Source of the DNA: an uncultured Leptospira sp.
GTDB lineage: Bacteria > Spirochaetota > Leptospiria > Leptospirales > Leptospiraceae
Assembly: GCA_964571605.1 (NCBI GenBank)
Contig: CAZNCS010000001.1
Span: 4,098-68,097, forward strand
Reading direction: 5' to 3'
DNA length: 64,000 bases
In this document: one piece after another, positions 1-64,000 of the stretch
Numbering within the stretch: position 1 is the stretch's first letter
How the letters are laid out: every line of letters begins with the position of its first letter
Position numbers and translations under genes: made by a program
Notes under the pieces: generated by a model
Seen by the model: the letters and a program-made list of their open reading frames with translations, nothing else
Database searches by the model: none
Told to the model about the DNA's origin: nothing

Positions 1-1
1 C

Positions 2-457
2 CACGAACAATTGTATCAGAACGAAGATCTCGCTCGGATGGATTTTGGGGAATATTTGGACAGTTTAGTCACTAATTTATTGCGAACTTACAGAATAAAC
101 ACTAAGATTGATTATGAGGTAAGCGCAGATCCCGTACATTTAAGCCTAGATTCCGCGATCCATTGTGGTCTCATCGTAACGGAATTGGTTACGAATTCTT
201 TAAAATACGGATTTAATGATAGGGAGAACGGTAAAATTACAGTTTCTATTCGGATTTCCGATGAGGATTATATTTTATCGGTGGAGGACGACGGAGTCGG
301 ATTTTCGGAAGATTTTGACTATAGACAATCCGACACCTTAGGTTTACAATTAGTGAATACTCTCTCAGAACAAATCGGTGGTACCTTGGACTTCGATGGG
401 GAACATGGAACTAAATTTATATTGACCTTTAAAGAAAGGAGTCGTGTTCGAAGATGA
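2..457 (+). CDS. Sensor histidine kinase, HisKA_2/HWE type, C-terminal part (truncated by window start)
   Basis: Frame is open from base 2 (HEQLYQNEDL); HATPase motifs ELVTNSLKYG, DDGVG and TLGLQLV. Confidence 0.85.
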   Translation, partial: HEQLYQNEDLARMDFGEYLDSLVTNLLRTYRINTKIDYEVSADPVHLSLDSAIHCGLIVTELVTNSLKYGFNDRENGKITVSIRISDEDYILSVEDDGVGFSEDFDYRQSDTLGLQLVNTLSEQIGGTLDFDGEHGTKFILTFKERSRVRR

Positions 458-912
458 ATGTAAATTCGACAAGAATTCTAGTCGTGGAAGATGAGAATAT
501 CGTAGCGAAAGATATCCGTTCCCAATTGAACCAAATCGGTTATACATCCGTACAAATTGCGAATACGGGAGAAGAAGCGTTAATAAAAGTAGAGGAGCAA
601 GCTCCGGATCTATTACTTCTTGATATTATGTTATCGCGGGGAACTTTAGATGGTATAGAAACTGCGATCCTCGTAAATGAAAAAGCGGATATTCCCATCA
701 TTTATTTAACTGCATATGCAAACGATTCTTCTTGGATTCGTACTAAAGTTACGAGACCTTACGGCTATATATTGAAACCGTTTCAAATCCTGGATCTAAA
801 AATCGCAATAGAATTCGCATTAAATAATCATACTTTGGAAAAAAGACGAAAAAGGAATAGAACTGTACTTTCCGCAATCCTGAATCCTGACTGCGCGATA
901 CTCAAACTTTAA
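454..912 (+). CDS. Response regulator receiver protein (possibly a truncated REC-PAS paralog)
   Basis: ILVVEDE, LLLDIML and KPF motifs; ATGA overlap with the kinase. Confidence 0.85.
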   Translation: MNVNSTRILVVEDENIVAKDIRSQLNQIGYTSVQIANTGEEALIKVEEQAPDLLLLDIMLSRGTLDGIETAILVNEKADIPIIYLTAYANDSSWIRTKVTRPYGYILKPFQILDLKIAIEFALNNHTLEKRRKRNRTVLSAILNPDCAILKL

Positions 913-1004
913 AGGATAACAAGTATGGATAGATTACAATTTTATTTTGGAAAAAATTTATCCAACAACTGTTCAGTAGATACGAATGAAACACAGGTGT
1001 TCGG

Positions 1005-1769
1005 ATGGCGATTGCAAAAATATTAATAGTCGAGGACGAAGGCTTAGTGGCCCAGGACATCAGACATCGTCTGATTCAAATGGGCTATCCGTCTCCGGAG
1101 ATCGCTTCCACAGGGGAGGACGCGGTAGAAATAGCCGCAAGGGTCTATCCTGATTTAATTTTAATGGATATCATTTTATCCAAAGGGTATTTGGACGGAG
1201 TAGAGGCTGCTGAACAAATACGGAAATTTCTGAATGTTCCGATTATTTATTTAACCGCGTCATCCGACGCCGTGACGTTGAGCCGGGCAAAATCCACCGA
1301 ACCGAACGGTTATATACTAAAACCTTTTCAAACTCGAGAGCTCCAAATCGCCATAGAACTAACATTATACAAATATAAGGTCGAACAAGAGGTCCAGGAA
1401 CAGGACCGTTTATTATTCGAAACCTTGAAAGGAATGGACGACGGAGTAATTGCTTCCGATGAATTCGGAATTATATTTTTTATGAACCCGTCCGCCGAAA
1501 AACTTACCGGATGGTTGGAACTTGATGCCTTAGGAAGGCATTTGGGCGAAGTTGTGGATATCAATGCGGTTCAATCGAAAGAAGAAGCGGATCATCCGAA
1601 CCTGTTGGAATTGAACTTAAATCATAAAATTCCATCTCACGGTCAGCTAGTGGCAAAAAACGGAATGGGAACCGAAGTAATTACCGCGAGTAAATCGGTG
1701 GTTCAAACCAGTGGATCAGAACAAATCGGAAATGTTCTGATGATTCGCAAATTTAAAAATCATAAATAG
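1005..1769 (+). CDS. Response regulator with REC and C-terminal PAS-like domain
   Basis: ILIVEDE, ILMDIIL, KPF; then DEFGIIFFMNPSAEKLTGW (PAS). Confidence 0.85.
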   Translation: MAIAKILIVEDEGLVAQDIRHRLIQMGYPSPEIASTGEDAVEIAARVYPDLILMDIILSKGYLDGVEAAEQIRKFLNVPIIYLTASSDAVTLSRAKSTEPNGYILKPFQTRELQIAIELTLYKYKVEQEVQEQDRLLFETLKGMDDGVIASDEFGIIFFMNPSAEKLTGWLELDALGRHLGEVVDINAVQSKEEADHPNLLELNLNHKIPSHGQLVAKNGMGTEVITASKSVVQTSGSEQIGNVLMIRKFKNHK

Positions 1770-1922
1770 ATTTTCTCTTATTTTTTTCGATCTCCCTAAC
1801 TTACGAGCGTTTTGAAATAAATTAACAAATGTTAATCATAAATCGACCAATCTTCTAAGTCTGAATCACTATAAGGTTCCGTAGATTTTTCCTATGGAAT
1901 CGTACCTTGCACGGAGATTCAT

Positions 1923-3926
1923 ATGAGAAGAACGAGTTTGAAGTTCATTTTGACCGCCTGGAGTCTGGGCATTCTTGTCGTGCTTACGGGATTGATAGCA
2001 GGCACGGCATATTATCTGGGTAGCGCTAAAATTACCGACCATTACCAGGATCAAATGAAAACCGTTGTAAGAATTGTAGGCGCGGACTTTGATAATTACC
2101 TAAGTTCCCACGCGAATATGGCCGAGACATTGGCCTCAGACGAACGTTCCATACAATCCGTTCGAACCGGGAGGCCTATTGCAAGTCCACTATATCATGA
2201 AATTTTCAAACGTTATGAAGTATATGAAAACGTTTTCGTGTACAGCGCCAAAGAAGGTGCATTGGTGGTGGCCGATTCTTTGGAAGGTAAAACCATCGGA
2301 TACGGAAGAACTCCCGAGCAAAAAGAGGATTTGGAGAATTTTTTAAAAGCGGTTCGAGCCGAAAGGGTTTCTATTAGTAAGGCCAAAAAATCTCCGATCA
2401 CAGGACATACGGTAGTCGTTCTTTCCAGTGCAGTTAAAGAGAAGGGCGAAATTATAGGTGTTTTATGCATTGCATTGTCCTTGGATTCCATTTCGGATCA
2501 ATTGATTGCAAACGCACAATTGGGAAAAGAAGGATATGTATCCGTGGTGGAGCAGGAAGGTAGGATTATCGCTCATAAAAAGAAAGAATTGATTTTGAAT
2601 ATGGACATTTCCAAACAAAGTTTTGGAAGCCGACTCATGTCTTTGAAAGACGGGGAAATTTTGAAATTTTTCTTTTTGGATCAGAATCGTTTAGCTACTA
2701 GTAAACGTTTGGACCGCTGGAAATTGAACGTAGTTGCTATCCAACCATTCGGTGAAATTTCGGAAACTTTGAATGAGTTAATTCTGGGAATTTTAGGAAT
2801 GTCCGTATTGATCGCTTCTGTTTCGGGAGTTCTTTTATACAGATTATTAAAAAAACGCTTAGGCCCGTTGGAATCCGTAAGTCATACGTTTCGGGAAATG
2901 TCCGAAGGGGATCTTACAAAAAAAGTAGAATCCAAATACGAAGATGAAATCGGAATCATAAGCGTTGACATGAATTCGTTTATTAAAACCCTTTCCGGGT
3001 CCATTCAAAACGTTCAGAATATATCGATGGATCTAGCGACTTCCGCAAATCAGCTCAGTTCTTCTTCGCAGTCATTTGCAACAATCGCTCAATCCACCGC
3101 GGCGTCCTCGGAACAAATGTCCGCGACCACGGAAGAAATGATGGCAGGGATGGAAAATATCGCGGATAAAGTAGGAAACCAATACAGAAATATTAACGAG
3201 TTCCATTCTAAAATTAAAGATCTTTCAAGGGGAGTTAGAGGAATCGGTTCTGAAATCCAAAACACATTACAAAGAGCGACAACAATCTCCGATCACGCTA
3301 AAAAGGGAGAAGAGTCTTTGAATTCTATGAGCACAATGCTCGGGAATATATTAAAATCTTCGAATCAGATGTCCGATATCATTCAGATTATCACTGAAAT
3401 TTCGGACCAAACTCAACTTCTATCATTGAATGCCTCGATTGAAGCCGCAAGAGCCGGCGGAGCTGGTAAAGGTTTTGCGGTTGTTGCGGATGAAATATCA
3501 AAACTATCCGAAAAGACCGCTTCTTCCATCAAATCGATCTCTCATATGATCGGCCAAAATAAGTCCCAATTGGATATAGGAGTGGGGGGAGTACAATCAT
3601 CCGTGGAAACGATTCGAAATATCGTAACGAATGTGGATGCGGTGGCTGAAGCGATGAAATATCTTTCTGGCATTACGGATACACAAGAAATATTGAATAC
3701 GGATGTGGACCGCCAATCGGATAAAATCGGAGCCGAGGCCGAATCCGTAAAATTAGCCATAGAAGAGCAAAAAAGAGCCGTCCGGGAAATAACGGAGGTA
3801 ATCGGCCGCCTAAACGAGGAGGCATTGGGGACCGCTTCCAGTTCGGAAGAAGTATCGGCGACATCGGTAAGTCTATCTGCGAACGCCGAATTATTAAAAA
3901 ACATAACAAATCAATTTAAGATATAA
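1923..3926 (+). CDS. Methyl-accepting chemotaxis protein (Cache, HAMP and MCP signal domains)
   Basis: Two TM segments; HAMP EDEIG; signalling motif QTQLLSLNASIEAARAGGAGKGFAVVADEISKL. Confidence 0.95.
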   Translation: MRRTSLKFILTAWSLGILVVLTGLIAGTAYYLGSAKITDHYQDQMKTVVRIVGADFDNYLSSHANMAETLASDERSIQSVRTGRPIASPLYHEIFKRYEVYENVFVYSAKEGALVVADSLEGKTIGYGRTPEQKEDLENFLKAVRAERVSISKAKKSPITGHTVVVLSSAVKEKGEIIGVLCIALSLDSISDQLIANAQLGKEGYVSVVEQEGRIIAHKKKELILNMDISKQSFGSRLMSLKDGEILKFFFLDQNRLATSKRLDRWKLNVVAIQPFGEISETLNELILGILGMSVLIASVSGVLLYRLLKKRLGPLESVSHTFREMSEGDLTKKVESKYEDEIGIISVDMNSFIKTLSGSIQNVQNISMDLATSANQLSSSSQSFATIAQSTAASSEQMSATTEEMMAGMENIADKVGNQYRNINEFHSKIKDLSRGVRGIGSEIQNTLQRATTISDHAKKGEESLNSMSTMLGNILKSSNQMSDIIQIITEISDQTQLLSLNASIEAARAGGAGKGFAVVADEISKLSEKTASSIKSISHMIGQNKSQLDIGVGGVQSSVETIRNIVTNVDAVAEAMKYLSGITDTQEILNTDVDRQSDKIGAEAESVKLAIEEQKRAVREITEVIGRLNEEALGTASSSEEVSATSVSLSANAELLKNITNQFKI

Positions 3927-4003
3927 GAGCTTGCCCCAAAAGGTCCAAGCTTTTGAGGCCTGAGGTTATATTCTCTGTGCAGACCTAAGTTTTGGGACAG
4001 ACT
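3927..4003. repeat. Degenerate inverted-repeat element (MITE/REP-like)
   Basis: Left GAGCTTGCCCCAAAA..GGTC and right GACC..TTTTGGGACAGACT are imperfect inverted repeats directly after the MCP stop. Confidence 0.3.
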
Positions 4004-4147
4004 ATAAATTTTTGCCAAATCTGCCATGAGTTTCGACATATAATAACCGGTCGTTCTTAGAACAAATCTAACTTAAGTCTCAAACAAGAACAACTCTTGC
4101 ATTTCGGACAAACAGTTTATGATACGTCGAAAACGAGCAGGCCGGGC

Positions 4148-4741
4148 ATGTCCGAACTACCCATCATAGAATATGTAAAAAAGAGAATTCCGGGCCTGGA
4201 AGAAAATTGGCATAAATACAAACATATGCTTCAGGAAAAAACAGTTCCTGCAAAGACCATTCTTATCACGAAAGGGCAACACACCAAAGATATTTTTATC
4301 GTTAGAAAAGGTTGCCTCCGTTTATGTTTCGACGATGAAGGTAAAGATATAACGATGGCCTTCTTTTTCGAAAACCGCGCAGTCACTTCACTTCATACTT
4401 ACAGAGGTACCGTTAAGACCAGTAAATTATCCATCGAGAGCATAGAACCCACCGATTTGTATATTATAAAAGAAGAAGATGCTCTCAAACTCTACCAGGA
4501 AATGGAAGAAGTGAAGGAATATCTTTTGGAATACGTGATGGAACGTTTTGACGCTTATCTTACTTTATTTCTTTCCCGAATCAAAGATAGTCCCGAAGAA
4601 AGATATTTGAATTTAATCAAAGAACAGCCGGATCTAATTAATCGAATCCCACAACATTATATCGCGTCTTATCTAGGAATCACTCCAGTGTCCTTAAGTA
4701 GGATTCGAAATCGTGTTTGGAAGGAACATAAACTAAAATAG
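4148..4741 (+). CDS. Crp/Fnr family transcriptional regulator
   Basis: cNMP-binding-like IVRKGCLR; HTH IPQHYIASYLGITPVSLSRIR; ATG 4148 preferred to TTG 4097. Confidence 0.85.
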   Translation: MSELPIIEYVKKRIPGLEENWHKYKHMLQEKTVPAKTILITKGQHTKDIFIVRKGCLRLCFDDEGKDITMAFFFENRAVTSLHTYRGTVKTSKLSIESIEPTDLYIIKEEDALKLYQEMEEVKEYLLEYVMERFDAYLTLFLSRIKDSPEERYLNLIKEQPDLINRIPQHYIASYLGITPVSLSRIRNRVWKEHKLK

Positions 4742-4745
4742 ATAT

Positions 4746-6242
4746 TTAGTCGATTTTGAAACGTACAGTGAATCGGGTTCCGATTCCTTCTTTACTATCC
4801 ACTTCTATTCTTCCGCCCAAAGTTTCTATTTGGTTCCGAGTGATAAAAAGTCCGATTCCGTGAGCGTCTTTGTTTCCATGAAACGTTTTATACATTCCGA
4901 AAATTTTAGACCCGTGTTTTTTTAAATCGATACCTTTACCGTTGTCTTCTATTTTAAAAACGACTTCGGATATTGTGGAATCGGCCTGGATTCGTATTTC
5001 GAGAACCCGACTTTGATCCCTGTACTTGATCGCGTTGGAAAGAAGATTGAGTAAAATGCTATCTAAATAAGCGGGAACATGAAGGACTTTTAATCCGTTC
5101 GGAATATTTACGAAAACCTTTGCATCTGAAGAGATAATATCCCTTTCTAAAATTTGTATCGTTTTTTCGACGACTGAATTCAAATCGATGTTTTCCTTTT
5201 CTATATTCGGATTGGTACGAATGGAAACGACGTCGTTTAAATGATGGATCGTTTCCATTAAACCCGCGGAGGACTTTTTTAAAAAGGAGATCAATTCCTC
5301 TTTTTCCGAATCCGTTTTTGCTTCTTCCATAAAAGAAAGAATCGATTCAATATTTCCAGAATGTGTTCTTAAATTATGGGAAACAATATGGGTAAAATTC
5401 GAAAGTCGATCGTTTTGTTCCGAAATTATATCCAAGGATCTTCTTAATTCCGCCTCATTCTCCTTTTTCCAAGTAATGTCTTTTATGAGGAAATACATAG
5501 CCCCTTCTTCGAATTCGGAAACATCACTTAAAGTGGCTTCGATCGGAAATTTGGAACCGTTCTCTCTTATGCCGGTCGGTTTTACGACGTTTTCCAGCAA
5601 ATTCGCTTTTTGGACGGAGTTCAGAGTGCAATTTTTCTGCTGTAAAAAAATCAATTTATAATATTCCGGAATCAAGGAAGAAAGTTTGATTCCGATCAAA
5701 TTTTCCTTTTTGTACCCGAATTGTTTTGCGGTTTCATTATTAACTAAAAGAATTTTTCCATCCGAATCTGCGACTATAATAGCGTGAGGAGTACATTCTA
5801 AAAGACCTCTAAATTTGGATTCGGAACGTTTTAATTCGGATTCCAATTCTTTAATAGAGCTGACATCGGCCGAGTGTACGAAAAAGCCGACTACATCTTC
5901 TCCGAAAAAATCGGGGCTATACGTAACTAAAGTTTGCCGGATTTCTCCTGAGGGCAGTTCAATATCGCGTTCGAATACTTGTTTTTTTCCCGAAAGGACT
6001 TCTTGTATATAAGGTAAATTTAATTCGTAGATAGGGCCCAATAACTCCGACAGGGTCAATCCGAGCATCTCTTCCCCCGATCTTCCAAACCAAAGATTAT
6101 AAGCGTCGTTTGCATATCTGCAGATTTGGTTTTTGTCCCAATAGGCAAGCATTGCAGTGGACTGATCGGCGACTTGCAAACCTATCTCCGGCTGTTTTTT
6201 AATGCCGGACAATACGCCGTTTTCTCCCATTTTTAAAAACAT
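4746..6242 (-). CDS. Cytoplasmic PAS-domain sensor histidine kinase
   Basis: Two PAS domains, H-box SHNLR, NLLSNAIKY, DNGKG, GIGLF. Confidence 0.9.
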   Translation of the reverse strand: MFLKMGENGVLSGIKKQPEIGLQVADQSTAMLAYWDKNQICRYANDAYNLWFGRSGEEMLGLTLSELLGPIYELNLPYIQEVLSGKKQVFERDIELPSGEIRQTLVTYSPDFFGEDVVGFFVHSADVSSIKELESELKRSESKFRGLLECTPHAIIVADSDGKILLVNNETAKQFGYKKENLIGIKLSSLIPEYYKLIFLQQKNCTLNSVQKANLLENVVKPTGIRENGSKFPIEATLSDVSEFEEGAMYFLIKDITWKKENEAELRRSLDIISEQNDRLSNFTHIVSHNLRTHSGNIESILSFMEEAKTDSEKEELISFLKKSSAGLMETIHHLNDVVSIRTNPNIEKENIDLNSVVEKTIQILERDIISSDAKVFVNIPNGLKVLHVPAYLDSILLNLLSNAIKYRDQSRVLEIRIQADSTISEVVFKIEDNGKGIDLKKHGSKIFGMYKTFHGNKDAHGIGLFITRNQIETLGGRIEVDSKEGIGTRFTVRFKID

Positions 6243-6262
6243 AAAAGTTCTCCCGTAAAAAT

Positions 6263-8260
<1,998 letters not shown>

Positions 8261-8517
8261 TGTTCCTCCTTTATTTCGCAGAACAATTCGCTTCTGTTTA
8301 TTTTGACAGGAGGATAGAGGGCATTACTCGTTAACCTTTGTTAATAAATTCTGTCTATCGTCCTAAGGTTTTAAAGAGCCGGATATCGAGGAAACAAATT
8401 AGGAAAAAGGGATAAGATCCATCTATTGATATAAAATGGGGGGAAAACTCTTATAATTGCTCGATTTCAACTTGAAAAAGAACGTTTAACGATTAAACCG
8501 TACGAACGGTAATTATT

Positions 8518-10845
8518 ATGCAACCTCCCGGTCCTCAAGATTCAGAAACGAAAGAAAACACGAACATTTTCGTATGTCCGATGCATCCTCAGATACGGGA
8601 GGGAAAACCGGGAAGATGTCCGATCTGTGGAATGAATTTAATTTCGGAAGAAGGAAAGGATCAAGAAAAATCGAATCACGAGAAACAAAAGCCGGATTCG
8701 AATTCTTTTAAGAAAGAGAGTTTGAATCTAAAATTGGAACAAAAAATCCAATATGTATGCCCGATGCATCCTCAGATACGCCAGGATCATCCGGGCGATT
8801 GTCCTATCTGCGGAATGATTCTGGTTCCTGAAAGCGGTTCGAGTATAGAGGACGAACACGAATTAAATTTGCTATTTAAGAAACTCGTTATATCCCTCGT
8901 TTTTTCCATTCCACTTCTTACTTTTGATATGGCCGAGATGTTTTTTCCCCCGCATCTTTCCATCGGAAGATTTGTTTGGTGGAACTGGGTTCAATTTATT
9001 TTTTCTTCGATAGTATTTTGGGGTTCGGGCTTTTTCCTGATTCGTAAAGGTATTCGATCATTTTTTCGTATGATATTGAATATGTATAGCCTTATCGTAA
9101 TAGGTGTAGGTGCGGCTTATCTATTTTCAATAGTAGCGCTTTTTTTACCGAATATTTTTCCTCTATCCGTAAAACCTCACGGACGGATTCCGATTTATTT
9201 TGAAGCTTCTGCCGTAATTCTTACCCTAGTAATATTAGGTGAGTATCTCCAGGCGCGGGCCCAAAGAAGAACAGGAGACGCAATCCAATCTCTGCTAGGT
9301 CTTTCTCCCAAAACGGCTCATCTTATCGTAAATGATTTGGAAACGGAAATCGATATCGATACAATTAAAATCGGAGATCGATTGCGAGTAAAACCAGGAG
9401 AAAAAATACCGGTCGATGGAAGAATTTTGGAAGGGGAGAGTTATATCGACGAATCTATGTTAACTGGAGAGCCTATTCCAGTGAAAAAAATTGCCCAAGA
9501 TCGTATATTCGGAGCGACTACAAACCAAACCGGAAGTTTTATTTTTGCGGCCGAAAAAGTGGGATCTGAAACTGTACTTTCCCAGATTGTGCATATGGTG
9601 CAAGAGGCGCAAAGGAGCCGGGCTCCCATCCAGGCATTAGCCGACAAAGTCGCAGGTATTTTTGTACCAATTGTGATACTAATTGCGATTATCACTTTCG
9701 GCCTTTGGTTTTATTACGGGCCTCCGGGCGAAAATATTTCTTATGCAATTTTGAATGCGTTATCCGTATTGATCATCGCTTGTCCCTGTGCCTTAGGTTT
9801 AGCGACTCCTATTTCCATTATGGTCGGAGTGGGAATCGGAGCTCAAAACGGCATATTGATTCGAAATGCCGAGGCGATTGAAAAAGCGGGAAGGGGGACG
9901 ATTCTTTTTACGGATAAGACAGGGACTTTAACGGAAGGACACCCGATGGTGACTGATATATTTTCGCTGCAGGATAAGGAAAAACTATTGAGCATTGCTT
10001 TTGGGTTAGAAGAAAAAAGTGAACATCCGATCGCTCGAGCTATCGTCAATGAGGCAAAAAATCTGCAAGTGTCGCTTCCGAATGTAACCGATTTTCTTTC
10101 GATTACGGGTAAAGGTGCGACCGGAAAGATTGAAAACCGTGAAGTCTATATCGGTAAGAGAGCCGGCTGGAATCCGAGCGAGGAGATTCCAGGGCTTCTT
10201 CTAAATCGGGAAAAGGAACTATTAACGGAAGGAAAAACAGTTGTGTGGGTCGGGGATAAGGACTCTTGGTTAGGAATTCTCGCTGTTACTGATCCGATTA
10301 AGAAGACCACATCGCTTGCAGTCTCCATTTTGCATTCATATGGAATTCGCATAATAATGCTTACGGGAGATTCTAAACAGGCGGCGGAGAAGATCGGAGA
10401 ACTTGTTGGGATACGAGAAATATTTTCGGAATTGAATCCGGAAGCCAAAAGGGATATAGTTCGAAATCATAAAATAAAGGGAGAAATCTCTTTGGTTGCG
10501 GGTGACGGAATAAACGATGCCCCTGCATTATCCGAAGCGGATGTGGGAATTGCGATGGGTTCGGGAACGGAAATTGCGATTCAAAGTGCAGGCATCACTC
10601 TATTAAAAGGAGATTTACTTGGAATTGCAAAAGCAATAACTTTAAGCAAAGCGACGGTAAAAAATATCAAGTTGAATTTGTTTTTCGCTTTTGCCTATAA
10701 TTTTCTCGGAATTCCGGTCGCTGCCGGTTTGCTATATCCATTTTTTGGAATCCTTCTCTCTCCGATGATTGCGGGTGCGGCCATGAGTTTGAGCTCGATC
10801 TCTGTCGTAGTCAATGCACTTCGTTTAAGAAAAATCAAACTATAG
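8518..10845 (+). CDS. copA: Copper-translocating P1B-type ATPase with two N-terminal CPMHP heavy-metal-binding repeats
   Basis: [27 protein letters not shown] and MSLSS; two CPMHP...CPICGM repeats. Confidence 0.9.
8572..8780 (+). repeat. Internal duplication encoding the two CPMHP domains
   Basis: GTATG(T/C)CCGATGCATCCTCAGATACG at 8572-8597 and 8755-8780, 25/26 identical. Confidence 0.85.
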
Positions 10846-11006
10846 AGAATATTCCTCGGTAAAAGATTAAAATCGAATCGTAAATTCCGAAAACTTTTTT
10901 CTTAGCTTTAGATTTACCGTTGGGCATTTTGTCCGAAAAAATACGAACGCCGACGATTCTAAAAAAGTCGGCATTCTTTGCCCGAGTGAGTTTGTTTATC
11001 TTCCTC

Positions 11007-12824
11007 TTATAGGGAAGCGGAGACCATAAGGTAGAAAAATTTAGAAGTGCCGTCGAATGTGTATCTGTCTGTCGGATTACTTGCTAATGGATTATTTCTT
11101 TCGTTTGCGATTGCGTCCTGGGCTTTTACGATCGAGAATCCGGACCAAATGGATAGGTTTTCGGAATAATTGTAAATCCAGGTGAGGTCGTATTGGAAAA
11201 ATAATCTACGACCCAATCTACTATTATCAATAGAGAATCGATCGTTCGAATAGTTTTCCGTACTGCCGCCTGTATTTGCGACTCCCGAAACTTTATACCA
11301 AGCATCCTGCAAGGTCGCTTTTTGGGTATCGTAAACTGCGAATATAAATGTTCCGTAGTTTTCCGTTTTGATATTGATCCGAGTCGAGTATGTTTTGATA
11401 TTTTCGAAACCCGCGATTAAAGACTGACCGTTCATTACGTTCCAGTTCGGAAAAGAGCCAGCTATTTGCGGGAAAAGACTTTGCCAAGTCCCGACTTTTG
11501 CGTCGGTTCTGTTCGGATCACCGGATGCGTACGTATACCCGAGTCCCAACCGAACATTATCAAAAATCTTAATACCGGTATCGATTGCGAGTAGGCGAGT
11601 ATCATACTCCACTCTTTGTGTATAAATATTTTTTCCGTTCGGAGCTTTTTGGTCCAATTGGTCCCAATCTGCTTTTACTCTTTCGCCGTTAAAACCCGAT
11701 TGCCAAGCAGATTCGACCGTCCAATCCCAGATTTTACCTGCTCCCAAATTTCCGTTATTCGTTCTATTTGTAAGACGAAGTCCGGTCGTGAGCAGATTAT
11801 CTCTTTGTTTGATTCGATCGTCCATATCGGTTTGGACTGCGACAGGGATCCATTTTTTGAAAACTCCAAACTCGTATAGATCAAGATGTAATTCTTCCCC
11901 GAATTTGATAGTATTATAGGTTCCAGCAAAATATGCCTGGTCGATAGAACCTTTGGATCTTCCATTACTCGTTGTCAGACCGTAGGGAGCGTCGTACTGG
12001 TCAGATAAAATCGTTCCAAATGTCTGGGACTTAAACCATTTAGAATCATGCACAAAACGAATTCCGTCGAACGCAAATCCTGTATTTAACCAGTTTAGAG
12101 GTCCTACAATTCGCAAATCTCCGAATGCGAATACCTGTCTGCCTATCATGATTGAAATCGGAAGTTTATCACTTTTTTTTAATGTGATAAAGGCCTCTCT
12201 GATGTCTGTATTGTTTCTTACATTCGTATTCGTAGTGGAACTTGGGCCCGTAGTCGTTCCCGAGCCGGTTGTCAGGCCATAGGACCAATTGCCCGCGTTT
12301 TGAGGAGTTTGGCTTCCCCCCCAAAGTCTGGAGTCTTGGACGGTGACTTTGATCGCAAAGTAGGGGGAAGGGTCGATTAAGAACCAGAGTTGAGTGTTTT
12401 GTCCTACGAAAGAAGTGTAATCGTCCGTCTTTTTATTGAAGTCCGCATTTTCTCTGGATTCGTATCGTGGTCGTACTGCGAATCCCATTTTTAAATTATC
12501 CACCCATAGAAGATTCGATTTCTGGGTTTCTTTCATTTGTTCGGGTGTGACGAGTAGGGTTCTGAGATAATCTACAGGTATATCACCTTTCCAAGGAGTT
12601 ACATATTTCGTATCTTCCGCTTTCTTTTTTGTTTCAGCGTTTTCCGTCTTAATTGGTTCAGATTGAGTCGTTTTAGTTGTCTGAGTTTCCTTGGGAGGCT
12701 CTACGTTTGTCTGAGGAGGGACCTGGGACTGTAACGAGCTATGAATCATAAAACTAATGAGCAGCACCAAGACTATTTTGAGAAACGTGTCCCAATGAAA
12801 ACGATCCAGAGTTGTGTATTTCAT
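11007..12824 (-). CDS. Alginate-export family outer-membrane beta-barrel protein
   Basis: Signal peptide, low-complexity linker, RPRYESRENADF, GRQVFAFGD, C-terminal FFYLMVSASL strand; family recognised from memory. Confidence 0.7.
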   Translation of the reverse strand: MKYTTLDRFHWDTFLKIVLVLLISFMIHSSLQSQVPPQTNVEPPKETQTTKTTQSEPIKTENAETKKKAEDTKYVTPWKGDIPVDYLRTLLVTPEQMKETQKSNLLWVDNLKMGFAVRPRYESRENADFNKKTDDYTSFVGQNTQLWFLIDPSPYFAIKVTVQDSRLWGGSQTPQNAGNWSYGLTTGSGTTTGPSSTTNTNVRNNTDIREAFITLKKSDKLPISIMIGRQVFAFGDLRIVGPLNWLNTGFAFDGIRFVHDSKWFKSQTFGTILSDQYDAPYGLTTSNGRSKGSIDQAYFAGTYNTIKFGEELHLDLYEFGVFKKWIPVAVQTDMDDRIKQRDNLLTTGLRLTNRTNNGNLGAGKIWDWTVESAWQSGFNGERVKADWDQLDQKAPNGKNIYTQRVEYDTRLLAIDTGIKIFDNVRLGLGYTYASGDPNRTDAKVGTWQSLFPQIAGSFPNWNVMNGQSLIAGFENIKTYSTRINIKTENYGTFIFAVYDTQKATLQDAWYKVSGVANTGGSTENYSNDRFSIDNSRLGRRLFFQYDLTWIYNYSENLSIWSGFSIVKAQDAIANERNNPLASNPTDRYTFDGTSKFFYLMVSASL

Positions 12825-12942
12825 ATTAGCGATTTTCCTTAATCGAACTATAGCAATAAGTGTACCAATATGATTAATAAAATTATGATTGGAGCAAATG
12901 GCCCCTTCTTCCGCTTTGTTAAGCGAAGAGGGTTTGAATTTT

Positions 12943-12963
12943 TTTTATGGTATGACCATAAAA
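12943..12963. promoter_or_regulatory. 9-3-9 dyad, candidate operator upstream of the porin
   Basis: TTTTATGGT-ATG-ACCATAAAA with perfect arms. Confidence 0.4.
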
Positions 12964-13317
12964 TGGACTAAGTGTCTATATTTTACTCATAACTTATAAG
13001 TACGTATAATATAGGGGCACGAATTTAGATAAAAATAGGCTAAATTTTCCATTTTTTACAAAAATATTCATTAAATTTGTAAAAAATTATGAATGGCACG
13101 ATATTTGATTTTAAAATCAAGAAGTGTTATATATAGAGAAAATAAGGCTGAATCGAACTGGGAGTAAAGGAAGCCTGTCCCCGTTTATAATGATTCAGGG
13201 ATGGAAAAACGAATTTCTAAAAATAATCTGCGGGGGATTACGCTAAAAATAAGGATGATAAGATTTGCCTATCCGTAGATTAGGAAATTATGATTTAGTA
13301 ATATTAGTGGTAGTTGA

Positions 13318-15801
13318 CTAATAAGAATCATTTGAGCGAAGTTTATTTATGAGTAAAAGGTCCGCTCTTTTTTTATTTCCATTTTTTTGATGCAGTTTTC
13401 CCAGATGTTCTCTGTTTTTTACATGATTCGGATCTCGCATATGCAAAACTTCCCCGAAATCTATGGCCTTATCATAATTTCCTAAACGAGCCAATGCATA
13501 GGATACCCAGAGGTAAATCGTACTATCATCGGGATATTTTGCTAAATATTTCTGTCCCTCGGAACCTACGAATATATAATCTTTTTCTTCTATAGCGGTT
13601 CGTAAGGCTTTTCTTTCTTTTGCACGATTATCACCTGAGCTCGCGGTTTCCCCGCCTTGGAAAGGATCGTCTAGGATATCCTCTACGGAAGGAAAATCTT
13701 CTTTATAGGCGATTCGAATCAAACTCAAATCGTCAATCACCTGCCCTCTCGCACGAATCAAAGATTCGATTATTACGAGTTCCGATTTTGCCTCTTCTAC
13801 ATCGCGTAAAAAAGCGTGTTCATCTTCATTGATGATTTGGTTTCCGTCGTCGTTCGTGCCGAGTTGTACATCGTCTCTACCGTCGGAGCCGATCAGAATG
13901 ACGTCGTTCGCTCGTAATTGGAGAGTTTGGACTACGAAAACTTCGGTAGGGTCGTCGACTCCTACTTTACGCAGCATGCCCATTTCAGTTATAAAATCCG
14001 CCTGTCCGTCTCGGTATAGGACTACTTGAGGATGTTCTGCGTTGATAAAATACATAAGCCCGGAACCCTCGTCCACAATACCTACCACCATGGAGATCAG
14101 CATTCTTCCATCAAAACTTACGAATACACTTTTGAGTTCTTCGTAACATCGTTTTAGCCATTGTTCCGGAAATATTTCCTGCATTTCAGTCGTACTTTGA
14201 GTTCTAGTTACGATCGTTTTAAATACAGTTCCCATAATCAAGGCGCCTCCGGCTCCCTGCATGGATTTTCCCATTGCGTCTCCGTTAAAGAATACTAGTA
14301 CTGGGCGTTCTTTTAACGTAAGAGAATAGACCGCGCATAAATCCCCGCCCAATTCGCCCTGCCAATTGCGAAATTGGAAACGTTTTTTCTGTCGGCATAG
14401 AATTTCTGCACCTACTAGCTCACTGCTCGCATAATTGCCCGCTAAAGGTTGCATCAATTGAGAAGTGAGGAAATAATCCCCGTCCTGTTGTTGTTTGAGT
14501 TCTCGGACTTCGCTCAGACTTTTTTGCAAATCGGCGGTACGTTTTTTGACTTTTTCTTCGAGGCTGGCGTTTAATTCTTCCACTTCGTTATGGACTCGTA
14601 CAAAACGATTCGCTAATATGAATGCGATTCCTACGATAAAGACAAGAAAGGTGTATGGCATGATTAGAATGGAGTGGATGATTCTTTGCTCGACCGCTAC
14701 ATCGTGGCTGCCTCCGATCACTATCATTCCGACTCCGGCCAGTAACAATCTTGCGTCTTTGTTTCCTTTCCATGCAGCATTTCCCGTAATGTACATTATA
14801 TAGGGTAAGGTCACCAGCATGGAAATTTCTACCATGAGTAAAAAGAAAGCTCGAACATCCTGAGATACGAATAGATCTAAAAACGATATCAGAAAATACG
14901 CGGAAGACATTCCTACGGCGAGTCTAGTGTGTTTTCCCAAAAAGAATCGAGAAATAAAAAGAAGAAGACTTCCTATAAAACCCATAAGAGCCGTTTGGTC
15001 GATTCTGGATTGTAATTCCTTATGGGATCCGAAAATCAATTCGGCGGAAACGTTATTTGTTAGATGGAAGAAAGCGAAAGAGATCGAGAACATTCCGAAA
15101 TAGAGATTAAAAATATCGCTAGGTCTTCGGACTGCGAGAAGAAGGTGATACAATCCGACGCTAATGTACACAGATGCGAGCAAGAATGCCACGCTCAAAT
15201 CCAATCCAAAGTTTAGAAAAATTGCGGGCGCTTTGCCTATTGAAATTTCCGGTCCCCTCCATAAGAAAGGTTTACCGGGAATTGTGCAAACTTTCGCATA
15301 GAGATAATTTTTTTCTCCCGGCCGAAACGCGGAAGCTGGGACTGTTCCAAGCACTCGGCCGTCTTGTCCGGAAACGTAAGGATTCCTTCTCCCTGTATGG
15401 CCGATTTTTCCGGATTTAGAATTTTCGTTTAAATAGAATTCTGCAAAATCGGACGTATGGCCCGTATCCAAAGCGATTCCGATTTGCTGATTCATCCAAA
15501 CGTCTATTTTTTCAGGTAGAGTTCGGCGTAGAAGAATACATCCGTCAAAATTCGAATATGATTCCATGAAAGTGAAATCAAAAGGTACCAAAATGGTTTG
15601 TTTGTTTTGATTCTTTTTTTCCGCGCCTTCCGTCGGAATTTCCGAAATAAACTCCCATTCTCCTCTCAGGGAAAGAATGTCCTCCGGAGAAATCCATTCG
15701 GACCGAGCACAGCTTAAAAAAGAGAAACAGAATAAAATGAGTCCGACACGAAACATGTCTGACGGGTTGATAATAGATACTTTTGAAAAAAAACGATACA
15801 T
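13318..15801 (-). CDS. 7TM-DISM membrane sensor with SpoIIE/PP2C phosphatase domain and TPR-like tail
   Basis: Lipoprotein-like N-terminus, seven TMs (GLYHLLL), coiled coil, DAMGKSMQGAGG, GSDGRDD. Confidence 0.85.
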   Translation of the reverse strand: MYRFFSKVSIINPSDMFRVGLILFCFSFLSCARSEWISPEDILSLRGEWEFISEIPTEGAEKKNQNKQTILVPFDFTFMESYSNFDGCILLRRTLPEKIDVWMNQQIGIALDTGHTSDFAEFYLNENSKSGKIGHTGRRNPYVSGQDGRVLGTVPASAFRPGEKNYLYAKVCTIPGKPFLWRGPEISIGKAPAIFLNFGLDLSVAFLLASVYISVGLYHLLLAVRRPSDIFNLYFGMFSISFAFFHLTNNVSAELIFGSHKELQSRIDQTALMGFIGSLLLFISRFFLGKHTRLAVGMSSAYFLISFLDLFVSQDVRAFFLLMVEISMLVTLPYIMYITGNAAWKGNKDARLLLAGVGMIVIGGSHDVAVEQRIIHSILIMPYTFLVFIVGIAFILANRFVRVHNEVEELNASLEEKVKKRTADLQKSLSEVRELKQQQDGDYFLTSQLMQPLAGNYASSELVGAEILCRQKKRFQFRNWQGELGGDLCAVYSLTLKERPVLVFFNGDAMGKSMQGAGGALIMGTVFKTIVTRTQSTTEMQEIFPEQWLKRCYEELKSVFVSFDGRMLISMVVGIVDEGSGLMYFINAEHPQVVLYRDGQADFITEMGMLRKVGVDDPTEVFVVQTLQLRANDVILIGSDGRDDVQLGTNDDGNQIINEDEHAFLRDVEEAKSELVIIESLIRARGQVIDDLSLIRIAYKEDFPSVEDILDDPFQGGETASSGDNRAKERKALRTAIEEKDYIFVGSEGQKYLAKYPDDSTIYLWVSYALARLGNYDKAIDFGEVLHMRDPNHVKNREHLGKLHQKNGNKKRADLLLINKLRSNDSY

Positions 15802-15926
15802 CCGTGATCTCGGTAAAAAACCTGCATGAGGCTAAAATACCAGGATTATCTGGCAAGAGCTAATTCCTGAGACGTTGTTTGTTACTCATTTTCGACTCCG
15901 TCTCAGAAAGAAAAATTCCAAAGATT

Positions 15927-16466
15927 TTATCGAACGAATCGATCTACTAGCAGCGACATGCGTTTTTTTAGCGTTTTGGTGGATGGTAGATCGGCTGACA
16001 TTCCCTCCATGGCTAAGAAGAATACCTCTGCGGCGTCTTTATCACCTATGATAGAATACGCGTGTTTCTGCATCTGGCGCTCATATTTTTCGGTACTTTT
16101 CGGAGACAATTTAGAACAAGTTTCATATAATTCCGCGGTTTTAGGCTGACCAGCTACTTTGGTCCAAGGTTCGATGAGTAAAATTTCACAGATTCGAAAG
16201 AGTTTCTCTCTCCCTGGAAGATTTTGTTCGAAAACTCGATCGGCCTCCGTATAAGCGCCTTCTAAAAGATGATCAAAAATTCCTTCAAAAAGATCTTCTT
16301 TATTTTTGAATTTTAAGTAAAGAAGGGGCCGGGATAGATTTGCTTGCTTTGCAATATCGTCCATGGACGTTTTGGAGTAGCCGAATTGCAAAAAACAATG
16401 AAGGGCTGCCTCTAAAATTTCCTTTTTTCTATCGGTATCGGCTGGGTTTTTTGTGTTTTTTCCCAT
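15927..16466 (-). CDS. TetR/AcrR family regulator
   Basis: ILEAALHCFLQFGYSKTSMDDIAKQANLSRPLLYLKFKNKEDLF. Confidence 0.93.
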   Translation of the reverse strand: MGKNTKNPADTDRKKEILEAALHCFLQFGYSKTSMDDIAKQANLSRPLLYLKFKNKEDLFEGIFDHLLEGAYTEADRVFEQNLPGREKLFRICEILLIEPWTKVAGQPKTAELYETCSKLSPKSTEKYERQMQKHAYSIIGDKDAAEVFFLAMEGMSADLPSTKTLKKRMSLLVDRFVR

Positions 16467-16475
16467 AAGTTATTC

Positions 16476-16557
16476 TGACAAAATAATAAAAAAATGTCAA
16501 CTTGTATAAAATTCCAAGGTCTTACATATTGACAAAATAAGTAAAAATTGTCAATAT
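16476..16557. promoter_or_regulatory. Twin TGACA-N14-TGTCA operators between the divergent tetR and MBL genes
   Basis: Site 1 at 16476-16499 and site 2 at 16530-16553 share the spacer AAATAA.TAAAAA; site 2 has perfect 10-bp arms ATATTGACAA/TTGTCAATAT (16526-16557). Confidence 0.7.
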
Positions 16558-16595
16558 ATGAGCAACGGCGGTGTCGCCGGAAAGGAAAATGAAAA

Positions 16596-17762
16596 ATGGA
16601 ACCTAAAAAGAATTCGGTTATATTTTCTTCCAATGTCCGATGGTTTCTTTTGTTGGGAGCGTTTTTAAGTCTTACGAGCGTTTTCTATACATGCAAGTCA
16701 TTTGGTCGAAAAGCGGACGGGGAAAGATTGGAGAGAATAGAACATTCTTCCCAATGGAAGAACGGGCAGTTTGTGAATCCTCAACCTTTAGTAAACGATC
16801 TAGTGAAAGCACTTTGGGGAGCTTGGAATACGAGTCCGTATGTAAATCCCGAACATCCGATTCCGGTTGTAAATGGAAATTCGGAAAACTTTCAAAAACT
16901 CCCCGATTCCGGATTACGTGTCACTTGGTTCGGACATTCGTCCACATTTCTGGAAATAGACGGAGTCTCGATTCTAACGGATCCTATTTGGGCGGAGAGA
17001 ACTTCTCCGTTTGATTGGATCGGACCTAAACGTTGGTATGCTCCTCCGATCGCTTTGAAAGATTTGCCTAAGATAGATTTAGTTCTTATTTCTCACGATC
17101 ATTATGATCATCTGGATTTGGAAACCATTTCTAAAATGAAAGATTGGGATACTGTATTCGTAGTTCCATTAGGAGTAGGGGCAAACCTTGTTTATTGGGG
17201 GATTCCCGAATCTAAAATTAAGGAAATGGATTGGTGGCAAAGTTTCCGACACAAAGATGTGGAGATTATCAGCACTCCTGCTAGGCACGCCTCGGGAAGA
17301 TACTTATTGGATAATGACGAAAAACTTTGGTCGGGTTATGCGTTAGTCGGTCCTAAACATAGAGTGTATTTTTCCGGAGACACAGGTTTATTTCCAGCGA
17401 TGAAAGATATCGGAAACAAATACGGACCATTCGATCTAACCATGATTGAAACAGGACAATATCACGAGGCTTGGCCGGATTGGCATATTGGCCCGGAACA
17501 GGCTTTGATCGCTCACCAAATGGTAAAAGGCAAAATAATGCTTCCGATTCATTGGGGTCTATTTGCCTTAGCGTATCATAGTTGGACAGAGCCGATAGAA
17601 AGAGTCCTTGTAAAAGCAAAAGAATTGAATGTGAGTGTAATCACGCCTAAACCGGGAGAAAGTGCGGAGCCGGATCTAAGACAAAAATATTATAGATGGT
17701 GGCCGGAACTTCCTTGGAAAACCGGAGCAGAGAACCCCATCGTTTCCGGACAGTTGGATTGA
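16596..17762 (+). CDS. MBL-fold metallo-hydrolase (RomA/NAPE-PLD-like)
   Basis: WFGHSS, TDPIW, SHDHYDHLD, PARH, GDTG, PIHWG. Confidence 0.9.
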   Translation: MEPKKNSVIFSSNVRWFLLLGAFLSLTSVFYTCKSFGRKADGERLERIEHSSQWKNGQFVNPQPLVNDLVKALWGAWNTSPYVNPEHPIPVVNGNSENFQKLPDSGLRVTWFGHSSTFLEIDGVSILTDPIWAERTSPFDWIGPKRWYAPPIALKDLPKIDLVLISHDHYDHLDLETISKMKDWDTVFVVPLGVGANLVYWGIPESKIKEMDWWQSFRHKDVEIISTPARHASGRYLLDNDEKLWSGYALVGPKHRVYFSGDTGLFPAMKDIGNKYGPFDLTMIETGQYHEAWPDWHIGPEQALIAHQMVKGKIMLPIHWGLFALAYHSWTEPIERVLVKAKELNVSVITPKPGESAEPDLRQKYYRWWPELPWKTGAENPIVSGQLD

Positions 17763-17785
17763 ATAAAATAGTAGGATTGTATAAT

Positions 17786-18448
17786 ATGCAAATAAAAGTA
17801 ATTATCACGGGCGCAACAGGAATGGTGGGAGAAGGTGTTTTGGAAGAATGTATCCATCACCCTGAGGTTTCGGAAATTCTTCTCATTAACAGAAAACCAT
17901 CCGGTACGAGTCATCCCAAAGTGAAGGAAATCATTCATTCGGACTTTTTCGATCTTAAAAGTATCGAAGAAAAATTAAAAGGATATGATGCTTGTTTTTT
18001 CTGTCTGGGAGTTTCTTCCGTAGGTATGAAGGAGAACGAATATTTCAAACTAACCCATACATTAACTTTGCACGTAGCAGAAACTCTTTCTCGACTGAAT
18101 CCAAATATGACCTTTTCCTATATTTCGGGAGCCAATACGGATAGTACGGAGAAAGGAAAAAGTATGTGGGCTAGAGTGAAGGGAAAAACAGAAAATGATC
18201 TTCTAAAACTTCCCTTTAAGAAGGTCTATAATTTTAGACCGGGATATATGCATCCCACTCCCGGTTTGAAAAATACTTTGGCTGCTTATAAATACATCAG
18301 CTGGCTTTATCCGGCTCTGAGACAATTTTTTCCGAATCATGTTTCTACCTTGGGAGAACTTGGAAAAGCGATGATTCATTCGGCGACCAAAGGGTATGAG
18401 AAAAATATTATAGAAATTTCCGATCTGAAGGCTCTGGCTAAACTCTGA
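17786..18448 (+). CDS. NAD(P)-binding epimerase/dehydratase-like protein
   Basis: IITGATGMVGEGVL Rossmann motif, CFFCLGVSS, WARVKG; ATG 17786 preferred because the longer ORF overlaps the MBL gene. Confidence 0.85.
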   Translation: MQIKVIITGATGMVGEGVLEECIHHPEVSEILLINRKPSGTSHPKVKEIIHSDFFDLKSIEEKLKGYDACFFCLGVSSVGMKENEYFKLTHTLTLHVAETLSRLNPNMTFSYISGANTDSTEKGKSMWARVKGKTENDLLKLPFKKVYNFRPGYMHPTPGLKNTLAAYKYISWLYPALRQFFPNHVSTLGELGKAMIHSATKGYEKNIIEISDLKALAKL

Positions 18449-18504
18449 TTTTCTAAAACTTTTGGCTTGCTTTTGCCGACGAACGGATTTAGACCGAATT
18501 CAGA

Positions 18505-19368
18505 ATGGCAAAACCGGTTCCTCTATTACATTTATCCGATCTGGTTCTTCGAAATGAGGAACCTTATTTTTATGCGGGTAAATTGGAAGATCTTCCGCCG
18601 AGTTTTGCGGAATACGATAGCTCTCATCGGCATTCGTATTTCGCGATTTTCTTTTTTCAGGAAGGCCAGGGAACTCATACGATCGATTTCCAAACTTATG
18701 AGATAGAATCGAATTCCCTTTTCTTTTTAAAACCGGGGCAGGTGCATTCTTGGAAATTTCTTAAGAAGCCGAAAGGTTTTGCTTTAAAAGTTTCATCCGA
18801 TTTTTACTCCGAACTTGGAGAAAAACCTTCCGAACTTAGAAAATTTCCGTTTTTTTCATTCGGTGGAACTGTTCCGAAAATTTCCGTTCAAAATTTAACA
18901 GTTTTAAGTTCCGATTTTTCAAGGTTAGAGGAGGAATTCAAAAAAACTTCCGAGCCCAAACTTTTATTCATTATCACTCAATTGATTTTGCTCCAATTGA
19001 AAAAGGAATATGAAAATTTCTCTCAATCATTTTTACAGAATGGCCATCCGATCGAAACATTTCAAAATCTTTTGGAATCGCATTTTTTAAAAGAACGGAG
19101 TACTTCTTTTTATGCGAAAAAATTGGGAATCAGCACGGGAGCTTTAAACAGATTTTGTCAGAACGATTTAGGAAAGTCTGCGAAATCGGTAATTCATGAT
19201 CGTGTCATATTGGAGATCAAAAGATATTTATTACATTCGGAAATGAATATCACTCAAATCTGTTGGGAATTGGGTTTTTCGGACAATGCGTATTTTAGTC
19301 GTTACTGTAAGAATCAATTCGGAATATCCCCCGAACAATTCCGGGAACAGAAACGAAAAGCACAATAA
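18505..19368 (+). CDS. AraC family regulator (cupin plus HTH)
   Basis: SHRHSYF cupin; C-terminal ELGFSDNAYFSRYCK. Confidence 0.9.
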   Translation: MAKPVPLLHLSDLVLRNEEPYFYAGKLEDLPPSFAEYDSSHRHSYFAIFFFQEGQGTHTIDFQTYEIESNSLFFLKPGQVHSWKFLKKPKGFALKVSSDFYSELGEKPSELRKFPFFSFGGTVPKISVQNLTVLSSDFSRLEEEFKKTSEPKLLFIITQLILLQLKKEYENFSQSFLQNGHPIETFQNLLESHFLKERSTSFYAKKLGISTGALNRFCQNDLGKSAKSVIHDRVILEIKRYLLHSEMNITQICWELGFSDNAYFSRYCKNQFGISPEQFREQKRKAQ

Positions 19369-19477
19369 AATATACGATTCGTCCATTTACAGATTCGATT
19401 TCCTTTCGTATTCTCTTGGAAGACGAGAGAAAAATCTCGTTCAAATCACGAAGTTTATTCGTGTTAGGAGAATTTGA

Positions 19478-19921
19478 ATGTTAGAAAGATTTTTTTCTAC
19501 GGAACCTAATCTTATTTTTACTGCTGCAAGAATTGTTTTGGGAGTCGTTATGTTCCCGCATGGGTTCCAAAAATTATTCGGTTGGTTCGGTGGTTACGGA
19601 TTCGGGCCTACGTTGCAATATTTTACTTCCATAGGAGTTCCCAAACCGATTGCCTTTTTGGTAATTATAGCGGAGTCATTTGGAGCGATTGGATTGGTGC
19701 TTGGACTTTTTACAAAACTTTCCGCGTTTGGAATCATTCTTGTGATGATAGGTGCTGCAATTTTTGTAAGACAACATGGATTTTTTATGAATTGGTTCGG
19801 AAACCAAGCTGGAGAAGGGTTTGAATATCATTTGCTTGCAATTGCACTCGCCGGCATTTTACTTTTCGGCGGAGCAGGAGCCTTTTCGATCGACGGTTGG
19901 ATTCTCCAAAAATTGAAATAG
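19478..19921 (+). CDS. DoxX family membrane protein
   Basis: ARIVLGVVMFPHGFQKLFGWFGG and GEGFEYHLL. Confidence 0.9.
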   Translation: MLERFFSTEPNLIFTAARIVLGVVMFPHGFQKLFGWFGGYGFGPTLQYFTSIGVPKPIAFLVIIAESFGAIGLVLGLFTKLSAFGIILVMIGAAIFVRQHGFFMNWFGNQAGEGFEYHLLAIALAGILLFGGAGAFSIDGWILQKLK

Positions 19922-19939
19922 CATAAACGGTTTTTATAT

Positions 19940-19973
19940 CCGACTCAAAGGAGTTATTGTGTTGTTGGGTCGG
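19940..19973. terminator. Hairpin after doxX
   Basis: CCGACTCAA...TTGGGTCGG (one G-U pair, long loop). Confidence 0.35.
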
Positions 19974-20110
19974 GCAAATCTTTTGGAACTTCCTTTAAAT
20001 TAAGAAAACAGGCTGCAAGATTTAACAAACCATTTTCAATAAGTATTCGAAGGACAGGAGTTTTTCTTGTCTTTCGATTTTCAAAATCTTTTATTTATTC
20101 TAGTTATTGA

Positions 20111-22720
20111 TTGAATGTACTGAGCTTGATTCGATTCTTTCTAGATTCAGTAATTGGTATTGGAAGCGAGAAGAATCAGGTGGAAAAAATCGGTAAGATA
20201 GGCGGGACTTTAGTTAACTTTTGGAATTTGTCCTCCTCAGAGTGTTTGGAAAAACTAGCAACGAGTCCTCTTGGATTGTCAGAAAAGGAAGCGAAGAGCC
20301 GCCTTCTTCGATTCGGTTCTAACCGCCTAACTACTAAAAAGGGGCAAACTGTTCTTGGCTTATTCTTCTCCCAATTCCGAAGTCCCATCGTATTACTTCT
20401 TTTTTTTGCGGCCGGTCTTTCTTTTGTAGTTCGTGATTCCACGGATGCATTGATTATTCTAGGTATCGTCTTTATCAGCGGTGTTCTTGGCTTTTGGCAG
20501 GAGCATGGAGCTATGAATGCGGTGGCCAAACTTTTGCAAATCGTTCAGGTAAAAGTTTCCATTTTTCGAAACGGAGTTTTGGAAGAGATCTCCTTGGAAG
20601 CTGTAGTTCCAGGGGACATTCTCAATTTAACTGCGGGGAATATTATTCCTGCTGATTGTCTGCTTTTAGAATCGAAAGATTTATTTGTAGATGAGGCCAC
20701 TCTGACCGGTGAAACTTTTCCGGCGGAAAAAACAATGGATCCGGTTTCTGGCGACGCCCCTTTGGGAAAAAGAACGAATTCTCTTTGGATGGGAACCCAT
20801 GTGATAAGTGGGAATGCCAAAGCAATCGTGGTGAAGACCGGAAAGGATACCGAGTTCGGCAAAATTTCCGAAAGATTAAAGTTAAGACCGATGGAAAACG
20901 AGTTCGAACTGGGAGTTCGCAAATTCGGTTTCTTTTTATTACATATTACATTGCTTCTAGTGATTACAATTTTCGTAATTAATCTCCTTTTGCATCGGCC
21001 CGTTTTGGATTCATTTCTCTTTTCTTTAGCATTGGCTGTCGGACTAACTCCACAATTACTTCCTGCGATTATAAGCATTAATCTATCTCACGGCGCTAGA
21101 AGAATGGCGGAAAAAAAGGTGATCGTAAAGCGTCTGACTGCGATTGAAAATTTCGGAAACATGAATATTATTTGCTCCGATAAAACCGGGACTTTGACAG
21201 AAGGGACCGTAAAGATGCAAGATGGAAGCGATATTTACGGAAGTATAAAGGAAGAAGTCGGATTGAACGCGTATATCAATGCTTTTTTCGAGACGGGTTT
21301 TATCAATGCTATCGACGAATCCATTCGGAGGGATTCCAAATTCGATATTTCAGAATATAAGAAAGCAGACGAAATACCGTATGATTTTCTCCGAAAGAGG
21401 CTGAGTATCCTTGTTTCTCATAAAATGGGGCATAGAATGATAACGAAAGGAGCTCTCACGAATGTTCTTGCTGTTTGCAATTTTGCAAAATCAGCGGATG
21501 GAAATCCGATTGCAATAAATACGGTCAAAGAAGTGATACAGAAACGTTATGAGGAATTAAGTGCCAAAGGATTGAGAGTCCTTGGAATTGCCATCAAAGA
21601 AATCGGGGCCTCGCCTAAGATTGATAAATCGGACGAAGAGAATATGACTTTCTTAGGGCTTTTGTCTTTTTTTGATCCTCCTAAACCAAACGTCGACAAA
21701 ACGGTCTCCGCGCTGAGAGCGTTGGGGGTTTCTTTAAAAGTGATTACCGGAGACAATCGTTTTGTAGCCGCTAGTTTATGTTCTCAAATAGGATTGTCTC
21801 AAATACGAACGCTCTGCGGTCCGGATTTAAATCTGATGAGCGACGAAGCATTGATGCATGCTGTCGGGAACGTAGATATTTTTGCCGAAATAGAGCCGAA
21901 TAGTAAGGAAAGGATTATAATCGCTTTAAAGAAAGCGGGTAATGTAGTCGGCTACATTGGAGACGGAATTAATGATGTATCAGCACTTCATTCCGCCGAT
22001 GTCGGGATTTCGGTGGAATCTGCGGTGGACGTAGCAAAAAATGCAGCCGATTTGGTTTTACTAGAAAAAAATCTGAATGTATTAGTCGATGGCGTGAAAG
22101 AAGGAAGAGTTACATTCGCTAATACTTTGAAGTACGTCTTTATGGCAACGAGCGCAAATTTCGGAAATATGTTCAGTATGGCTGGAGTTTCTTTGATTCT
22201 TCCGTTTTTACCCCTCCTTCCCAAACAAATTCTTCTCACAAATTTTTTGACTGATTTTCCGGAAATGACCATTGCGACTGACCGAGTGGATCCGGAAATG
22301 GTTTCCGCGCCTAGACATTGGGATATTGTCGCAATTCGGAAGTTTATGATCGTTTTTGGCTTGGTGAGTTCGTTTTTCGATTATTTAACCTTTGGTATAC
22401 TGCAGTGGGTATTGCACGTAAATCAGGAACAATTCAGAACGGGGTGGTTTATAGAGTCAGTTGTTTCGGCTTCTTTGATCGTACTTGTAATTCGAACGCG
22501 AAGATCTTTTTTTACAAGCAGGCCGGGACGTCCTTTGCTGATCGCCACCCTTACTATAATCTTTATTACCTTACTCTTTCCTTATACGCCGATTGCAGGA
22601 ATTTTTGGCTTGGTTCCCCTTCCTTTAGAGTTTCTGGGGCTTCTCTTGGGAATTATCCTGTTATACGTGGCCGTGGCGGAAGTTGCTAAAAGTATTTTCT
22701 ACAAAAAAGTAATGGTTTGA
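20111..22720 (+). CDS. mgtA: Mg2+-importing P-type ATPase, MgtA-like (start uncertain, GTG 20180 possible)
   Basis: TGE, GLTPQLLP, DKTGTLT, GDGINDV, TSANFGNMFS, FRTGWFIES. Confidence 0.8.
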   Translation: MNVLSLIRFFLDSVIGIGSEKNQVEKIGKIGGTLVNFWNLSSSECLEKLATSPLGLSEKEAKSRLLRFGSNRLTTKKGQTVLGLFFSQFRSPIVLLLFFAAGLSFVVRDSTDALIILGIVFISGVLGFWQEHGAMNAVAKLLQIVQVKVSIFRNGVLEEISLEAVVPGDILNLTAGNIIPADCLLLESKDLFVDEATLTGETFPAEKTMDPVSGDAPLGKRTNSLWMGTHVISGNAKAIVVKTGKDTEFGKISERLKLRPMENEFELGVRKFGFFLLHITLLLVITIFVINLLLHRPVLDSFLFSLALAVGLTPQLLPAIISINLSHGARRMAEKKVIVKRLTAIENFGNMNIICSDKTGTLTEGTVKMQDGSDIYGSIKEEVGLNAYINAFFETGFINAIDESIRRDSKFDISEYKKADEIPYDFLRKRLSILVSHKMGHRMITKGALTNVLAVCNFAKSADGNPIAINTVKEVIQKRYEELSAKGLRVLGIAIKEIGASPKIDKSDEENMTFLGLLSFFDPPKPNVDKTVSALRALGVSLKVITGDNRFVAASLCSQIGLSQIRTLCGPDLNLMSDEALMHAVGNVDIFAEIEPNSKERIIIALKKAGNVVGYIGDGINDVSALHSADVGISVESAVDVAKNAADLVLLEKNLNVLVDGVKEGRVTFANTLKYVFMATSANFGNMFSMAGVSLILPFLPLLPKQILLTNFLTDFPEMTIATDRVDPEMVSAPRHWDIVAIRKFMIVFGLVSSFFDYLTFGILQWVLHVNQEQFRTGWFIESVVSASLIVLVIRTRRSFFTSRPGRPLLIATLTIIFITLLFPYTPIAGIFGLVPLPLEFLGLLLGIILLYVAVAEVAKSIFYKKVMV

Positions 22721-22748
22721 AATCGACCTGACAGGCCTGTGATTATAT

Positions 22749-23303
22749 ATGAATCCTTATATTTTGCGTTCTATTATAAAAACACTTATAGAATATGCGG
22801 TCGTGATTTCAATCGGATTAGGAATCGTTTACTTAGATGAAAGTGAGTTCGCTGCTTTTGATATAAAGTATCTAATTGTGATTCTGGCGGCATTTAAAGC
22901 GGTATATTTTTTGGCGAAGGGTCTTGGAAAAATTTCCGAATTCTCCGGGCAGAATATTGAATATTATGAGTTCTTAGTGTTTATTGCCGTAAATATCAGT
23001 ATTATTATCCTCTCATTCGGAGTGGATTACCTTTGCCTCTACCGGGTGGACACAAAATCCTTTTCGGGTATACCGGAAGGAATGACTGGATTTGCTTTAG
23101 CGTTTAAATTCTTTTATTTTAGTCTGATGATTTTTGCAAATATCGGAATTATAAAAATCATTCCGGAAAGTACTGAATCGGAAATACTGGTGATTTTCGA
23201 AGCAATTCTGTCCTTTATTACAATCATCTTTGTCCTGTCGGATTTCTTGAGCCTGAAAGAATCTTTATCCAAACGTCTTGCTTCGAAAGATTCGGTTTCT
23301 TGA
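22749..23303 (+). CDS. Small membrane protein resembling a two-TM ion-channel pore domain
   Basis: About five hydrophobic segments; FFYFSLMIFANIGIIKIIP resembles the YFS..TT.GYGDI.P pore loop. Confidence 0.55.
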   Translation: MNPYILRSIIKTLIEYAVVISIGLGIVYLDESEFAAFDIKYLIVILAAFKAVYFLAKGLGKISEFSGQNIEYYEFLVFIAVNISIIILSFGVDYLCLYRVDTKSFSGIPEGMTGFALAFKFFYFSLMIFANIGIIKIIPESTESEILVIFEAILSFITIIFVLSDFLSLKESLSKRLASKDSVS

Positions 23304-23627
23304 TGCTCCCTCCTGCTTTTTTATTCGAGCCGTTTATACCTATCTTTGTTCGGATATGACTATACAACAACCTAATTCGTTAATATTTGCGCCGGTTTTT
23401 GAATTCGACGATGTTATACCGTTTATTTCCTGAACTGCTGGAGTTTTTTTGATAATCGATATGAGACTGGATCGGTTCTTCTTTCGGCGCGTTTTATTTT
23501 TTAAATTCGCATATTGAATTATAATATTTATATATAATGAAATATTGAAATAATTAATCGAAGGGTAAATTTGTCAGTTTTTCGGCGACCGGCTTGACAG
23601 ATCGTTTTTGCGGGCTATTGTCTGAGT

Positions 23628-25622
23628 ATGCTAATTATAATTTTAAGCCAAATTTCCGATTCCGGCCAAGTCCTCATATGGCCAGAATTTTCTTGGGTTT
23701 CACTCGTGCAGGGTGTAACTTTTCTAACCTTCCTTTTTGCAATCGTCTTTCTATTTCAAAAAGTCGTCCGCGTGCGAAATCAACGTATTCATGCCTATCG
23801 AGAAATGATTTTGGCCAAACTCAATCTGAGGGCCTTTTACAGTAAAGATGTGATTCTACTTCATGAGTTTTTGCACCATGTTACTTATTCTAGGCTCAGG
23901 AAGATGGCCGAGGTAACATCCTGGTATTCCGAGTATTTTATTCCTCAATTCCTGGAGTTTATAGGGAATCATACCAATCTTCCTGCTTGGAAGTGTATCT
24001 TGTTAGTTCAAACATTGGATCGTTCTACGAATGTTTCAGGAGATTCTTCCGAGAAATACTTAACCGGTATTTTGCAGATCAACACAAAGGAGAATGTTCC
24101 GATCGTACTAGAATGCCCTGGGATGGATGCAGATTCCGTCGACAGAAGGATTCCTGCAAAAATATACGCGAAGAGGGGAGCCGATTTGCTTTCCCATATG
24201 AAAAACCCAAAAGTGCAGTTATATTTCAGGAAAGAGAATCATATCTGGTTCAGATCTAATGCTGTATTGCGTTTTTATAAAGATACGAATCTAACTCTCC
24301 AGATTAAAAGTGCTCCAGAAGAGGACGCGATAAAGACAAAAGAATGGGTAGATTTAGTTCGGGAGAAAAAATTCATAGAACCTAAATCACAGCCGAGCCC
24401 TAAAAATTCGGATGTATTCTTAGAGGAATACATGGATAGTATTTCTCAAATCCTTGCTTATTCGGGGTTACAGCAGAATATTTGCGGACAGATAAGAAAT
24501 CTGGTAAAAACGTATAAGGAACATCCGGGTTATATTCGCAGAGAACATAAACAAGAAGATTATAAAATACTAATTCGACTGTACAAGGCGTGTTTTGTGA
24601 AATTTCGCTCCCAAACCGAAAATGTCCCTAAACCGGTCCTTCTGTTTATGTATTTCTTCTTCTTGGACGAAACTTTGGTATCCAATAAAAGAATCATTGA
24701 TTTGGAAGCCTCGATTGCGGTATTAAAATCAGCTTCTCCTATGCTTCCTAATTCAGGAGTAAAAATTTCGATCCATCTTCTTCCGGATTGGTTGAATTTG
24801 GTGCTTGGTGGAAAAAAGAATCCATCTAAGAATCAAATGGGGCAAAGTTACGATCAGGTACAAAAGTCTAAACTTCTCTGGAACCAAGGGGAAGAGGTGA
24901 AAAATTTAAGAGATAAAGAATATCTATTACGTCTTTTGGATTGGGAACTGGATAGTTTACTCTATACTGGATTGCTCGGGATTTCCTTAAATCCAAATCT
25001 CTCCTACCCGATTTTGTCAGAAGATCGATTTTATGGAAACACGGAAGCGAGCCTTTTATATCCCCGTAAAATTTCATCCAGCGTCGAACAAGTTTTAAAG
25101 ATGGATGCAGGCTTATTCAACCGGTTGGTATGTGTAACTTCTCCTTTAAATACAAATCAACAGGATTGGATACGTAAAGAGTTTTTTGCCGATTGTATTC
25201 TACTGCCGTATGCAGGAGATCGCGGAGTATTGTGGCAGGAAACCTCGGATGGAAATCTGGCCCGAAGTAGGCTTCTGTTTCCTACGGTTTTTAAGGAGAA
25301 TATCGGTCTTGCTGTTACAAAAACATTAGGCGAGTTTCGCTGGGAGACGGAAAGGACTTTTCGCGGAAGAAAGTGGAAAGACTCTTTGCCGGTGACTCTG
25401 ACTTCTCAATATAACGAGTATTTGGAAATGTTCCAGAAAGATCCCGACCTAACATCCGAGGCGAAAAAGAAGGTGGAACAACAATGGTCAAACGTTAGGC
25501 GGAACATTAAAGATATGTTTAGTGTAGACTATGCCAATTGGATTCTTTATGAAGTGGTAGGGAAACCTAGACTGAATCGAAACGCTCGCGAAATCCTTAC
25601 CCGCTTTGTTCCCACGAATTAG
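23628..25622 (+). CDS. Uncharacterised 664-aa protein with N-terminal membrane anchor
   Basis: Long ORF with normal composition, one TM near the N-terminus, followed by a terminator. Confidence 0.75.
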   Translation: MLIIILSQISDSGQVLIWPEFSWVSLVQGVTFLTFLFAIVFLFQKVVRVRNQRIHAYREMILAKLNLRAFYSKDVILLHEFLHHVTYSRLRKMAEVTSWYSEYFIPQFLEFIGNHTNLPAWKCILLVQTLDRSTNVSGDSSEKYLTGILQINTKENVPIVLECPGMDADSVDRRIPAKIYAKRGADLLSHMKNPKVQLYFRKENHIWFRSNAVLRFYKDTNLTLQIKSAPEEDAIKTKEWVDLVREKKFIEPKSQPSPKNSDVFLEEYMDSISQILAYSGLQQNICGQIRNLVKTYKEHPGYIRREHKQEDYKILIRLYKACFVKFRSQTENVPKPVLLFMYFFFLDETLVSNKRIIDLEASIAVLKSASPMLPNSGVKISIHLLPDWLNLVLGGKKNPSKNQMGQSYDQVQKSKLLWNQGEEVKNLRDKEYLLRLLDWELDSLLYTGLLGISLNPNLSYPILSEDRFYGNTEASLLYPRKISSSVEQVLKMDAGLFNRLVCVTSPLNTNQQDWIRKEFFADCILLPYAGDRGVLWQETSDGNLARSRLLFPTVFKENIGLAVTKTLGEFRWETERTFRGRKWKDSLPVTLTSQYNEYLEMFQKDPDLTSEAKKKVEQQWSNVRRNIKDMFSVDYANWILYEVVGKPRLNRNAREILTRFVPTN

Positions 25623-25678
25623 ACCGTGAAAAAATAAGCTGTTTGTTCGTTAGGAATAAAAAGTAACGATCTTAACCT

Positions 25679-25709
25679 AAAAAACGAGGGATAGAGTCTC
25701 TCGTTTTTT
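25679..25709. terminator. Bidirectional intrinsic terminator
   Basis: AAAAACGAGGGAT-AGA-GTCTCTCGTTTTT between convergent genes. Confidence 0.65.
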
Positions 25710-25729
25710 ATTATTAGGAATTAAGTCGA

Positions 25730-26374
25730 TTATAGATTGATCGTTTTGTTTTGATTCGTATGTTGAGAACGTTCTTCCTGCAATTCTTTCCAACCTAGAT
25801 AAACGTTTCCAAGTCCGGAAATAAAAAATCCAGTTCCTGTCCATATTAGAATTGTAAAAATCCCGATGAGTGGGAAGAAAAGAATGCCGACCCCAAAGAG
25901 TAAGGTTATTATTCCTATAAACATACTCCAGCCCCAGGGATACGATTTATAAACCCGGATATCGAAAGAGAAGGAAATAAAAGCTGTGGCGCGAAAGAGT
26001 AATAAAAATCCAAATACAAAAGGGAGTGTGGCCGCTGTGATTTCGGGATGTAGGAAGAGGAGTGTTCCCACAATCAAATCCAGAATTCCGAGGGTTAAAT
26101 TCCATCCTAAAATTCCGGGGTTTTTCCTATTATAAAAAGCAAAAGTAATTTGGGCGACTCCTGTCACAGCAAGCAGAATGGAAAAGGCTAGTGCAATTCC
26201 AAGATAACTTTGAGCCGGAAAAAGAAGTGTAAAGAATCCCGCTCCGACCCAAATTAGCCCGACAAGAATATGTAGCCACCAATGTTGAGTGTCTTTGAAA
26301 ATGCTAGAAGGCATAAAACCCGTCCTTTTCGTTTGTAATACTTTAATATATTCTGCATTAGGCCGACCTTCCAT
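25730..26374 (-). CDS. HdeD/DUF308 family membrane protein (start may be ATG 26314)
   Basis: WWLHILVGLIWVGAG, two DUF308-like halves, six TMs. Confidence 0.85.
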   Translation of the reverse strand: MEGRPNAEYIKVLQTKRTGFMPSSIFKDTQHWWLHILVGLIWVGAGFFTLLFPAQSYLGIALAFSILLAVTGVAQITFAFYNRKNPGILGWNLTLGILDLIVGTLLFLHPEITAATLPFVFGFLLLFRATAFISFSFDIRVYKSYPWGWSMFIGIITLLFGVGILFFPLIGIFTILIWTGTGFFISGLGNVYLGWKELQEERSQHTNQNKTINL

Positions 26375-26405
26375 TCTTTTTCAATTTTAATTGAATTTCA
26401 AAATA

Positions 26406-26419
26406 TTGATAAATGTCTG
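26406..26419. promoter_or_regulatory. FNR-like box upstream of the hdeD-like gene
   Basis: TTGAT-AAAT-GTCTG, 13/14 identical to the box at 44346. Confidence 0.4.
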
Positions 26420-26511
26420 AGTTCTCGTAATTTTCGATTGTTTTCATTTTGGATTTCCGGAATCCTTATTAGTGCGAGAAGAACTAAGAAGAATTGATAA
26501 CGGGTTAAAGG

Positions 26512-27972
26512 ATGGATTTTAATAAAGACGCCGCTTCCGAAATAGATAAAAAACTAAAGGAAGTCCAGCGTATCAATCAATCGCTTCAGGAAAGTGAAGC
26601 TCGGATGCGAAAAGTTTTGGAGAATATGCCGATTCTTTTTTTAGCAGTGGACGATGCGTTTCGTACGGTTTCTTGGAATCACGAATGTGAAAAAGTGATC
26701 GGATATTCTGAAGAGGAGGTTATCGATAAAGAGAACTTCTTAGTGAATCAATTTTTGCAACGTCAGAAAACGGGTGATTCTCCTTTGGACCCTAAAGTTC
26801 TGGAACCCGATTTTAAGAATTGGGAACTTGAATTGGCTTCGAAGGACGGTAAAACAAAAACAATTTCCTTGTCCAATATCTCTTCCGAATATCCTCTTCC
26901 CGGTTGGAATAAATGGTTCATAGGAGTGGACATCACTCGCACCAAGGAGATTGAAAGAGACTTAAAAAGTTCTCTTAAAGAACTTTCCGATTTTCAGACT
27001 GCGTTAAATGCAGTCTCGATCGTAGCAATCACGGATAAAGTCGGAACGATCATCTATGTGAATCAAAACTTCTGTGATATCAGCGGCTATTCTAGGGACG
27101 AACTTCTGGGACAAAACCATCGAATCATCAACTCCGGCTATCATCCGAAGGAATTTTTCAAAGATCTTTGGAAGACGATTTCTCGAGGGAAAATATGGAA
27201 AGGAGAGATCAAAAACCGAGCCAAAGACGGTAGATTCTATTGGGTGGATACTACCATTTCCCCCATTTTGGACGAATTTGGAAAACCGTATCAATTTTTG
27301 GCGATTCGAAACGATATTACCGAGAGAAAGGCGACCGAAGAAAAGGCTCGGCATGCGGAGAATAATTTAAAAACACTCCAGGACAGAATGAGTCCTCATT
27401 TCCTCTTCAATACATTAAGTATTATTCATTCTTATTTGCAAACGAATCCGGAACTTGCGGACTCTGCGATTCTTATGCTCGCGGATAATTATCGGTTTCT
27501 AACGGACCATGCGGGTCAACAACTCGTTTCTTTCGATATAGAATGGGAGTTTATGGAAAATTATTTAAATCTGTTAAAATTGAGATTTTCGGATTTTATA
27601 GAAGTGGAAATTACTAAGGAAGGGAATTTTCGAAAATGCCAACTTCCTCCTCTAACATTACAACCTTTAGTGGAAAACTCCTATATTCATGGCTTGCGCA
27701 ATAAAAAAGGCAAAGGGAAAATTTCCGTAAATGCGTTTATAGAAGGGGATAAAACCAGCATTATAATACGCGATAATGGAATCGGAATTAATCCGGAAAA
27801 TTTTCATTCTAGAACACTTTCGAATATATCGGAACGGTTGAAATTTTATCTTTACGAATCCGAAGTAAAAATTGAAAACCACCCTGAAGGCGGGGCGGTA
27901 GTCACAGTAACCTTTGACAAACCGAAAAACGAAAAGTTAGGCGATATAGTAATGTATGACCGATCAGAATAG
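26512..27972 (+). CDS. Cytoplasmic LytS-type (His_kinase) sensor with two PAS domains
   Basis: Second PAS LWKTISRGKIWKGEIKNRAKDGRFYWV; H-box MSPHFLFNTL; LQPLVENSYIHG; DNGIG. Confidence 0.9.
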   Translation: MDFNKDAASEIDKKLKEVQRINQSLQESEARMRKVLENMPILFLAVDDAFRTVSWNHECEKVIGYSEEEVIDKENFLVNQFLQRQKTGDSPLDPKVLEPDFKNWELELASKDGKTKTISLSNISSEYPLPGWNKWFIGVDITRTKEIERDLKSSLKELSDFQTALNAVSIVAITDKVGTIIYVNQNFCDISGYSRDELLGQNHRIINSGYHPKEFFKDLWKTISRGKIWKGEIKNRAKDGRFYWVDTTISPILDEFGKPYQFLAIRNDITERKATEEKARHAENNLKTLQDRMSPHFLFNTLSIIHSYLQTNPELADSAILMLADNYRFLTDHAGQQLVSFDIEWEFMENYLNLLKLRFSDFIEVEITKEGNFRKCQLPPLTLQPLVENSYIHGLRNKKGKGKISVNAFIEGDKTSIIIRDNGIGINPENFHSRTLSNISERLKFYLYESEVKIENHPEGGAVVTVTFDKPKNEKLGDIVMYDRSE

Positions 27973-28690
27973 AGAATGGAGAACGTTAATCGGAGAGGCC
28001 GCGGCTCCAACCAGAAAGCTTTTAGTAAGTTACTGTTTGACTCGACCGGAGCTGCGATTGACAAAAGTCGCTAAAGATGGAGAAGAAGCATTAGAATATC
28101 TGCAATCGGAAGAGATAGATCTTGCCTTCCTCGATATCAATCTTCCTTTACTTTCCGGTTTGGAAATTCTCGAAAAATTGGAAAATCCGCCGTACATTAT
28201 TTTTATCACAGCTTCGCGAGATAAGGCGATCGAAGCGTTCGAATTGGGAGCAATCGATTATTTATTAAAACCTTTTTCCAAAGATAGATTTTTTAAATCC
28301 GTCGATCGTTCCATACAATTTTTGGAAAAGAAGGAGGAAAAAACCTCAGGTAATATTTTCAATGAGCACGGGCTTTTTATTTTAGAAAAAGAAAATCATT
28401 TTTTAGTCCCTTATAAGGAGATTAATTATATTTCCTCGAGAGATAATTTCAGTGTAGTTCATACGGAAGAGAGAGAATATGTTACTTACAAGTCGCTGAA
28501 AAGTTTGGAAATGAAACTCCCTCCGTCTAAGTTTATTAGAATTTATAAACAGTATATTATAAACTTGGAAAAATTATCGCATCTCCAAACCGATAATATG
28601 GGGAACTATTCCGTTTATTTGAAAGACGAGGACGAAACTCAATTGCCGGTCGGTCGCAAATATATTTCTAAAATCAAAGAATTACTTTGA
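27956..28690 (+). CDS. LytTR family response regulator with atypical acidic pocket
   Basis: FLDINLP, FITAS, DYLLKPF; LytTR FIRIYKQYIINL and LPVGRKY; overlaps the kinase. Confidence 0.9.
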   Translation: MTDQNREWRTLIGEAAAPTRKLLVSYCLTRPELRLTKVAKDGEEALEYLQSEEIDLAFLDINLPLLSGLEILEKLENPPYIIFITASRDKAIEAFELGAIDYLLKPFSKDRFFKSVDRSIQFLEKKEEKTSGNIFNEHGLFILEKENHFLVPYKEINYISSRDNFSVVHTEEREYVTYKSLKSLEMKLPPSKFIRIYKQYIINLEKLSHLQTDNMGNYSVYLKDEDETQLPVGRKYISKIKELL

Positions 28691-28748
28691 TTTTTTCCCG
28701 CTAGATTCGCCGTTTATCCTTTGTTTCCGCCTAATACGTAGTCGGGAA

Positions 28749-28777
28749 TTGACTTTCCAATTTTCCGCTTTTATACT
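28749..28777 (+). promoter_or_regulatory. Sigma70-type promoter
   Basis: TTGACT, 17-nt spacer, TATACT, about 80 bp upstream of ATG 28859. Confidence 0.7.
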
Positions 28778-28858
28778 TTCCATCAAAAGATTTCGTTTAC
28801 GTTCCGCAATACAATCCAAAGCGGTCTGTTAGAAACGCGATCCGAATGGATTGATTGA

Positions 28859-30247
28859 ATGAGCGACAATACTAAAAAATTAGCAACGATACAGTTTCTT
28901 GGAGGAGCCGGAAGTGTGACCGGTTCCAAATATCTAATTCAAGCCTTTGGAAAAAAGATCCTAGTAGATTGCGGCCTCTTCCAAGGTGAGAAACAATTGA
29001 GGTTATTGAATTGGGATGCTCCTCCATTCGAATCATCTTCGATCGATGCTGTTTTACTGACCCACGGGCATTTGGACCATTGCGGTTATCTCCCTCGGAT
29101 TGTGAAGGAAGGGTTTAAGGGACTTATTTTTGGCACGGATCCTACATTAGATATAGCAAATATAGTTTTAAAGGACAGCGCCAAATTACAGGAGGAGGAC
29201 GCGTATTATGCGAATAAAGGCGGCTATTCCAAACATAAACCGGCGTTCCCTCTTTATGATTCCAAAGACGTAGAGAATACCGTTCCTTTATTCCGATCCG
29301 CAGAACTCAATACTTGGATTTCTCTTAATTCTGATATTAAATTTCGATTTCGATACAACGGTCATATCTTGGGCGCCAGTTTTATTGAGATACAAATCGG
29401 TAAGAAAAAATTGGTCTTCTCGGGAGATATCGGAAGGGATACGGATCGGCTTTTATACGCACCTCAGAAACCGGAGGAGGCCGATATTCTTTTGATCGAA
29501 TCCACATATGGGAATCGAATCCATAGGGGAAATCCGGAAAAACGCCTGATTCAGCTTGTGAATCAATACGCAGAGTCGGAAGGATCGATTATCATTCCCA
29601 GTTTTGCGGTCGAGAGGTCTCAACTTCTGATGTTCCTTCTTTGGAAATTTCGCAAAGAAAAAAGAATCGCAGATATTCCGATCTATATGGATTCCCCGAT
29701 GGGCTTAAATGTTTTCGACGTATTTCAAAAATATGGCGCGGAATGGCATAAACTAACCACCGCCGATTGTAAACAAATCAGCAAAGAAATTATCTGCGTC
29801 ACCGATTCTGGAAAAACAAAAAAAATCGCAAGCGAGAAAGGTCCGAGAATCGTGATTGCAGGAAGCGGAATGGCAACAGGAGGCAGGGTCCTTTCTTATT
29901 TAGAACATTCCCTTGGAGATCCGGAATCTCTTGTGCTTCTCGTAGGTTACCAAGCTTTCGGAACTCGGGGGCGAAATCTTTTGGAAGGAAATACTGAAAT
30001 AAAAATTCGAGGTAAATTCTATGAGGTTCGATGCGAAGTGCAAAGTATAGACGGACTTTCCGCACACGCCGACCAAAAGGAACTTTTAGCATGGATGTCC
30101 GAATTGAATCGAGCTCCAGAGAAAGTTTGTATCGTTCACGGAGAAAAGGATGCCTCTTCCATGTTGGCGTCTAAAATCCAAAAAACCTATAATTGGAATA
30201 CTCTCATTCCAGTCAGAAACGAAGTTTTAGAATTCGAAACCCTTTGA
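28859..30247 (+). CDS. MBL-fold metallo-hydrolase, beta-CASP/RNA-specificity type
   Basis: GGAGSVTGS, VDCGLFQG, THGHLDH, ESTYG, SGMATGGR, SAHADQ, VHGE. Confidence 0.92.
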   Translation: MSDNTKKLATIQFLGGAGSVTGSKYLIQAFGKKILVDCGLFQGEKQLRLLNWDAPPFESSSIDAVLLTHGHLDHCGYLPRIVKEGFKGLIFGTDPTLDIANIVLKDSAKLQEEDAYYANKGGYSKHKPAFPLYDSKDVENTVPLFRSAELNTWISLNSDIKFRFRYNGHILGASFIEIQIGKKKLVFSGDIGRDTDRLLYAPQKPEEADILLIESTYGNRIHRGNPEKRLIQLVNQYAESEGSIIIPSFAVERSQLLMFLLWKFRKEKRIADIPIYMDSPMGLNVFDVFQKYGAEWHKLTTADCKQISKEIICVTDSGKTKKIASEKGPRIVIAGSGMATGGRVLSYLEHSLGDPESLVLLVGYQAFGTRGRNLLEGNTEIKIRGKFYEVRCEVQSIDGLSAHADQKELLAWMSELNRAPEKVCIVHGEKDASSMLASKIQKTYNWNTLIPVRNEVLEFETL

Positions 30248-30368
30248 TTTTTCACCCTGTAAATCCGCCGAAAATCGTTCCAATCCGCGGCATACCTCGG
30301 CGGCCATTGACGGACTTCGTTTTCCTTCGTATGATTTAAACATCCAAATAATAGGGGATAAAAGAACA

Positions 30369-31049
30369 ATGATGATGACTGCAATGAAACCACAAGTTAG
30401 CGAATCTACTTTTTTTGATCGCAAACCGATATTCAAAGAGCTTGCTATTTCAGAGTCCAATGCTCGATTTACGCGGAAACAAGTTCCTAAGAATACGATT
30501 CTTTTTTCGGAAGGAGATCCGGCCACAGGGTTTTACATCGTCGAAAAAGGTTCCCTTCGTTCCTATCGTTCTTCCGGAATAGGCAAACAGCAAACCTTTC
30601 AAATTTATACCCCAGGGGCTTGGCTCGGGTTAAGAGATACGGTTTCCGGAGAAACGTATTTGCACCACGCGATTGCACTTGAGGACTCCGTTGTTCTTTT
30701 TGTGGAAGAAGCGGAGCTCAATCGACTCTTAATTTGTGATTCGGAATTCCAAAAGACCATTTTTCGTCAAGTTGTCAAAGATTCGATCGAGGCGGAGAAC
30801 AAAATATATTCTCTTGGAACCAGGCAAGTTCACGCGAAACTCGCAGAGTTTCTATTGCAGTCCAGAAAGTTCCAAACGGGAGATGTGGATCTTCCTTTTA
30901 CACGCGAGGTGATGGCATCGATCATTGGAGTGACTACGGAAACTTTAGTGCGAGCCTTAACCGACTTGAAAAACAGGGGATGGATCGATATCGATAAACG
31001 TAAAGCATTCATAAAGGATGAGTTGGCACTTCGTAAGTTATTGGATTGA
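30369..31049 (+). CDS. Crp/Fnr family regulator without the 4Fe-4S cysteines
   Basis: LFSEGD, IVEKGSLR, HTH FTREVMASIIGVTTETLVRAL; only one Cys. Confidence 0.9.
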   Translation: MMMTAMKPQVSESTFFDRKPIFKELAISESNARFTRKQVPKNTILFSEGDPATGFYIVEKGSLRSYRSSGIGKQQTFQIYTPGAWLGLRDTVSGETYLHHAIALEDSVVLFVEEAELNRLLICDSEFQKTIFRQVVKDSIEAENKIYSLGTRQVHAKLAEFLLQSRKFQTGDVDLPFTREVMASIIGVTTETLVRALTDLKNRGWIDIDKRKAFIKDELALRKLLD

Positions 31050-31083
31050 ACATCGGGCTCGAAGCTAATTTGGCATAAATAGA

Positions 31084-31755
31084 ATGGTCGAAAATTATGA
31101 GGGCAAACAATTTACTTTTCAGATAAACAGAATCGAGCTTAGTGGCGATTTATTTGTATCTGAGAACTCGAAATCTCTAGTAATTTTGGTTTTAGGAGAA
31201 AAAGAGGATAAGTTTTTAGATCGATTTAAAGGTTTAAAACTGGACCTGAATAAAAAAAACATAGCCACTCTTTTTTTGAAAGGATTACTAACTTCGGAAG
31301 AGAGGGAAGTTTCCGCAAATCGTTTGGACGAATCGCTTTTGGGCGACAGACTTGTTTCCGTAACACGTTTTCTTAGGACCTATTCAGAGACTAAAGACCA
31401 TAGAATTTCTTATTTGAGCTTATCCACCATAGCAGGAAGAATATTTCGTGCCGCATCTATCCTAATCGGCGAAGCGGAAAGTTTGATTCTAATTGGAAAC
31501 GGACTCCAACCTTTAAATTTCGTTTTTTGTAAAACTCCTATTTTGAATGTAGTTGGAGGTTTGGATTTCCGCGGTATCGAATCGAATAAGCTAGTCCTTT
31601 CCAAAATAGATGCACCCTTAAAAATAATCCATTCCATCCAAGGATCCCCGAGCAATTTTGAAGAAAAAGAAAAATGGTCTCTTGTTTCTTCTGCGATTCA
31701 GAAATGGTTTTCTTCTCCGACAACAAGAATGACCGACTTTACCTCGGAAGGCTGA
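31084..31755 (+). CDS. Degenerate dienelactone-hydrolase-like alpha/beta protein
   Basis: LSGDLFV, GLLTSEE, LGDRLVSVT, PILNVVGGLD; catalytic motifs are altered. Confidence 0.55.
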   Translation: MVENYEGKQFTFQINRIELSGDLFVSENSKSLVILVLGEKEDKFLDRFKGLKLDLNKKNIATLFLKGLLTSEEREVSANRLDESLLGDRLVSVTRFLRTYSETKDHRISYLSLSTIAGRIFRAASILIGEAESLILIGNGLQPLNFVFCKTPILNVVGGLDFRGIESNKLVLSKIDAPLKIIHSIQGSPSNFEEKEKWSLVSSAIQKWFSSPTTRMTDFTSEG

Positions 31756-31766
31756 TTTGTATAAAA

Positions 31767-31790
31767 AAGCTCTCTTTGGAAAGAGAGCTT
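31767..31790. terminator. Bidirectional intrinsic terminator
   Basis: AAGCTCTCTTT-GG-AAAGAGAGCTT between convergent genes. Confidence 0.7.
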
Positions 31791-31822
31791 AGAGTTAGCT
31801 TTTTATGAATCCTCTCGGATAT

Positions 31823-32035
31823 TTATTTTTTTGCGGGACAGGTATTCCACCCGAATAATGAGTATAAAGGACAAAAGCCGAGTAGTCCCGTTAATAAAGG
31901 AACTAGTCCAAATACCATCAGACCGGTACCAACCAAGCCCTGCGTCATGACGCCCATAATAATCAATACCAATCCGGCTAAAATTCGGGCGGCTCTATCT
32001 AGATTTCCTAAGTTTAATTTCATGGAAACCTCCAT
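31823..32035 (-). CDS. DUF2892 (YgaP-like) small membrane protein
   Basis: NLGNLDRAARILAG and LLTGLLGFCPLYSLFGWNTC. Confidence 0.9.
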   Translation of the reverse strand: MEVSMKLNLGNLDRAARILAGLVLIIMGVMTQGLVGTGLMVFGLVPLLTGLLGFCPLYSLFGWNTCPAKK

Positions 32036-32109
32036 AATATCTTTAGTTATTATTATCCATCGTATCGAAAATAGTAAGTCGTTTATGGTTTTGGATATTG
32101 AAAAACGTA

Positions 32110-32123
32110 CTGATAATTATCAG
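32110..32123. promoter_or_regulatory. FNR-like palindrome upstream of DUF2892
   Basis: CTGAT-AATT-ATCAG, perfect 14-bp palindrome. Confidence 0.55.
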
Positions 32124-32136
32124 GCAAAAACGGGGT

Positions 32137-34689
32137 TTAGAATTCGTTTTTAGAGAAGGAAAGGGTGGCGTGAAGTATATTCATTTTTCTGAATTCCCAG
32201 ATAAAACTGACGGTTAGGCCCAGTCCCAGTGAAATGAAAGTTTCTTGGAATCCGATCGGTTCCAGTCCGAACAATCGTAGAAGTAAACTATTATGGAAAA
32301 TTATAGTGATGATAAGAATCGTAAGCGCTAAAATCCAATAAATCGTATAATTATCCTTTGGTAATACTTTAAAAAAAGGTTTAGAGTAGGATAAATTGGA
32401 AAAAATCAGACCGAAATTGGAAGCGATTAGGAAAAGGAAACCAAGCGAACGTATTTTTTCATGGGTCCAAAGGGATTCTTTTCCAAAGAAATAAAGAGCC
32501 AATAATACGAATAGAACCGAGCCTCCTTGTAAAAGGCTGAGTAAAAAATTCTTTAGGCCGAGAAGATTTTCCGTTCTGGACCTGGGAGGGACACTGCCTA
32601 CCGCATTTTCAGCGGGTAATCCTTCGAATACTAAAGAGCAGGATGGATCTATAATTAATTCAAATAATAATACATGAGCAGGAAGAAGGAAAAGGGGATC
32701 TCCTGTAAACACAGGTAGAAGTGACATTCCGATAATAGGAATATGGACTGAAATTATATAAGATACGCTTTTCTTTATATTTTCGTAAATTTGCCTTCCT
32801 AATAGTATCGATTTCACTATGGAGGAAAAATTATCGTCTAAGAGCACCAAGTCGGAAGCCTCTCGGGCCACATCCGTTCCGCGTTTCCCCATAGAAATTC
32901 CGATATGCGCAGCTTGCAAAGCGAGAGCGTCATTGACGCCGTCTCCGGTCATCGCAACAGTCTCACCTTTACTTTGTAATCGTTTCACGATTTTTAATTT
33001 TTGGTGGGGACGAATTCTGGAAAATATATTTGCTTTTTCTAATTTATAATCCAACTCGGAATCGGAAAGATTCTGTAGTTCTGCTCCGGTGAGAATCGAA
33101 TCCGGGTGTTGCAATCCGATCTTTTTGGCGATTGCAGTAGCAGTTCCAGAATGGTCTCCGGTAATCATAACAACTTTGATTCCAGCTCGATTACAATCGG
33201 AAATGGCGGAAGGGACTGATTCTCGAATCGGATCTTCTAAAACGACCAGACCTAAAAATTCAAAATCTAAATCGTGCTGATCGCTTGGAAGGTTTTGGTT
33301 TTTTACAAATGATTTTGCAACTCCCAAAATTCTAAATCCTTCTAAGGCATATTCTTCAGTAATTTCGGTCCATTTTTCCATCTTTTCCGGAGAAAAATGA
33401 CAAAGATCGAAAATCGCTTCGGGAGCCCCTTTGGCTCCTACGAATATCTGGCCTGAATTTTCTTTAGAAAGCCAAGCATAACTTAAAGCCAAAAGTTTTT
33501 GAGTAAGCGGATATTCTTTTTCCAATTGCCAATTCGGATGGATATGTTCCGTCTTAGAAAGATATTGCAACCCGAGTTCTTGGATGGCTTTTTCCATCGG
33601 ATCATGAGGATCTTTTTGGGACGCGAGCACGGCGAATTCCAATAACGTATGAAATTTTTCAGGCATCTCTTTTAAATCCGAAGAGCAGTCCAAATATTCG
33701 TTCTCGTAAAATAACCCTTGTACCTTCATCTTGTTTTCGGTTAATGTGCCGGTTTTGTCGACGCATAAGACAGTAGCTGCTCCCAGAGTTTCGATTGCAC
33801 TTAACTCTCTGGTTAATACTCCGATTTTTGATATTCTCCAAGCTCCTAGAGAGAAGAATATACTCAATACGACAGGAAGTTCCTCCGGTATGACCGCCAT
33901 GGAAAAAGTAAGTCCTGCAAGCAAGGCCTGTAGCCAATTTCCAGAACGAAACCCCAAACCTAAAATCAGGAATATACATAGTAGTCCGGCGAAAAGTGAG
34001 AAGAGTAATGTAAAACGTTTGATTTCTAGTTGTAAGGGACTTTCCGAACTGGAAATACTTCCCAATTCTTTTCCGATCTTTCCGATTTCGGTGAAATTGC
34101 CTGTATTATTAACTTTGAAAATGCCTTCTCCGGATACGACCGTACTACCAGCGTAAAGACGATTTGAATTTTCGTTATGTATTTCTCCCAATTTTGAATA
34201 TTGTTTAGCTACACTAACGGATTCTCCTGTCAATAAGGACTCGTCTATATGTAGATTGAGAGAGGAAAGTAAAAATCCGTCGGCGGGAACCCTGTCTCCT
34301 TCTTTCACGAGTGCGATATCGTTTGGAACTACCTCTTTAGCGGAAATTTGCACCATCTTACCGTCACGAATTACTTTTGCGAGTAGAGGAGAGAGTTTTC
34401 TCAAAGAAGCCAACGCATTTTCGGATTTTCTTTTCTGGTAAATCGTAATGGATATTACAGCAATGACCGCGAAAGAAAGCATTGCTGCTTCTTCCAAATC
34501 GCCTAATAAAACATAAAGGAGACCGCAGGCAAGTAGTAGGAGCAACATCGGTTCTCCGAGTACGGCAATGGTCACCTTAAATAGGGAAGTTTTTCTGTTC
34601 TCAAGTTCGTTCGGACCGAATTTTGCAAATAACTTTAAAGCTTCTTCCGAGCTAAGTCCGGTCTGTAATTTATTTAGAGAGGTGTTCAT
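32137..34689 (-). CDS. Cation-translocating P-type ATPase (P2A/Ca2+-like)
   Basis: TGES, IPEELP, DKTGTLT, KGAPE, TGDH, GDGVND, FELIIDP. Confidence 0.9.
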   Translation of the reverse strand: MNTSLNKLQTGLSSEEALKLFAKFGPNELENRKTSLFKVTIAVLGEPMLLLLLACGLLYVLLGDLEEAAMLSFAVIAVISITIYQKRKSENALASLRKLSPLLAKVIRDGKMVQISAKEVVPNDIALVKEGDRVPADGFLLSSLNLHIDESLLTGESVSVAKQYSKLGEIHNENSNRLYAGSTVVSGEGIFKVNNTGNFTEIGKIGKELGSISSSESPLQLEIKRFTLLFSLFAGLLCIFLILGLGFRSGNWLQALLAGLTFSMAVIPEELPVVLSIFFSLGAWRISKIGVLTRELSAIETLGAATVLCVDKTGTLTENKMKVQGLFYENEYLDCSSDLKEMPEKFHTLLEFAVLASQKDPHDPMEKAIQELGLQYLSKTEHIHPNWQLEKEYPLTQKLLALSYAWLSKENSGQIFVGAKGAPEAIFDLCHFSPEKMEKWTEITEEYALEGFRILGVAKSFVKNQNLPSDQHDLDFEFLGLVVLEDPIRESVPSAISDCNRAGIKVVMITGDHSGTATAIAKKIGLQHPDSILTGAELQNLSDSELDYKLEKANIFSRIRPHQKLKIVKRLQSKGETVAMTGDGVNDALALQAAHIGISMGKRGTDVAREASDLVLLDDNFSSIVKSILLGRQIYENIKKSVSYIISVHIPIIGMSLLPVFTGDPLFLLPAHVLLFELIIDPSCSLVFEGLPAENAVGSVPPRSRTENLLGLKNFLLSLLQGGSVLFVLLALYFFGKESLWTHEKIRSLGFLFLIASNFGLIFSNLSYSKPFFKVLPKDNYTIYWILALTILIITIIFHNSLLLRLFGLEPIGFQETFISLGLGLTVSFIWEFRKMNILHATLSFSKNEF

Positions 34690-34735
34690 ATTTATCGGGG
34701 ACGTTTTTTAAATTTCTGTAATAAACTATTCGTCC

Positions 34736-35491
34736 TCAATGGTGATGAGAGTGGACATGTTCTATATTCGAATCTATAGGATTTGTATGTTCACCGTGTT
34801 GGTGGCCGAATCTGAATGCGATCATTAGAATGGAAACTACGACGGCAAGTCCTCCGGCGATACGTATTATTTTTCCTTTAAATTTGGATAATATCGAAGT
34901 GAATCCGATTCCGAAGGCGAATAAGAGAGGGAAGGTTCCTAAAAAGAACGACACCATAATCGCCGATCCTAAAAGGGGAGATCCGCTTGCAAACGCAGTA
35001 ATAAATGCAGGGTATAGAATCCCACATGGTAATAAACCAGTAAGCAATCCGAAAGAAAAACCTAATATTACGATCCGATTTGATTTTAATGGTCCGCTTC
35101 TCAATTCGCCTAAAATCGGTTTTGCCAGTTTTCCCATCAACCTACCCAAATACATATTTGAGCCTGGGGATTTTCCAAAGAATAAATACAATCCCATAAC
35201 AGCGAGAAAGAAAATCCCGATCCAAGCGGCGATTTCTTGGAAGGGCAAAAGACGAGATAATACTATATTTGTGCCTTCCCCTAAAAAACCAAGTAAGAGT
35301 CCGATTAAGGAGTAAGAAAGAAGTCGCCCCGAATTATAAGAGAGTTGTAGGATCGAGTTTTTGGATTTCTCCGAAGGAGAAAGAAAAAGTGTGAGAGTCC
35401 CGGCAAGTGGGCCGCACATTCCGACACAATGTAAGGATCCCGTTAGTCCGTTTAAAAATGCGGCGCCAAATAAGGCAAAAGAGAGATCCAT
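34736..35491 (-). CDS. Sulfite exporter TauE/SafE-like (DsbD_2) cbb3-associated membrane protein
   Basis: SLHCVGMCGP, YNSGRLLSY, GLLPCG, His-rich tail. Confidence 0.85.
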   Translation of the reverse strand: MDLSFALFGAAFLNGLTGSLHCVGMCGPLAGTLTLFLSPSEKSKNSILQLSYNSGRLLSYSLIGLLLGFLGEGTNIVLSRLLPFQEIAAWIGIFFLAVMGLYLFFGKSPGSNMYLGRLMGKLAKPILGELRSGPLKSNRIVILGFSFGLLTGLLPCGILYPAFITAFASGSPLLGSAIMVSFFLGTFPLLFAFGIGFTSILSKFKGKIIRIAGGLAVVVSILMIAFRFGHQHGEHTNPIDSNIEHVHSHHH

Positions 35492-35650
35492 CTATTTGTC
35501 TTCCTTCGGATTTTCTTCTTCGAAAAGCATTCTATATTTCGGACCCTCGATATCGTCGTATTGGCCCGTTCGATAACTCTGTATAAAAACGTAAAACGCT
35601 CCGAAAGCGATCATAAGTGCTATCGGAATCATAAGATATAATGCGTTCAT
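35492..35650 (-). CDS. ccoS: cbb3 oxidase maturation protein CcoS (absent from the ORF track)
   Basis: Hand translation MNALYLMIPIALMIAFGAFYVFIQSYRTGQYDDIEGPKYRMLFEEENPKEDK*, with the GQYDD motif; ATGA overlap with ccoI. Confidence 0.92.
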   Translation of the reverse strand: MNALYLMIPIALMIAFGAFYVFIQSYRTGQYDDIEGPKYRMLFEEENPKEDK

Positions 35651-38091
35651 ATAGAGATCCTATTTTTCATGGAAATGGAATTTAGAACCACAGTGAGAGA
35701 ACTTAGAGTCATAAATCCAGCGCAAATTACAGGAAGCATAAGTCCGGAAGCAGCAAGAGGAATCATTATAGAATTATAAATAATGGAAAGAAAAACATTC
35801 TGTAGAATTATGGATCTGGTTTTTCGTGAAATGGCGATCGATTTTGGCAATGAATCCAATCGATTTTTAACCAGTACTACGTCGGAACGATCCAGAGATA
35901 GATCCGAGCCCATTCCCATTGAAATTCCCAAATTGGATTGTGCAATACAAACCGAGTCATTGATACCGTCTCCGACCATAACCACGGTTTCTCCTTTTTC
36001 CTGCGCTTGCTTGATCCGGTCTCTTTTTTGGATGGGTGAAAGGTCGGAAGAATACTCTGTAATACCTAACTCCTCGGCTAATGTGCGGACTTTATCGTAG
36101 GAATCTCCGGAAAGTATTTCTATGTTTGGAATGAATTTTTTAATTTTGCGAATACTTTCCTTCGCTTCTAATCTTGCCTTATCTCCGAATTCCCAAGCAG
36201 CTAAAGGGAGTCCATTCGCGGTCAAATAGATCCATCCGTCGTTAATTTCGTTCTGATCGATCGTAAAGTTTCGGTTTCCGATCTTATATAAAATGTCTGT
36301 CCCGTTTTTTGCTTCGATTCCTTTGCCCGGGATTTCTTTGATATAACTCCAATGTATACTGTCTTTTTTTGTTTTTGAATTTTGTTTCTCCTCATCCTCG
36401 GAAAGTGTACGAACGAAGGAGCGTGCAATCGGATGCGCGGAATATTTTTCTAAATTTATTCCCAAATTGCGATAATAGCTTATATTATTTTGGTCACCGA
36501 AATTTTTCTCGGATTTTAATTCCAATTTTCCGGAGGTCAATGTTCCCGTTTTGTCAAAAAAGATACGATTTGCTTTGGCAAGTATTTCAGCTGTTTCCGG
36601 GTTTTTGATTAGAACTCCTTCTTTGGATTGTATCCAGTGGCCTACAACTAAAGCGGCGGGAACACTTAGGCCTAATGCGCAGGGGCAGGCTACGATTAAA
36701 ACGCTGATCGTATTCAGGATTGCATTTTCTATGGAACCGAAGTACCACCAGAAAGAAAATGTTCCGAGAGCCACAACTAAAACGATTTCGATAAAAACAA
36801 CCGCCACTCGATCTGTAACTCTTTGGATTTTGGGTTTTGTCAAAAGAGAATCTTCCAATAGTCTTCCGATTTTTGCCAGAGTACTTTCTCTGGATGTTCC
36901 AAAGGATCTGATAGTAATATTACTGGAAAGACAGACAGATCCTGCTTTTACTTCTTCTCCTTTTGTCTTGCGGATCGGTTTACTTTCCCCGGTTAACACG
37001 GATTCGTCGAAGAAGGCTTCGGAATTTTCAATTTCACCGTCCACTGGCGCGCGACTTCCGTAAGATAAACCGATTATATCGTTTTTTTCGATCGAGGAAG
37101 TGGATCGTTTTTCCCAGGATTCGTTTCTTTTTACATCGTATTCCTCAGGGATTAAGGAAAGCAATTCTCCGATTTTCATTCCCGCCTTATAACGAATCAT
37201 AGCCTCCAGATATTTTCCTAAAAGTATGAAGAAGTAAATCGTGCAGACAGAATCGAAATACACTTCTCCATTTCCCGATATGGTGACGTAAATACTGTAA
37301 AAATACGCTAGAGCTACTCCTAAGAATAAAAGAGTATCCACGGAAAGAATATGACGTTTCCAGGATTCATATGCTCCTTTCCAAAATGGATAACCGGAGT
37401 AGAAAAAAACAGGGGTTGCTAATATCCAGGAAACATAATGGAAAAGATTTTTAATATTCAATTCCATTCCTTCGAAATACCCGGCATACAGGCTTGCGGA
37501 AAATAGCATGATATTCCCCCAACAAAACCCGGCCACCGTCATTCGAAACGCCAAATCTTTAAAAGGTTTTTCTACTTTTGATTCCGATTTTAAGGGAGAA
37601 TATAAACTGGGTTTATATCCAAGTTCTCGGATGGAATGAAAAATTTTTTCCAAGGAAACTTTTTGTGGATCGAAAACCAGTTTTAGTCTTCCTGTCCCGA
37701 AATTGATTCTCGCCTCTTGGACACCCGAAATTTTACTTGTGGCTGTTTCGATCAACCAGACACAAGCAGAACAGTGGATTCCGGAAACTGTAACGAACGT
37801 GCTCCCCATTCCATTCGGTAAATTTTCGACATATTCGGAATATACAGAAGTATTATCTATGTTCGTATCGGATTCGGCGATATTCTTTTCTAATTTGGTA
37901 GGACCTATAATTTGAGTCCCTCTGATTTGATAAAAATGATCTAATCCGCTCGTAAGTAATAAGGCGGATAAGGTTGCGCATCCATTGCAGCAGTACTCTC
38001 TTTGGATTCCATTATGATTCGTGAATACTGGTTTTTCATCTATTATGGAATTGCAATGAAAACAGACGGTTTTAATCTTAGAATCGTTCAA
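35647..38091 (-). CDS. ccoI: cbb3-associated Cu P1B-ATPase CcoI/FixI
   Basis: CFHC...CCNGC N-domain, HCSAC, CPC, DKTGTLT, GDGIND; position in the cco operon. Confidence 0.9.
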   Translation of the reverse strand: MNDSKIKTVCFHCNSIIDEKPVFTNHNGIQREYCCNGCATLSALLLTSGLDHFYQIRGTQIIGPTKLEKNIAESDTNIDNTSVYSEYVENLPNGMGSTFVTVSGIHCSACVWLIETATSKISGVQEARINFGTGRLKLVFDPQKVSLEKIFHSIRELGYKPSLYSPLKSESKVEKPFKDLAFRMTVAGFCWGNIMLFSASLYAGYFEGMELNIKNLFHYVSWILATPVFFYSGYPFWKGAYESWKRHILSVDTLLFLGVALAYFYSIYVTISGNGEVYFDSVCTIYFFILLGKYLEAMIRYKAGMKIGELLSLIPEEYDVKRNESWEKRSTSSIEKNDIIGLSYGSRAPVDGEIENSEAFFDESVLTGESKPIRKTKGEEVKAGSVCLSSNITIRSFGTSRESTLAKIGRLLEDSLLTKPKIQRVTDRVAVVFIEIVLVVALGTFSFWWYFGSIENAILNTISVLIVACPCALGLSVPAALVVGHWIQSKEGVLIKNPETAEILAKANRIFFDKTGTLTSGKLELKSEKNFGDQNNISYYRNLGINLEKYSAHPIARSFVRTLSEDEEKQNSKTKKDSIHWSYIKEIPGKGIEAKNGTDILYKIGNRNFTIDQNEINDGWIYLTANGLPLAAWEFGDKARLEAKESIRKIKKFIPNIEILSGDSYDKVRTLAEELGITEYSSDLSPIQKRDRIKQAQEKGETVVMVGDGINDSVCIAQSNLGISMGMGSDLSLDRSDVVLVKNRLDSLPKSIAISRKTRSIILQNVFLSIIYNSIMIPLAASGLMLPVICAGFMTLSSLTVVLNSISMKNRISI

Positions 38092-38579
38092 GGTTCGATC
38101 CGTATCTGTTTCGTTTTTTCCAACAAACCTTCCTTAGTTTTTGCTGAAATACTGATCCGCCAAGATCCCGAAAATGGAATTTCCAATTCGCCCGAATAAT
38201 TTCCTTTATCGATTTCTTTTAATAGAAGTGTTCGGTTGAAAGTGTCACTTGCACTTCTTTCTAGTTTAAGTTGAATTTGCGCGCCGGAGATCGATTCTTT
38301 TCCTTTCTGAAATCTTACGGATATATTCTGTTTACCCGGTTTGAGTGAGGTCGGCTGACTGAGCCAAGGTGTATGGAGTTCGTATCCCATCTTCACCATT
38401 TCACGTTGGGAAGCTACGGTTTGGTCGTATTTCAAACCTTTTTCGTAATAGTTTGAATCTACCGGAGGAGTATGACCTGCCACTGCGATTCGAACCGTAA
38501 CGAATGTCGCTGTAAATAGTAGCGCGAAGGTAATCCCGATTAGAACGAATGCTTGTTTAAGGCTTCTGTGCATGGGCAA
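38088..38579 (-). CDS. ccoH: FixH/CcoH family protein
   Basis: Single TM, VDSNYYEKGLKYDQ; lies between ccoG and ccoI. Confidence 0.8.
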   Translation of the reverse strand: MPMHRSLKQAFVLIGITFALLFTATFVTVRIAVAGHTPPVDSNYYEKGLKYDQTVASQREMVKMGYELHTPWLSQPTSLKPGKQNISVRFQKGKESISGAQIQLKLERSASDTFNRTLLLKEIDKGNYSGELEIPFSGSWRISISAKTKEGLLEKTKQIRIEP

Positions 38580-39936
38580 TCCTCGTATTATTTGTATTTT
38601 GTTTTTGAACCAAACTTAAGGGTAAAAGAAAAGGAATGTCGATTGATTTGTTGAAATTCGGATCTAGGATATCCGCTATTTTCAAACGAATCTCGTGACT
38701 TTTTTGAGTTATGTCTTCGGGAGTTGCATTTAACTCGATGAACAAACGATATCTTTTTTCGGAATTGCCGGGGAGTTCAACCGTTGCGTTGACGGTTCCT
38801 CCTACAAGTATTTTACGAATTCCTTTTAGATCGGTTTGCTCTATTTCAAAATGGAGAGTACGATCGATAACTGTCAGATTTTGCATTTGCACTTCGTAAA
38901 AATTTCTAACAATTCCTTCTTCCAAAACCTGAGGTTGGATATTTCTATCCGCGATAATCGATAGATACAAAGGTACTCGTTTCCATAAGAGAAGGCTTAG
39001 AACAGAAAGAACCAGAATAAGAGCGCTCGAATAAAGAATTGTTCTTGGGCGGATCCATTGGATTTTCGAATCTTTTTGTTCGATCTGATTTTCGGACCAA
39101 TATCCGATCAGAGTTTTTTTATTTTCTTTCGCCATTTGTTGAGTGCAGGCATCCGAACATTTTCCGCAGGCGATACATCCTACGTTAGTTCCCTCTCGGA
39201 TATCGATTCCTGTAGGACAAACGACCAAACACATATTGCAAGCGGTGCAATCTCCTATTTTTACCTTTTCCTTTCTTCTAGGTTCTCCTCTTTGGAAATC
39301 ATAAGTGATGTTTACTGAGTGAGCGTCCATCATCACAGTCTGAAAACGTGCATAAGGACATGCGTATTTGCAGAACTGCTCTCGGATAAAGGCGATATCC
39401 GCATACATGGCAAAGGTAAAGAAAGCGAGATATCCCGACCAACCGGGTATATTTCCGTTTGTTTTCAAATCCATTATGGAATCTATCATACGATGCGGAT
39501 CCGCAAAATATGAGACCCATGCAGATGAAGCAAGTAGGCTGACTAAGATCCAAGACAGATGAGTGGAAATTTTGGGAAATAAGGGCGCGTCTTTTTTACC
39601 GTATTTAGAACCTTGGAGGAATCTTCCGATTCCGTCGAAGATATCCGTATAGATCGTTTGCGGACAGCCCCAACCGCACCAGACTCTTCCGATTAACGTA
39701 GTGAAGAAGAATAAGGCCAAGCCCATTCCCATCAGAAATAAATGTAGAAAGTAACCTTCTTGGGGAGTGAAAATATTTCCTAAAAGAAAGAATTTTCTAT
39801 CCGGTATATCCAAGCGTATGAGAGGCATTCCGTTCCAACGGAACCAAGGAGTGACAAAAAAAACGAAAACGAGAATGGACTGCACGTAGTACCGTGCAGT
39901 TCTAATTTTACCGGAGATAGGTCGTGAAACGATCAT
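38557..39936 (-). CDS. ccoG: cbb3 accessory 4Fe-4S protein CcoG
   Basis: GRVWCGWGCPQT, FCKYACPYARFQ, CTACNMCLVVCP, CIACGKCSDAC. Confidence 0.95.
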   Translation of the reverse strand: MIVSRPISGKIRTARYYVQSILVFVFFVTPWFRWNGMPLIRLDIPDRKFFLLGNIFTPQEGYFLHLFLMGMGLALFFFTTLIGRVWCGWGCPQTIYTDIFDGIGRFLQGSKYGKKDAPLFPKISTHLSWILVSLLASSAWVSYFADPHRMIDSIMDLKTNGNIPGWSGYLAFFTFAMYADIAFIREQFCKYACPYARFQTVMMDAHSVNITYDFQRGEPRRKEKVKIGDCTACNMCLVVCPTGIDIREGTNVGCIACGKCSDACTQQMAKENKKTLIGYWSENQIEQKDSKIQWIRPRTILYSSALILVLSVLSLLLWKRVPLYLSIIADRNIQPQVLEEGIVRNFYEVQMQNLTVIDRTLHFEIEQTDLKGIRKILVGGTVNATVELPGNSEKRYRLFIELNATPEDITQKSHEIRLKIADILDPNFNKSIDIPFLLPLSLVQKQNTNNTRIAHAQKP

Positions 39937-39973
39937 TTTACATTCCTTCTTTTCACAACTTTTCTCCCTGCTA

Positions 39974-40507
39974 TCATTTTGAAGCCCGTATATCCGGATT
40001 TCGAGAAGCCAACCATGCTAATACTTGATAGACTTTTTCAGACCCAAGGCTCATCTCGTGGGGAGGCATAGGTCCTCTTCCTAATTTAGTTTTTTCGACC
40101 GAAACTCCTTTCATTACGGTTTCATAAAGTTTTCCATCGGTATTTCCATGTAGCCAATCTTTATCCATAAGATTCGGTCCTACTAAACCTTCTCCCGTCG
40201 GGCCGTGGCATGCTACACAATACGTTTGAAAGGTGGTCTGGCCTGCCGTGACGGCTTCAGGATTGTTTCTCATCGGGTTGGAGCCGTCGGAGGATTGAAC
40301 TGCGACATTTCGGTTTGGAAATTGTTCTTTGTATTCTTCTAGTTGTGCGGAATAATATTCCGAGGTTCCCCAATCGGAAAATCCGTGAAAGTATATCGGA
40401 TATATGATCGCAATTACGATAGAACCCAGGAACACCCATTTCCACCACGCAGGCAGCGGGTTTTCACCTTGTCGGATTCCATCAAATTCTTTATTTGGTT
40501 CGCTCAT
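39974..40507 (-). CDS. ccoP: cbb3 oxidase subunit III CcoP, single-heme form
   Basis: EFDGIRQGENPLPAWW N-terminus; one CVACH; GPNL; MPP. Confidence 0.9.
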   Translation of the reverse strand: MSEPNKEFDGIRQGENPLPAWWKWVFLGSIVIAIIYPIYFHGFSDWGTSEYYSAQLEEYKEQFPNRNVAVQSSDGSNPMRNNPEAVTAGQTTFQTYCVACHGPTGEGLVGPNLMDKDWLHGNTDGKLYETVMKGVSVEKTKLGRGPMPPHEMSLGSEKVYQVLAWLASRNPDIRASK

Positions 40508-40511
40508 AAAA

Positions 40512-40658
40512 TCAATCCTCCTCTAACATTCTATATTTGGGTTTTTCCATTCTGTCTTTCCGCGAACGACGATATACATAAAGGAAAATAATCGAAATTG
40601 CGATCATCATGATCGGCAAACGAAGTGATTTATAAATTTGTAAAGTATCTAGATCCAA
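40512..40658 (-). CDS. ccoQ: cbb3 oxidase subunit CcoQ (absent from the ORF track)
   Basis: TTG start after a GAGGA RBS; MDLDTLQIYKSLRLPIMMIAISIIFLYVYRRSRKDRMEKPKYRMLEED*; lies between ccoO and ccoP. Confidence 0.88.
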   Translation of the reverse strand: MDLDTLQIYKSLRLPIMMIAISIIFLYVYRRSRKDRMEKPKYRMLEED

Positions 40659-40668
40659 AGTTCGTTCC

Positions 40669-41358
40669 TCATTGTAGACTTTTTGCGAGTTCCGCTCCGT
40701 CTCTTCCTAATTTGAGAAGATAGGCGATGAGAGCGTCGCCCTCAGTTTTGCCGGAAACAAGAGAGGCGACCGCTTCGATCTCCGCGTCTGAGTATGGAAC
40801 GCCGACTTTTCTAAGACCTTTCATATGATCCGCTATTTTAGTCGGATCCAATAAGGCGGATTCTGCAAAGAGCCAAGGATAGGACGGCATGATAGAACCT
40901 TTGGCGGTATCTCTTGGATTGATTAAATGTGTCTTATGCCACTCCGCGGAAGGTTGGATCTGGGACTCATGAGCCAGATCCGGTCCTGTCCGTTTAGAAC
41001 CCCAAAGAAAAGGATGATCATACACATATTCTCCCGCTTTGGAATACCCGTCTTTACCGTAGGATTGTTGGGGATCGAAACGATCTACTTCCCATTTGAA
41101 AGGGCGAATCATTTGGGTGTGACAGTTATTACATCCTTCTTTTTGATAAATATCCCTTCCTGCCAATTCTAACGCGTTATACGGCTTTGTTCCTGATATT
41201 GGCTCCGCGGTTTTGGTAAGAAAGAACGGCGGAATGAGTTCGAAAATTCCTCCGATTAGAATCGCTACCATCGTATATAGAGTGAATTTAACTCCGTTTT
41301 TTTCCCATTGGTCCGTAAATCCGGAGAACCAATCCAATAATTTGTCGAACCAATTCAT
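40669..41358 (-). CDS. ccoO: cbb3 oxidase subunit II CcoO
   Basis: ELAGRDIYQKEGCNNCHTQMIRP, WGSKRTGPDLA, MPSYPWL. Confidence 0.96.
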   Translation of the reverse strand: MNWFDKLLDWFSGFTDQWEKNGVKFTLYTMVAILIGGIFELIPPFFLTKTAEPISGTKPYNALELAGRDIYQKEGCNNCHTQMIRPFKWEVDRFDPQQSYGKDGYSKAGEYVYDHPFLWGSKRTGPDLAHESQIQPSAEWHKTHLINPRDTAKGSIMPSYPWLFAESALLDPTKIADHMKGLRKVGVPYSDAEIEAVASLVSGKTEGDALIAYLLKLGRDGAELAKSLQ

Positions 41359-42794
41359 ACTGTATTTACCTCTTTGTTCCCGACTCTTAAGTCGATCTCT
41401 TTGAAACCGGAACCAGATGTAGTCATCGTACGAATCAGGTTATAAATCATTACGATTAAACCTACGAAGTAGAGACCACCTCCGATCGCTCGAAACAATC
41501 GATACGGTTTTAATGTTTCAGTGATTTGAACCCAGTTTGGATATTTAAGTGCACCGGTTTCGTCTATCGCTCTCCACATAGCTCCTTCTGTGATACCGGA
41601 AACCCACATGGAAACTATATAGAGTAGGATTCCAAGTGTAGCTATCCAGAAGTGAATATTGGCTAATTTTTCCGAATATAGATTTGTGTTCCACATTCTG
41701 GGAACAAGATAGTATAGAACCGCAAAGGACATCATTCCAACCCAACCAAGTGTTCCGCCGTGAACGTGTCCGATAATCCAATCTGTATTATGGCCAAGCG
41801 CGCTGATCGATCTAAAGGAGAGTAACGGACCTTCGAACGTCGCCATACCGTAGAAGGTAATCCCGACCAATAACATTTTTAAGGTCGCGTCCGTTTTGAT
41901 TTTCTCTTTGGCCTGTGTAAGTGTCAAAAACCCGTTTAACATTCCTCCCCAAGAAGGCATCCATAACATGATACTGAATACTACGCCGGTAGTTTGTAGC
42001 CAATCGGGAAGAGGAGAATAAAGCAAGTGGTGAGGACCTGCCCAAATATAGAGGAAAATCAAACTCCAAAAATGGATAATCGATAATCTATGGCTGTAAA
42101 TCGGCTGTTTGATATGTTTGGGAAGATAATAATACATTAGTCCCAAGAACGGGGTAGTAAGTACGAATGCCACTGCGTTATGGCCGTACCACCATTGGAT
42201 ATTCGCGTCGTATACACCCGAATACACTGAGTAAGACTTAATCCAACTTACCGGAACGGAAAGATTATTAACAATGAATAGAATAGGGATCGTTACCCAA
42301 GACGCGATATAGAACCAAATTGCCGCATAGAGTTGTTTCTCTTGTCTGGTGAAAATGGTTCCAAAATAGTTGATAATGAAAATTACGAACCAAATTACGA
42401 TCAGCAAATCCAAAGGCCATTCGAGTTCGGCATATTCTTTAGATTGATTCATTCCAAGCGGTAGTGTGATCGCCGCTAAAATGATTGTTAGATTGTAGAG
42501 TACGAAATGTAATTTCGCAAGTTTATCGCTCCAAATGCGAACTCTACAAAGCCTTTGTACAGTGTGATATCCGGTCGCAAAGATGATGCTTAATGCGAAT
42601 CCGAAAATAGCTGCATTAGTATGCAATGGGCGAAGCCGGCCGAAAGTGAAATACGGTCCGATATTTAATTGCGGATAAACCATCTGAAAGGCAATCCAAA
42701 CTCCAACTAGCATGGAAGCAACGCCCCAAACTAAAGCCGAAAGTAGGAAACCTTTGACGATTCCGTCGTTGTATTTTTGTTCTAAAGAACTCAT
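41355..42794 (-). CDS. ccoN: cbb3 oxidase subunit I CcoN
   Basis: FGRLRPLHTN, WWYGHNAVAF, WAGPHHL, IIGHVH. Confidence 0.97.
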   Translation of the reverse strand: MSSLEQKYNDGIVKGFLLSALVWGVASMLVGVWIAFQMVYPQLNIGPYFTFGRLRPLHTNAAIFGFALSIIFATGYHTVQRLCRVRIWSDKLAKLHFVLYNLTIILAAITLPLGMNQSKEYAELEWPLDLLIVIWFVIFIINYFGTIFTRQEKQLYAAIWFYIASWVTIPILFIVNNLSVPVSWIKSYSVYSGVYDANIQWWYGHNAVAFVLTTPFLGLMYYYLPKHIKQPIYSHRLSIIHFWSLIFLYIWAGPHHLLYSPLPDWLQTTGVVFSIMLWMPSWGGMLNGFLTLTQAKEKIKTDATLKMLLVGITFYGMATFEGPLLSFRSISALGHNTDWIIGHVHGGTLGWVGMMSFAVLYYLVPRMWNTNLYSEKLANIHFWIATLGILLYIVSMWVSGITEGAMWRAIDETGALKYPNWVQITETLKPYRLFRAIGGGLYFVGLIVMIYNLIRTMTTSGSGFKEIDLRVGNKEVNTV

Positions 42795-42893
42795 TCTTGA
42801 TTTCTCCGGTTTTTCCGTGAGGAATATTTTCCATTCTCTTTATTGGAATGTTGGAGAGCAAGAAATCCGACTTAGAATCGTTCGGATTCGACT

Positions 42894-42907
42894 ATGATAT
42901 ATGTCAA
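42894..42907. promoter_or_regulatory. FNR-like box upstream of ccoN
   Basis: Coding strand TTGAC-ATAT-ATCAT versus the FNR consensus TTGAT-N4-ATCAA; 100 bp upstream of ATG. Confidence 0.6.
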
Positions 42908-42986
42908 GATTTGATCTTTAAGGATTCGATCCTTAGGCGCGAATTAAATAAATTAGAAATATATTATGCTTATTCTGATTTGAGAA

Positions 42987-44264
42987 TCAAAATCCGGTAA
43001 ATCTTTCCCGGGCTTCTTTTTCCAAAATCTCCCGATGAGAAGGATGCGCTATTGAGATAAGAGCTTTGGCTCTTTGTTTTAAATTTTTTCCGTAAAGATT
43101 CACCGAGCCAAATTCAGTCACCACATAATGAACGTTGGCACGCGTTGTTGTGACACTCGCACCGGGTTTTAGAATAGAAACAATTCGAGATTCTCCTTTG
43201 GACGTTATAGACGGTAGAGCGATGATTGGTTTTCCTCCTTCTGACAAAGAAGCTCCTCGGATAAAATCCATTTGGCCTCCAACTCCCGAATATTGACGAG
43301 TACCAATGGAATCCGCGCAGATTTGCCCGGTTAAATCCACTTCGATTGCTGAATTGATGGCGGTTACTTTGGGATTACGACGGATATTATCGGTGTCGTT
43401 AATGTATCCTATGTCCAGAAAGATTGTTTCCGGATTATCATCCACGAAATCGTAAAGTTTTCTAGTTCCCATCACAAAACCCGTCACAATTTTTCCGGGG
43501 TGAGTGTGTTTTTGTGATCCGTCGATGATACCTTTTTCGACCAGCGGAATCACACCATCGGAGAACATTTCCGTATGAATTCCTAGGTTTTTATGATTCC
43601 CTAAACAAGAAAGTACTGCGTTCGGGATGGCGCCGATTCCCATTTGTAAAGTTGCTCCGTCTTCGACTAAATCGGAAATATGTATGCCTATTTTTTGGGC
43701 GATCGGATCCTGAGGATAAGCTGCCGTTTCTAAAAGAGGAATATTTCCTTCGACTATATGATGGATTTTGTTTACATGTATGATTCCGTCTCCATGAGTT
43801 CTGGGCATATAACTGTTAACTTGGGCGATGATCAGTTTTGCGGAATCTACGGCGGCCTTACTGATATCCACCGATACACCCAAAGAACAAAATCCGTGTT
43901 TGTCGGGAGGAGAAACGGATATAAGTGCAATATCTAAAGGTAATATTCCTTTTCTGAATAAAGAAGGGCATTCGCTCAAAAAGGCAGGAAGGTAGTCGGC
44001 ACGACCTTCTTGGACCGCTCGGCGCATATTTGCCCCCACAAAAAGGGCATTCGTTCTAAAAGCTGCTTCGGTTCCAGGCATAGCGTAAGGAACCGTGCCC
44101 TCCGTGTGTATATGCACGATTTCAATATCTTTTAAATTGTCGGATCTTCGCGCTAAAGCCTCTATAAGTAGGGAAGGAGCTGCATATACGCTATGGATAA
44201 AAATTCTTTGTCCGCTTTTCACTTCAGAAACTGCTTTGTCTGCCGAGATAAAATTGATTCCCAT
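42987..44264 (-). CDS. Acetyl-CoA hydrolase/4-hydroxybutyrate CoA-transferase family protein
   Basis: LQMGIGAIP, HTEMFSDG, INSAIEVDLTGQ, GVGGQMDF, YVVTEFG. Confidence 0.93.
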   Translation of the reverse strand: MGINFISADKAVSEVKSGQRIFIHSVYAAPSLLIEALARRSDNLKDIEIVHIHTEGTVPYAMPGTEAAFRTNALFVGANMRRAVQEGRADYLPAFLSECPSLFRKGILPLDIALISVSPPDKHGFCSLGVSVDISKAAVDSAKLIIAQVNSYMPRTHGDGIIHVNKIHHIVEGNIPLLETAAYPQDPIAQKIGIHISDLVEDGATLQMGIGAIPNAVLSCLGNHKNLGIHTEMFSDGVIPLVEKGIIDGSQKHTHPGKIVTGFVMGTRKLYDFVDDNPETIFLDIGYINDTDNIRRNPKVTAINSAIEVDLTGQICADSIGTRQYSGVGGQMDFIRGASLSEGGKPIIALPSITSKGESRIVSILKPGASVTTTRANVHYVVTEFGSVNLYGKNLKQRAKALISIAHPSHREILEKEARERFTGF

Positions 44265-44345
44265 TGCTACCTGTTTTTGGCGAATTTATTGATTGAATGT
44301 AGTAAGGAAATCGGCCCGGTCAAGAAACAAAGGGGTCGAAAATCT

Positions 44346-44359
44346 TTGATAAATCTCTG
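44346..44359. promoter_or_regulatory. FNR-like box upstream of the CoA-transferase
   Basis: TTGAT-AAAT-CTCTG, 13/14 identical to the box at 26406. Confidence 0.4.
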
Positions 44360-44553
44360 CGTTTTGATTCATCCAAGTTCTAAGATGGAGAAATCGGCAG
44401 ACTGGGCTCCTATCCAAAATGATCCCTGGATTCCCTATCCCTCAAACGAGTAGTGGTTATTAGTTGAAGTCAATATTAAAGAAAGGAGACTTTATTTTTT
44501 CAACTCGGTAAAAAAGGTTTATCGTTTTAGAATGTAATCTACAAAAGGAATAG

Positions 44554-47500
44554 ATGTTTTTATTCTTCCGGAATTTCAAAAAGAGGCGTTTGTCGGTCTT
44601 TCTATTTTTTTTCCTACTCCTAGATTGCAATCAGTTCTTCTCCCCGGAAAAACCTCCTTTGGTAAGGAATGGAATTCTGGATTTAAAATCGGACTGGGAT
44701 TTCGATAAAAAAGGATCCATTAGTTTGGATGGAAATTGGGAATTCTATTGGCAGCAATTGTATACTGATCCGGTTTTTTCCGAAAAGATTCCAAAAACTT
44801 CCAAATCAGTCTCTTCAATCGTTTTTGAAAATGTTCCGGACGCTTGGAATAATTACTCAACACCAGCTAAAGAATATCCCGGATTTGGTTACGCAACTTA
44901 CAAAATGACCGTCAAGTCGGATAAGTCCGAACCGGAAATGGCCCTAAAAATGTTGGAAGCTTCGACCGCATACAATCTGTATGTGAACGGGACCAAGGTA
45001 ATGTCTAACGGGATCGTAGGCAAAACTTCCGAGAACAGTTTTCCTTCTTATCGCCCCGGCGTAAGTTCTCCTTTTCCATTAGGAAAGAATAATGAAATTG
45101 TGATAGAAGTTTCCAATTTTTCGCATTCTAAGGGAGGTCCTTGGGCCAAAATCATTCTGGGAAAACATAAAGAACTCGTCGAACTTCGCCAGAAAAATAT
45201 TTCTTTGGATCTATTTATGGGCGGAGGTTTATTTATTATGGGCCTCTATCATTTTAGTTTATTTGCTTTTTTGAGAAGAGAACTTGCCAATTTATTTTTC
45301 GGACTATTGACAATTTTTATCACAGTGCGGATTGTAATGACGGGAGAGAGAATTTTCTTCTCCATTTTTCCGAACTACGATTTTGAGTGGAGTTATAAGC
45401 AGGAATTAATCTGCACCTATCTGAGCGCCATGGTGTTTGCACTTTTTTTGAGGGCAATGTATCCGAACGAGTTTCAGAAAAAAGTTTTGTATTTTTTCGT
45501 TATAGGTTTTGGAATTTTCGCCGTACATGCGTTATTTACTCCTTTGGTGCAATTTTCCAAAACTCTTCCTTATTTTAGTCTTCTTGTAGGTGTGGAGGGA
45601 TTCTATTCCATTTTTGTTCTGATTCAAGCCACTCGCAAAGGTAGATTGGGATCCTGGATCGGACTCATTTTGTTTTTGTTCTTATTTGCGATCATTATCA
45701 ACGATTTACTTTACGGTAATATGGTTATCAATTCTGTATATTTCGCTTCTTACGGCATGGCCTTTTTCTTTATAGCCCAAGCGTTTATGGTTTCTCAAAG
45801 ATTTTCGAGTGCATATGATTTGTCCGAAAAATTGACGAAAGAATTACAAGAATCCAACCAAAGATTGATTTCATTGGACAAACTGAAGGATGAATTTTTA
45901 GCCAATACCTCCCATGAATTACGAACTCCTTTGCAAGGAATCATCGGTATTGCGGATTCTTTAAAAAGAGGAGTGGGTGGTCCACTTTCTCAATTTGTGG
46001 ACCGCCAATTGGGGATGATCGTGACTAGCGGCCAAAGACTTTCCAGTTTGGTGAACGATATTATCGATTTTTCAAAATTAAAACATAGGGATTTGAACTT
46101 ACAACTTCGATCCGTAGATTTGTTTCAGGCAGTAAATTTTACTCTGGAGTTGAACGGTAACTCGATCGATCATAACAAAATTAAACTAGTTAACGGAGTG
46201 TTCCCTGGGTTTCCGGAAATTTTAGCGGATGAAAACAGGCTCCAGCAAATTCTGCAGAACCTTGTGGGAAACGCGATCAAGTTTACTGAGATGGGAGAAA
46301 TCTTAGTCACGGCAAAAATAAAATCTCTAGGAGTGGCCGAGGTAAGCGTTATCGATACCGGTATTGGAATCGAAAAAAGCCACCAACAGAAAGTATTCGA
46401 ATTTTTTGAACAAGCAGAACGAGGGGATTCCAAAAACGCGGCGGGTGCGGGTTTAGGTTTGGCGATAAGTAGAGCGCTTGTATCTTTACACGGAGGCGAG
46501 ATCGGAGTACAATCCGAATTCGGAAAGGGATCTCGTTTTTATTTTACAATTCCTCTTGTTCCCGGTAAAGTTTTAAAGGCCGAAAAGCCCACGAAAAATT
46601 CCCTCGATATAAATTTTCCCGGAGAAGAATCGTCTAAATCGATTCATCCTTTATTAAACGAGAAGGTTAGTTTTGTTTCTGAAAAGAACGCCAGACTTCT
46701 AGTTGTGGACGACGAACCGGTCAATTTACAGGTGATTGAAAATTATCTTTCTTTGCAAAATATAACCTGTCTTACGATAAAAAGTGGAATCGAAGCGTTG
46801 GAGATTCTTAAAAACGATTCTTTCTTCGACGCGATCATATTGGACGTAATGATGCCTCGAATGTCGGGTTTGGAGGTCGCCAGGGAAATTCGCAAAACGT
46901 ATTCTACCTTGGAAATGCCCATCCTAATGTTGACAGCTAAAAATCAGGACAAGGATTTGATGGCTGCTTTGAACAACGGGGCTAACGATTATCTGCTCAA
47001 ACCTTTCGATTATGATGAGTTAATGTTAAGGGTGAATAACCTTTTAGATTTGGCGCACGGTCATAAAAGCAAATTGGAACAGGAAAGTGAAAAACGTATC
47101 GCGGTAAATAATGTCCGACAAAGAATCAATATCGATTTGCACGACCATTTGGGCGGGAAATTGACGGATTTGAAATTTTTATCCGAAGATCTGATTCAAT
47201 CGGATAGTTCGGAAAAAAAACTTTTTCAAAAGATAAACGATACCGTGAATCAGTCCATCGAGATCTTACGGGAGCAAATGTTAAAAATCGAGGATCTTGG
47301 ATTATTGTCTGAAAATTTCATCACTGGGATTAATTTAGTACTTCTAAGAAGATACTCGAATGCGGAAAGAGATTTGGAATTCCAATGCCAAGAAGAACTT
47401 ATGCAGTTTTTTGGGACGGGAAAAAATGAAAATAGCGTAGTGGAATTGTACAGCATCGTAAATGAAATCACGAGTAACGATTTGAAATACGGGAAAGGCG

Positions 47501-47715
47501 TATCCAAATGGAATTTTGCCATGGAAAATGATGAAATTATAATGGATATGAGAGTGGAATCGGTATACCATTTAAATAAACATAGAACCGGTAGAGGGAC
47601 TGAAAATCTAATCTATAGAATCTCAGGATTGGGCGGAAAGGTTGAAATGGGTCTCTTAAAAAATGAATATCGAATTAAATTGAGAGTTCCATTGGATAAG
47701 TTTACAACTATCTAA
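44554..47715 (+). CDS. 7TM-DISM hybrid histidine kinase with REC and a second HisKA_3-like module
   Basis: SHELRTPL, NAIKFT, DTGIG, GLGLAI; REC DVMMP; then IDLHDHLGG and EITSNDLKYG. Confidence 0.88.
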   Translation: MFLFFRNFKKRRLSVFLFFFLLLDCNQFFSPEKPPLVRNGILDLKSDWDFDKKGSISLDGNWEFYWQQLYTDPVFSEKIPKTSKSVSSIVFENVPDAWNNYSTPAKEYPGFGYATYKMTVKSDKSEPEMALKMLEASTAYNLYVNGTKVMSNGIVGKTSENSFPSYRPGVSSPFPLGKNNEIVIEVSNFSHSKGGPWAKIILGKHKELVELRQKNISLDLFMGGGLFIMGLYHFSLFAFLRRELANLFFGLLTIFITVRIVMTGERIFFSIFPNYDFEWSYKQELICTYLSAMVFALFLRAMYPNEFQKKVLYFFVIGFGIFAVHALFTPLVQFSKTLPYFSLLVGVEGFYSIFVLIQATRKGRLGSWIGLILFLFLFAIIINDLLYGNMVINSVYFASYGMAFFFIAQAFMVSQRFSSAYDLSEKLTKELQESNQRLISLDKLKDEFLANTSHELRTPLQGIIGIADSLKRGVGGPLSQFVDRQLGMIVTSGQRLSSLVNDIIDFSKLKHRDLNLQLRSVDLFQAVNFTLELNGNSIDHNKIKLVNGVFPGFPEILADENRLQQILQNLVGNAIKFTEMGEILVTAKIKSLGVAEVSVIDTGIGIEKSHQQKVFEFFEQAERGDSKNAAGAGLGLAISRALVSLHGGEIGVQSEFGKGSRFYFTIPLVPGKVLKAEKPTKNSLDINFPGEESSKSIHPLLNEKVSFVSEKNARLLVVDDEPVNLQVIENYLSLQNITCLTIKSGIEALEILKNDSFFDAIILDVMMPRMSGLEVAREIRKTYSTLEMPILMLTAKNQDKDLMAALNNGANDYLLKPFDYDELMLRVNNLLDLAHGHKSKLEQESEKRIAVNNVRQRINIDLHDHLGGKLTDLKFLSEDLIQSDSSEKKLFQKINDTVNQSIEILREQMLKIEDLGLLSENFITGINLVLLRRYSNAERDLEFQCQEELMQFFGTGKNENSVVELYSIVNEITSNDLKYGKGVSKWNFAMENDEIIMDMRVESVYHLNKHRTGRGTENLIYRISGLGGKVEMGLLKNEYRIKLRVPLDKFTTI

Positions 47716-47745
47716 TAAAAATATAAATTTTGGACAGCAAATACA

Positions 47746-48384
47746 ATGAAAACTGAAGATATACAAGTAGGTATTGTCGAAAACGACGAAAACTTCAGAC
47801 AGCAGATTTTAAAAACTTTGGAGTCTATTCCCGAAGTGGGCGGGGTGTTTCATTGGGAATCCGCCGAATCTTTTTGGACCGATGACAAAGGTAGAAACCT
47901 CGACATACTATTTTTAGATATAATGCTTACTGGGATGAACGGAGTGGAACTCGCTGGGAGGATTTCGGAACGGGATCCTGATATAAATAAAATTATGCTC
48001 ACGAATATGAACTCCGACGAGCTTATTTACGAATCATTGCGTAATGGAGCCATCGGTTACATCCTCAAATCGGAATTAAAAGATATCGCAGACATTATAG
48101 ATACAGTTCTTAAAGGGGGAGCGATTATCACACCTACGATCGCTTTTCGGGTTCTGAATACTTTTAAACAAAAGGATAATTCGAGTCTGGGAAAATTAAC
48201 CCCGAAAGAAAGGCAGATTTTGGACGAAATGGTAAAAGGAAAGACCATAGGTCGGGTAGCCGAATTTTTAAGCGTAAGTAAGTATACGGTCCAACATCAT
48301 GTTAAGAATATTTATAAAAAATTAAACGTCCATAACCGGGCGGAATTAGTCCGTAAAGCTAGTGATATTGGATTACTTCCTTAG
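47746..48384 (+). CDS. NarL/LuxR family response regulator
   Basis: FLDIML; LTPKERQIL...TVQHHVKNIYKKLNV. Confidence 0.93.
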   Translation: MKTEDIQVGIVENDENFRQQILKTLESIPEVGGVFHWESAESFWTDDKGRNLDILFLDIMLTGMNGVELAGRISERDPDINKIMLTNMNSDELIYESLRNGAIGYILKSELKDIADIIDTVLKGGAIITPTIAFRVLNTFKQKDNSSLGKLTPKERQILDEMVKGKTIGRVAEFLSVSKYTVQHHVKNIYKKLNVHNRAELVRKASDIGLLP

Positions 48385-48542
48385 CACCTTAGTGCTATAT
48401 ATTTAGTTTTTTTATTACATACGTACTTTAGCTAGTTTGCAAAAAATTTCCAATTTTTAGTGAAAAATTGTTAATTTATCAAAGTTCTTCGTCTTATTTG
48501 CTTAGCACCTTTATTTGTTTTGATAAAAATGGGGAGGAATGA

Positions 48543-48788
48543 ATGAAAGGAACTATCGCTGGTATCAACGAAAAGGATAGCAAAATCATTATACATACCG
48601 AGTTCGGATATACGTTCGGAGTTGGAAACGTGAATTATATGCAAATCAATCATGTAGTGGATGGAGATCTTAGAAGTAACGGGACCGAAATACTCACCAA
48701 TCTTACCTCAGGAGACGATTTTATATTGGATATAGAAGCCTATGATTGTTCGCAAGAAACGGCTCTTTTATTACTCCACGATAAATAA
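48543..48788 (+). CDS. Small hypothetical protein (81 aa)
   Basis: Strong RBS GGGGAGGA, beta-rich protein-like sequence, downstream terminator. Confidence 0.7.
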   Translation: MKGTIAGINEKDSKIIIHTEFGYTFGVGNVNYMQINHVVDGDLRSNGTEILTNLTSGDDFILDIEAYDCSQETALLLLHDK

Positions 48789-48818
48789 GAACTATAATCG
48801 CATTCTTTTTAAATACTC

Positions 48819-48856
48819 AAATCGGGATCGAATCAGAATCGGTCCCGATTTTTTAT
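48819..48856. terminator. Intrinsic terminator
   Basis: AAATCGGGATCGA...TCGGTCCCGATTT followed by a T run. Confidence 0.7.
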
Positions 48857-48938
48857 TTTATAACGTGTCGACCGCTTGAATTAGTTTGGGCAAAAATAGA
48901 TTTCGCGATATTTCCAGTAGGAATTGAGACAGTTATAC

Positions 48939-49730
48939 TCATACGGATAGATTACTCAATTGATCCAAAAATGCCACGGCGAAACTGCCCGTACCTGCGG
49001 ATTGTTCCGCAGCTCGCAGGCCTGCGATCGCAAATACGGCTGAGGCCGAGACCGCAGCTTGCATCGGATCTTTTTGTATTCCTAAAAATGCCGCAATCAA
49101 AGCTCCTAGAGAACATCCCACACCTGTGACCTTTGTCATCAGAATATGACCACCAGGAACTGCGACAGTCTCTTTTCCGTTTGTGATATAATCCACTTCA
49201 CCACTGACAGCTACAATTGCTCCCGTTCTTTGAGAAAGAATTTTTGCGAGTGGAATCGCTTCGCTAGATTGTGCAGTGGAGTCCACACCTTTTCCTCCTC
49301 CGACTGCACCTGCGAGTGCTAGAATTTCGGAAGCATTCCCTCGAATCACTGTTGGTTTATAATTTAATAGTTCTGTTGCGAACTCAGTGCGAAATTGCAA
49401 AAATCCTGCGGCGACCGGATCCAAAACCCAAGGAGTTCCCGCTTTTTGGGCCGCAATTGCGGCGGCTTTCTGGGCCTTTGCATCAAAACTTGTAATGGTT
49501 CCTACATTGATCAAAATACCGGACGCGATCGCGGCGAATTCGGAAACTTCTTCTTCGGCGATCACCATAGCGGGAGAGGCACCCGCGGCCAAAAGAACAT
49601 TGGCAGTCCAATTTGTTACTACAATATTCGTAAGCACATGAGTGAGAGGTGCTTTTTTGCGAACCTCAGCGAGATCCGCGACAACAGAAGTCTCCGGCCA
49701 AACTTTTTCTTCTACGGTTGATGCTGACAT
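48939..49730 (-). CDS. thiM: Hydroxyethylthiazole kinase
   Basis: [43 protein letters not shown]. Confidence 0.93.
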
Positions 49731-49850
49731 AAATGTTCTCCGAAATCAATATACCAGCCACCGGGAGAAAAAACTCTATAAATTTCTATTGTATAACGAA
49801 AATCGTACCGCTCCGAGAGACATTCCTATCCGGTAAAAGCGTTTGAGACG

Positions 49851-49886
49851 GACAAAGAGAAAAAATTTCACATTCTTCTCTTTGTC
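49851..49886. terminator. Hairpin between the ybhB-like gene and thiM
   Basis: GACAAAGAGAA...TTCTCTTTGTC, 11-bp arms. Confidence 0.45.
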
Positions 49887-49902
49887 TTTGATTCAAAAAA
49901 GA

Positions 49903-50457
49903 TTATCTTCCGAATTTCGCAGTCAGTTTTCCTTCCGCAATTTTCAAAGAATTGATATAGAATCCTACTAATGCTCCGGAAGCTTCCGAGTCCAAAGGAA
50001 CCTTATCTTTCAAAGCGAATACTTTGAAAATGTATCGGTGGGGTTTGTCTCCTGCGGGAGGGCAGGGGCCGCCGTATCCAGGTTTTCCAAAATCAGTACG
50101 TCCTTGGATCGCACCGGAAGGAACAGTCCCTTTATCGTTTCCTGCTTTTGCGGCGAGGCTTGTAGTATCTGCTGGAATATTAAAAATAGTCCAATGCCAC
50201 CATCCGCTTCCTGTAGGAGCATCCGGATCATAAACTGTAACCGCAAAAAACTTAGTATCTTTAGGAGCTCCAGCCCATTTCAGATCCGGGGAAACGTTTT
50301 CACCGGAACATCCGAAACCGGAAAATACGTTTGTGTTTGTGATCAGACCGCCTTCTTTGATGGAGTCGCTGGTAATTTTCAAATCAGCGGCAAAGACAGA
50401 GCCCGCTAAGAGTAGGATGGCAAAAGCCAAACCGCCTTTTACAAATTGGAATCGCAT
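49903..50457 (-). CDS. Secreted YbhB/YbcL family (PEBP/RKIP-like) protein
   Basis: Signal peptide; [28 protein letters not shown]. Confidence 0.93.
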
Positions 50458-50540
50458 AAGAAAAACCTCCGAGTTCTTTCAGGCAATAGAATACCGAGTG
50501 ACTGGAAATTTAGCATTTCAATTTTCTAAAAATATAGGGT

Positions 50541-51383
50541 CTATGTCCGAACTCGCGCAAGGATTGTGCCGTTTCGCTCATTTGCTGCAGTTTCTCTGCG
50601 CAAAACAGTGGGGGAATGACCGAATCTGTCCCTAAATCGAACTGCAAACCGAGAAGCGGATTCGTACCCTACTTCTTTTGCGATTTCTCCAATGGATAAA
50701 TCCGTGGCTTGTAACAAGGATAAGGCGAAGGACATTCTTACATCGATCAAAAGTTCCGAGAAAGAAATTTGTTCTCCCGCTAATTTTCTCCGTAAAGTCG
50801 CTTCGCTCATTTCCAAATGGTCTGCGATATGCGCAGCCGACCAATCCTTTGCAGGAGAAGCGGTCAAAAGAGAACGAACTTTTTGTGCGGTTTTATGAGG
50901 GGAGGCGAGTTTGAATTTTTTTCCGAATTCTCCCAGCCAAAGTAGAGTTTCACCTACTCGATGTATGGCGACAGACTCCGGAATACTTTTGCTGGTTGTA
51001 ATCGAATCGATTGCCGTTTGAAAAGTATCCGCAAATCCCGATTTCAATTCGGAAAGATGAAACGCAGTATCGACTGCGGAAAGATGTTCCTGCTGTGATG
51101 CCAAACTTTGGATTACACTCGGATAGAATGCGATCCATACTGCTTCAAAATCTTCTTTATTCGGACGGTTGACAACATCGAAGGATTGGCCCCCCGCAAT
51201 TGCAACAGCTTCGCCTTCATGAATCACAAATTCCAAGTCGCCCCGTTTGAGAGTTTTTGTACCTTTTCTGACAAAGACCAGGGTGGGCAATTCGGAGACT
51301 ACTCTCGCTAAGTAGAATTCTCGTTTCTGGATGACTTTTGCGGTTATGCCGACTCCGTCTTTTGTAACAATGGCTCGTTTCAT
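50541..51383 (-). CDS. AraC family regulator (YbcM-like)
   Basis: MSEATLRRKL and VGYESASRFAVRFRDRFG; ATG 51383 preferred. Confidence 0.9.
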   Translation of the reverse strand: MKRAIVTKDGVGITAKVIQKREFYLARVVSELPTLVFVRKGTKTLKRGDLEFVIHEGEAVAIAGGQSFDVVNRPNKEDFEAVWIAFYPSVIQSLASQQEHLSAVDTAFHLSELKSGFADTFQTAIDSITTSKSIPESVAIHRVGETLLWLGEFGKKFKLASPHKTAQKVRSLLTASPAKDWSAAHIADHLEMSEATLRRKLAGEQISFSELLIDVRMSFALSLLQATDLSIGEIAKEVGYESASRFAVRFRDRFGHSPTVLRRETAANERNGTILARVRT

Positions 51384-51981
51384 AAAACCTTCCGGCAAGT
51401 ATGGGGCTTAGACTCTAGCAGCCGGGGACTTTGGCAAGATTTTTGGTCTTCCTACAAACGGATATAAGGCCGTTTTAGCTCGAGAAGTTCGACCCAAATC
51501 GTAAATATAAACTCAAAAAAAATGACCAATATACTGGATAATTTCCTCGAGGAAAGATTTGGGATGCAAATTGTAAAATAGAAATCGCGGAATGGAATTT
51601 GCCTTCTCACGCATTTTGCGCGGACGATAGACGGTTTACCAAATTCGGAAAATTTTCTAAACGGGAACTACCTTACAGTTTACAAATCGGTCGTTTCATT
51701 TATTGGAGGAATCGATTCACTCGCTTGGAATCGAATCAAAAAAGAATTTCTTTTATATGCTTGGAATCTAATACAATCCTGAATCGAGAGTTCGATTCTT
51801 GTTTCGAATCCGAGTACGTTTTAAACCGGATATTTGAATTGTGTAATATATTGGAAAACATGACAGTATATTGTGCATTCGGAATTCTTGAAGTAATACG
51901 TGTTTCGGTATAAACATTCGTCTTCCGAGGCGTAAAATTCGATACAAGATAGGTCGAACAAAAGTTTAAGGAGACTCGCTC

Positions 51982-52923
51982 ATGGCTGATAACGGCCCAA
52001 TACAACATTCTCTCGGAGATAAATCCGCACGCCAACTTGCAAATACTACTAAAACTTCCGCACAATACGGACTCATAACACCTCGCTGGTTGGTGCGTTT
52101 ATTGGATTGGAAACCATTGGAGTCCGGAACTCTCAGAGTGAACCGGGTAAAAGACAATACTAAGGTGGATGTTCTTTGCGGACAAAAGGACGAACAAGCT
52201 CTACCGGAAACTTTCGTGGATTACGAAGAAAAACCGAGAGAATATACATTAAGTGCGATTTCTACCGTTCTTGACGTTCATACACGTGTTTCCGATCTGT
52301 TCAGCACTCCACATGACCAAATTCGCGAACAACTTCGTCTTACGATCGAAAGTGTAAAAGAACGCCAAGAAAACGAACTCATTAATAACGATGATTACGG
52401 ACTTTTGAAAAACGTTCCCAAAGGACAAAGAATCCAAACTAGAAAAGGCGCTCCCACTCCGGATGATCTGGACGGGCTCATTTCTAAAGTTTGGAAAGAA
52501 CCTTCTTTTTTCTTAGCTCATCCTCTTGCTGTTGCCGCTTTTGGTAGAGAATGTACTCGTAGAGGGGTTCCTCCGGCTACGGTCTCTTTATTCGGTGCTC
52601 AATTTTTGACTTGGAGAGGTTTACCGATCATACCTACCGATAAACTTTTGGTGGGAGGAGAGTCGGATCCGAAAGATCTCGGTGGAAGTACAAATATTCT
52701 TCTTCTGAGAGTCGGAGAAAAAAAACAAGGTGTGGTAGGTCTCTACCAACCGGGATTACCGGGAGAGCAGACGCCTGGACTATCCGTTCGTTTTATGGGG
52801 ATCAATCGTTCTGCGATCGGATCCTATCTTATCTCGTTGTACTGTTCCGCAGCCGTACTCACCGACGACGCAATCGGAGTATTGGAGAATGTGGACGTAG
52901 GCAACTACTATGACTACAAGTGA
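51982..52923 (+). CDS. Family 2A encapsulin nanocompartment shell protein (SrpI-like)
   Basis: SARQLANTTKTSAQ..ITPRWL, YEEKPREYTLS, HTRVSDLFSTPHDQIREQLRLTIE, GAPTPDDLD, WRGLPIIP, GLSVRFMGI; RBS AAGGAG; 313 aa with no cNMP insertion. Confidence 0.93.
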   Translation: MADNGPIQHSLGDKSARQLANTTKTSAQYGLITPRWLVRLLDWKPLESGTLRVNRVKDNTKVDVLCGQKDEQALPETFVDYEEKPREYTLSAISTVLDVHTRVSDLFSTPHDQIREQLRLTIESVKERQENELINNDDYGLLKNVPKGQRIQTRKGAPTPDDLDGLISKVWKEPSFFLAHPLAVAAFGRECTRRGVPPATVSLFGAQFLTWRGLPIIPTDKLLVGGESDPKDLGGSTNILLLRVGEKKQGVVGLYQPGLPGEQTPGLSVRFMGINRSAIGSYLISLYCSAAVLTDDAIGVLENVDVGNYYDYK

Positions 52924-54631
52924 TTCCTTTCCTATAAATCCGGGAGATTTTTCCGCTCCCGGTTTAGGTGGGGGACAGGCACCGATAGATCCGAGTCTGA
53001 TCGCGGATTTGGCTAAAGAATTTTTCGGTTCTCTTCCCACCGGTTCGAGTGTGGATGAATTGGTTCTTTCGAATTCGCAGATATCTTCCAAACCGACGCA
53101 GCCTTTGGCTTCTTCTTCCGTGGAAAATTTTTCCAAGTCTTCCACTTCCGATTCGGGATGGAATGTATCCGGGACGGATTACCAAAGAGTTTCGGATGAA
53201 TTTTTATCAGGTTCAAATTTGCCTTCTTATCCAGGGGGATTAACAGCTCCTGGATTTTCGAGTTTGGGAAAATCAGCATCTTCCTCTTTTTCTTTTTTAG
53301 AAGAAGGTAGAACATTTTTTCCAGAAACGAGCGGAGTTCAAATCACGGATCCTTTTAGTTTTAGTCCGAGTCTTGTTCCCTCCGTAGAACTTTCGTCCGG
53401 AAATTTTGACCTGGGTTCCGTGCGTAGGGATTTCCCTATTTTGCAGGAAAAAGTAAACGGAAGAGATCTGGTTTGGTTGGATAATGCGGCCACTACCCAT
53501 AAACCCCAGGCAGTGATCGATCGCCTTTCTTATTTTTACCAACACGAAAATTCTAATATTCATAGGGGAGCTCATACTCTCGCCGCAAGAGCGACTGACG
53601 CATATGAAGCGGCTCGGGAGAAGGTGAAACAATTTTTAAACGCATCTTCCACCGAGGAAATCGTTTTCGTGAGAGGAGCCACTGAGGCGATCAATTTGGT
53701 CGCTCAGACTTGGGGTAGGAAGAATATAGGGAAAGACGATGAAATTCTAATCACCTGGTTGGAACATCACGCGAATATCGTACCTTGGCAAATGCTTTGT
53801 GCCGAAAAAGGAGCCAAATTGAAAGTGGTGCCGGTGGATGAAACCGGGCAGATCATTTTGAGCGAGTACGAAAGACTTTTAACTCCACGCACTCGATTGG
53901 TATCTTTTACCCAAGTTTCGAATGCGCTCGGAACCGTGACACCTTTCCAAACTATGGTGGAACAAGCGCATAGAGCTGGTGCCAAGGTTCTGGTCGACGG
54001 AGCCCAGGCAGTTTCGCATATGCAAGTAGATGTACAATCCATCGATTGTGATTTTTACGTTTTTTCCGGGCATAAGGTATTCGCTCCCACCGGTATCGGA
54101 GTTCTTTTCGGCAAAAAGGAAGTGTTAGATACAATGCCTCCGTGGCAAGGCGGAGGAAACATGATAGAAGATGTAACCTTCGAAAAAACCGTTTACCAAC
54201 AGGCTCCTTTTCGATTCGAAGCTGGTACCGGAAATATTGCGGACGCGGTGGGTTTGGGTGCGGCGATCGATTATCTGAATAAAATCGGAATGAATCGAAT
54301 TGCAGAGTACGAACATTCCTTACTAGAATATGGGACCAAACAATTATCAAGAGTACCAGGACTTAGAATGATCGGAACCGCAAAAGAAAAAGCGGGAGTA
54401 TTGTCCTTTGTTTTGGATGGATTCAAAACGGAAGAAGTGGGAAGGTATTTGGCTCAAGAAGGAATCGCAGTGCGTTCCGGACACCATTGCGCTCAACCAA
54501 TTCTCCGACGTTTTGGATTGGAAAGTACGGTTCGTCCTTCTTTGGCTCTATACAATACTTGCGAGGATATAGACGCGCTTATTAACGCTCTTTTTGATTT
54601 GCAAGGAGGCAGAATTTCAGGTCCTCTTTGA
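52910..54631 (+). CDS. SufS-type cysteine desulfurase with a disordered N-terminal encapsulin-targeting extension
   Basis: About 165-aa Ser/Gly/Pro-rich extension containing DLAKEFF; LDNAAT, SGHK (PLP Lys), RSGHHCAQP (catalytic Cys); overlaps the shell gene. Confidence 0.93.
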   Translation: MTTSDSFPINPGDFSAPGLGGGQAPIDPSLIADLAKEFFGSLPTGSSVDELVLSNSQISSKPTQPLASSSVENFSKSSTSDSGWNVSGTDYQRVSDEFLSGSNLPSYPGGLTAPGFSSLGKSASSSFSFLEEGRTFFPETSGVQITDPFSFSPSLVPSVELSSGNFDLGSVRRDFPILQEKVNGRDLVWLDNAATTHKPQAVIDRLSYFYQHENSNIHRGAHTLAARATDAYEAAREKVKQFLNASSTEEIVFVRGATEAINLVAQTWGRKNIGKDDEILITWLEHHANIVPWQMLCAEKGAKLKVVPVDETGQIILSEYERLLTPRTRLVSFTQVSNALGTVTPFQTMVEQAHRAGAKVLVDGAQAVSHMQVDVQSIDCDFYVFSGHKVFAPTGIGVLFGKKEVLDTMPPWQGGGNMIEDVTFEKTVYQQAPFRFEAGTGNIADAVGLGAAIDYLNKIGMNRIAEYEHSLLEYGTKQLSRVPGLRMIGTAKEKAGVLSFVLDGFKTEEVGRYLAQEGIAVRSGHHCAQPILRRFGLESTVRPSLALYNTCEDIDALINALFDLQGGRISGPL

Positions 54632-54638
54632 GTGTGAA

Positions 54639-54674
54639 TTTTGTATCCGGTTCTTTTCCGAGCCGGGTACAAAA
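54639..54674. terminator. Bidirectional terminator
   Basis: TTTTGTATCCGGTTC...GAGCCGGGTACAAAA between convergent genes. Confidence 0.7.
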
Positions 54675-54703
54675 TAAATTTACTAGTTTTAAAGTTTGAG
54701 ATT

Positions 54704-55615
54704 TTAAATCGAAAAATCGATTACATTATCCAATTCTTTGGAATTACGCACCCGAACTTCGTTTTTCTGATAAACGACGGAATAAGGGGGAACACTTTGA
54801 GTCAGCCACGCGTTTCCTCCTATAATACTGTTTCTTCCGATCACTGTATCTCCGCCTAGGATGGTCGCTCCCGCATAGATGATTACATTCTCTTCGATTG
54901 TAGGATGGCGTTTTATGCTGGCTAAATTTTTACTTACGGACAAAGCACCTAGAGTCACACCCTGATAAATTTTTACGTTATCAGCGATAATAGAAGTCCC
55001 CCCAATTACGATTCCGGTTCCGTGATCCATAAAAAAGGATCTTCCGATTTTAGCAGCAGGATGAATATCGATCCCAGTTTTTTCATGAGCGTATTCGCTT
55101 AACATTCTTGGGAAAATAGGAACATACAAACTATGTAATACATGTGCGACTCTATGTACTGCGATTGCATAAAATCCAGAATATGCTAGAATCACTTCTT
55201 TTACACTTTCCGCCGCAGGATCACCTTCGTAAGCAGCAATTGCGTCCTGCCAAATCGATTCGTACAAAAAAGGAAGTTGTTCTTGGAATTGAGTGAGAAC
55301 TTCATTTGTATTCAATTGGGAAGCCGAATCGGGACTACCGATTAAATACGGCTGTAATTTTTTCTTCGAATCCAAAAGAAATCGGGAAATACTATCTTCT
55401 ACTTGCGTTTTGTCTCGGAATGTAAGGTCGGAAAAAAAACCTGCGAATAGGATATCGAATAAGTCCCGGATAAAATCACCGGCGACCTGTCTGCCTCCGT
55501 AACGATGCGGGTCCTCATTCTGCTTTTCGTAAATGGATTCCAGAAATTGATCGTACTTCTCGGGTGAGGTTTGGTGTTTGGAGAGATTTCCGTTTGATTC
55601 GAACGAATTTGCCAA
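54704..55615 (-). CDS. cysE: Serine O-acetyltransferase (CysE, long SrpH/EpsC type)
   Basis: GDPAAES, YSGFYAIAVHRVAH, TGIDIHPAA, DHGTGIVIG, YQGVTLG, KRHPT; C-terminal IDFSI. Confidence 0.93.
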   Translation of the reverse strand: MANSFESNGNLSKHQTSPEKYDQFLESIYEKQNEDPHRYGGRQVAGDFIRDLFDILFAGFFSDLTFRDKTQVEDSISRFLLDSKKKLQPYLIGSPDSASQLNTNEVLTQFQEQLPFLYESIWQDAIAAYEGDPAAESVKEVILAYSGFYAIAVHRVAHVLHSLYVPIFPRMLSEYAHEKTGIDIHPAAKIGRSFFMDHGTGIVIGGTSIIADNVKIYQGVTLGALSVSKNLASIKRHPTIEENVIIYAGATILGGDTVIGRNSIIGGNAWLTQSVPPYSVVYQKNEVRVRNSKELDNVIDFSI

Positions 55616-55655
55616 TGTCTGCTTTCTCTATGCGGCTAATAAAACGTAAGCCTGC

Positions 55656-55721
55656 CTATATAATTTCTGCTATATTATAATAAATCAAGATATATTTATA
55701 GTTATAGCAGAAATTATATAG
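55656..55721. repeat. Perfect 19-bp inverted repeat with a 28-nt AT-rich spacer
   Basis: CTATATAATTTCTGCTATA (55656-55674) and TATAGCAGAAATTATATAG (55703-55721). Confidence 0.9.
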
Positions 55722-55942
55722 TATAATAGATTAGACCTTCGTTTAATAGATCGAAAGCCTAGGACTTGGTACTGAAAATTTCCTGACTGGCTCTCACTTT
55801 TGTTCAATAAATACCTATCTCTGCCAACTGGATTGGCTGAATTCTGAATATTATATCCGTTTTAATAGATTAAATTGGTGTTATAGTAGATGCTATTTTT
55901 ACCCTCTCCTTACATTTTCATCACGCGAAATGGGAGGAATAG

Positions 55943-57418
55943 ATGCAGGTCAAAAGGGAAAATCAAATTTCAGGAAAGGGTATCATAACTAAAAAACGAT
56001 CCGGATATTATAATATTTTAAAAAAGAATGCAGTTATTCTAATATTATTTTTAGTTCTGGGATGGTCCAACAGTGAATTGAATGCGATAGACGGTCTTTA
56101 CTTCAACGCGATCAACGCCAGATACTCAGGCCTCGCCGGAGGAGGTTACGGTTTAGGCGGTTCACCCGTGGACGTCGCTTTAAACCCAGCGAACCTTTCT
56201 TTGACCAAGGGAAAAAAATTGGAATTCGGGTTGGGGGCATCTTTGATCCAAAACCGTTACAGAGACCGTTTTGAAGATTCGAATCCGAATTTAACGTATC
56301 AAAACGATAAGACCACAAATGTTCTCGGTCCAGGACCTTATATCGCTTTAAAACTTCCGGTTACGGATAATGTGGATTATGGAATTGCGTTTTATGTTTC
56401 TGGAGGAGCCTCAGGAGGTGTGGATAAGATTACTCGTAATACTCCCACCGGACAATCTTTGAACCAATGGGCCGGCACAAATATTCCAGGCGCGATCGGA
56501 AATTCAAATCAGATCAAAGAATCCAATTCGAATACGTTTGCGGTTTTCAAATTGGTTAATGGAGTTTCCGTAAAATTCGGCAATCTATCTTTGGGAGCGA
56601 GTGTGGAAGCCGCTTACGGTACTCAGAAATTAAATCAAAAATATTACGATGTCACTGGAACGTTTGAAATTCCAGGCCAAGGATATTATTACGAAAGTAG
56701 CAAAAACGCTTTTGCTATCGGCGGAATTTTAGGTGCCAATTATACTTTCTCGGATTGGTTTAGAGTCGGTTACGCGTACCAAAGTCATGTGGGAGTTCCT
56801 TTGAACGGTGGATACAGCATAGGGACTAACGATCCGAATTATTATCGAAAAACGGGAGTGTCCTATACATTCGATTTACCTGAAAAACACCAACTCGGTT
56901 TCGCCATCGGTCCGGAAAATCTAAAATTTGCTCTCGATCTAGTATATACGAATTACGGATCTTATCTGCGAAAAGCCAATCAGACTCTGGAAGATCCATG
57001 GTTACCAACTCCGTTGGGTAAAACTGGATCCGCTGACGCTCATTTAAATTTTAGAGATCAATGGGCTGCCATACTCGGAGTAGAATATAAGGCGAGCCAA
57101 TCTTGGATTCTTCGAGCAGGATACGCGTACAATTCTCCTATGGTAAAAAGTAACGCTTTGGGGGGAACTACGGGAGGATTTTTCTCTCTTACGGACTTAG
57201 TATCCGCAGGTGTGAGTTATGTATTCGATAAATGGAGTTTAGATTTGGCTCTTAGTTATAATATTCCGCGCAAAACGGTGGAAGGCGGAAAAGGAACGGA
57301 TTGGGATCTTTCTCATGCGGTAGGAAATATAGGTAACGCGAATCTAACCGGGTATTCCTATAATTCCCAAGCGAGAATTCCATCTTTCAATATCGGAGCG
57401 ACTCGATCCTTTGAATAA
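55943..57418 (+). CDS. FadL/TodX-like outer-membrane hydrophobic-compound transporter (start uncertain)
   Basis: Signal peptide, then ARYSGLAGG...VALNPANL hatch motif, beta-strands, LRAGYAY. Confidence 0.7.
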   Translation: MQVKRENQISGKGIITKKRSGYYNILKKNAVILILFLVLGWSNSELNAIDGLYFNAINARYSGLAGGGYGLGGSPVDVALNPANLSLTKGKKLEFGLGASLIQNRYRDRFEDSNPNLTYQNDKTTNVLGPGPYIALKLPVTDNVDYGIAFYVSGGASGGVDKITRNTPTGQSLNQWAGTNIPGAIGNSNQIKESNSNTFAVFKLVNGVSVKFGNLSLGASVEAAYGTQKLNQKYYDVTGTFEIPGQGYYYESSKNAFAIGGILGANYTFSDWFRVGYAYQSHVGVPLNGGYSIGTNDPNYYRKTGVSYTFDLPEKHQLGFAIGPENLKFALDLVYTNYGSYLRKANQTLEDPWLPTPLGKTGSADAHLNFRDQWAAILGVEYKASQSWILRAGYAYNSPMVKSNALGGTTGGFFSLTDLVSAGVSYVFDKWSLDLALSYNIPRKTVEGGKGTDWDLSHAVGNIGNANLTGYSYNSQARIPSFNIGATRSFE

Positions 57419-57433
57419 TATTTGAAAGATAAA

Positions 57434-57459
57434 AAAGCCGGAAGATTTTTTCCGGCTTT
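57434..57459. terminator. Intrinsic terminator
   Basis: AAAGCCGGAA...TTCCGGCTTT. Confidence 0.75.
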
Positions 57460-57569
57460 CATCACAATGGGCATCCCAGCCCTCTTTTTATTTAGAATGA
57501 TCTATTCGAAACTCGCCGCTTATTTTTAAACGGAAGTACTTTTGATTCTTTTTAGAATCCTAGTCGGAT

Positions 57570-57929
57570 TTAGTAAACCAAAGTCCTAAGCTGTTGGAAT
57601 ACCGATCCTGCGTGGGCTCTCAGATACATCGCATACGCGCTAGAAAGCAAACTCAATACAAGAGGAAGCATTCTGAAAAACTTTGTCTTTGCGAATGAAA
57701 ATAGGATAAACGCCGGGAAGACGCCTACGATCGGTATGATCGATCCTATTAACAGGAAAAGATAAAACGCCCAGAAAGAGGCGATTTGATCCTCTTTAAC
57801 GGGAGCTTTTGTTTTGTTTTTCATCGGCTTATGCGGTTCCGATCTTGCATAGGTATGCGGATAATGTTCCACAGGCCTCGTTTGCGATCTTGCAGGATAC
57901 TTTGGATCTGCTTTAAACGTTTTTTCCAT
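57570..57929 (-). CDS. Hypothetical membrane protein
   Basis: Charged N-terminus and 2-3 C-terminal hydrophobic helices. Confidence 0.6.
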   Translation of the reverse strand: MEKTFKADPKYPARSQTRPVEHYPHTYARSEPHKPMKNKTKAPVKEDQIASFWAFYLFLLIGSIIPIVGVFPAFILFSFAKTKFFRMLPLVLSLLSSAYAMYLRAHAGSVFQQLRTLVY

Positions 57930-58146
57930 ACCTATAGCTTAGAATTTTTTCAAAGCAATAGCAATCACCAAACCGGGTTTTGGCGAAAAATAAGAATTTT
58001 TGAATGTATCTAATACTAGAAAATCGCCCTAATTTAAAGAGATCGATCGAAAACGGGCTTTTTAAAGAAAGAGAAGCTTAAGATCATTCATTAAGGTCGA
58101 TTTTCATGGAAAATCGTAACATATCGTTTTTTAGAGGGATTTTCGT

Positions 58147-60873
58147 TCAGGAATTTTCTCTTCCAGTGTTAAATTCTATGATAATTTTAGTGCCTCGATC
58201 GAGTTCGCTTTCCGCGGAAATTTTACCGTCCAAGGATTCTATCTGTGTTTTTGTAAGAAATAATCCTACACCCCTCGCTTCGGGATGTCTATGAAATGTT
58301 TTGTGTAAACCGAATAATTTGTTTCCGTATTTGTTTAGATCGATCCCGAGGCCATTGTCTTGGACGATTAGGTATTTTTGATTCTGCACGGTTTTAGTAA
58401 AAATATGTATTTCGGGGGTACGTTTGGGGGATCTGTATTTTATGGAATTAGAAATTAGATTGAGGAAGATACTTTCCATATAAGAAGGGTTGTATTCCCA
58501 TTCCGCCAGAGAGGAAAAGTCCGAAAGAATTTTTGCCTGCGATTCTAAAATTTGGCCCTCTAAAATTTTTGTGATCTTATTTAAAATAAGTTCGAATCGG
58601 ATTTTTTCAATTTTACGTTTTGCAAATTCTTGGATTCTCAATACTTCCACCAAACTATCCAATGTTTCCTGTAGATAATTCACGGTAATTTTGAACTTGC
58701 CTATCAGAGATTGAACTTCCTCTTGTGTGTCTGCTTCTTGGATCAATTCAACAAGAGAAATTAAATTAGTTGTGGGAGCCCTTAAATTATGGGAAGTGAT
58801 ATGCGCATAATTCAAAAGTTGGGCGTTTCTCTGTCCCAATTGTGTGGCTAAAATTTCCAATTGTTTTTTGGTTTCTTCCAATCTCTGTTGGTAATCGACC
58901 GTTTCGGATATATTGGAACCGATTCCTAAAAATCCTGTGATCTCGGAATTTTGATCTCTGATGGCAGTGACTACCAATTGGACCGGAAAAACAGAACCGT
59001 CCTTTCTGCGGTATCTCCAAATTCTGGATTCGAATTGTTCTCTTCTCGCGATTTCAACAAGGGAATCGAAACCTTGGATTTGTTTTTTCAATTTATACGT
59101 AAGTTCTTCCGCTCTTTTTTCTATTTCTTCGGGCACATGAAAATATTCAGGTGTGAATTTTCCCACGATTTCCTCGGAAGAATAACCGAGTAAATTTTCC
59201 GCCCCTCGACTGAAATGAGTGATCAGTCCTTTTGCATCCGCTCGGATGATGGAAACCCGAGTGGCTGAGTCTAAAATTTGTTTCATTTCAAGATGGACTT
59301 CGAGAATCGATTTTTCAGCGGCTTTTCTTTGGGTAATATCCTCTATCTGAGATACGAAATATAAAGGTTTACCCTGTTTGTCTTTCACTATAGAAACGCT
59401 TAAACTAATCCAGATGACGGATCTATTCTTTCGAAAATATCGCTTTTCCATTTTGTAATCCGAAATTTCGCCCCGGAGCATTTTGCCTACATGATGTAAA
59501 TCCGTTTCCAAATCGTCGGGGTGAGTGATGTCTTGGAAAGTTGTGGTTAGAAATTCTTCTTCCGGATAACCCAACATCTCACATAATTTTCGGTTTACTT
59601 TCAACCATTTGCCTTCTGTCGAAACCAAAGCCATTCCGCATCCGTTGTTTTCGAAAGCACCACGAAAAGTCAGTTCGCTTAATAAAAGATCGTCTTCGAT
59701 TCTTCTTCTTTCGTCTATGTCTTGGAATATCCCGTAAAGCCGAATACATTTGCCGTCTTCGATTTCCGCCTGGCCGAGTGTGCGGACCCATTTTGTTTTT
59801 CCTGATTTTGTGACCAATTGTAAGTCTGTATCATATCCTATTCCGAGTTGGATCGCATCGGAAATTGCCTTTGCAATTCGAGATCTTTGTTCTCCTTCTT
59901 TGACAAATAAAACGAAATCGTCCATGGTAGGGGAATAGTCTTCTTCCACTTCATGGATTTCTTTGGTTTTTTTCGCCCATACGATTCTATCCGTACGCAA
60001 GTCGATTTCCCAATTTCCAATTTTGGCGACTTCGTTCATTTTAGAGATGGTTTCTTGGTCTTTTCTACGCTCTTCCTCCGTTAGTCGGATGCTCGTGATA
60101 TCCCAGTTGGTTCCGATCATTTGTGTAGGAGTTCCTTCCGAATTTCGTAGAACCGCTGCAATTGCTTTGATATAACGGACAGTGCCATCCGGCCAAACAA
60201 CTCGGAACTCTGTATTAAATTCCCTATTACCTTTTACCGCGTTACTAAAATCGTCGGCTGCTCTGGCTTTATCGTCCGGGTGGAGGCCTTTTTCCCAGGC
60301 TTCATACGCTCCCGAAAATTCTTTTTCGGTAATTCCGTAAAGACGATACATTCCTTCGTCCCAGACCAATATATTTCGGACAATATCCAAATCCCAAATT
60401 CCTATTTTCGCGGCTCGGGTTGCGAGTTTTAATCTTTGAGAAGTTTGGTGAAGAGATTCTTGGAAGGATTTATGTTTTGTAATATCTTGTAGAAGAAATA
60501 AAAATTTATCCGGGGTATCTGTCTCTCGAATGACAAAACGAAAATACAATAGCGAAGAATCTTTGCCGACTAACCGAATCTCTTCGATACTCGTAAGAAT
60601 TTTATTTTGTGCTTCGGATAGAAGTTTATTCCATTTATGAAGATCTTCCGCGAGAATATGTGAGAGAAAAGTTTTGTAAGAAAGACTTTTTTCCGGTTCG
60701 AGCCCGAGTTTTTCCGAAAGTTTTGAAGGAAGATTTGTTTGCAAAGAAGGGATTTCCATCTCCCAAACATATGTGTCGAAAAGTTCAGTAATGAGACTAA
60801 GAGCTTTTTTCTCCGTGTCGGAATGTAATACGGGAAGACCCAATTCTTCCGGGTTTTTATTTGTCTCTTGCAT
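58147..60873 (-). CDS. Multi-PAS cytoplasmic sensor histidine kinase
   Basis: About five PAS/PAC repeats (GIWDLD, GNWEID, ITHPDD); H-box SHNLR; DNGLG; GVGLF. Confidence 0.9.
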   Translation of the reverse strand: MQETNKNPEELGLPVLHSDTEKKALSLITELFDTYVWEMEIPSLQTNLPSKLSEKLGLEPEKSLSYKTFLSHILAEDLHKWNKLLSEAQNKILTSIEEIRLVGKDSSLLYFRFVIRETDTPDKFLFLLQDITKHKSFQESLHQTSQRLKLATRAAKIGIWDLDIVRNILVWDEGMYRLYGITEKEFSGAYEAWEKGLHPDDKARAADDFSNAVKGNREFNTEFRVVWPDGTVRYIKAIAAVLRNSEGTPTQMIGTNWDITSIRLTEEERRKDQETISKMNEVAKIGNWEIDLRTDRIVWAKKTKEIHEVEEDYSPTMDDFVLFVKEGEQRSRIAKAISDAIQLGIGYDTDLQLVTKSGKTKWVRTLGQAEIEDGKCIRLYGIFQDIDERRRIEDDLLLSELTFRGAFENNGCGMALVSTEGKWLKVNRKLCEMLGYPEEEFLTTTFQDITHPDDLETDLHHVGKMLRGEISDYKMEKRYFRKNRSVIWISLSVSIVKDKQGKPLYFVSQIEDITQRKAAEKSILEVHLEMKQILDSATRVSIIRADAKGLITHFSRGAENLLGYSSEEIVGKFTPEYFHVPEEIEKRAEELTYKLKKQIQGFDSLVEIARREQFESRIWRYRRKDGSVFPVQLVVTAIRDQNSEITGFLGIGSNISETVDYQQRLEETKKQLEILATQLGQRNAQLLNYAHITSHNLRAPTTNLISLVELIQEADTQEEVQSLIGKFKITVNYLQETLDSLVEVLRIQEFAKRKIEKIRFELILNKITKILEGQILESQAKILSDFSSLAEWEYNPSYMESIFLNLISNSIKYRSPKRTPEIHIFTKTVQNQKYLIVQDNGLGIDLNKYGNKLFGLHKTFHRHPEARGVGLFLTKTQIESLDGKISAESELDRGTKIIIEFNTGRENS

Positions 60874-61022
60874 ATAATTTGTGGGTATTACGGTTTTTGT
60901 TAGACGAATTGGCTCGATCGGTCAGGGAGACTCTTGCTGAAATTTTACTCTCTTGGGCAAGTCTGCGAATATCAAACAAAAAAGTTGTTTCGAGAAAGAA
61001 GATAAAAGATAATATTCCGAGA

Positions 61023-61829
61023 ATGTCTAACCCTCCCTTACTCACTCGAATACATGATACTCAAGGAGGACGTATCCTCCAGATTACAATGAATCGTCCC
61101 GAAGTTCATAACGCCGTGAATAAGGAAATGGCGGATCTTTTTTTGAAAACATGGACCGGTTTTCAGTCCGACGATTCCTTAACAGTAGCTGTACTTCATG
61201 GGGCGGGGGATAAATCGTTTTCTGCAGGCGCCGATCTTACCGCTTTGGATTTATTGGCGGATTTATATACGGAGGAACCTGAAAAAAAGAATTATCCCAG
61301 GACGGATCCAGGGCCTTTGGGCGGTTCAAGATTGGTGATTAAAAAACCGGTGATCACAGTTTCACATGGATACACGTATGCAGGAGGGTTGGAATTATTT
61401 TGCCATGGACATATTCGTATCGCAGAACCACAGGCGATTTTTTCCGTCGCTTGTAGACGATGGGGAGTTCCTTTAGTCGACGGAGGAACAGTGTATCTTC
61501 CTAGATTGCTCGGGTGGGGGGCGGCGCTCCCTTTAATTTTAACAGGCCAAAGAATCAGAGCAGAAAGAGCTTACCAACTCGGACTCGTTTGGGAACTTGC
61601 CAAAAAAGGAAAGGGACTCGAAAGAGCGTTTTCCTACGCGACTCAATTATGTAAACAACCTAGAGACGCTATGTTCGCGGATTTGGCCTCGGTGATAGAC
61701 GGAGGAAATCTTTCTGTATCCGATGCTTTAATTCGAGAGGCAGAAAACACTTATCCTGTAATGGAAAGTGAAAGTACAAAAAACGGAGTCAAAAAATTTC
61801 TGGAAGGAGAAAGATTTTGGTTCCGTTAG
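61023..61829 (+). CDS. Enoyl-CoA hydratase/isomerase (crotonase) family protein
   Basis: MNRPEVHNAVN, FSAGADL, AGGLEL, WGVPLVDGG; ATG 61023 preferred. Confidence 0.9.
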   Translation: MSNPPLLTRIHDTQGGRILQITMNRPEVHNAVNKEMADLFLKTWTGFQSDDSLTVAVLHGAGDKSFSAGADLTALDLLADLYTEEPEKKNYPRTDPGPLGGSRLVIKKPVITVSHGYTYAGGLELFCHGHIRIAEPQAIFSVACRRWGVPLVDGGTVYLPRLLGWGAALPLILTGQRIRAERAYQLGLVWELAKKGKGLERAFSYATQLCKQPRDAMFADLASVIDGGNLSVSDALIREAENTYPVMESESTKNGVKKFLEGERFWFR

Positions 61830-61845
61830 AATAAAATATCGTTTA

Positions 61846-62139
61846 TCATAATTTCCATCCGGAAGGTCTTCCAACGTTATGAAATCTTCCCGATGGAACA
61901 TGAAACGGATTATGGCCTCCGTTTCCTCCCCCGGATGAACGATATTGGGGATAGTTATTGTACGATCTATAGGCACGATAATTATAACCCTGATTCGTAT
62001 AGTCGCAATTATAAGAATAGCAGCTATTCCTATAATATCTATCTCCATTCCCATCTAAACTTGCGCATCCCATCGAACCCAAAAAAAGGAAACCGACGAT
62101 AAAGAGAAAATGGAAAGTTTTTCTGTTTCTAAGAAGCAT
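61846..62139 (-). CDS. Small predicted lipoprotein, Tyr/Asn/Gly-rich
   Basis: Basic N-terminus, hydrophobic core, GSMGC lipobox, low-complexity mature part. Confidence 0.65.
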   Translation of the reverse strand: MLLRNRKTFHFLFIVGFLFLGSMGCASLDGNGDRYYRNSCYSYNCDYTNQGYNYRAYRSYNNYPQYRSSGGGNGGHNPFHVPSGRFHNVGRPSGWKL

Positions 62140-62316
62140 AAAAAGATTCCTCCTTTCTATTCTTTAAGACCTCTTATGGTTTCATTTCTTTCCGTATCTA
62201 CTTTTGTATCGTTGATTCCCTTATACGGGCTTACGCAAGGAATTCCATTGCGAAGATTTTTCATAAGATTATTTTAAAATGATCCGGAGTTATTTATCCG
62301 GTACAGGAGTTAATAT

Positions 62317-62586
62317 ATGCGACGAACTAAAATTATCTACGCGCTATTCATCCTTTTAAGTATTACTTTGTTTTCTGCCTGCCAAACATATGATGATTTG
62401 TATGGAACGGGAGACGATGATAAGAAGAAAAAAAGTGAATGTACAGCGGCGGCAGCTCTTTATTTGAGTTGCGTAAATATGAATCCGGGCGCGGGATCCA
62501 CAGCTTGCTCTTCTACTTACCTTGTAACAGTTGCGGCCTGCGGTTATGGCGCCGGTGGAGCAGGTGGTGGCGGAGGCGGATATTAA
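62317..62586 (+). CDS. Small predicted lipoprotein, Cys-paired with a Gly-rich tail
   Basis: LFSAC lipobox; CX9C-X11-CX10C; own terminator. Confidence 0.75.
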   Translation: MRRTKIIYALFILLSITLFSACQTYDDLYGTGDDDKKKKSECTAAAALYLSCVNMNPGAGSTACSSTYLVTVAACGYGAGGAGGGGGGY

Positions 62587-62636
62587 TTTTCATCCAATCT
62601 CTTAATTACTCGATCGAACACACCCTTTTGACCTAC

Positions 62637-62669
62637 GGGATGGAAAGAAATTTCCGTCCCCTTTTTTTT
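62637..62669 (+). terminator. Intrinsic terminator
   Basis: GGGATGGAAA...TTTCCGTCCC followed by a T run. Confidence 0.75.
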
Positions 62670-62773
62670 ATCTGAATGGTTTTAGAAGATAATTCTGAAA
62701 TATCTTAGATTATTAAAATACCGCTCGTGAAATATTGAATTCTAAACTATGTGCTTCTAATCAAAGGAATTGA

Positions 62774-63697
62774 TTATTTGTCCTGATTCAGGATTTCCAC
62801 ATTCCATTCTTTTAAATTTTTTAGAACAAAATTCAAAAGAGTTTCCTGGGTTTTACGGGCGTCTCCACCCGGCGCTAGAGCAGGCCCGAATCTCATATGA
62901 ATTCTTCGATCTCTGCTCAAACTTCCCAAATCTTTTAGTATTTTTCCATTCTCCCAAAAATCTGTTTTAATGGCGAACGGAACAACCGGGACCCCGGCTC
63001 GGGAGGCTAATTTGACTGCGATGGAATTAAACTCGGCTGGATTGAATGTTCTTGTGCGAGTGCTTTGAGGAAAGACTACGATGGAGATTCCTTTTTTTAA
63101 AAGGTTCTGACCTTCTTCCAAAACTTTTACTAAATCTTCTCTGGGATTGTCCCTACCTACTGCGATAGGATCTCTGGATCTCATAATCGGTCCGAAAAAA
63201 TTTCCTTTGATTAGGCTTTCTTTCACTACATAGGTAAGTCTTCTATGAGGAACCAGAAAATAGGGGAATACGAAAGTTTCTAAAACGCTCATATGATTTC
63301 CGGCAAAGATAACAGGACCTTGGGGAGAAATTACGTTTTCGATTCCTTCGATTAAGAATTTTCCTTCGCATCCTTCTACTGCGTCTAGAATACCTCCGGA
63401 TAGCACGATCCATTTCGGATCAAAAAATTCTTTTCGGAGAGCGATTTTTCGACCTTTTATAATTTGGTTAAAATAACCGAGTATAAATGTTATATCACTT
63501 CTGAATAAAATTTTGTCCAAAAGCCATCTTTTACGATTCGGAGGAGTGACGTAACGTAGAGTCACCCCGTCTCTGAGTTCGATGGGGGAACCCAATTCTT
63601 CCTTGGTCAAATCGTAAACCCCTGTTTTTAACGCGGAGTCCGGAATTTTTACCTTAGGAGTTGTAATTTTATCGTGTATGGATTCGGTTAGGCTCAA
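62774..63697 (-). CDS. Lysophospholipid acyltransferase (PlsC family)
   Basis: GNHMSVLE (HX4D-like), YVVKESL, VVFPQSTR. Confidence 0.85.
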   Translation of the reverse strand: MSLTESIHDKITTPKVKIPDSALKTGVYDLTKEELGSPIELRDGVTLRYVTPPNRKRWLLDKILFRSDITFILGYFNQIIKGRKIALRKEFFDPKWIVLSGGILDAVEGCEGKFLIEGIENVISPQGPVIFAGNHMSVLETFVFPYFLVPHRRLTYVVKESLIKGNFFGPIMRSRDPIAVGRDNPREDLVKVLEEGQNLLKKGISIVVFPQSTRTRTFNPAEFNSIAVKLASRAGVPVVPFAIKTDFWENGKILKDLGSLSRDRRIHMRFGPALAPGGDARKTQETLLNFVLKNLKEWNVEILNQDK

Positions 63698-63820
63698 TCT
63701 GGGAATTCCTTTTCAAAGTCGAAAGAATTTAGACGAACATCTTATTTTCCCCCGATTTCTTTTCCAGCGAATTCCCAGTTTTATATCTATTTCCAAAACG
63801 CCCGATTTAGGTGGGAATTC

Positions 63821-64000
63821 CTACCATTGTACCAAAAGAAACGGGTGTTCGGTAAAATGACGCTCTTGGAAGACTTGTATCTTTTCCGCTTCCCTGAGCG
63901 TAAGGTCGATATCGTCCCAACCATTTCGAATCCGATCCACTGAGTTTTGGTCCAAACTAAAATGGAATATTTTGTCTCCCGCTTCCAAGGTTAGAGTTTC
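63821..64000 (-). CDS. leuD: 3-isopropylmalate dehydratase small subunit, 3' end (partial)
   Basis: Hand translation ...FSLDQNSVDRIRNGWDDIDLTLREAEKIQVFQERHFTEHPFLLVQW* resembles the LeuD C-terminal NG.DDI.LTL motif. Confidence 0.75.
   Translation of the reverse strand, partial: ETLTLEAGDKIFHFSLDQNSVDRIRNGWDDIDLTLREAEKIQVFQERHFTEHPFLLVQW

Follow-up and report, generated by a model that had tools for sequence, protein, structure and literature searches.

A native cbb3 oxidase locus in a groundwater Leptospira and a candidate redox-sensing cascade beside it

The region at positions 25730–44264 of the window, a 64,000-nt stretch of DNA from an uncultured Leptospira in a groundwater metagenome, is an ordinary native chromosomal locus for a cbb3-type high-affinity cytochrome c oxidase, and not a separate acquired island. 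It encodes the complete oxidase together with its assembly genes (Table 1). We propose, with moderate confidence, that at this native respiratory locus a redox-sensing kinase would act through a LytTR regulator on crp, and Crp in turn on the cbb3 operon, an ATPase gene and ygaP. The binding partners, the direction of regulation and the signal, low oxygen or a reduced redox state, are those that we infer. The evidence first brought by the present analysis is the boxes at ccoN and ygaP, the conserved block upstream of crp, the FAD-type PAS similarity of the kinase, and a Crp protein devoid of conserved cysteines. Given the conserved control site and the adjoining putative redox-sensor cascade at the cbb3 cluster, low-oxygen respiration seems to be an inherent capacity of the genus Leptospira.

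Table 1. Features of the cbb3 locus, with positions in the window.
Feature	Position	Strand	Support or remark
DUF308 membrane protein (weakly HdeD-like)	25730-26374	-	Pfam DUF308, E 9e-20
Soluble sensor histidine kinase	26512-27972	+	Pfam PAS + His_kinase (PF06580, LytS-type) + HATPase
Response regulator, REC + LytTR DNA-binding domain	27956-28690	+	Pfam; NCBIfam BtsR/LytR-like; start overlaps kinase gene
β-CASP metallo-β-lactamase ribonuclease (TTHA0252/CPSF73-like)	28859-30247	+	Pfam MBL + Beta-Casp + RMMBL; HGHLDH motif
Conserved block upstream of crp promoter	30251-30288	+	TTCACCC-N3-AAATCCGC, second AATCCGC 20 bp on; candidate LytTR site
Predicted sigma-70 promoter of crp	30307-30335	+	TTGACG, 17 nt, TATGAT
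Crp/FNR-family regulator, FixK type	30369-31049	+	Pfam cNMP_binding + HTH_Crp_2; best NCBIfam matches FtrB, FixK
Lid-less α/β-hydrolase (h223), 2O2G "dienelactone hydrolase" type	31084-31755	+	Predicted fold
Bidirectional intrinsic terminator	31767-31790	.	10-bp stem, then T-run; between two convergent gene sets
YgaP-like TM (DUF2892) small membrane protein	31823-32035	-	Two Cys; Pfam E 5.5e-21
Second FNR-type box, cTGATAATTATCAg	32110-32123	.	Perfect palindrome, 75 nt upstream of ygaP ATG; candidate site
P2-type cation ATPase (LMCA1/SERCA-like)	32137-34689	-	Cation_ATPase_N/C domains
DsbD_2 family membrane protein	34736-35491	-	Pfam E 1e-43; last conserved cco-operon gene
ccoGHIS assembly genes	35492-39936	-	
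ccoS	35492-35650	-	Pfam FixS
ccoI (Cu P1B-ATPase)	35647-38091	-	Pfam ATPase-cat_bd + HMA + E1-E2_ATPase
ccoH	38088-38579	-	Pfam FixH
ccoG	38557-39936	-	Pfam FixG_C/Fer4_18
ccoNOQP structural genes	39974-42794	-	
ccoP	39974-40507	-	177 aa, one CXXCH; FixP_N + one cytochrome c domain (Pfam)
ccoQ	40512-40658	-	48-aa ORF; FixQ 20 bits vs 29 threshold (sub-threshold)
ccoO	40669-41358	-	Pfam FixO, E 5e-68
ccoN	41355-42794	-	Pfam COX1, E 2e-114
FNR/FixK-type box, TTGACATATATCAT	42894-42907	-	113 nt upstream of ccoN ATG; candidate site
Acetyl-CoA hydrolase/CoA-transferase family protein	42987-44264	-	Butyryl-CoA:acetate-like, below cutoff; no own box

The cbb3 operon and its setting

Every gene named in the preliminary description is present as an open reading frame at the position given there, and the names are borne out by Pfam and NCBIfam, subject to four qualifications. 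The contiguity of these genes is real; it exceeds chance for the core, since the identical order of the core recurs in several species and is kept across the Leptospira loci retrieved. The order ccoNOQPGHIS-dsbD_2 was found in every such locus, from clades P1 (L. noguchii, L. ellisii, L. gomenensis), P2 (L. haakeii, L. sarikeiensis, L. fluminis, L. perolatii) and S2 (L. kobayashii, L. idonii), and also in SA-E8, an unclassified isolate. Clades were assigned as in PMC12769562, and the comparison covers P1, P2 and S2. In each of the named Leptospira species retrieved, dsbD_2 comes after ccoS. CcoN of the window is 88–93.5% identical to that of L. kobayashii, L. sp. "Mane", L. idonii and the P2 species, and 82–83% to that of P1 species. 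The small CcoQ keeps its position, with 75–85% identity in the P2, S2 and "Mane" loci and 51–64% in P1 species and Leptospiraceae MAGs. Surprise at such genes in a genus regarded as aerobic is therefore not warranted, the more so as PMC8055020 has the operon already annotated, and co-expressed, in L. borgpetersenii.

GC content is flat along the region (~0.40), and no tRNAs, meaningful repeats, integrases or other mobility genes were found in it. The right flank past 44264 is syntenic with P2 species, and the right-hand order CoA-transferase, 7TM kinase, NarL regulator, ThiM and PEBP is shared with other Leptospira. The term "island" thus finds no support. That a horizontally acquired island brought cbb3 respiration to an otherwise aa3-only aerobe is extremely improbable. 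The idea drew on a first CcoN search, in which the matches listed were one Leptospiraceae MAG (81%), then Myxococcota and Bacteriovorax at ~60%. Later searches returned the operon in sister Leptospiraceae MAGs and in many Leptospira from three clades, with CcoN 82–93.5% identical; they show the first sparse listing to be an artefact and, with the uniform composition and syntenic flanks, refute horizontal acquisition of the cco operon.

Several neighbours of the native operon are more loosely attached. The placement of the ATPase and YgaP genes inside the cco locus is specific to the window. Among solved structures the ATPase comes closest to the Listeria Ca-ATPase LMCA1 (E 4e-115); it falls under every NCBIfam subtype cutoff, and orthologues of 50–65% identity lie at other chromosomal sites in many P1 and P2 Leptospira. 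Its gene starts 46 bp past dsbD_2 and therefore probably shares a transcript with the cco operon in the window. The CoA-transferase gene is a conserved neighbour in P2 species and, over all the species compared, is present in some only. The leftmost gene had been called HdeD; membership in the DUF308 family holds, and the name is too strong, as the protein scores no more than 44 bits with the HdeD equivalog model, whose cutoff is 189. No DUF308 homologue occurs within 10 kb of the regulator module in any relative examined, and the gene is peripheral, outside the conserved module. DUF308 and CoA-transferase are neighbours whose membership in the regulated unit is not demonstrable.

Candidate control sites and the Crp protein

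A conserved FNR/FixK-type box upstream of cbb3 genes is a classic signature of low-oxygen control. Of 17 Leptospiraceae loci, 15 have a TTGAY-N4-ATCAW box before ccoN, where shuffled sequences would give 0.23 loci by chance. Its distance is fixed (-101 to -114 in 13 of the 15 box-bearing loci, typically about 112 nt), and it is the main conserved block of a ccoN upstream region that has otherwise diverged. The box is perfect, TTGATAATTATCAA, in the Leptospiraceae MAGs MS012 and FW.030, and degenerate in L. noguchii. The box before ygaP was found in three species, namely in the window, in L. ellisii (77 nt upstream) and in L. hartskeerlii (107 nt upstream). The neighbour of ygaP is the regulator module in L. 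ellisii and an ATPase orthologue in L. hartskeerlii, where the ygaP-ATPase pair is unlinked from cco, yet the same box type precedes ygaP. Within the region the boxes are confined to ccoN and ygaP: none was found before the kinase, β-CASP, α/β-hydrolase, DUF308 or CoA-transferase genes.

The Crp protein of the window lacks an N-terminal cysteine cluster, and the alignment of its Leptospira orthologues, found in that genus only, contains no conserved cysteine. It is therefore FixK-like and not an FNR, and cannot sense O2 directly through a [4Fe-4S] cluster. Its recognition helix, TTETLVRAL, reads E--VR, unlike the E--SR of FNR and FixK, so that it might recognise a target other than the box. 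One recognition helix is common to all cco-linked orthologues, and a nor-linked Dnr-like paralogue has another. In P1 the Crp orthologue is unlinked from cco (L. ellisii) or only 42% identical (L. noguchii), and the ccoN box is still kept.

Upstream of crp, the -35 element TTGAC of the predicted promoter is invariant in an eight-species alignment. The adjoining 18-nt element TTCACCC-N3-AAATCCGC is exact in five species, degenerate but recognisable in three more, and unique in each locus. Its position and the 20-bp period of the direct repeat suggest that this block may be bound by the LytTR regulator.

The regulator module and its linkage to the operon

FAD-binding PAS domains of the MmoS/Aer/NifL type report redox state, and not necessarily O2. 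The kinase consists of an N-terminal PAS-like region, a FAD-type PAS domain (residues ~165–280), His_kinase and HATPase. PAS-A of MmoS (PDB 3EWK) is the best match of this PAS domain, with 57% identity (62/109, E 5.5e-42), followed by Aer and NifL; T, H, N and R of the FAD pocket, the residues highlighted for Aer/MmoS in PMC9668731, are kept. Judging from its sequence, the domain may bind FAD. The kinase is 75–79% identical to its counterparts in most of the other Leptospira retrieved, with 62% for L. perolatii, and the LytTR regulator 74–87% across Leptospira; according to PMC2964297, LytTR and Crp regulators are absent from L. interrogans and L. borgpetersenii.

Two further conserved genes accompany this module as passengers, those of the β-CASP RNase and the α/β-hydrolase. 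The best PDB match of the former is RNase TTHA0252 (E 4e-71); its gene has the same position in L. kobayashii, L. haakeii and SA-E8, is rearranged in L. perolatii and is absent from the locus in "Mane", L. sarikeiensis and L. ellisii. The hydrolase family is restricted to Leptospira, and the window protein has no Pfam or NCBIfam match even at E 10. The earlier label "DLH-like" is valid at the fold level, since its AlphaFold model (pLDDT 84.8) matches the "dienelactone hydrolase" 2O2G at TM 0.78–0.81 and its family profile does so at E 3.5e-24. In the window copy an Asn replaces the putative catalytic His, and contigs of two metagenome runs show the same codon; no RNA run was found to contain the window's sequence.

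The preliminary description had taken the region for a self-contained microaerobic/dormancy island of 18 kb, comparable to the DosR regulon of mycobacteria, with all listed genes co-induced at low O2. This is unlikely. The P2-type ATPase and DLH-fold protein do recall such a unit, as do the cation ATPase, metal-dependent RNase and CRP regulators of a Burkholderia low-oxygen locus and an HSP20 gene beside the module in L. kobayashii. Against this, positions 25730–44264 hold no USP, α-crystallin, nitroreductase, or GAF-haem kinase (DosS/DosT) with a DosR-type regulator, and the DLH-like copy lacks its putative catalytic His. Self-containment is contradicted by the restriction of the boxes to two genes, by the window-specific DUF308 gene and the window-specific position of ATPase and YgaP, and by the presence of β-CASP and CoA-transferase in some species only; a compositional or mobility signature is missing as well. 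What stands of the claimed hypoxia programme is the complete oxidase with its assembly genes, the adjoining kinase/response regulator pair and Crp/FNR-family regulator, and the FNR/FixK box; its dormancy, self-contained and island parts are not supported.

The module (PAS kinase, LytTR, in some loci β-CASP, Crp and α/β-hydrolase) adjoins cco in species of the S2 and P2 clades as well as in "Mane", and is convergent on dsbD_2 in L. kobayashii, "Mane", L. haakeii, SA-E8 and L. sarikeiensis. P1 species have cco with no adjoining module, and L. idonii and L. fluminis have the ccoN box with no module beside it; another regulator may therefore read the box. The two units might accordingly be neighbours without wiring, with the cco operon controlled through its box by another regulator, or answering another signal such as NO, carbon or redox state, and an independent module adjoining it in some lineages. 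The divergent E--VR helix fits this possibility, as does the lack of LytTR, β-CASP or h223 homologues near any of 79 non-Leptospira cbb3 loci. We consider it doubtful. The module of L. ellisii, although away from cco, includes a ygaP gene preceded by this type of box, which thus accompanies the module as well as cco. Moreover, the adjacency survives in S2, P2 and "Mane" despite 50–90% protein divergence, and all cco-linked Crp orthologues share one helix, unlike the nor-linked paralogue.

In the cascade that we favour, the soluble kinase would sense cellular redox or oxygen status through its FAD-type PAS domain and phosphorylate the adjoining LytTR regulator, which would bind the direct-repeat block upstream of the crp promoter and switch crp on. 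The FixK-like Crp, free of an oxygen-labile iron-sulfur cluster, would then bind TTGAY-N4-ATCAW boxes. Binding at the ccoN box would switch on ccoNOQP-ccoGHIS-dsbD_2, with read-through into the P2-type ATPase gene, and the second box, about 75 nt before ygaP, would place that gene under Crp too.

Comparison with known systems

The M. tuberculosis DosR system pairs GAF-haem kinases with a NarL-type regulator, unlike the FAD-type PAS kinase and LytTR regulator of the window. The low-oxygen-induced lxa locus of the strict aerobe B. cenocepacia shares with the window CRP-family (Anr-like) regulators, a two-component system, a metal-dependent RNase and a cation P-type ATPase, there under a TGA-N6-TCA motif (PMC3721108). 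In contrast, lxa comprises ~50 genes, mostly USPs, α-crystallin and metabolic genes that are hallmarks lacking in the window, and has no cbb3 core (PMC3721108).

In L. borgpetersenii, LBJ_RS08105-08145 have the nine-gene order of the window, ccoN-O-(Q)-P-G-(H)-(I)-S-TauE/SafE, the last being the annotation of DsbD_2 there. According to PMC8055020, the whole operon is co-expressed, and the seven of its genes in the excerpted tables shifted 5.7- to 11.6-fold in one direction; the genes are listed there only as differentially expressed, and no regulator, box or oxygen link is discussed. Unlike the window, L. borgpetersenii lacks the LytTR and Crp regulators (PMC2964297).

The kinase resembles the FAD-PAS sensors MmoS, NifL and Aer in its PAS domain, with four flavin-pocket residues kept and flavin as the predicted cofactor. 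Unlike them it has a LytS-type kinase as output and is not tied to methane monooxygenase, nitrogen fixation or chemotaxis. The cbb3 operons under E. coli FNR or P. aeruginosa Anr share the TTGAT-N4-ATCAA site, perfect in the two Leptospiraceae MAGs and with two mismatches in the window; the Leptospira Crp, unlike FNR and Anr, has neither the N-terminal cluster nor any conserved cysteine.

A parallel in layout is FixLJ-FixK of rhizobia and Caulobacter, acting on fixNOQP/ccoNOQP. The FixL PAS domain binds haem, whereas that of the window kinase is FAD-type; the kinase core is HisKA in FixL and LytS-type PF06580 here, the regulator is FixJ/NarL-type against LytTR, and the FixK helix reads E--SR against E--VR. 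FtrB and FixK are nevertheless the best-scoring models for the window Crp, and the box is conserved. The tiers would run alike in both, from a PAS kinase through a response regulator and a Crp/FNR activator lacking an Fe-S cluster to a TTGA-N6-TCAA-type box at the cbb3 operon.

Gene content of the locus

All the genes that the preliminary description had listed for the locus were found in place by the ORF map and the Pfam and NCBIfam searches, and four of their names need qualifying. A strong, bidirectional terminator lies between the two convergent gene sets.

Genes and sites of the locus (window coordinates)
Feature	Position	Strand	Basis or description
DUF308 protein	25730-26374	-	ORF map, Pfam/NCBIfam
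PAS/LytS-type histidine kinase	26512-27972	+	ORF map, Pfam/NCBIfam
REC-LytTR regulator	27956-28690	+	ORF map, Pfam/NCBIfam
beta-CASP MBL RNase	28859-30247	+	HGHLDH motif; resembles RNase TTHA0252
crp promoter, sigma-70	30307-30335		TTGACG-17-TATGAT
Crp/FNR-family regulator	30369-31049	+	cNMP-like domain and Crp HTH (Pfam)
h223, 223-aa protein	31084-31755	+	predicted structure, family profile
Terminator	31767-31790		strong, bidirectional
YgaP-like TM protein (DUF2892)	31823-32035	-	ORF map, Pfam/NCBIfam
Second box	32110-32123		cTGATAATTATCAg
P-type ATPase, P2-type	32137-34689	-	Pfam; PDB match LMCA1
DsbD_2	34736-35491	-	ORF map, Pfam/NCBIfam
ccoS-I-H-G-P-Q-O-N	35492-42794	-	Pfam; CcoQ by position
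ccoI (Cu P1B-ATPase)	35647-38091	-	ATPase-cat_bd, HMA and E1-E2_ATPase (Pfam)
ccoP	39974-40507	-	FixP_N and single cytochrome c domain
ccoN box	42894-42907		TTGACATATATCAT
CoA-transferase family protein	42987-44264	-	ORF map, Pfam/NCBIfam

In the cbb3 operon, Pfam identified CcoN by COX1 (E 1.8e-114) and CcoO by FixO (E 5.4e-68), ccoO being directly downstream of ccoN with a 4-nt overlap, and the assembly genes ccoG (FixG_C and Fer4_18), ccoH (FixH) and ccoS (FixS). The full ccoNOQPGHIS-DsbD_2 operon proposed earlier is thus present as a set of genes, with two qualifications. CcoQ, a 48-aa ORF placed by position, scores below the FixQ threshold (20 bits vs a cutoff of 29). CcoP is 177 aa long and contains one CXXCH motif, and is therefore monohaem, not dihaem; canonical CcoP is a dihaem protein of about 290 aa. 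Its length is identical in L. kobayashii and in the unclassified isolate L. sp. 'Mane'. High O2 affinity and induction at low O2 are properties of cbb3 oxidases at the level of the family.

The window CcoN is 88-93.5% identical to those of L. kobayashii, L. sp. 'Mane', L. idonii and several P2 species, and an exact-protein look-up gave no identical protein on record. Two groundwater metagenome runs contain about 64-78% of the words sampled from the cco segment, and the sequence-run search gave no RNA run containing this segment. The window, on a contig of 92 kb, accordingly comes from an uncultured Leptospira, as had been guessed. For L. borgpetersenii, the same nine-gene cco operon is annotated, and the seven of its genes that the transcriptome tables of the same source list changed 5.7- to 11.6-fold, all in the same direction (PMC8055020).

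Besides CcoQ, three further names need qualifying. The gene called HdeD exists as a DUF308 gene, with a weak HdeD match (44 bits vs a cutoff of 189). The protein described as DLH-like, h223, matched no Pfam (DLH included) or NCBIfam family. Its AlphaFold model (pLDDT 84.8, pTM 0.87) had as top Foldseek match the 'dienelactone hydrolase' PDB 2O2G (TM 0.78-0.81), followed by other DLHs and esterases, and the family profile matched 2O2G with an E-value of 3.5e-24. The likeness holds for the fold and not for an intact catalytic triad: S114 and D161 are invariant, whereas at residue 191 (31654-31656), the position aligned with the 2O2G catalytic His, the window copy has Asn and 10/10 Leptospira homologues have His (SPSNF vs SPSHF). 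The same codon as in the window is read in contigs of two metagenome runs. Judging from this substitution, the window h223 may be catalytically dead.

The nearest solved relative of the P2-type ATPase is the Listeria Ca2+-ATPase LMCA1 (E 4e-115), followed by SPCA and SERCA. The protein has Cation_ATPase_N/C domains, DKTGT and GDGVNDA are visible in the alignment, and it falls below all NCBIfam subtype cutoffs (best 429 bits vs 798). In M4 (IPEELP) the Glu is kept; in M6 (ELIIDPS vs NLVNDS in LMCA1) the Asp is kept and the Asn replaced. A single-protein genome scan with this ATPase found relatives at 31-40% identity, and the protein database Leptospira orthologues at 50-65%, located elsewhere in the chromosome of many P1 and P2 species; the scan is insensitive, and its result is therefore no evidence of absence. 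Four P-type ATPases, with many PAS kinases around them, were observed within 30 kb (window 8518-38091): a CopA-type (8518-10845), an MgtA-type (20111-22720), the P2-type and CcoI.

Elsewhere in the window, three sizeable ORFs had no Pfam or NCBIfam family (23628-25622, 664 aa; 11007-12824, 605 aa; 22749-23303, 184 aa). An encapsulin family 2A shell gene (51982-52923; NF041162, 524 bits) is followed by a cysteine-desulfurase cargo gene (52910-54631; NF041166, 859 bits) and, on the opposite strand, by cysE (serine O-acetyltransferase, 54704-55615). Together, the genes of 51982-55615 have the look of a complete Leptospira encapsulin locus for sulfur handling.

Position and conservation in Leptospira

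Contexts were collected via h223 homologues and a CcoG alignment, then mapped by tblastn, and species were assigned to clades according to PMC12769562; loci came from P1, P2, S2 and unclassified isolates, and S1 (the L. biflexa group) did not appear among the matches listed. ccoNOQPGHIS-dsbD_2 was found in every named Leptospira retrieved: noguchii, ellisii and gomenensis (P1), haakeii, sarikeiensis, fluminis and perolatii (P2), kobayashii and idonii (S2), and the unclassified isolates 'Mane' and SA-E8. The operon was also present in sister Leptospiraceae MAGs.

The module formed by the PAS kinase, the LytTR regulator, in some cases the beta-CASP protein, Crp and h223 converges on dsbD_2 in kobayashii, Mane, haakeii, SA-E8 and sarikeiensis, whereas perolatii has it in rearranged form. 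It was not found next to cco in idonii, fluminis or the P1 species; in L. ellisii the kinase, LytTR, h223, ygaP and crp genes are on another contig than the cco operon. The regulator proteins are 60-87% identical to their counterparts in S2 species, 'Mane' and most P2 species. According to an older comparative analysis, L. interrogans and L. borgpetersenii have no LytTR and Crp regulators (PMC2964297). Outside the genus, a Crp homologue was nearby in 8 of 79 cbb3 loci, and homologues of LytTR, beta-CASP, h223, YgaP or the CoA-transferase in none (0/79).

Synteny is kept for the cco core, the right flank and, in several species, the module. Two placements are window-specific: the DUF308 gene, which has no counterpart in the relatives' loci (HSP20 takes its place in L. 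kobayashii), and ygaP with the P-type ATPase, inserted between h223 and dsbD_2. At the place of the DUF308 gene in L. kobayashii (600-5011 of its locus), HSP20, a CCP_MauG peroxidase and a SoxA/TsdA-type cytochrome c adjoin the module, and a large molybdopterin oxidoreductase with Pyr_redox and BFD domains (19505-20627) adjoins ccoN.

To the right, the CoA-transferase, a 7TMR-DISM hybrid kinase, a NarL-type regulator, ThiM and PEBP follow in the same order in three P2-type genomes. The hybrid histidine kinase and the NarL/FixJ-type response regulator (window 44554-48384) are divergent from the CoA-transferase gene; Mane and the P2-type genomes have both next to cco, and idonii has only the kinase there. 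This pair could provide a further input to the locus.

The term island did not stand: GC content is 0.38-0.43 all along the locus, no tRNAs were found there, an Rfam scan of the whole window gave no RNA family, and the repeat search gave short, chance-level matches only, with no repeats flanking the ATPase/YgaP segment. Core and right flank being syntenic with other Leptospira, the locus is chromosomal backbone, not an acquired island. Horizontal acquisition of the cbb3 operon was considered with the CcoN scan, which gave, among the matches listed, one Leptospiraceae MAG (81%) and then Myxococcota at about 60%. It was rejected: the h223 and CcoG alignment scans found the operon in many Leptospira, and the flat GC, the lack of tRNAs and repeats and the syntenic flank speak against it.

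The box upstream of ccoN and the regulators

When the 260-nt stretches preceding ccoN in 17 Leptospiraceae loci were aligned, one main conserved block stood out, an FNR/FixK-type box TTGAY-N4-ATCAW, in 15/17 loci. Its distance to the ATG is 101-114 nt in 13 of the 15, and in two P1 species an insertion puts it at -195; in two MAGs it is the perfect FNR consensus TTGATAATTATCAA. Only 0.23 loci with the box are expected by chance (dinucleotide shuffles), with a maximum of 4 in 200,000 simulations. The box is retained even in P1 pathogenic species that lost or moved the regulators. A search of the locus 25730-44264 for TTGAT-N4-ATCAA with at most one mismatch had no match; it missed the window box because this has two mismatches, at degenerate positions, and only phylogenetic footprinting made it recognisable. 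A conserved GGATTTCTTGC downstream of the ccoN box was rejected as a sigma-54 site, its GG…GC spacing being wrong. We hold with high confidence that the cbb3 locus is native and has a conserved FNR-type box.

A second box occupies the gap between the ATPase gene, whose stop is 14 nt away, and ygaP, whose ATG follows after 75 nt. Such boxes also occur in L. ellisii (cTGATATTTATCAt, 77 nt ahead of ygaP) and in L. hartskeerlii (TTGATATTTATCAG, 107 nt ahead of a ygaP-ATPase operon unlinked to cco). The P2-type ATPase/DUF2892 pair is a candidate member of the regulon. No comparable box was found before the window DUF308, kinase, beta-CASP, crp, h223 and CoA-transferase genes. A perfect FNR-consensus palindrome, TTGATTCCGATCAA (window 5686-5699), is intragenic, within a PAS histidine kinase gene (4746-6242, minus strand), and is probably due to chance.

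The locus had been read as a microaerobic/dormancy-like island holding a self-contained hypoxia programme, with some gene types known from the mycobacterial DosR regulon, in a genus regarded as aerobic, a reading that was partly supported as a whole. The likeness to DosR was not borne out: among the ORFs of 25730-44264 there are no USPs, alpha-crystallin, nitroreductase, DosS/DosT GAF-haem kinase or DosR. Boxes are not coherent and boundaries not conserved, and the Asn at the putative catalytic His of h223 also counts against it.

Crp has a single Cys (…LLICDSE…), not kept in orthologues, and no N-terminal cysteine cluster, and among NCBIfam models it scores highest with FtrB (75 bits) and FixK (73 bits), in either case under the equivalog cutoff. 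It is therefore FixK-like, and O2 sensing via an Fe-S cluster is excluded. Among FixK-type features, it shows a cNMP-like domain with a Crp HTH, no Fe-S ligands, conserved adjacency to the cbb3 operon and a box upstream of ccoN. The E--SR recognition helix is absent: all cco-linked Leptospira orthologues have TTETLVRAL (E--VR), in which E and R are kept and S is replaced by V, unlike the E--SR of a nor-linked paralogue in L. perolatii. Module and cco operon could possibly be mere neighbours without wiring, a reading favoured by this atypical helix and by the several species that have the box with no adjacent module.

In L. perolatii, the Dnr-like paralogue stands beside a norCB-like pair (COX1 and cytochrome c) and CbbQ/VWA genes (3948-6901 of its locus), with two boxes in the divergent promoter (6078 and 6124), 3 kb from the P-ATPase orthologue. 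The arrangement points to an NO-responsive Crp regulon, separate from this one, in some Leptospira.

The second PAS domain of the kinase is 57% identical to MmoS PAS-A (PDB 3EWK; E 5.5e-42), the next matches being Aer and NifL. According to PMC9668731 these three are FAD-binding redox sensors; the four flavin-pocket residues that it names are conserved in the kinase. NCBIfam YtvA/LOV matches pointed to a LOV photoreceptor, which was rejected: the motif GQNHRIINSG is without the NCRFLQ cysteine, and the domain is much closer to MmoS, Aer and NifL.

Just upstream of the good sigma-70 promoter of crp, a block TTCACCC-N3-AAATCCGC is followed 20 bp later by a second AATCCGC (30251-30288 in the window), and is recognisable in eight species. 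Its 18-nt element is exact in 5/8, more degenerate in Mane, ellisii and perolatii, and unique per locus. LytTR regulators (AgrA, BtsR-type sites) typically bind direct repeats about two helical turns apart just upstream of the -35, and by analogy the block is a candidate site for the LytTR protein.

A proposed low-oxygen circuit and known systems

We infer protein-DNA pairings, a sign of regulation and a type of signal as follows. The flavin-PAS kinase would sense redox or oxygen status, the LytTR regulator would activate crp, and the FixK-like Crp would in turn activate the ccoN promoter and ygaP. Transcription from the ccoN promoter would here cover ccoNOQPGHIS-dsbD_2 and, past a 46-bp gap, the P2-type ATPase. 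Overall, a cascade of this kind, a FixLJ-FixK-like circuit made from different parts, appears fairly probable. Its link from kinase and LytTR to crp has somewhat short of an even chance. More tentatively still, and with some doubt, Leptospira may have rebuilt such a cascade for low oxygen out of parts that are not homologous (a LytS-type kinase with a flavin-PAS, a LytTR protein acting on the crp repeat block, an E--VR FixK-like Crp), governing cbb3 and a small regulon that includes the P2-type ATPase and the DUF2892 protein. If this were true, respiration under micro-oxic conditions would be ancestral and regulated in a genus that is handled as an obligate aerobe.

Leptospires are grown and regarded as obligate aerobes, yet the places where they persist include oxygen-poor ones: water-logged soil, biofilms and kidney tubules. 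Across the loci retrieved, the cbb3 operon is kept together with its FNR/FixK-type box, in many species with a redox-sensor cascade alongside, and these provide a testable low-oxygen circuit. It is concrete, with specific promoters and boxes, one Crp regulator and one kinase/LytTR pair, and culturable species share the layout. Among the papers searched, none treats low-oxygen regulation or cbb3 function in Leptospira. The result is of use to leptospiral physiology and can be tested.

The control of cbb3 operons by FixLJ-FixK and by FNR/Anr follows the same logic as the proposed circuit. FixL has a haem PAS and a HisKA core, and FixJ is of NarL/LuxR type, whereas this locus has a FAD-type PAS, a PF06580 core and a LytTR regulator. 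FNR carries an N-terminal Cys cluster and a central Cys for its [4Fe-4S], which the window Crp does not. The locus belongs to none of the FNR, FixL/FixJ and DosR systems, because their defining features are absent. For the wider idea that a strict aerobe may have a gene cluster for low oxygen, the closest precedent is the Burkholderia cenocepacia lxa locus, in which Anr-like CRP regulators and a two-component system occur with a metal-dependent RNase and a cation ATPase under TGA-N6-TCA motifs (PMC3721108). Only the cation ATPase, the metal-dependent RNase and the CRP regulators are shared with the present locus. A cbb3 operon and a FixK-type regulator with a FixK box describe the locus in most respects, the two departures being the monohaem CcoP and the E--VR helix. 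Control of cbb3 operons through FNR/FixK boxes is textbook knowledge, and the cco operon is already annotated in Leptospira genomes; this is not a new kind of system. It is, on reasonably good grounds, an FNR/FixK-box-controlled cbb3 locus with its own regulators, of which the wiring variant is possibly new.

Follow-up and report, generated by a model that had tools for sequence, protein, structure and literature searches.

The signalling pair analysed here lies within a 64 kb stretch of DNA from a groundwater Leptospira (hereafter the window), where the genes for a sensor histidine kinase and a LytTR-type response regulator are followed on the same strand by three further genes, and a cbb3 oxidase cluster is located on the opposite strand:

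26512-27972, + strand: sensor histidine kinase gene (486 aa, cytoplasmic; ORF list with Pfam and NCBIfam matches)
27956-28690, + strand: LytTR-type response regulator gene (244 aa; REC 11-116, LytTR 148-244; phospho-Asp D60 at 28133-28135)
28859-30247, + strand: beta-CASP metallo-beta-lactamase RNase gene, found between the regulator and FixK-like genes here and in two other species
30369-31049, + strand: CRP/FNR-family FixK-like regulator (226 aa; cNMP-binding domain and HTH_Crp_2; one Cys)
31084-31755, + strand: dienelactone-hydrolase-family protein (PDB 2O2G at 9.7e-12), which by synteny always adjoins the FixK-like gene
35647-42794, - strand: cbb3 oxidase cluster (Pfam), comprising ccoN (41355-42794), ccoO (40669-41358), ccoP (39974-40507), ccoG (38557-39936), fixH (38088-38579) and ccoI (35647-38091)

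The kinase and regulator ORFs stand as the first-pass annotation had described them, and they overlap by 17 nt, as is also the case in L001. The FixK-like protein finds its best NCBIfam matches in FtrB and FixK, both below cut-off, and the presence of only a single Cys indicates that it has no FNR-type Fe-S cluster.

The gene order is largely conserved within the genus. A scan of genome contigs with strict peptide patterns returned 12 Leptospira loci, a lower bound on the number of species, and 11 of 12 other species keep the order kinase, regulator, (beta-CASP), FixK-like, hydrolase, five of them with cco alongside. Overall, the system adjoins cco in 6 of 13 genomes that span divergent Leptospira lineages. 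In six of the 12 other species, P1-group species among them, the kinase, regulator, FixK-like and hydrolase genes occur with no cco genes within 10 kb, while L008 retains all but the FixK-like gene and likewise has no cco within 10 kb. Three distant regulator homologues (P0139, P0143 and P0145) have neither a CRP-family nor a cco neighbour, one of them being flanked by a convergent PAS-His_kinase gene, and thus the module appears to be confined to Leptospira. The suggested connection to the cbb3 oxidase comes from synteny. A FixK/FNR box (TTGAT-N4-ATCAA, one mismatch allowed) occurs three times in the 64 kb, fewer than expected by chance, and none of the three lies near cco or the FixK-like gene. 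A 2010 survey that reports neither LytTR nor Crp family regulators for L. borgpetersenii (PMC2964297), a species with cbb3 genes (PMC8055020), speaks against the link. Our literature search on Leptospira LytTR or cbb3, on 6SWJ and on FimS/AlgZ ATP-binding motifs brought up no work on the present system.

Two related promoters with direct repeats are present in the intergenic regions downstream of the regulator gene:

28692-28777, + strand: weaker version of the repeat promoter, ahead of the beta-CASP gene, with repeats GATTCGCCG (28704-28712) and GTTTCCGCC (28723-28731), -35 TTGACT (28749-28754) and -10 TATACT (28772-28777)
30248-30335, + strand: conserved promoter of the FixK-like gene and predicted LytTR binding site, with the box TTTTTCACCCT (30248-30258), direct repeats AATCCGCCG (30262-30270) and AATCCGCGG (30282-30290) that are 20 bp apart, -35 TTGACG (30307-30312), a 17-nt spacer and -10 TATGAT (30330-30335)

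The promoter of the FixK-like gene can be aligned without gaps across 13 promoters from 12 species, where the repeats follow the consensus (A/C)AATCCGC(A/C)G with a spacing of 20 bp upstream of the -35 box; this conserved two-repeat promoter is newly described here. A regular expression for the motif matches the 64 kb window at 30248 and 28692 only, and both copies coincide with the two best intergenic sigma-70 matches on the + strand. AgrA- and ComE-type promoters carry tandem direct repeats beside the -35 box, and in studied LytTR sites the repeats are typically spaced by 21–22 bp, compared with the slightly shorter 20 bp at the FixK-like promoter. LytTR targets carry paired direct repeats about two helical turns apart, and the repeats before the FixK-like gene are a candidate site of this kind.

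From the N- to the C-terminus, the kinase is composed of a helix, PAS1, PAS2, a DHp domain (His_kinase PF06580) and a CA domain (HATPase_c), and the following features are relevant to its function:

26602-26946, + strand: PAS1, a weak domain match (residues ~31-145; Pfam PAS 23 bits, just over the cut-off)
27001-27330, + strand: PAS2, predicted to bind FAD, of the MmoS/NifL/Aer type (residues 164-273)
27397-27399, + strand: codon of His296, the predicted phospho-accepting His within SPHFLFNTLS, invariant in the Leptospira alignment
27808-27831, + strand: HSRTLSNI at the position of the G2 box, devoid of glycines, at the beginning of CA-domain helix 434-446

Pfam matches are observed for PAS_9 (residues 171-271, 4.4e-22), His_kinase PF06580 (residues 285-361, 66.1 bits versus a cut-off of 25.2) and HATPase_c (residues 383-470, 28.8 bits versus a cut-off of 26.4). 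The same domain order is seen in an AF2 model of moderate quality (mean pLDDT 70, pTM 0.36), which served for domain order alone and in which residues 170-268 adopt the strand/helix order of a PAS domain. The kinase has no TM segment, as had been noted earlier: the highest Kyte-Doolittle mean over 19-residue windows is 1.44, and this maximum falls within a PAS strand.

The second PAS domain closely resembles structurally characterized flavoprotein sensors. The pattern DLWKTISRGKIWKGEIKNRAKDGRFYWV, to which the first-pass annotation had drawn attention, is indeed located within PAS2, and the matches to FAD-PAS structures are far above chance: MmoS PAS-A (3EWK; 62% identity over 109 residues, 1.8e-40), Aer (8DIK; 3e-19) and NifL (2GJ3; 4e-19). 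The predicted flavin-pocket residues Thr174, His203, Asn235 and Arg266 are invariant in 21 Leptospira orthologues and correspond to Thr103, His132, Asn164 and Arg195 of MmoS and to Thr18, His53, Asn85 and Arg115 of Aer (PMC9668731). The flavin prediction is strengthened by the retention in PAS2 of these four residues common to MmoS and Aer, and PAS2 most likely binds FAD, through which it would report the cellular redox state or O2. Similarity to FixL is negligible (0.77), and the haem-binding sensor PAS that characterizes FixLJ-FixK is replaced by a flavin-type domain. PAS1, in contrast, lacks a recognisable cofactor signature; among solved PDB structures it finds only marginal matches, to PAS domains of phytochrome and FixL, and we therefore assign no cofactor to it. 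The earlier proposal of a LytS-type kinase with a cytoplasmic flavin-type PAS sensor of redox or O2 and a LytTR partner is supported by the sequence, and the neighbourhood of the pair recurs in other Leptospira.

The canonical G2 box GxGxG(L) is absent from the kinase of the window. The HSRTLSNI reading of the assembly is matched by independent contigs of two public runs of the same strain (X1 and X2), and the loss of the glycines is conserved in 20 Leptospira orthologues. Indeed, the kinase core is matched by 93,875 cluster representatives at E <= 0.001, and the subfamily has the G2 consensus SR[ST]LGNI, with the canonical GIGLGN occurring in few matches, such as P0259 and P0326. Across the five G2 positions in 146 scorable representatives, one Gly is found in 94 and none in 26, the window kinase also having none. 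The remaining catalytic elements are intact: the phospho-accepting His is present in 148 of 150 subfamily representatives, the N-box LVENSYIHG and the G1 box DNGIG are invariant in the genus, and the H-box His, the N-box E/N/H/G and the G1 D.G.G are near-invariant in the 150 representatives. The ATP/Mg2+ ligand positions correspond to Glu388, Asn389, His393 and Gly394 of the N-box and to Asp421, Gly423 and Gly425 of the G1 box. Because the catalytic residues are otherwise near-invariant across the subfamily, the missing G2 glycines are not read as inactivity; as judged from these alignments, their absence characterizes a large kinase subfamily and is no sign of a dead kinase.

The LytTR domain of the regulator is clearly recognized (PF04397, residues 148-244, 85.9 bits in Pfam), and its receiver domain contains Asp60, Thr85 and Lys105, with the phospho-Asp retained as previously reported. 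The acidic pocket differs between the assembly, where it reads E-A-A, and a run contig from the same strain as well as all orthologues, where it reads E-D-E:

27985-28002, + strand: cluster of suspect bases, with G, G, C and C in the window at 27985, 27993, 27999 and 28002, and T, T, A and A in the run contigs

The first-pass annotation had inferred from E-A-A an atypical and possibly phosphorylation-independent regulator. The codons GAG-GCC-GCG do stand at 27995-28003 of the window, but as biology they are contradicted by the orthologues and by the same-strain contigs. We judged the suspect bases by the run contigs, by codon comparison with 12 species and by a count of unique substitutions. 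Restoration of the bases at 27993, 27999 and 28002 converts G13-E-A15-A16 to V-E-D-E, as read in the contigs, with a normal acidic pocket of E14-D15-E16. The motif IVEDEAP is present in 15 of 15 Leptospira regulator orthologues, and among the 31 sequences aligned with the window regulator, 29 carry E-D-E. With the correction, the Response_reg match extends over profile positions 2-110 (76.2 bits), compared with 15-110 (67.1 bits) as assembled. The Logan contigs of X1 and X2, which cover the region except for 28042-28118, are identical to the window over the 12 kb from 22000 to 34000 with the exception of a single piece bearing six differences. This piece belongs to X1, and its four listed differences all lie at 27985-28002. 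The X1 contig contradicts E-A-A, and at the synonymous site 27985 the window is at odds with X1 and X2 alike, the X2 contig ending at 27990. Taken together, these comparisons indicate that E-A-A is almost certainly an assembly error at low coverage (~4x depth).

A regulator that truly lacks the Mg2+-binding acidic residues and functions free of phosphorylation in an undescribed atypical circuit would account for the G13-E14-A15-A16 encoded by the window as assembled, and for the Pfam REC alignment that begins only at profile position 15. This reading is already largely refuted, and we consider it extremely unlikely: the change is unique to the window assembly among 32 aligned homologues, the window departs at three positions from residues that the other Leptospira never vary and this change accounts for each of them, and the four differences listed exchange G with T or A with C within 18 bp at ~4x depth, where the same-strain contigs disagree. 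Strain-specific decay, named in the first-pass annotation as a refuting outcome, is thus surpassed, since even the contigs from runs that hold this strain read V-E-D-E. Alternatively, the assembler may have caught a rare allele that truly exists in a co-occurring strain with a decaying receiver pocket. The X2 contig does stop just short of the variant sites, possibly because the assembly graph branches there, yet the window shows no other difference from either run in 12 kb, no contig carries the variant, and three 31-mers sampled from the window version of 27965-28035 occur in no indexed run listed. Moreover, the contigs of both runs also break at 28042-28118, as would be expected from thin coverage more than from variation among strains, and a rare allele is therefore very improbable, if marginally less so than a genuinely altered regulator. 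The assembly error remains the preferred explanation, and it carries a caution, since a striking loss of active-site residues in a ~4x metagenome assembly vanished once it was checked against the underlying runs.

Two further alternatives concern the activity and the output of the system. The kinase could be a pseudokinase or a phosphatase-only partner with a G2-less CA domain that is unable to bind ATP, as might be suggested by the glycine-free SRTLS and by a HATPase_c score barely above the cut-off. Invariance of His296 and of the ATP/Mg2+ ligand positions in the genus, and their near-invariance in the subfamily, would be unexpected for a dead enzyme, and the conservation of SR[ST]L itself suggests a functional replacement, such that we regard an inactive kinase as unlikely. 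It is considerably easier to envisage, although still doubtful in our view, that the pair is a redox sensor whose regulon is limited to the neighbouring genes for the FixK-like protein, the hydrolase and the RNase, or is non-respiratory, and that the proximity of cco is coincidental. The species that maintain the four genes at a distance from cco, the locus L008, the lack of a FixK box at cco and the neighbours of the distant regulator homologues all count in favour of coincidence. Against this stands the adjacency to cco in divergent lineages, and, in the established FixLJ-FixK logic, an upstream sensor is normally needed by a FixK-type regulator that has no sensor cluster of its own.

The components of the system are similar, but distinct, to those of several known pathways. 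PAS2 shares the pocket Thr, His, Asn and Arg with MmoS PAS-A of Methylococcus capsulatus and the Aer PAS, and these two proteins and NifL, which PAS2 resembles through NifL PAS1, are cytoplasmic FAD-based redox sensors, as predicted for PAS2. They differ in the output module, however: the kinase or kinase-like cores of MmoS and NifL are of other types, Aer is a chemoreceptor, and the PAS of the window kinase is coupled to a LytS-type His_kinase/HATPase core. LytS/BtsS(YehU)-type kinases with LytTR regulators (LytSR, BtsSR, FimS-AlgR and AgrCA-like outputs) have in common with the window a PF06580 DHp domain with the PHFLFN His motif, an N-box, a G1 box, a short ATP lid and an adjoining cognate REC-LytTR gene. 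They differ in that the N-terminal multi-pass membrane sensor of LytS or BtsS is replaced here by two PAS domains, the G2 box reads SRTLSN rather than GxGxGL, and the repeats are 20 bp apart. With FixLJ-FixK of rhizobia, the window shares a PAS kinase/regulator pair beside a FixK-like regulator free of a Cys cluster and beside ccoNOP/ccoGHI. In FixLJ-FixK, however, the PAS is of the haem type, the kinase core is HisKA and the output domain is the FixJ/LuxR helix-turn-helix, where the window has a flavin-type PAS, a PF06580 core and LytTR; the search also found no FixK box at cco. The likeness to FixLJ-FixK is one of analogy only, without homology. That the pair fills the role of FixLJ, as initially suggested, is a reasonable hypothesis based on synteny and on the LytTR-style promoter before the FixK-like gene.

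We favour, with moderate confidence, a conventional phosphorylation-dependent two-component pair that operates at the head of the whole cascade proposed here. The soluble kinase would sense the redox state or O2 through its MmoS/NifL/Aer-type PAS, most likely in the FAD-bound form, and the signal would pass via a helical linker to the LytS-type DHp/CA core, leading to autophosphorylation on His296 by a core that belongs to the large subfamily with SR[ST]L[GS]N in place of GxGxG. The phosphoryl group would then be transferred to Asp60 of the co-translated LytTR regulator with its normal pocket. The phosphorylated regulator probably binds the two direct repeats just upstream of the -35 box and would thereby switch on the promoter that serves the FixK-like gene and its hydrolase partner, along with the second promoter copy before the beta-CASP RNase gene. 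The FixK-like protein may in turn control the adjoining cbb3 oxidase cluster. The analysis shows the domain content, the conservation of the sequences, the correction from the runs, the conserved promoter and the synteny; FAD binding, kinase activity, recognition of the repeats by the regulator and the link to cco are inferred.

The pair is real yet fairly ordinary for Leptospira signalling, a new member of known families. More tentatively, and with less than even odds in our estimation, the logic of FixLJ-FixK may have been reassembled in Leptospira out of unrelated components, in which a soluble FAD-PAS LytS-type kinase acts on a LytTR regulator, a genus-conserved tandem-repeat promoter, a FixK-like protein and finally cbb3, with the kinase drawn from a very large unstudied LytS-type subfamily (SR[ST]L[GS]N) that would bind ATP without the classic G2 glycines. 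Given the size of this G2-less subfamily, its mode of ATP binding would be useful to learn. If the cascade is true, it would provide the first candidate O2/redox regulator of the high-affinity oxidase in environmental and intermediate Leptospira, DNA target included, and would represent an example of non-orthologous replacement of FixLJ.

The kinase and regulator genes overlap on the plus strand, where a beta-CASP RNase gene, a CRP/FNR-family (FixK-like) gene and a hydrolase-like gene follow them, interspersed with two repeat-bearing promoters.

Features of the module (window coordinates)
26512-27972, plus strand: histidine kinase gene, ORF of 486 aa
27956-28690, plus strand: regulator gene, ORF of 244 aa
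28692-28777: weaker promoter copy in the same register, directly after the regulator stop and before the beta-CASP gene, ending TTGACT-17-TATACT
28859-30247, plus strand: beta-CASP RNase gene, downstream of the regulator
30262 and 30282: starts of the repeats upstream of the FixK-like gene
30307 and 30330: -35 (TTGACG) and -10 (TATGAT) boxes of the FixK-like promoter
30369-31049, plus strand: CRP/FNR-family (FixK-like) gene, best matches FtrB and FixK
31084-31755, plus strand: 223-aa protein with similarity to a dienelactone hydrolase (2O2G, 9.7e-12), no Pfam match

The kinase comprises a weak N-terminal PAS (23 bits when residues 1-159 are searched alone), a strong second PAS (PAS2, residues 171-271; PAS_9, 4.4e-22), a His_kinase domain (PF06580, 66.1 bits) and a weak HATPase_c (28.8 bits against a cut-off of 26.4), and the regulator consists of Response_reg and LytTR domains. 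Related genomes already annotate the pair as 'PAS domain S-box protein' and 'LytR/AlgR family response regulator'. The best protein matches of both are from Leptospira species (62-81% identity for the kinase, 70-87% for the regulator) and the DNA is present at ~4x word depth in two groundwater-metagenome runs, which identifies the window as a low-coverage Leptospira-like metagenome assembly. Many Leptospira kinase orthologues (P0002-P0008, P0018, P0021, P0022, P0024) are 595-655 aa long and begin with an additional, little-conserved domain of ~160 aa (columns 1-200 of the orthologue alignment A1), with precomputed Pfam placing GAF_2 (PF13185) in two of them; this domain is absent from the window kinase and several others (444-490 aa).

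The FAD-PAS pattern quoted in the first-pass annotation is present in PAS2 (27001-27330). Among solved proteins, the FAD-binding PAS-A of MmoS (3EWK) is by far the closest, with 62% identity over 109 residues (domain E-value 1.8e-40), followed by the FAD-PAS domains of Aer (8DIK) and NifL (2GJ3) and then LOV domains. Of the labels 'Aer/NifL-like' and 'MmoS-like', the second is the better one. Flavin-pocket residues T103, H132, N164 and R195 of MmoS correspond to T18, H53, N85 and R115 of Aer (PMC9668731); they align with T174, H203, N235 and R266 of the kinase, all four of which are invariant in 21 Leptospira orthologues. Together, the similarity to MmoS and the invariant pocket make FAD binding by PAS2 a strong prediction from sequence.

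Textbook LytS kinases have a membrane sensor domain and G2 glycines, whereas the window kinase has neither. No TM segment is present, as first noted, the highest 19-residue hydropathy mean (1.44) lying within a PAS strand, and the G2 position indeed reads HSRTLSNI, identically in contigs of both runs. Residues S433, R434, N438, I439, R442 and L443 are invariant genus-wide. An exhaustive HMMER search with kinase residues 280-486 returned 93,875 cluster representatives at E up to 0.001, and the 146 nearest scorable ones show a G2-region consensus of [FY]SR[ST]LGNI..RL. Within the five G2 positions, 94 of these 146 have one Gly and 26 have none, as in the window kinase, while only a few carry the classic GIGLGN. 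The H-box His, N-box Glu/Asn/His/Gly and G1 Asp/Gly/Gly are each retained in at least 137 of 150 subfamily sequences. This consensus, together with the near-invariant catalytic residues, argues that the lack of glycines typifies the subfamily and is maintained by purifying selection; it is no evidence that the kinase is inactive or degenerating. Both departures from the textbook LytS are common to a very large subfamily that includes the window kinase.

The regulator had been read as an atypical receiver with E-A-A at residues 14-16, where the window has the codons GGA GAG GCC GCG (G13-E14-A15-A16). All 15 Leptospira orthologues carry IVEDEAP, and E-D-E is kept in 29 of the 31 other sequences of the regulator alignment. 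The only window-specific changes at genus-invariant positions are V13G, D15A and E16A, so that such change is confined to the active site. We compared window positions 22000-34000 with Logan contigs of X1 and X2, the two groundwater runs containing the same strain. Of 48 pieces, 47 are identical to the window; the exception, an X1 piece (27547-28041), has six differences, including 27985 G>T (also found in X2), 27993 G>T, 27999 C>A and 28002 C>A. The last three turn GGA, GCC and GCG into GTA, GAC and GAG, restoring the V, D and E of the genus consensus, and no indexed run was found to contain the E-A-A version, judged by three sampled words. Were the error instead in the run contig, it would have had to recreate a conserved motif at all three sites by chance, the probability of which is negligible. 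Rather, a burst of G/T and A/C changes clustered within an otherwise identical 12 kb has the pattern expected when a low-quality read end enters an assembly of little depth. Neither run has contigs across 28042-28118 (regulator codons 30-55), a gap that points to very thin coverage, and here the window assembly probably depends on individual reads. Further errors of this low-depth kind may be present, K21 of the regulator (E or D in orthologues) being a suspect.

From orthologue conservation, the restriction of the changes to the active site and the run contigs, we judge E-A-A to be almost certainly an assembly artefact. With the three codons corrected, the Pfam receiver alignment starts at profile position 2 and scores 76.2 bits (position 15 and 67.1 bits uncorrected). 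D60, the phospho-Asp that had been recognized at first pass, is intact, as are T85 and K105, and the regulator is canonical, with a normal receiver. The proposal that it acts independently of phosphorylation falls on its own terms, E-A-A being absent from all orthologues and from the X1 contig.

Of 12 other Leptospira genomes, 11 have the same succession of kinase, regulator, (beta-CASP), FixK-like gene and hydrolase; this arrangement is missing from the inspected neighbourhoods of more distant regulator homologues. Nearby on the minus strand lie genes for a P-type ATPase and a DsbD_2 family protein, then ccoI, fixH, ccoG, ccoP, ccoO and ccoN. The cbb3 oxidase (cco) cluster is within 10 kb of the module in five of the 11 (haakeii, sarikeiensis, 'Mane', perolatii and SA-E8), and within that distance was found beside none in pathogen-group species or fluminis. 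In a 2010 comparison of six genomes, L. biflexa alone had regulators of the LytTR and Crp families (PMC2964297), yet cbb3 genes occur in L. borgpetersenii (PMC8055020), so the system is not a universal cco regulator of the genus. The FixK-like protein has a single Cys and thus no FNR-type cluster. The hydrolase gene, whose product has SLSTI in place of the nucleophile motif GASTG, adjoins the FixK-like gene in all 11 related genomes that have the latter, and the regulator gene in L. noguchii; this constant adjacency suggests that it is probably co-regulated with the FixK-like gene. The beta-CASP gene lies between regulator and FixK-like gene in three genomes (the window and Leptospira loci L003 and L012), ahead of the kinase gene in L. 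perolatii (L011, 8525-9910) and outside the module elsewhere; its best NCBIfam matches, Cas14 type VII and aCPSF1, are both far below cut-off. Just upstream of the module, a 664-aa ORF (23628-25622, plus strand) has no Pfam or NCBIfam match. The 64 kb also hold a SpoIIE-7TMR-DISM protein gene (13318-15801) and four P-type ATPase genes (8518-10845, 20111-22720, 32137-34689 and 35647-38091). Of these four, one is of the heavy-metal type and bears HMBD repeats, two combine N- and C-terminal Cation_ATPase domains, and the other is ccoI.

The regions preceding the FixK-like gene align gap-free over ~90 columns in 13 sequences representing 12 species, with the consensus ATTTTCACCCT, 2 nt, AAATCCGCAG, 10 nt, CAATCCGCCG, 16 nt, TTGAC, 17-18 nt, TATnAT. 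TTGACG/TATGAT is among the four top-scoring matches (10 of 12) of a sigma-70 scan, and a relaxed pattern of the whole arrangement matches twice in the 64 kb, at the two promoters, and once per related locus. LytTR-activated promoters usually carry two direct repeats, spaced by about two turns of the helix and abutting the -35 box, whereas CRP-family proteins bind palindromes. The repeat promoter is the strongest pointer available to what the regulator may bind. Upstream of ccoN, just downstream of a TTGACA hexamer, lies a perfect inverted repeat, AATCCGA-N11-TCGGATT (42864-42888, minus strand), whose arms are similar to AATCCGC, the repeat of the FixK-like promoter; it could be bound by a regulator or form a hairpin in the 5' UTR. 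The palindrome GGATTTCCGGAATCC (26451-26465, plus strand), in the 137-bp divergent intergenic region that separates the kinase gene from a DUF308/HdeD-like gene upstream of it, may serve autoregulation.

Every part of the system belongs to a known family, our literature search found no paper on it, and its two seemingly exceptional features are in all probability an assembly error (E-A-A) and a family trait (G2 loss). We propose that FAD in PAS2 quite likely senses redox state or O2, and that the LytS-type core probably autophosphorylates on His296, from where the phosphoryl group would be expected to pass to Asp60. On balance, the phosphorylated regulator may then bind the tandem repeats and activate both the RNase gene and the operon formed by the FixK-like and hydrolase genes. 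Control of the cbb3 oxidase by the FixK-like protein is a more doubtful step, and one without sequence support, since a search for a FixK box at cco found none. The FixLJ role first suggested stays a reasonable hypothesis, based on gene order and the LytTR-style promoter before the FixK-like gene, and the resemblance to FixLJ is one of analogy only. The repeat promoter gives this FixLJ-like hypothesis a testable first step.

Follow-up and report, generated by a model that had tools for sequence, protein, structure and literature searches.

What is the function of an encapsulin shell gene that overlaps a cysteine desulfurase gene in a spirochaete, and does the serine acetyltransferase (SAT) gene that faces the pair belong to the same system? 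The question is raised by a locus of an uncultured groundwater Leptospira, found in a 64-kb stretch of DNA that was analyzed as a whole and is called the window below. The original prediction for this DNA described a family 2A encapsulin shell overlapping a desulfurase with a disordered N-terminus, a convergent SAT behind them, and no rhodanese. The three ORFs were borne out, as were the convergent SAT and the 14-nt overlap of the other two genes (Table 1), which probably reflects translational coupling. The locus is an ordinary representative of family 2A encapsulin systems, which had already been catalogued. Among sequencing runs, DNA metagenomes alone contain the window sequence, and the contig index had no record of the exact shell protein.

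Table 1. Positions in the window of the genes, protein segments and sequence elements discussed in the text
Feature	Position	Strand	Remarks
Third palindrome copy	51526-51537		
AT-rich palindromes GTAATATATTGG, ACAGTATATTGT	51843-51874	+	about 110-140 nt 5' of shell ATG
Ribosome-binding site AAGGAG	51968-51973		ahead of shell gene
Family 2A encapsulin shell ORF	51982-52923	+	313 aa
Overlap of shell stop region and desulfurase start, ATGACTACAAGTGA	52910-52923	+	14 nt
Cysteine desulfurase ORF	52910-54631	+	573 aa
N-terminal cargo-loading domain	52910-53404	+	aa 1-165, Ser/Pro/Gly-rich
Loading motif 1, IADLAKEFFGSLP	53000-53038	+	desulfurase residues 31-43
Loading motif 2, FSFLEE	53288-53305	+	desulfurase residues 127-132
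SufS-type (class II) catalytic domain	53405-54631	+	NF041166, PF00266, PDB 8kg1
PLP-lysine motif SGHK	54065-54076	+	aligned to 8kg1
Catalytic-cysteine motif GHHCAQP	54479-54499	+	aligned to 8kg1
16-bp hairpin	54639-54674	both evaluated	in 72-nt gap between convergent genes
SAT ORF, long-form	54704-55615	-	303 aa, TTG start
SAT C-terminus ...NVIDFSI; IDFSI	54707-54721	-	
Divergent AraC-family regulator	50541-51398	-	PF12833, E 1.5e-18

Three characterized family 2A systems offer close comparisons. SrpI of Synechococcus elongatus PCC 7942 (PDB 6x8m; Nichols et al. 2021, PMC8049743) has a desulfurase cargo with a disordered N-terminal domain, as here. Acinetobacter baumannii 118362 (8t6r; Benisch 2024, PMC10836720), whose cargo is of the same type, has a four-gene operon, rhodanese-AT-Enc-CD, and provided the demonstration of S0 storage. 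The third is Mmp1/Enc-CD of Mycobacterium smegmatis (8wol, 8won; Tang et al. 2024, PMC11659603). What had been stated as established for family 2A agrees with the primary papers (PMC8049743, PMC10836720).

The shell protein scored 523.6 bits against NF041162 (cutoff 380), with residues 11-312 covering profile positions 1-295 of 295, and its sole Pfam match was the SrpI-like family PF19307 (E 1.5e-107). It aligned over its full length and with few gaps to SrpI (E 2e-139, about 75% identical), from which it differs by a loop of 8 additional residues (about residues 224-232). The A. baumannii shell also gave a full-length match (E 1.7e-137), and that of M. smegmatis an E value of about 4e-124. 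Family 2B shells (for example 9bje, 9bhu; E 1e-83 to 1e-89) have a homologous HK97-type core, but they contain a cNMP-binding domain and are about 450-475 aa long, whereas the window shell lacks this insertion at 313 aa, is paired with a desulfurase as cargo, and matched the 2B model NF041163 only in its C-terminal half (profile positions 209-449 of 450). Homology thus predicts an HK97-type fold for the protomer. An AlphaFold2 model built on a 33-sequence alignment was too poor for use (mean pLDDT 42, pTM 0.38), so the fold assignment rests on sequence identity.

The desulfurase exceeded the cutoff of the encapsulin-cargo model NF041166 (859.3 bits, cutoff 800) and matched PF00266 with an E value of 4.7e-150. 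Its closest solved relative is PDB chain 8kg1 (E 9e-181), to which both the PLP-lysine and the catalytic-cysteine motifs could be aligned; the PDB table names no organism for this chain, which may be the M. smegmatis cargo. Residues 1-165 matched no profile, NF041166 included, and no PDB chain. Ser, Pro, Gly and Thr make up 48.5% of this segment versus 22.5% of the catalytic domain, a composition that suggests disorder, and the two motifs named for it in the original prediction, IADLAKEFFGSLP and FSFLEE, were both located. At 165 residues, the domain is shorter than that of SrpI cargo and A. baumannii (about 225 residues each) and similar to the disordered N-terminal region of M. smegmatis (155 residues), a system that differs in its loading-domain motif set, in its actinobacterial context, and in having no adjacent SAT reported.

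The loading-domain motifs described by Nichols et al. (PMC8049743), LARLANEFFS and AASPYYFLDG, have counterparts in the window, LIADLAKEFFGS and SSSFSFLEEG. The first motif, in relaxed form, occurred in 64 of 81 N-termini of encapsulin-linked desulfurases (200 shuffles: mean 0.44, maximum 4), comprising 13/13 from Leptospira and 51/68 others, and the family consensus around it is PAVLAR[ML]ANEFFTALP. The second motif resembles FPFLDEIR and YYFLDQ of other N-termini. Thus, an LxxLANEFF-like loading motif, as had been proposed, is both published and present, but the view that such a motif loads the cargo held only in part: in published work, loading is a property of the whole N-terminal domain (PMC8049743, PMC11659603). 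AASPYYFLDG alone was insufficient in S. elongatus (PMC8049743), and none of three motifs tested singly was sufficient in M. smegmatis (PMC11659603). Contact of either motif with the shell is unproven even in these model systems, and both are putative contacts here. Within Leptospira, the loading domain ranges from about 100 to 165 residues, being naturally shortened in saprophytes, and keeps both motifs throughout. This natural length series could guide minimal-tag design.

The host lineage and the missing rhodanese had also been presented as unusual, and neither is. In dozens of Leptospira species, NCBI annotation already uses the name "family 2A encapsulin nanocompartment shell protein", and the genus appears among the carriers given in a 2026 review. 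Operons described by Benisch (2024, PMC10836720) may include a rhodanese and an acetyltransferase, and only about 50% of them have the former. The A. baumannii operon contains one, whereas rhodanese (PF00581) and CysK Pfam domains were absent from ORFs of at least 90 aa across the 64-kb window, and no rhodanese was found within about 8 kb of the module in six further Leptospira loci (L081-L086). In another locus, L090, an unrelated 271-aa rhodanese-domain protein is encoded 3.8 kb away on the other strand. The arrangement in the window therefore departs from the canonical rhodanese-AT-Enc-CD operon in having no rhodanese and in an acetyltransferase gene that is not upstream and co-directional. 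The encapsulin as such adds little, as the family, cargo, loading domain and sulfur-storing activity are published and the Leptospira genes are named. What is new is the genus-wide linkage of the three genes, a SAT of the lineage's own, the shortened loading domain of saprophytes, and an empty site in L. interrogans.

Few Leptospira were among the matches listed in a contig scan, and the distribution was taken from protein clusters. The same trio, with a shell gene, a desulfurase gene overlapping it by an identical 14 nt (in gene calls or ORF reconstructions), and a convergent SAT gene, occurs in four kinds of Leptospira loci, designated P2 (L081, L089, L090, L091), P1 (L002, L084-86), S1 (L004, L082/83) and "Mane" (L001). 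The flanking genes are entirely different in each of the four kinds. Both flanks have changed independently at least three times while the trio remained linked, and its three genes travel as one unit. Orthologues of the shell and the SAT fall into matching Leptospira clades. Species of the L. interrogans group were missing from both orthologue lists, while their KatE was readily found in the same database, and the syntenic site of L. interrogans is empty, with the trio missing as a block.

The SAT of the window scored 155.6 bits against the EpsC-type SAT model NF041874 (cutoff 150) and 163.5 bits, below the cutoff of 210.65, against TIGR01172 (cysE). Profiles and alignments place its catalytic domain in the left-handed beta-helix type with conserved active-site motifs; GIDIHP and DHGTG align to solved SATs (E 4e-59). 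As predicted, the protein ends in IDFSI, and a DF(S/T)I terminus is shared without exception by 13 Leptospira loci, Turneriella and a Leptospiraceae MAG. The C-terminal Ile of SAT is documented as an anchor in the CysK active site (PMC9547175), and this residue predicts a CysK-binding-type enzyme. Nine of ten sampled co-directional acetyltransferases of proteobacterial operons (from Pseudomonas, Azotobacter, Azomonas, Methylobacillus and Serratia loci; A. baumannii itself was left out) lack a C-terminal Ile, and we infer that the SAT is a CysE-type enzyme of the Leptospiraceae lineage, unlike the proteobacterial one. A role as a second cargo was rejected: the SAT has no LxxLAxEFF-type motif, and the desulfurase was the sole cargo in Benisch 2024 (PMC10836720).

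Is this SAT, then, part of the system? The SrpI system has no such convergent SAT attached. A. baumannii does have a SAT partner, upstream and co-transcribed, whereas that of the window is downstream and convergent, as in all Leptospira loci; the gene was upstream and co-directional in 10 proteobacterial loci. SAT recurs as a partner of CD-encapsulins in other phyla as well, in three different orientations. The differences in orientation and in SAT type show independent recruitment of the acetyltransferase partner, which bears on what the acetyltransferase does for the compartment.

The shell and the desulfurase might also be a genuine pair that has a housekeeping CysE as a neighbor by chance, with no dedicated role in the compartment. 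We regard this as a serious possibility, if on balance improbable. The nearest SAT homologues outside Leptospira, in Turneriella parva (L087) and the Leptospiraceae MAG (L088), have the same IDFSI tail and no adjoining encapsulin, so adjacency may not mean dedication. The gene is convergent and forms its own transcription unit, and the Ile-less proteobacterial enzymes are of a different kind. Against chance stand the linkage through repeated changes of both flanks, the lack of all three genes together at the L. interrogans site, and the recurrence of the partnership in other phyla.

With function assigned by homology and the SAT link by comparison of loci, the locus is very probably a family 2A (SrpI/MMP-I type) system of a groundwater Leptospira. 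By analogy with the S. elongatus, A. baumannii and M. smegmatis systems, it would store sulfur. Sixty shell subunits would assemble into a T=1 compartment of ~24 nm, and a desulfurase dimer would be tethered in its lumen via the N-terminal domain. Cysteine would enter the shell and become alanine, and the abstracted sulfur would build up inside as protected elemental sulfur or polysulfide, probably under sulfur limitation. Within Leptospira, the lineage's own CysE-type SAT appears to have become tied physically to the genes of shell and cargo. Since the three genes travel together and L. interrogans lacks them all, the SAT probably supplies O-acetylserine for the cysteine that feeds the store or is regenerated from it. 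A rhodanese or CysK to complete a circuit of this kind was not found in the window, which counts against it.

Storage may not be the main role of the compartment. The shell might primarily shield the catalytic cysteine and keep sulfide or persulfide from the cytosol during oxidative stress, an option that we consider unlikely. The M. smegmatis shell was reported to protect its cargo against oxidation (PMC11659603), and in L. adleri (P1) the module has katE, an ankyrin gene and a gene for a Fur/PerR-family regulator as neighbors. This katE neighborhood is P1-specific, however; the surroundings in P2 and S1 loci have no relation to oxidative stress, and in A. baumannii the accumulation of sulfur was demonstrated directly (PMC10836720). 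Redox and storage roles are not mutually exclusive.

The junction of the two transcription units was predicted to hold a shared terminator. The 16-bp hairpin between the genes is real (dG -27 kcal/mol, z -5.5 on the + strand; dG -15.5, z -3.2 on the - strand) and is a possible bidirectional terminator, but it has no clean U-tract, was not flagged by the terminator scan, and is specific to the window. In other species the hairpin is a non-homologous one or is lacking, or there is no gap at all: a 36-nt spacer without an evident hairpin separates the two genes in L. licerasiae, they lie 1 nt apart in S1 species, and in L090, the closest relative, the desulfurase and SAT genes overlap by 4 nt. 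Because it is convergent, the SAT gene is not co-transcribed with those of shell and cargo, and a promoter of its own, as predicted, is required by this orientation. A consensus scan, in which promoter and terminator counts were no higher than in shuffles, detected no promoter-like site on the SAT strand.

The tail-to-tail layout, which sometimes includes overlap, could equally mean antagonistic expression rather than a make-and-store circuit. Interference or antisense control would then express the two units in alternation, as simultaneous activity of the SAT and the desulfurase would make and destroy cysteine in a futile cycle. The 1-nt gap of S1, the overlap in the closest relative and the inconstant hairpin are in keeping with such control, and a similar AT-rich element, found 5' of both units in some P2 species, would fit a regulator shared by the two. 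Yet the acetyltransferase and the shell-cargo pair of A. baumannii are co-induced about 10-fold under sulfur limitation (PMC10836720), and the strong hairpin of the window would limit read-through; regulation of this sort is decidedly unlikely in our view.

The AT-rich element in question resembles the palindromes upstream of the shell gene, which keep their position in all P2 alignments. P1 and "Mane" loci likewise have TAATATAY 5' of the shell gene, and in L081 and L091 it lies about 90 nt 5' of the SAT gene; the two strands of the window together contain only 8 copies. AATATATTG with at most one mismatch was not enriched window-wide (41 matches versus 30.9 +/- 7.1 in shuffles). Clustering and positional conservation alone mark the palindromes, suggestively, as a candidate promoter or operator. 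Rfam gave no match in the whole window at gathering thresholds or in the 583-nt upstream gap at E values up to 1, and no known riboswitch or leader was detected in the window by these scans. The divergent AraC-family gene is present in L081, L089 and L091 and missing from L090 and from P1 and S1 loci. It was rejected as a dedicated regulator, being found only in some P2 loci, and probably lies outside the encapsulin system.

A reading of the shell gene as a prophage capsid remnant and of the desulfurase as a standard SufS that serves Fe-S cluster assembly, as the HK97 capsid fold of encapsulins and a match of the desulfurase to the SufS subfamily model TIGR01979 might suggest, is effectively refuted, with virtually no probability left, by matches to solved shells and a solved desulfurase and by profile scores (the shell on the encapsulin equivalog model, and the desulfurase above the cutoff of the cargo model and below that of the SufS equivalog NF006791, 522.4 versus 661), while the loading domain and gene overlap are conserved, no Pfam domains of phage genes occur in window ORFs near the shell gene, and no suf genes adjoin the desulfurase.

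The family 2A sulfur-storage reading can be extended, in a tentative and rather improbable form, to the history of the genus. The encapsulin-desulfurase pair, joined tail to tail with the CysK-binding CysE native to the lineage, would be a three-gene sulfur-reserve module for nutrient-poor water. It would have been kept by saprophytic, intermediate and low-virulence species and lost as a block, with HxlR and SDR genes beside katE-perR, toward the highly virulent L. interrogans group, and the junction would provide antisense coupling of cysteine synthesis and breakdown. The module missing at the L. interrogans syntenic site is a candidate marker of environmental versus host-adapted lifestyle, and the saprophytes of the genus are genetically tractable.

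The 64,000-nt window carries a family 2A encapsulin system, in which a shell gene is followed by the gene for its desulfurase cargo and by a convergent serine acetyltransferase (SAT) gene. The three ORFs, the overlap of the shell and desulfurase ORFs (measured here as 14 nt, ATGACTACAAGTGA), two motifs near the desulfurase N-terminus and the IDFSI terminus of the SAT were found exactly as the original prediction described them. The proposed identity of the system was also confirmed. The shell scored 523.6 bits on the NCBIfam model NF041162 (family 2A encapsulin nanocompartment shell protein; cutoff, 380 bits), covering the full profile, and the desulfurase scored 859.3 bits on NF041166 (encapsulin-cargo cysteine desulfurase; cutoff, 800 bits), and failed to reach the SufS equivalog cutoff.

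Features of the encapsulin locus (window coordinates)
Feature	Position	Strand	Remarks
Third palindrome copy	51526-51537		AraC-shell intergenic region
AT-rich palindrome GTAATATATTGG	51843-51854		AraC-shell intergenic region, 5' of shell gene
AT-rich palindrome ACAGTATATTGT	51863-51874		AraC-shell intergenic region, 5' of shell gene
Family 2A encapsulin shell	51982-52923	+	313 aa ORF
8-residue shell loop (GGESDPKDL region)	52651-52677		Residues ~224-232
Cysteine desulfurase, encapsulin cargo	52910-54631	+	573 aa ORF
Motif 1, IADLAKEFFGSLP			Desulfurase residues 31-43
Motif 2, FSFLEE			Desulfurase residues 127-132
16-bp hairpin in 72-nt desulfurase/SAT gap	54639-54674	+/-	Strong on +, weaker on -
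Long-form serine O-acetyltransferase	54704-55615	-	303 aa ORF

The shell gene is preceded by an AAGGAG ribosome-binding site, and its product matches the Pfam SrpI-like family (E 1.5e-107). The protein could be aligned end to end with solved shells, namely SrpI from S. elongatus (6x8m; E 2e-139), the A. baumannii shell (8t6r) and mycobacterial MMP-I chains, and it lacks the cNMP-binding insertion that is present in family 2B. It has an 8-residue loop that neither solved SrpI nor the proteobacterial shells sampled contain; acidobacterial, cyanobacterial and Spirochaetia MAG shells share this loop, which occurs in many environmental shells.

The closest solved desulfurase is 8kg1, whose alignment covers residues 165-567 of the window protein (E 9e-181). 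The PLP-lysine motif SGHK and the catalytic-cysteine motif GHHCAQP are both kept. Residues 1-165 gave no profile or structure match and are composed of Ser, Pro, Gly and Thr to 48.5%, compared with 22.5% in the catalytic domain. N-termini of SrpI-associated desulfurases are known to carry the motifs LARLANEFFS and AASPYYFLDG (Nichols et al. 2021, PMC8049743). The two window motifs are homologous to these, since a relaxed form of motif 1 occurred in 64 of 81 N-termini of encapsulin-linked desulfurases from the fetched loci (mean 0.44, maximum 4, in 200 shuffles), the consensus outside Leptospira, PAVLAR[ML]ANEFFTALP, corresponds to DPSLIADLAKEFFGSLP in the window, and FPFLDEIR and YYFLDQ are counterparts of FSFLEE(G). 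All 13 Leptospira N-termini contained motif 1. Cargo loading is carried out by the entire N-terminal domain, a lone AASPYYFLDG fragment being insufficient (Nichols et al. 2021, PMC8049743), and single motifs were likewise insufficient in M. smegmatis (PMC11659603). In Leptospira this domain is short, and its size varies: desulfurases range from 523 to 573 aa across the P2 clade, and the L. meyeri gene call (clade S1) is 507 aa. S1 proteins (L082:8923-10446, L004 and L005; L numbers denote fetched comparison loci) have a deletion of ~60 residues between motifs 1 and 2, leaving an N-terminal domain of ~100 residues. Leptospira desulfurases thus offer a natural length series of this domain (reference, window 52910-53404).

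The arrangement of shell, desulfurase and convergent SAT, with the 14-nt overlap, was found in P2 loci (L081, L089, L090 and L091), in the low-virulence P1 species L. adleri (L084-86) and L. ellisii (L002), in the S1 saprophytes L. meyeri (L082/83) and L. abararensis (L004), and in Leptospira sp. 'Mane' (L001). The flanks on both sides are unrelated from clade to clade, consisting of ThiM-PEBP-AraC and FadL in P2, of a PAS kinase and an ABC-F protein in S1, and of a PAS kinase and HxlR-SDR-katE-ank-Fur/PerR in P1. Because it is conserved amid such flanks, the trio is taken to move as one unit. Among the 80 listed loci around related shells, 20 had a SAT within ~6 kb. Ten proteobacterial loci have it upstream in the same direction as the shell gene, five loci from Planctomycetes and Hydrogenedentes have it upstream in divergent orientation, and in the four Leptospira loci and one Phycisphaerae MAG it is downstream and convergent. 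In a 'Candidatus Acidiferrales' MAG, equally spaced shell-desulfurase pairs are present on two contigs (L017 and L018); these represent either two genomic copies or a duplicate produced by assembly or binning. The closest relative of the window locus, a metagenome contig with 94% shell identity (L090), lacks the AraC gene, and its upstream block has insertions of NmrA and methyltransferase genes and a gene for a 271-aa rhodanese-domain protein (L090:355-1170).

The SAT scored over the cutoff of NF041874 (EpsC type) and under that of TIGR01172, and its alignment to solved SATs includes the GIDIHP and DHGTG motifs. The protein ends in ...NVIDFSI, and the C-terminal Ile of SAT is a documented CysK-binding anchor (PMC9547175). 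Its best relatives outside Leptospira are SATs of Turneriella and other Leptospiraceae (54-70% identity); in T. parva and a Leptospiraceae MAG the gene is solitary, with no encapsulin nearby, yet the product has the IDFSI terminus. The C-terminal Ile is missing from nine of the 10 co-directional acetyltransferases of proteobacterial operons, and the acetyltransferases without it in canonical rhodanese-AT-Enc-CD-type operons are thus probably unable to dock into CysK. From these termini and the solitary relatives, the Leptospira SAT looks like the lineage's resident CysK-binding CysE, later linked to the shell-cargo pair, and distinct from a dedicated operon acetyltransferase. Proteobacterial termini included …GNAG, …THQ and …NER (L063, L069, L070, L072, L073, L075, L077 and L078), and DW(Q/V)I is the terminus of the divergent SATs from Planctomycetes and Hydrogenedentes.

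By homology with characterized systems, the shell would form a T=1 compartment of ~24 nm, holding a desulfurase dimer through its N-terminal domain; the enclosed enzyme would convert cysteine to alanine, sulfur would build up in the compartment as S0, and expression would rise upon sulfur limitation. The SAT would contribute O-acetylserine for cysteine synthesis. For the circuit of the original prediction the SAT evidence is two-edged, in that the linkage is conserved and the enzyme is not specialised. With their convergent, sometimes overlapping layout, the desulfurase and SAT units may interfere with each other rather than cooperate.

At the place of the shared terminator of the original prediction, the gap holds a strong hairpin (dG -27 kcal/mol and z -5.5 on the + strand), but it has no clean U-tract, was missed by a consensus terminator scan and is not conserved: the gaps of L. 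adleri, L. ellisii and 'Mane' hold different inverted repeats, that of L. licerasiae is 36 nt and lacks an evident one, the gap of S1 species is a single nucleotide, and the desulfurase and SAT genes of the closest relative share 4 nt at their 3' ends (L090:7527-7530). A separate promoter for the SAT is demanded by its orientation alone, but the promoter scan found no promoter-like site for this gene. Upstream of the shell gene, the palindrome pair is the sole P2-wide conserved block. Its type is CCAATATA(T/C)TGG, with other copies at L081:7874, 7895 and 11663 and L091:4875 and 8660; palindromes of this type cluster in the AraC-shell intergenic region, and their position ahead of the shell gene is conserved in P2 and P1. 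The core TAATATAY also precedes the shell gene in P1 and 'Mane', a related element is located ~90 nt 5' of the SAT gene in two P2 species, and the core is rare elsewhere. The palindromes are possibly a promoter (-10 region) or a shared operator. No Rfam family matched the 583-nt gap upstream of the shell gene. This gap also contains short repeats, GGAATCGA(A/T)TC and GCTTGGAATC(G/T)AAT (51708-51810), which are window-specific and not conserved in other P2 species.

The window sequence is present in groundwater metagenome runs, and the closest shell proteins (92-94%) belong to the P2 'intermediate' species L. johnsonii, L. semungkisensis, L. haakeii and L. licerasiae. The host lineage, presented as notable, is not new, because dozens of Leptospira species have orthologues that NCBI already names 'family 2A encapsulin nanocompartment shell protein' and a 2026 mBio review places Leptospira among genera with a family 2A CD encapsulin. 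Likewise, the reported absence of rhodanese is real (no PF00581 match in any window ORF of at least 90 aa) but unremarkable: a catalogue of 1462 CD-encapsulin operons from 11 phyla, with four operon types, contains rhodanese in only about half (Benisch et al. 2024, PMC10836720). The prediction was therefore right on the identity of the system and overstated what is notable; the system is of an already annotated kind, its gene arrangement is genus-specific, and this member is uncharacterised.

Orthologues of shell and SAT occur in S1, S2, P2 and low-virulence P1 species (adleri, kmetyi, stimsonii, yasudae, barantonii, ellisii and tipperaryensis). L. interrogans, L. borgpetersenii and relatives are absent from both orthologue lists; KatE of this group was found in the same database at 86%. 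In L. interrogans, a spacer of 403 nt (L092:11447-11849) separates perR-ank-katE from the full-length orthologue (75% identity) of the PAS kinase found beyond the module in L. adleri (region compared, L085:4772-13103), and tblastn detected no trace of the shell, cargo, SAT, HxlR or SDR genes. It is an empty site, from which the block SDR-HxlR-SAT-desulfurase-shell is absent. As the module is present in all other clades, the few genomes considered are most parsimoniously explained by its loss in the highly virulent group. In L. mayottensis (L093), the region past katE shows rearrangement and many transposase fragments.

Elsewhere in the window, ORFs at 22749-23303 (184 aa), 23628-25622 (664 aa) and 31084-31755 (223 aa) matched no Pfam family at a threshold of E 1e-4. 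An 81-aa ORF at 48543-48788 likewise has no Pfam match; 81-aa genes that also lack a Pfam match were called in all four P2 loci (L081:5822, L089:1706, L090:25 and L091:2744), on different sides of thiM. A cbb3-type cytochrome oxidase cluster (34736-42794) encodes CcoN, CcoO and CcoP-like proteins together with FixG, FixH, a metal-binding P-type ATPase and a DsbD_2 protein, and three more P-type ATPases are encoded at 8518-10845, 20111-22720 and 32137-34689.
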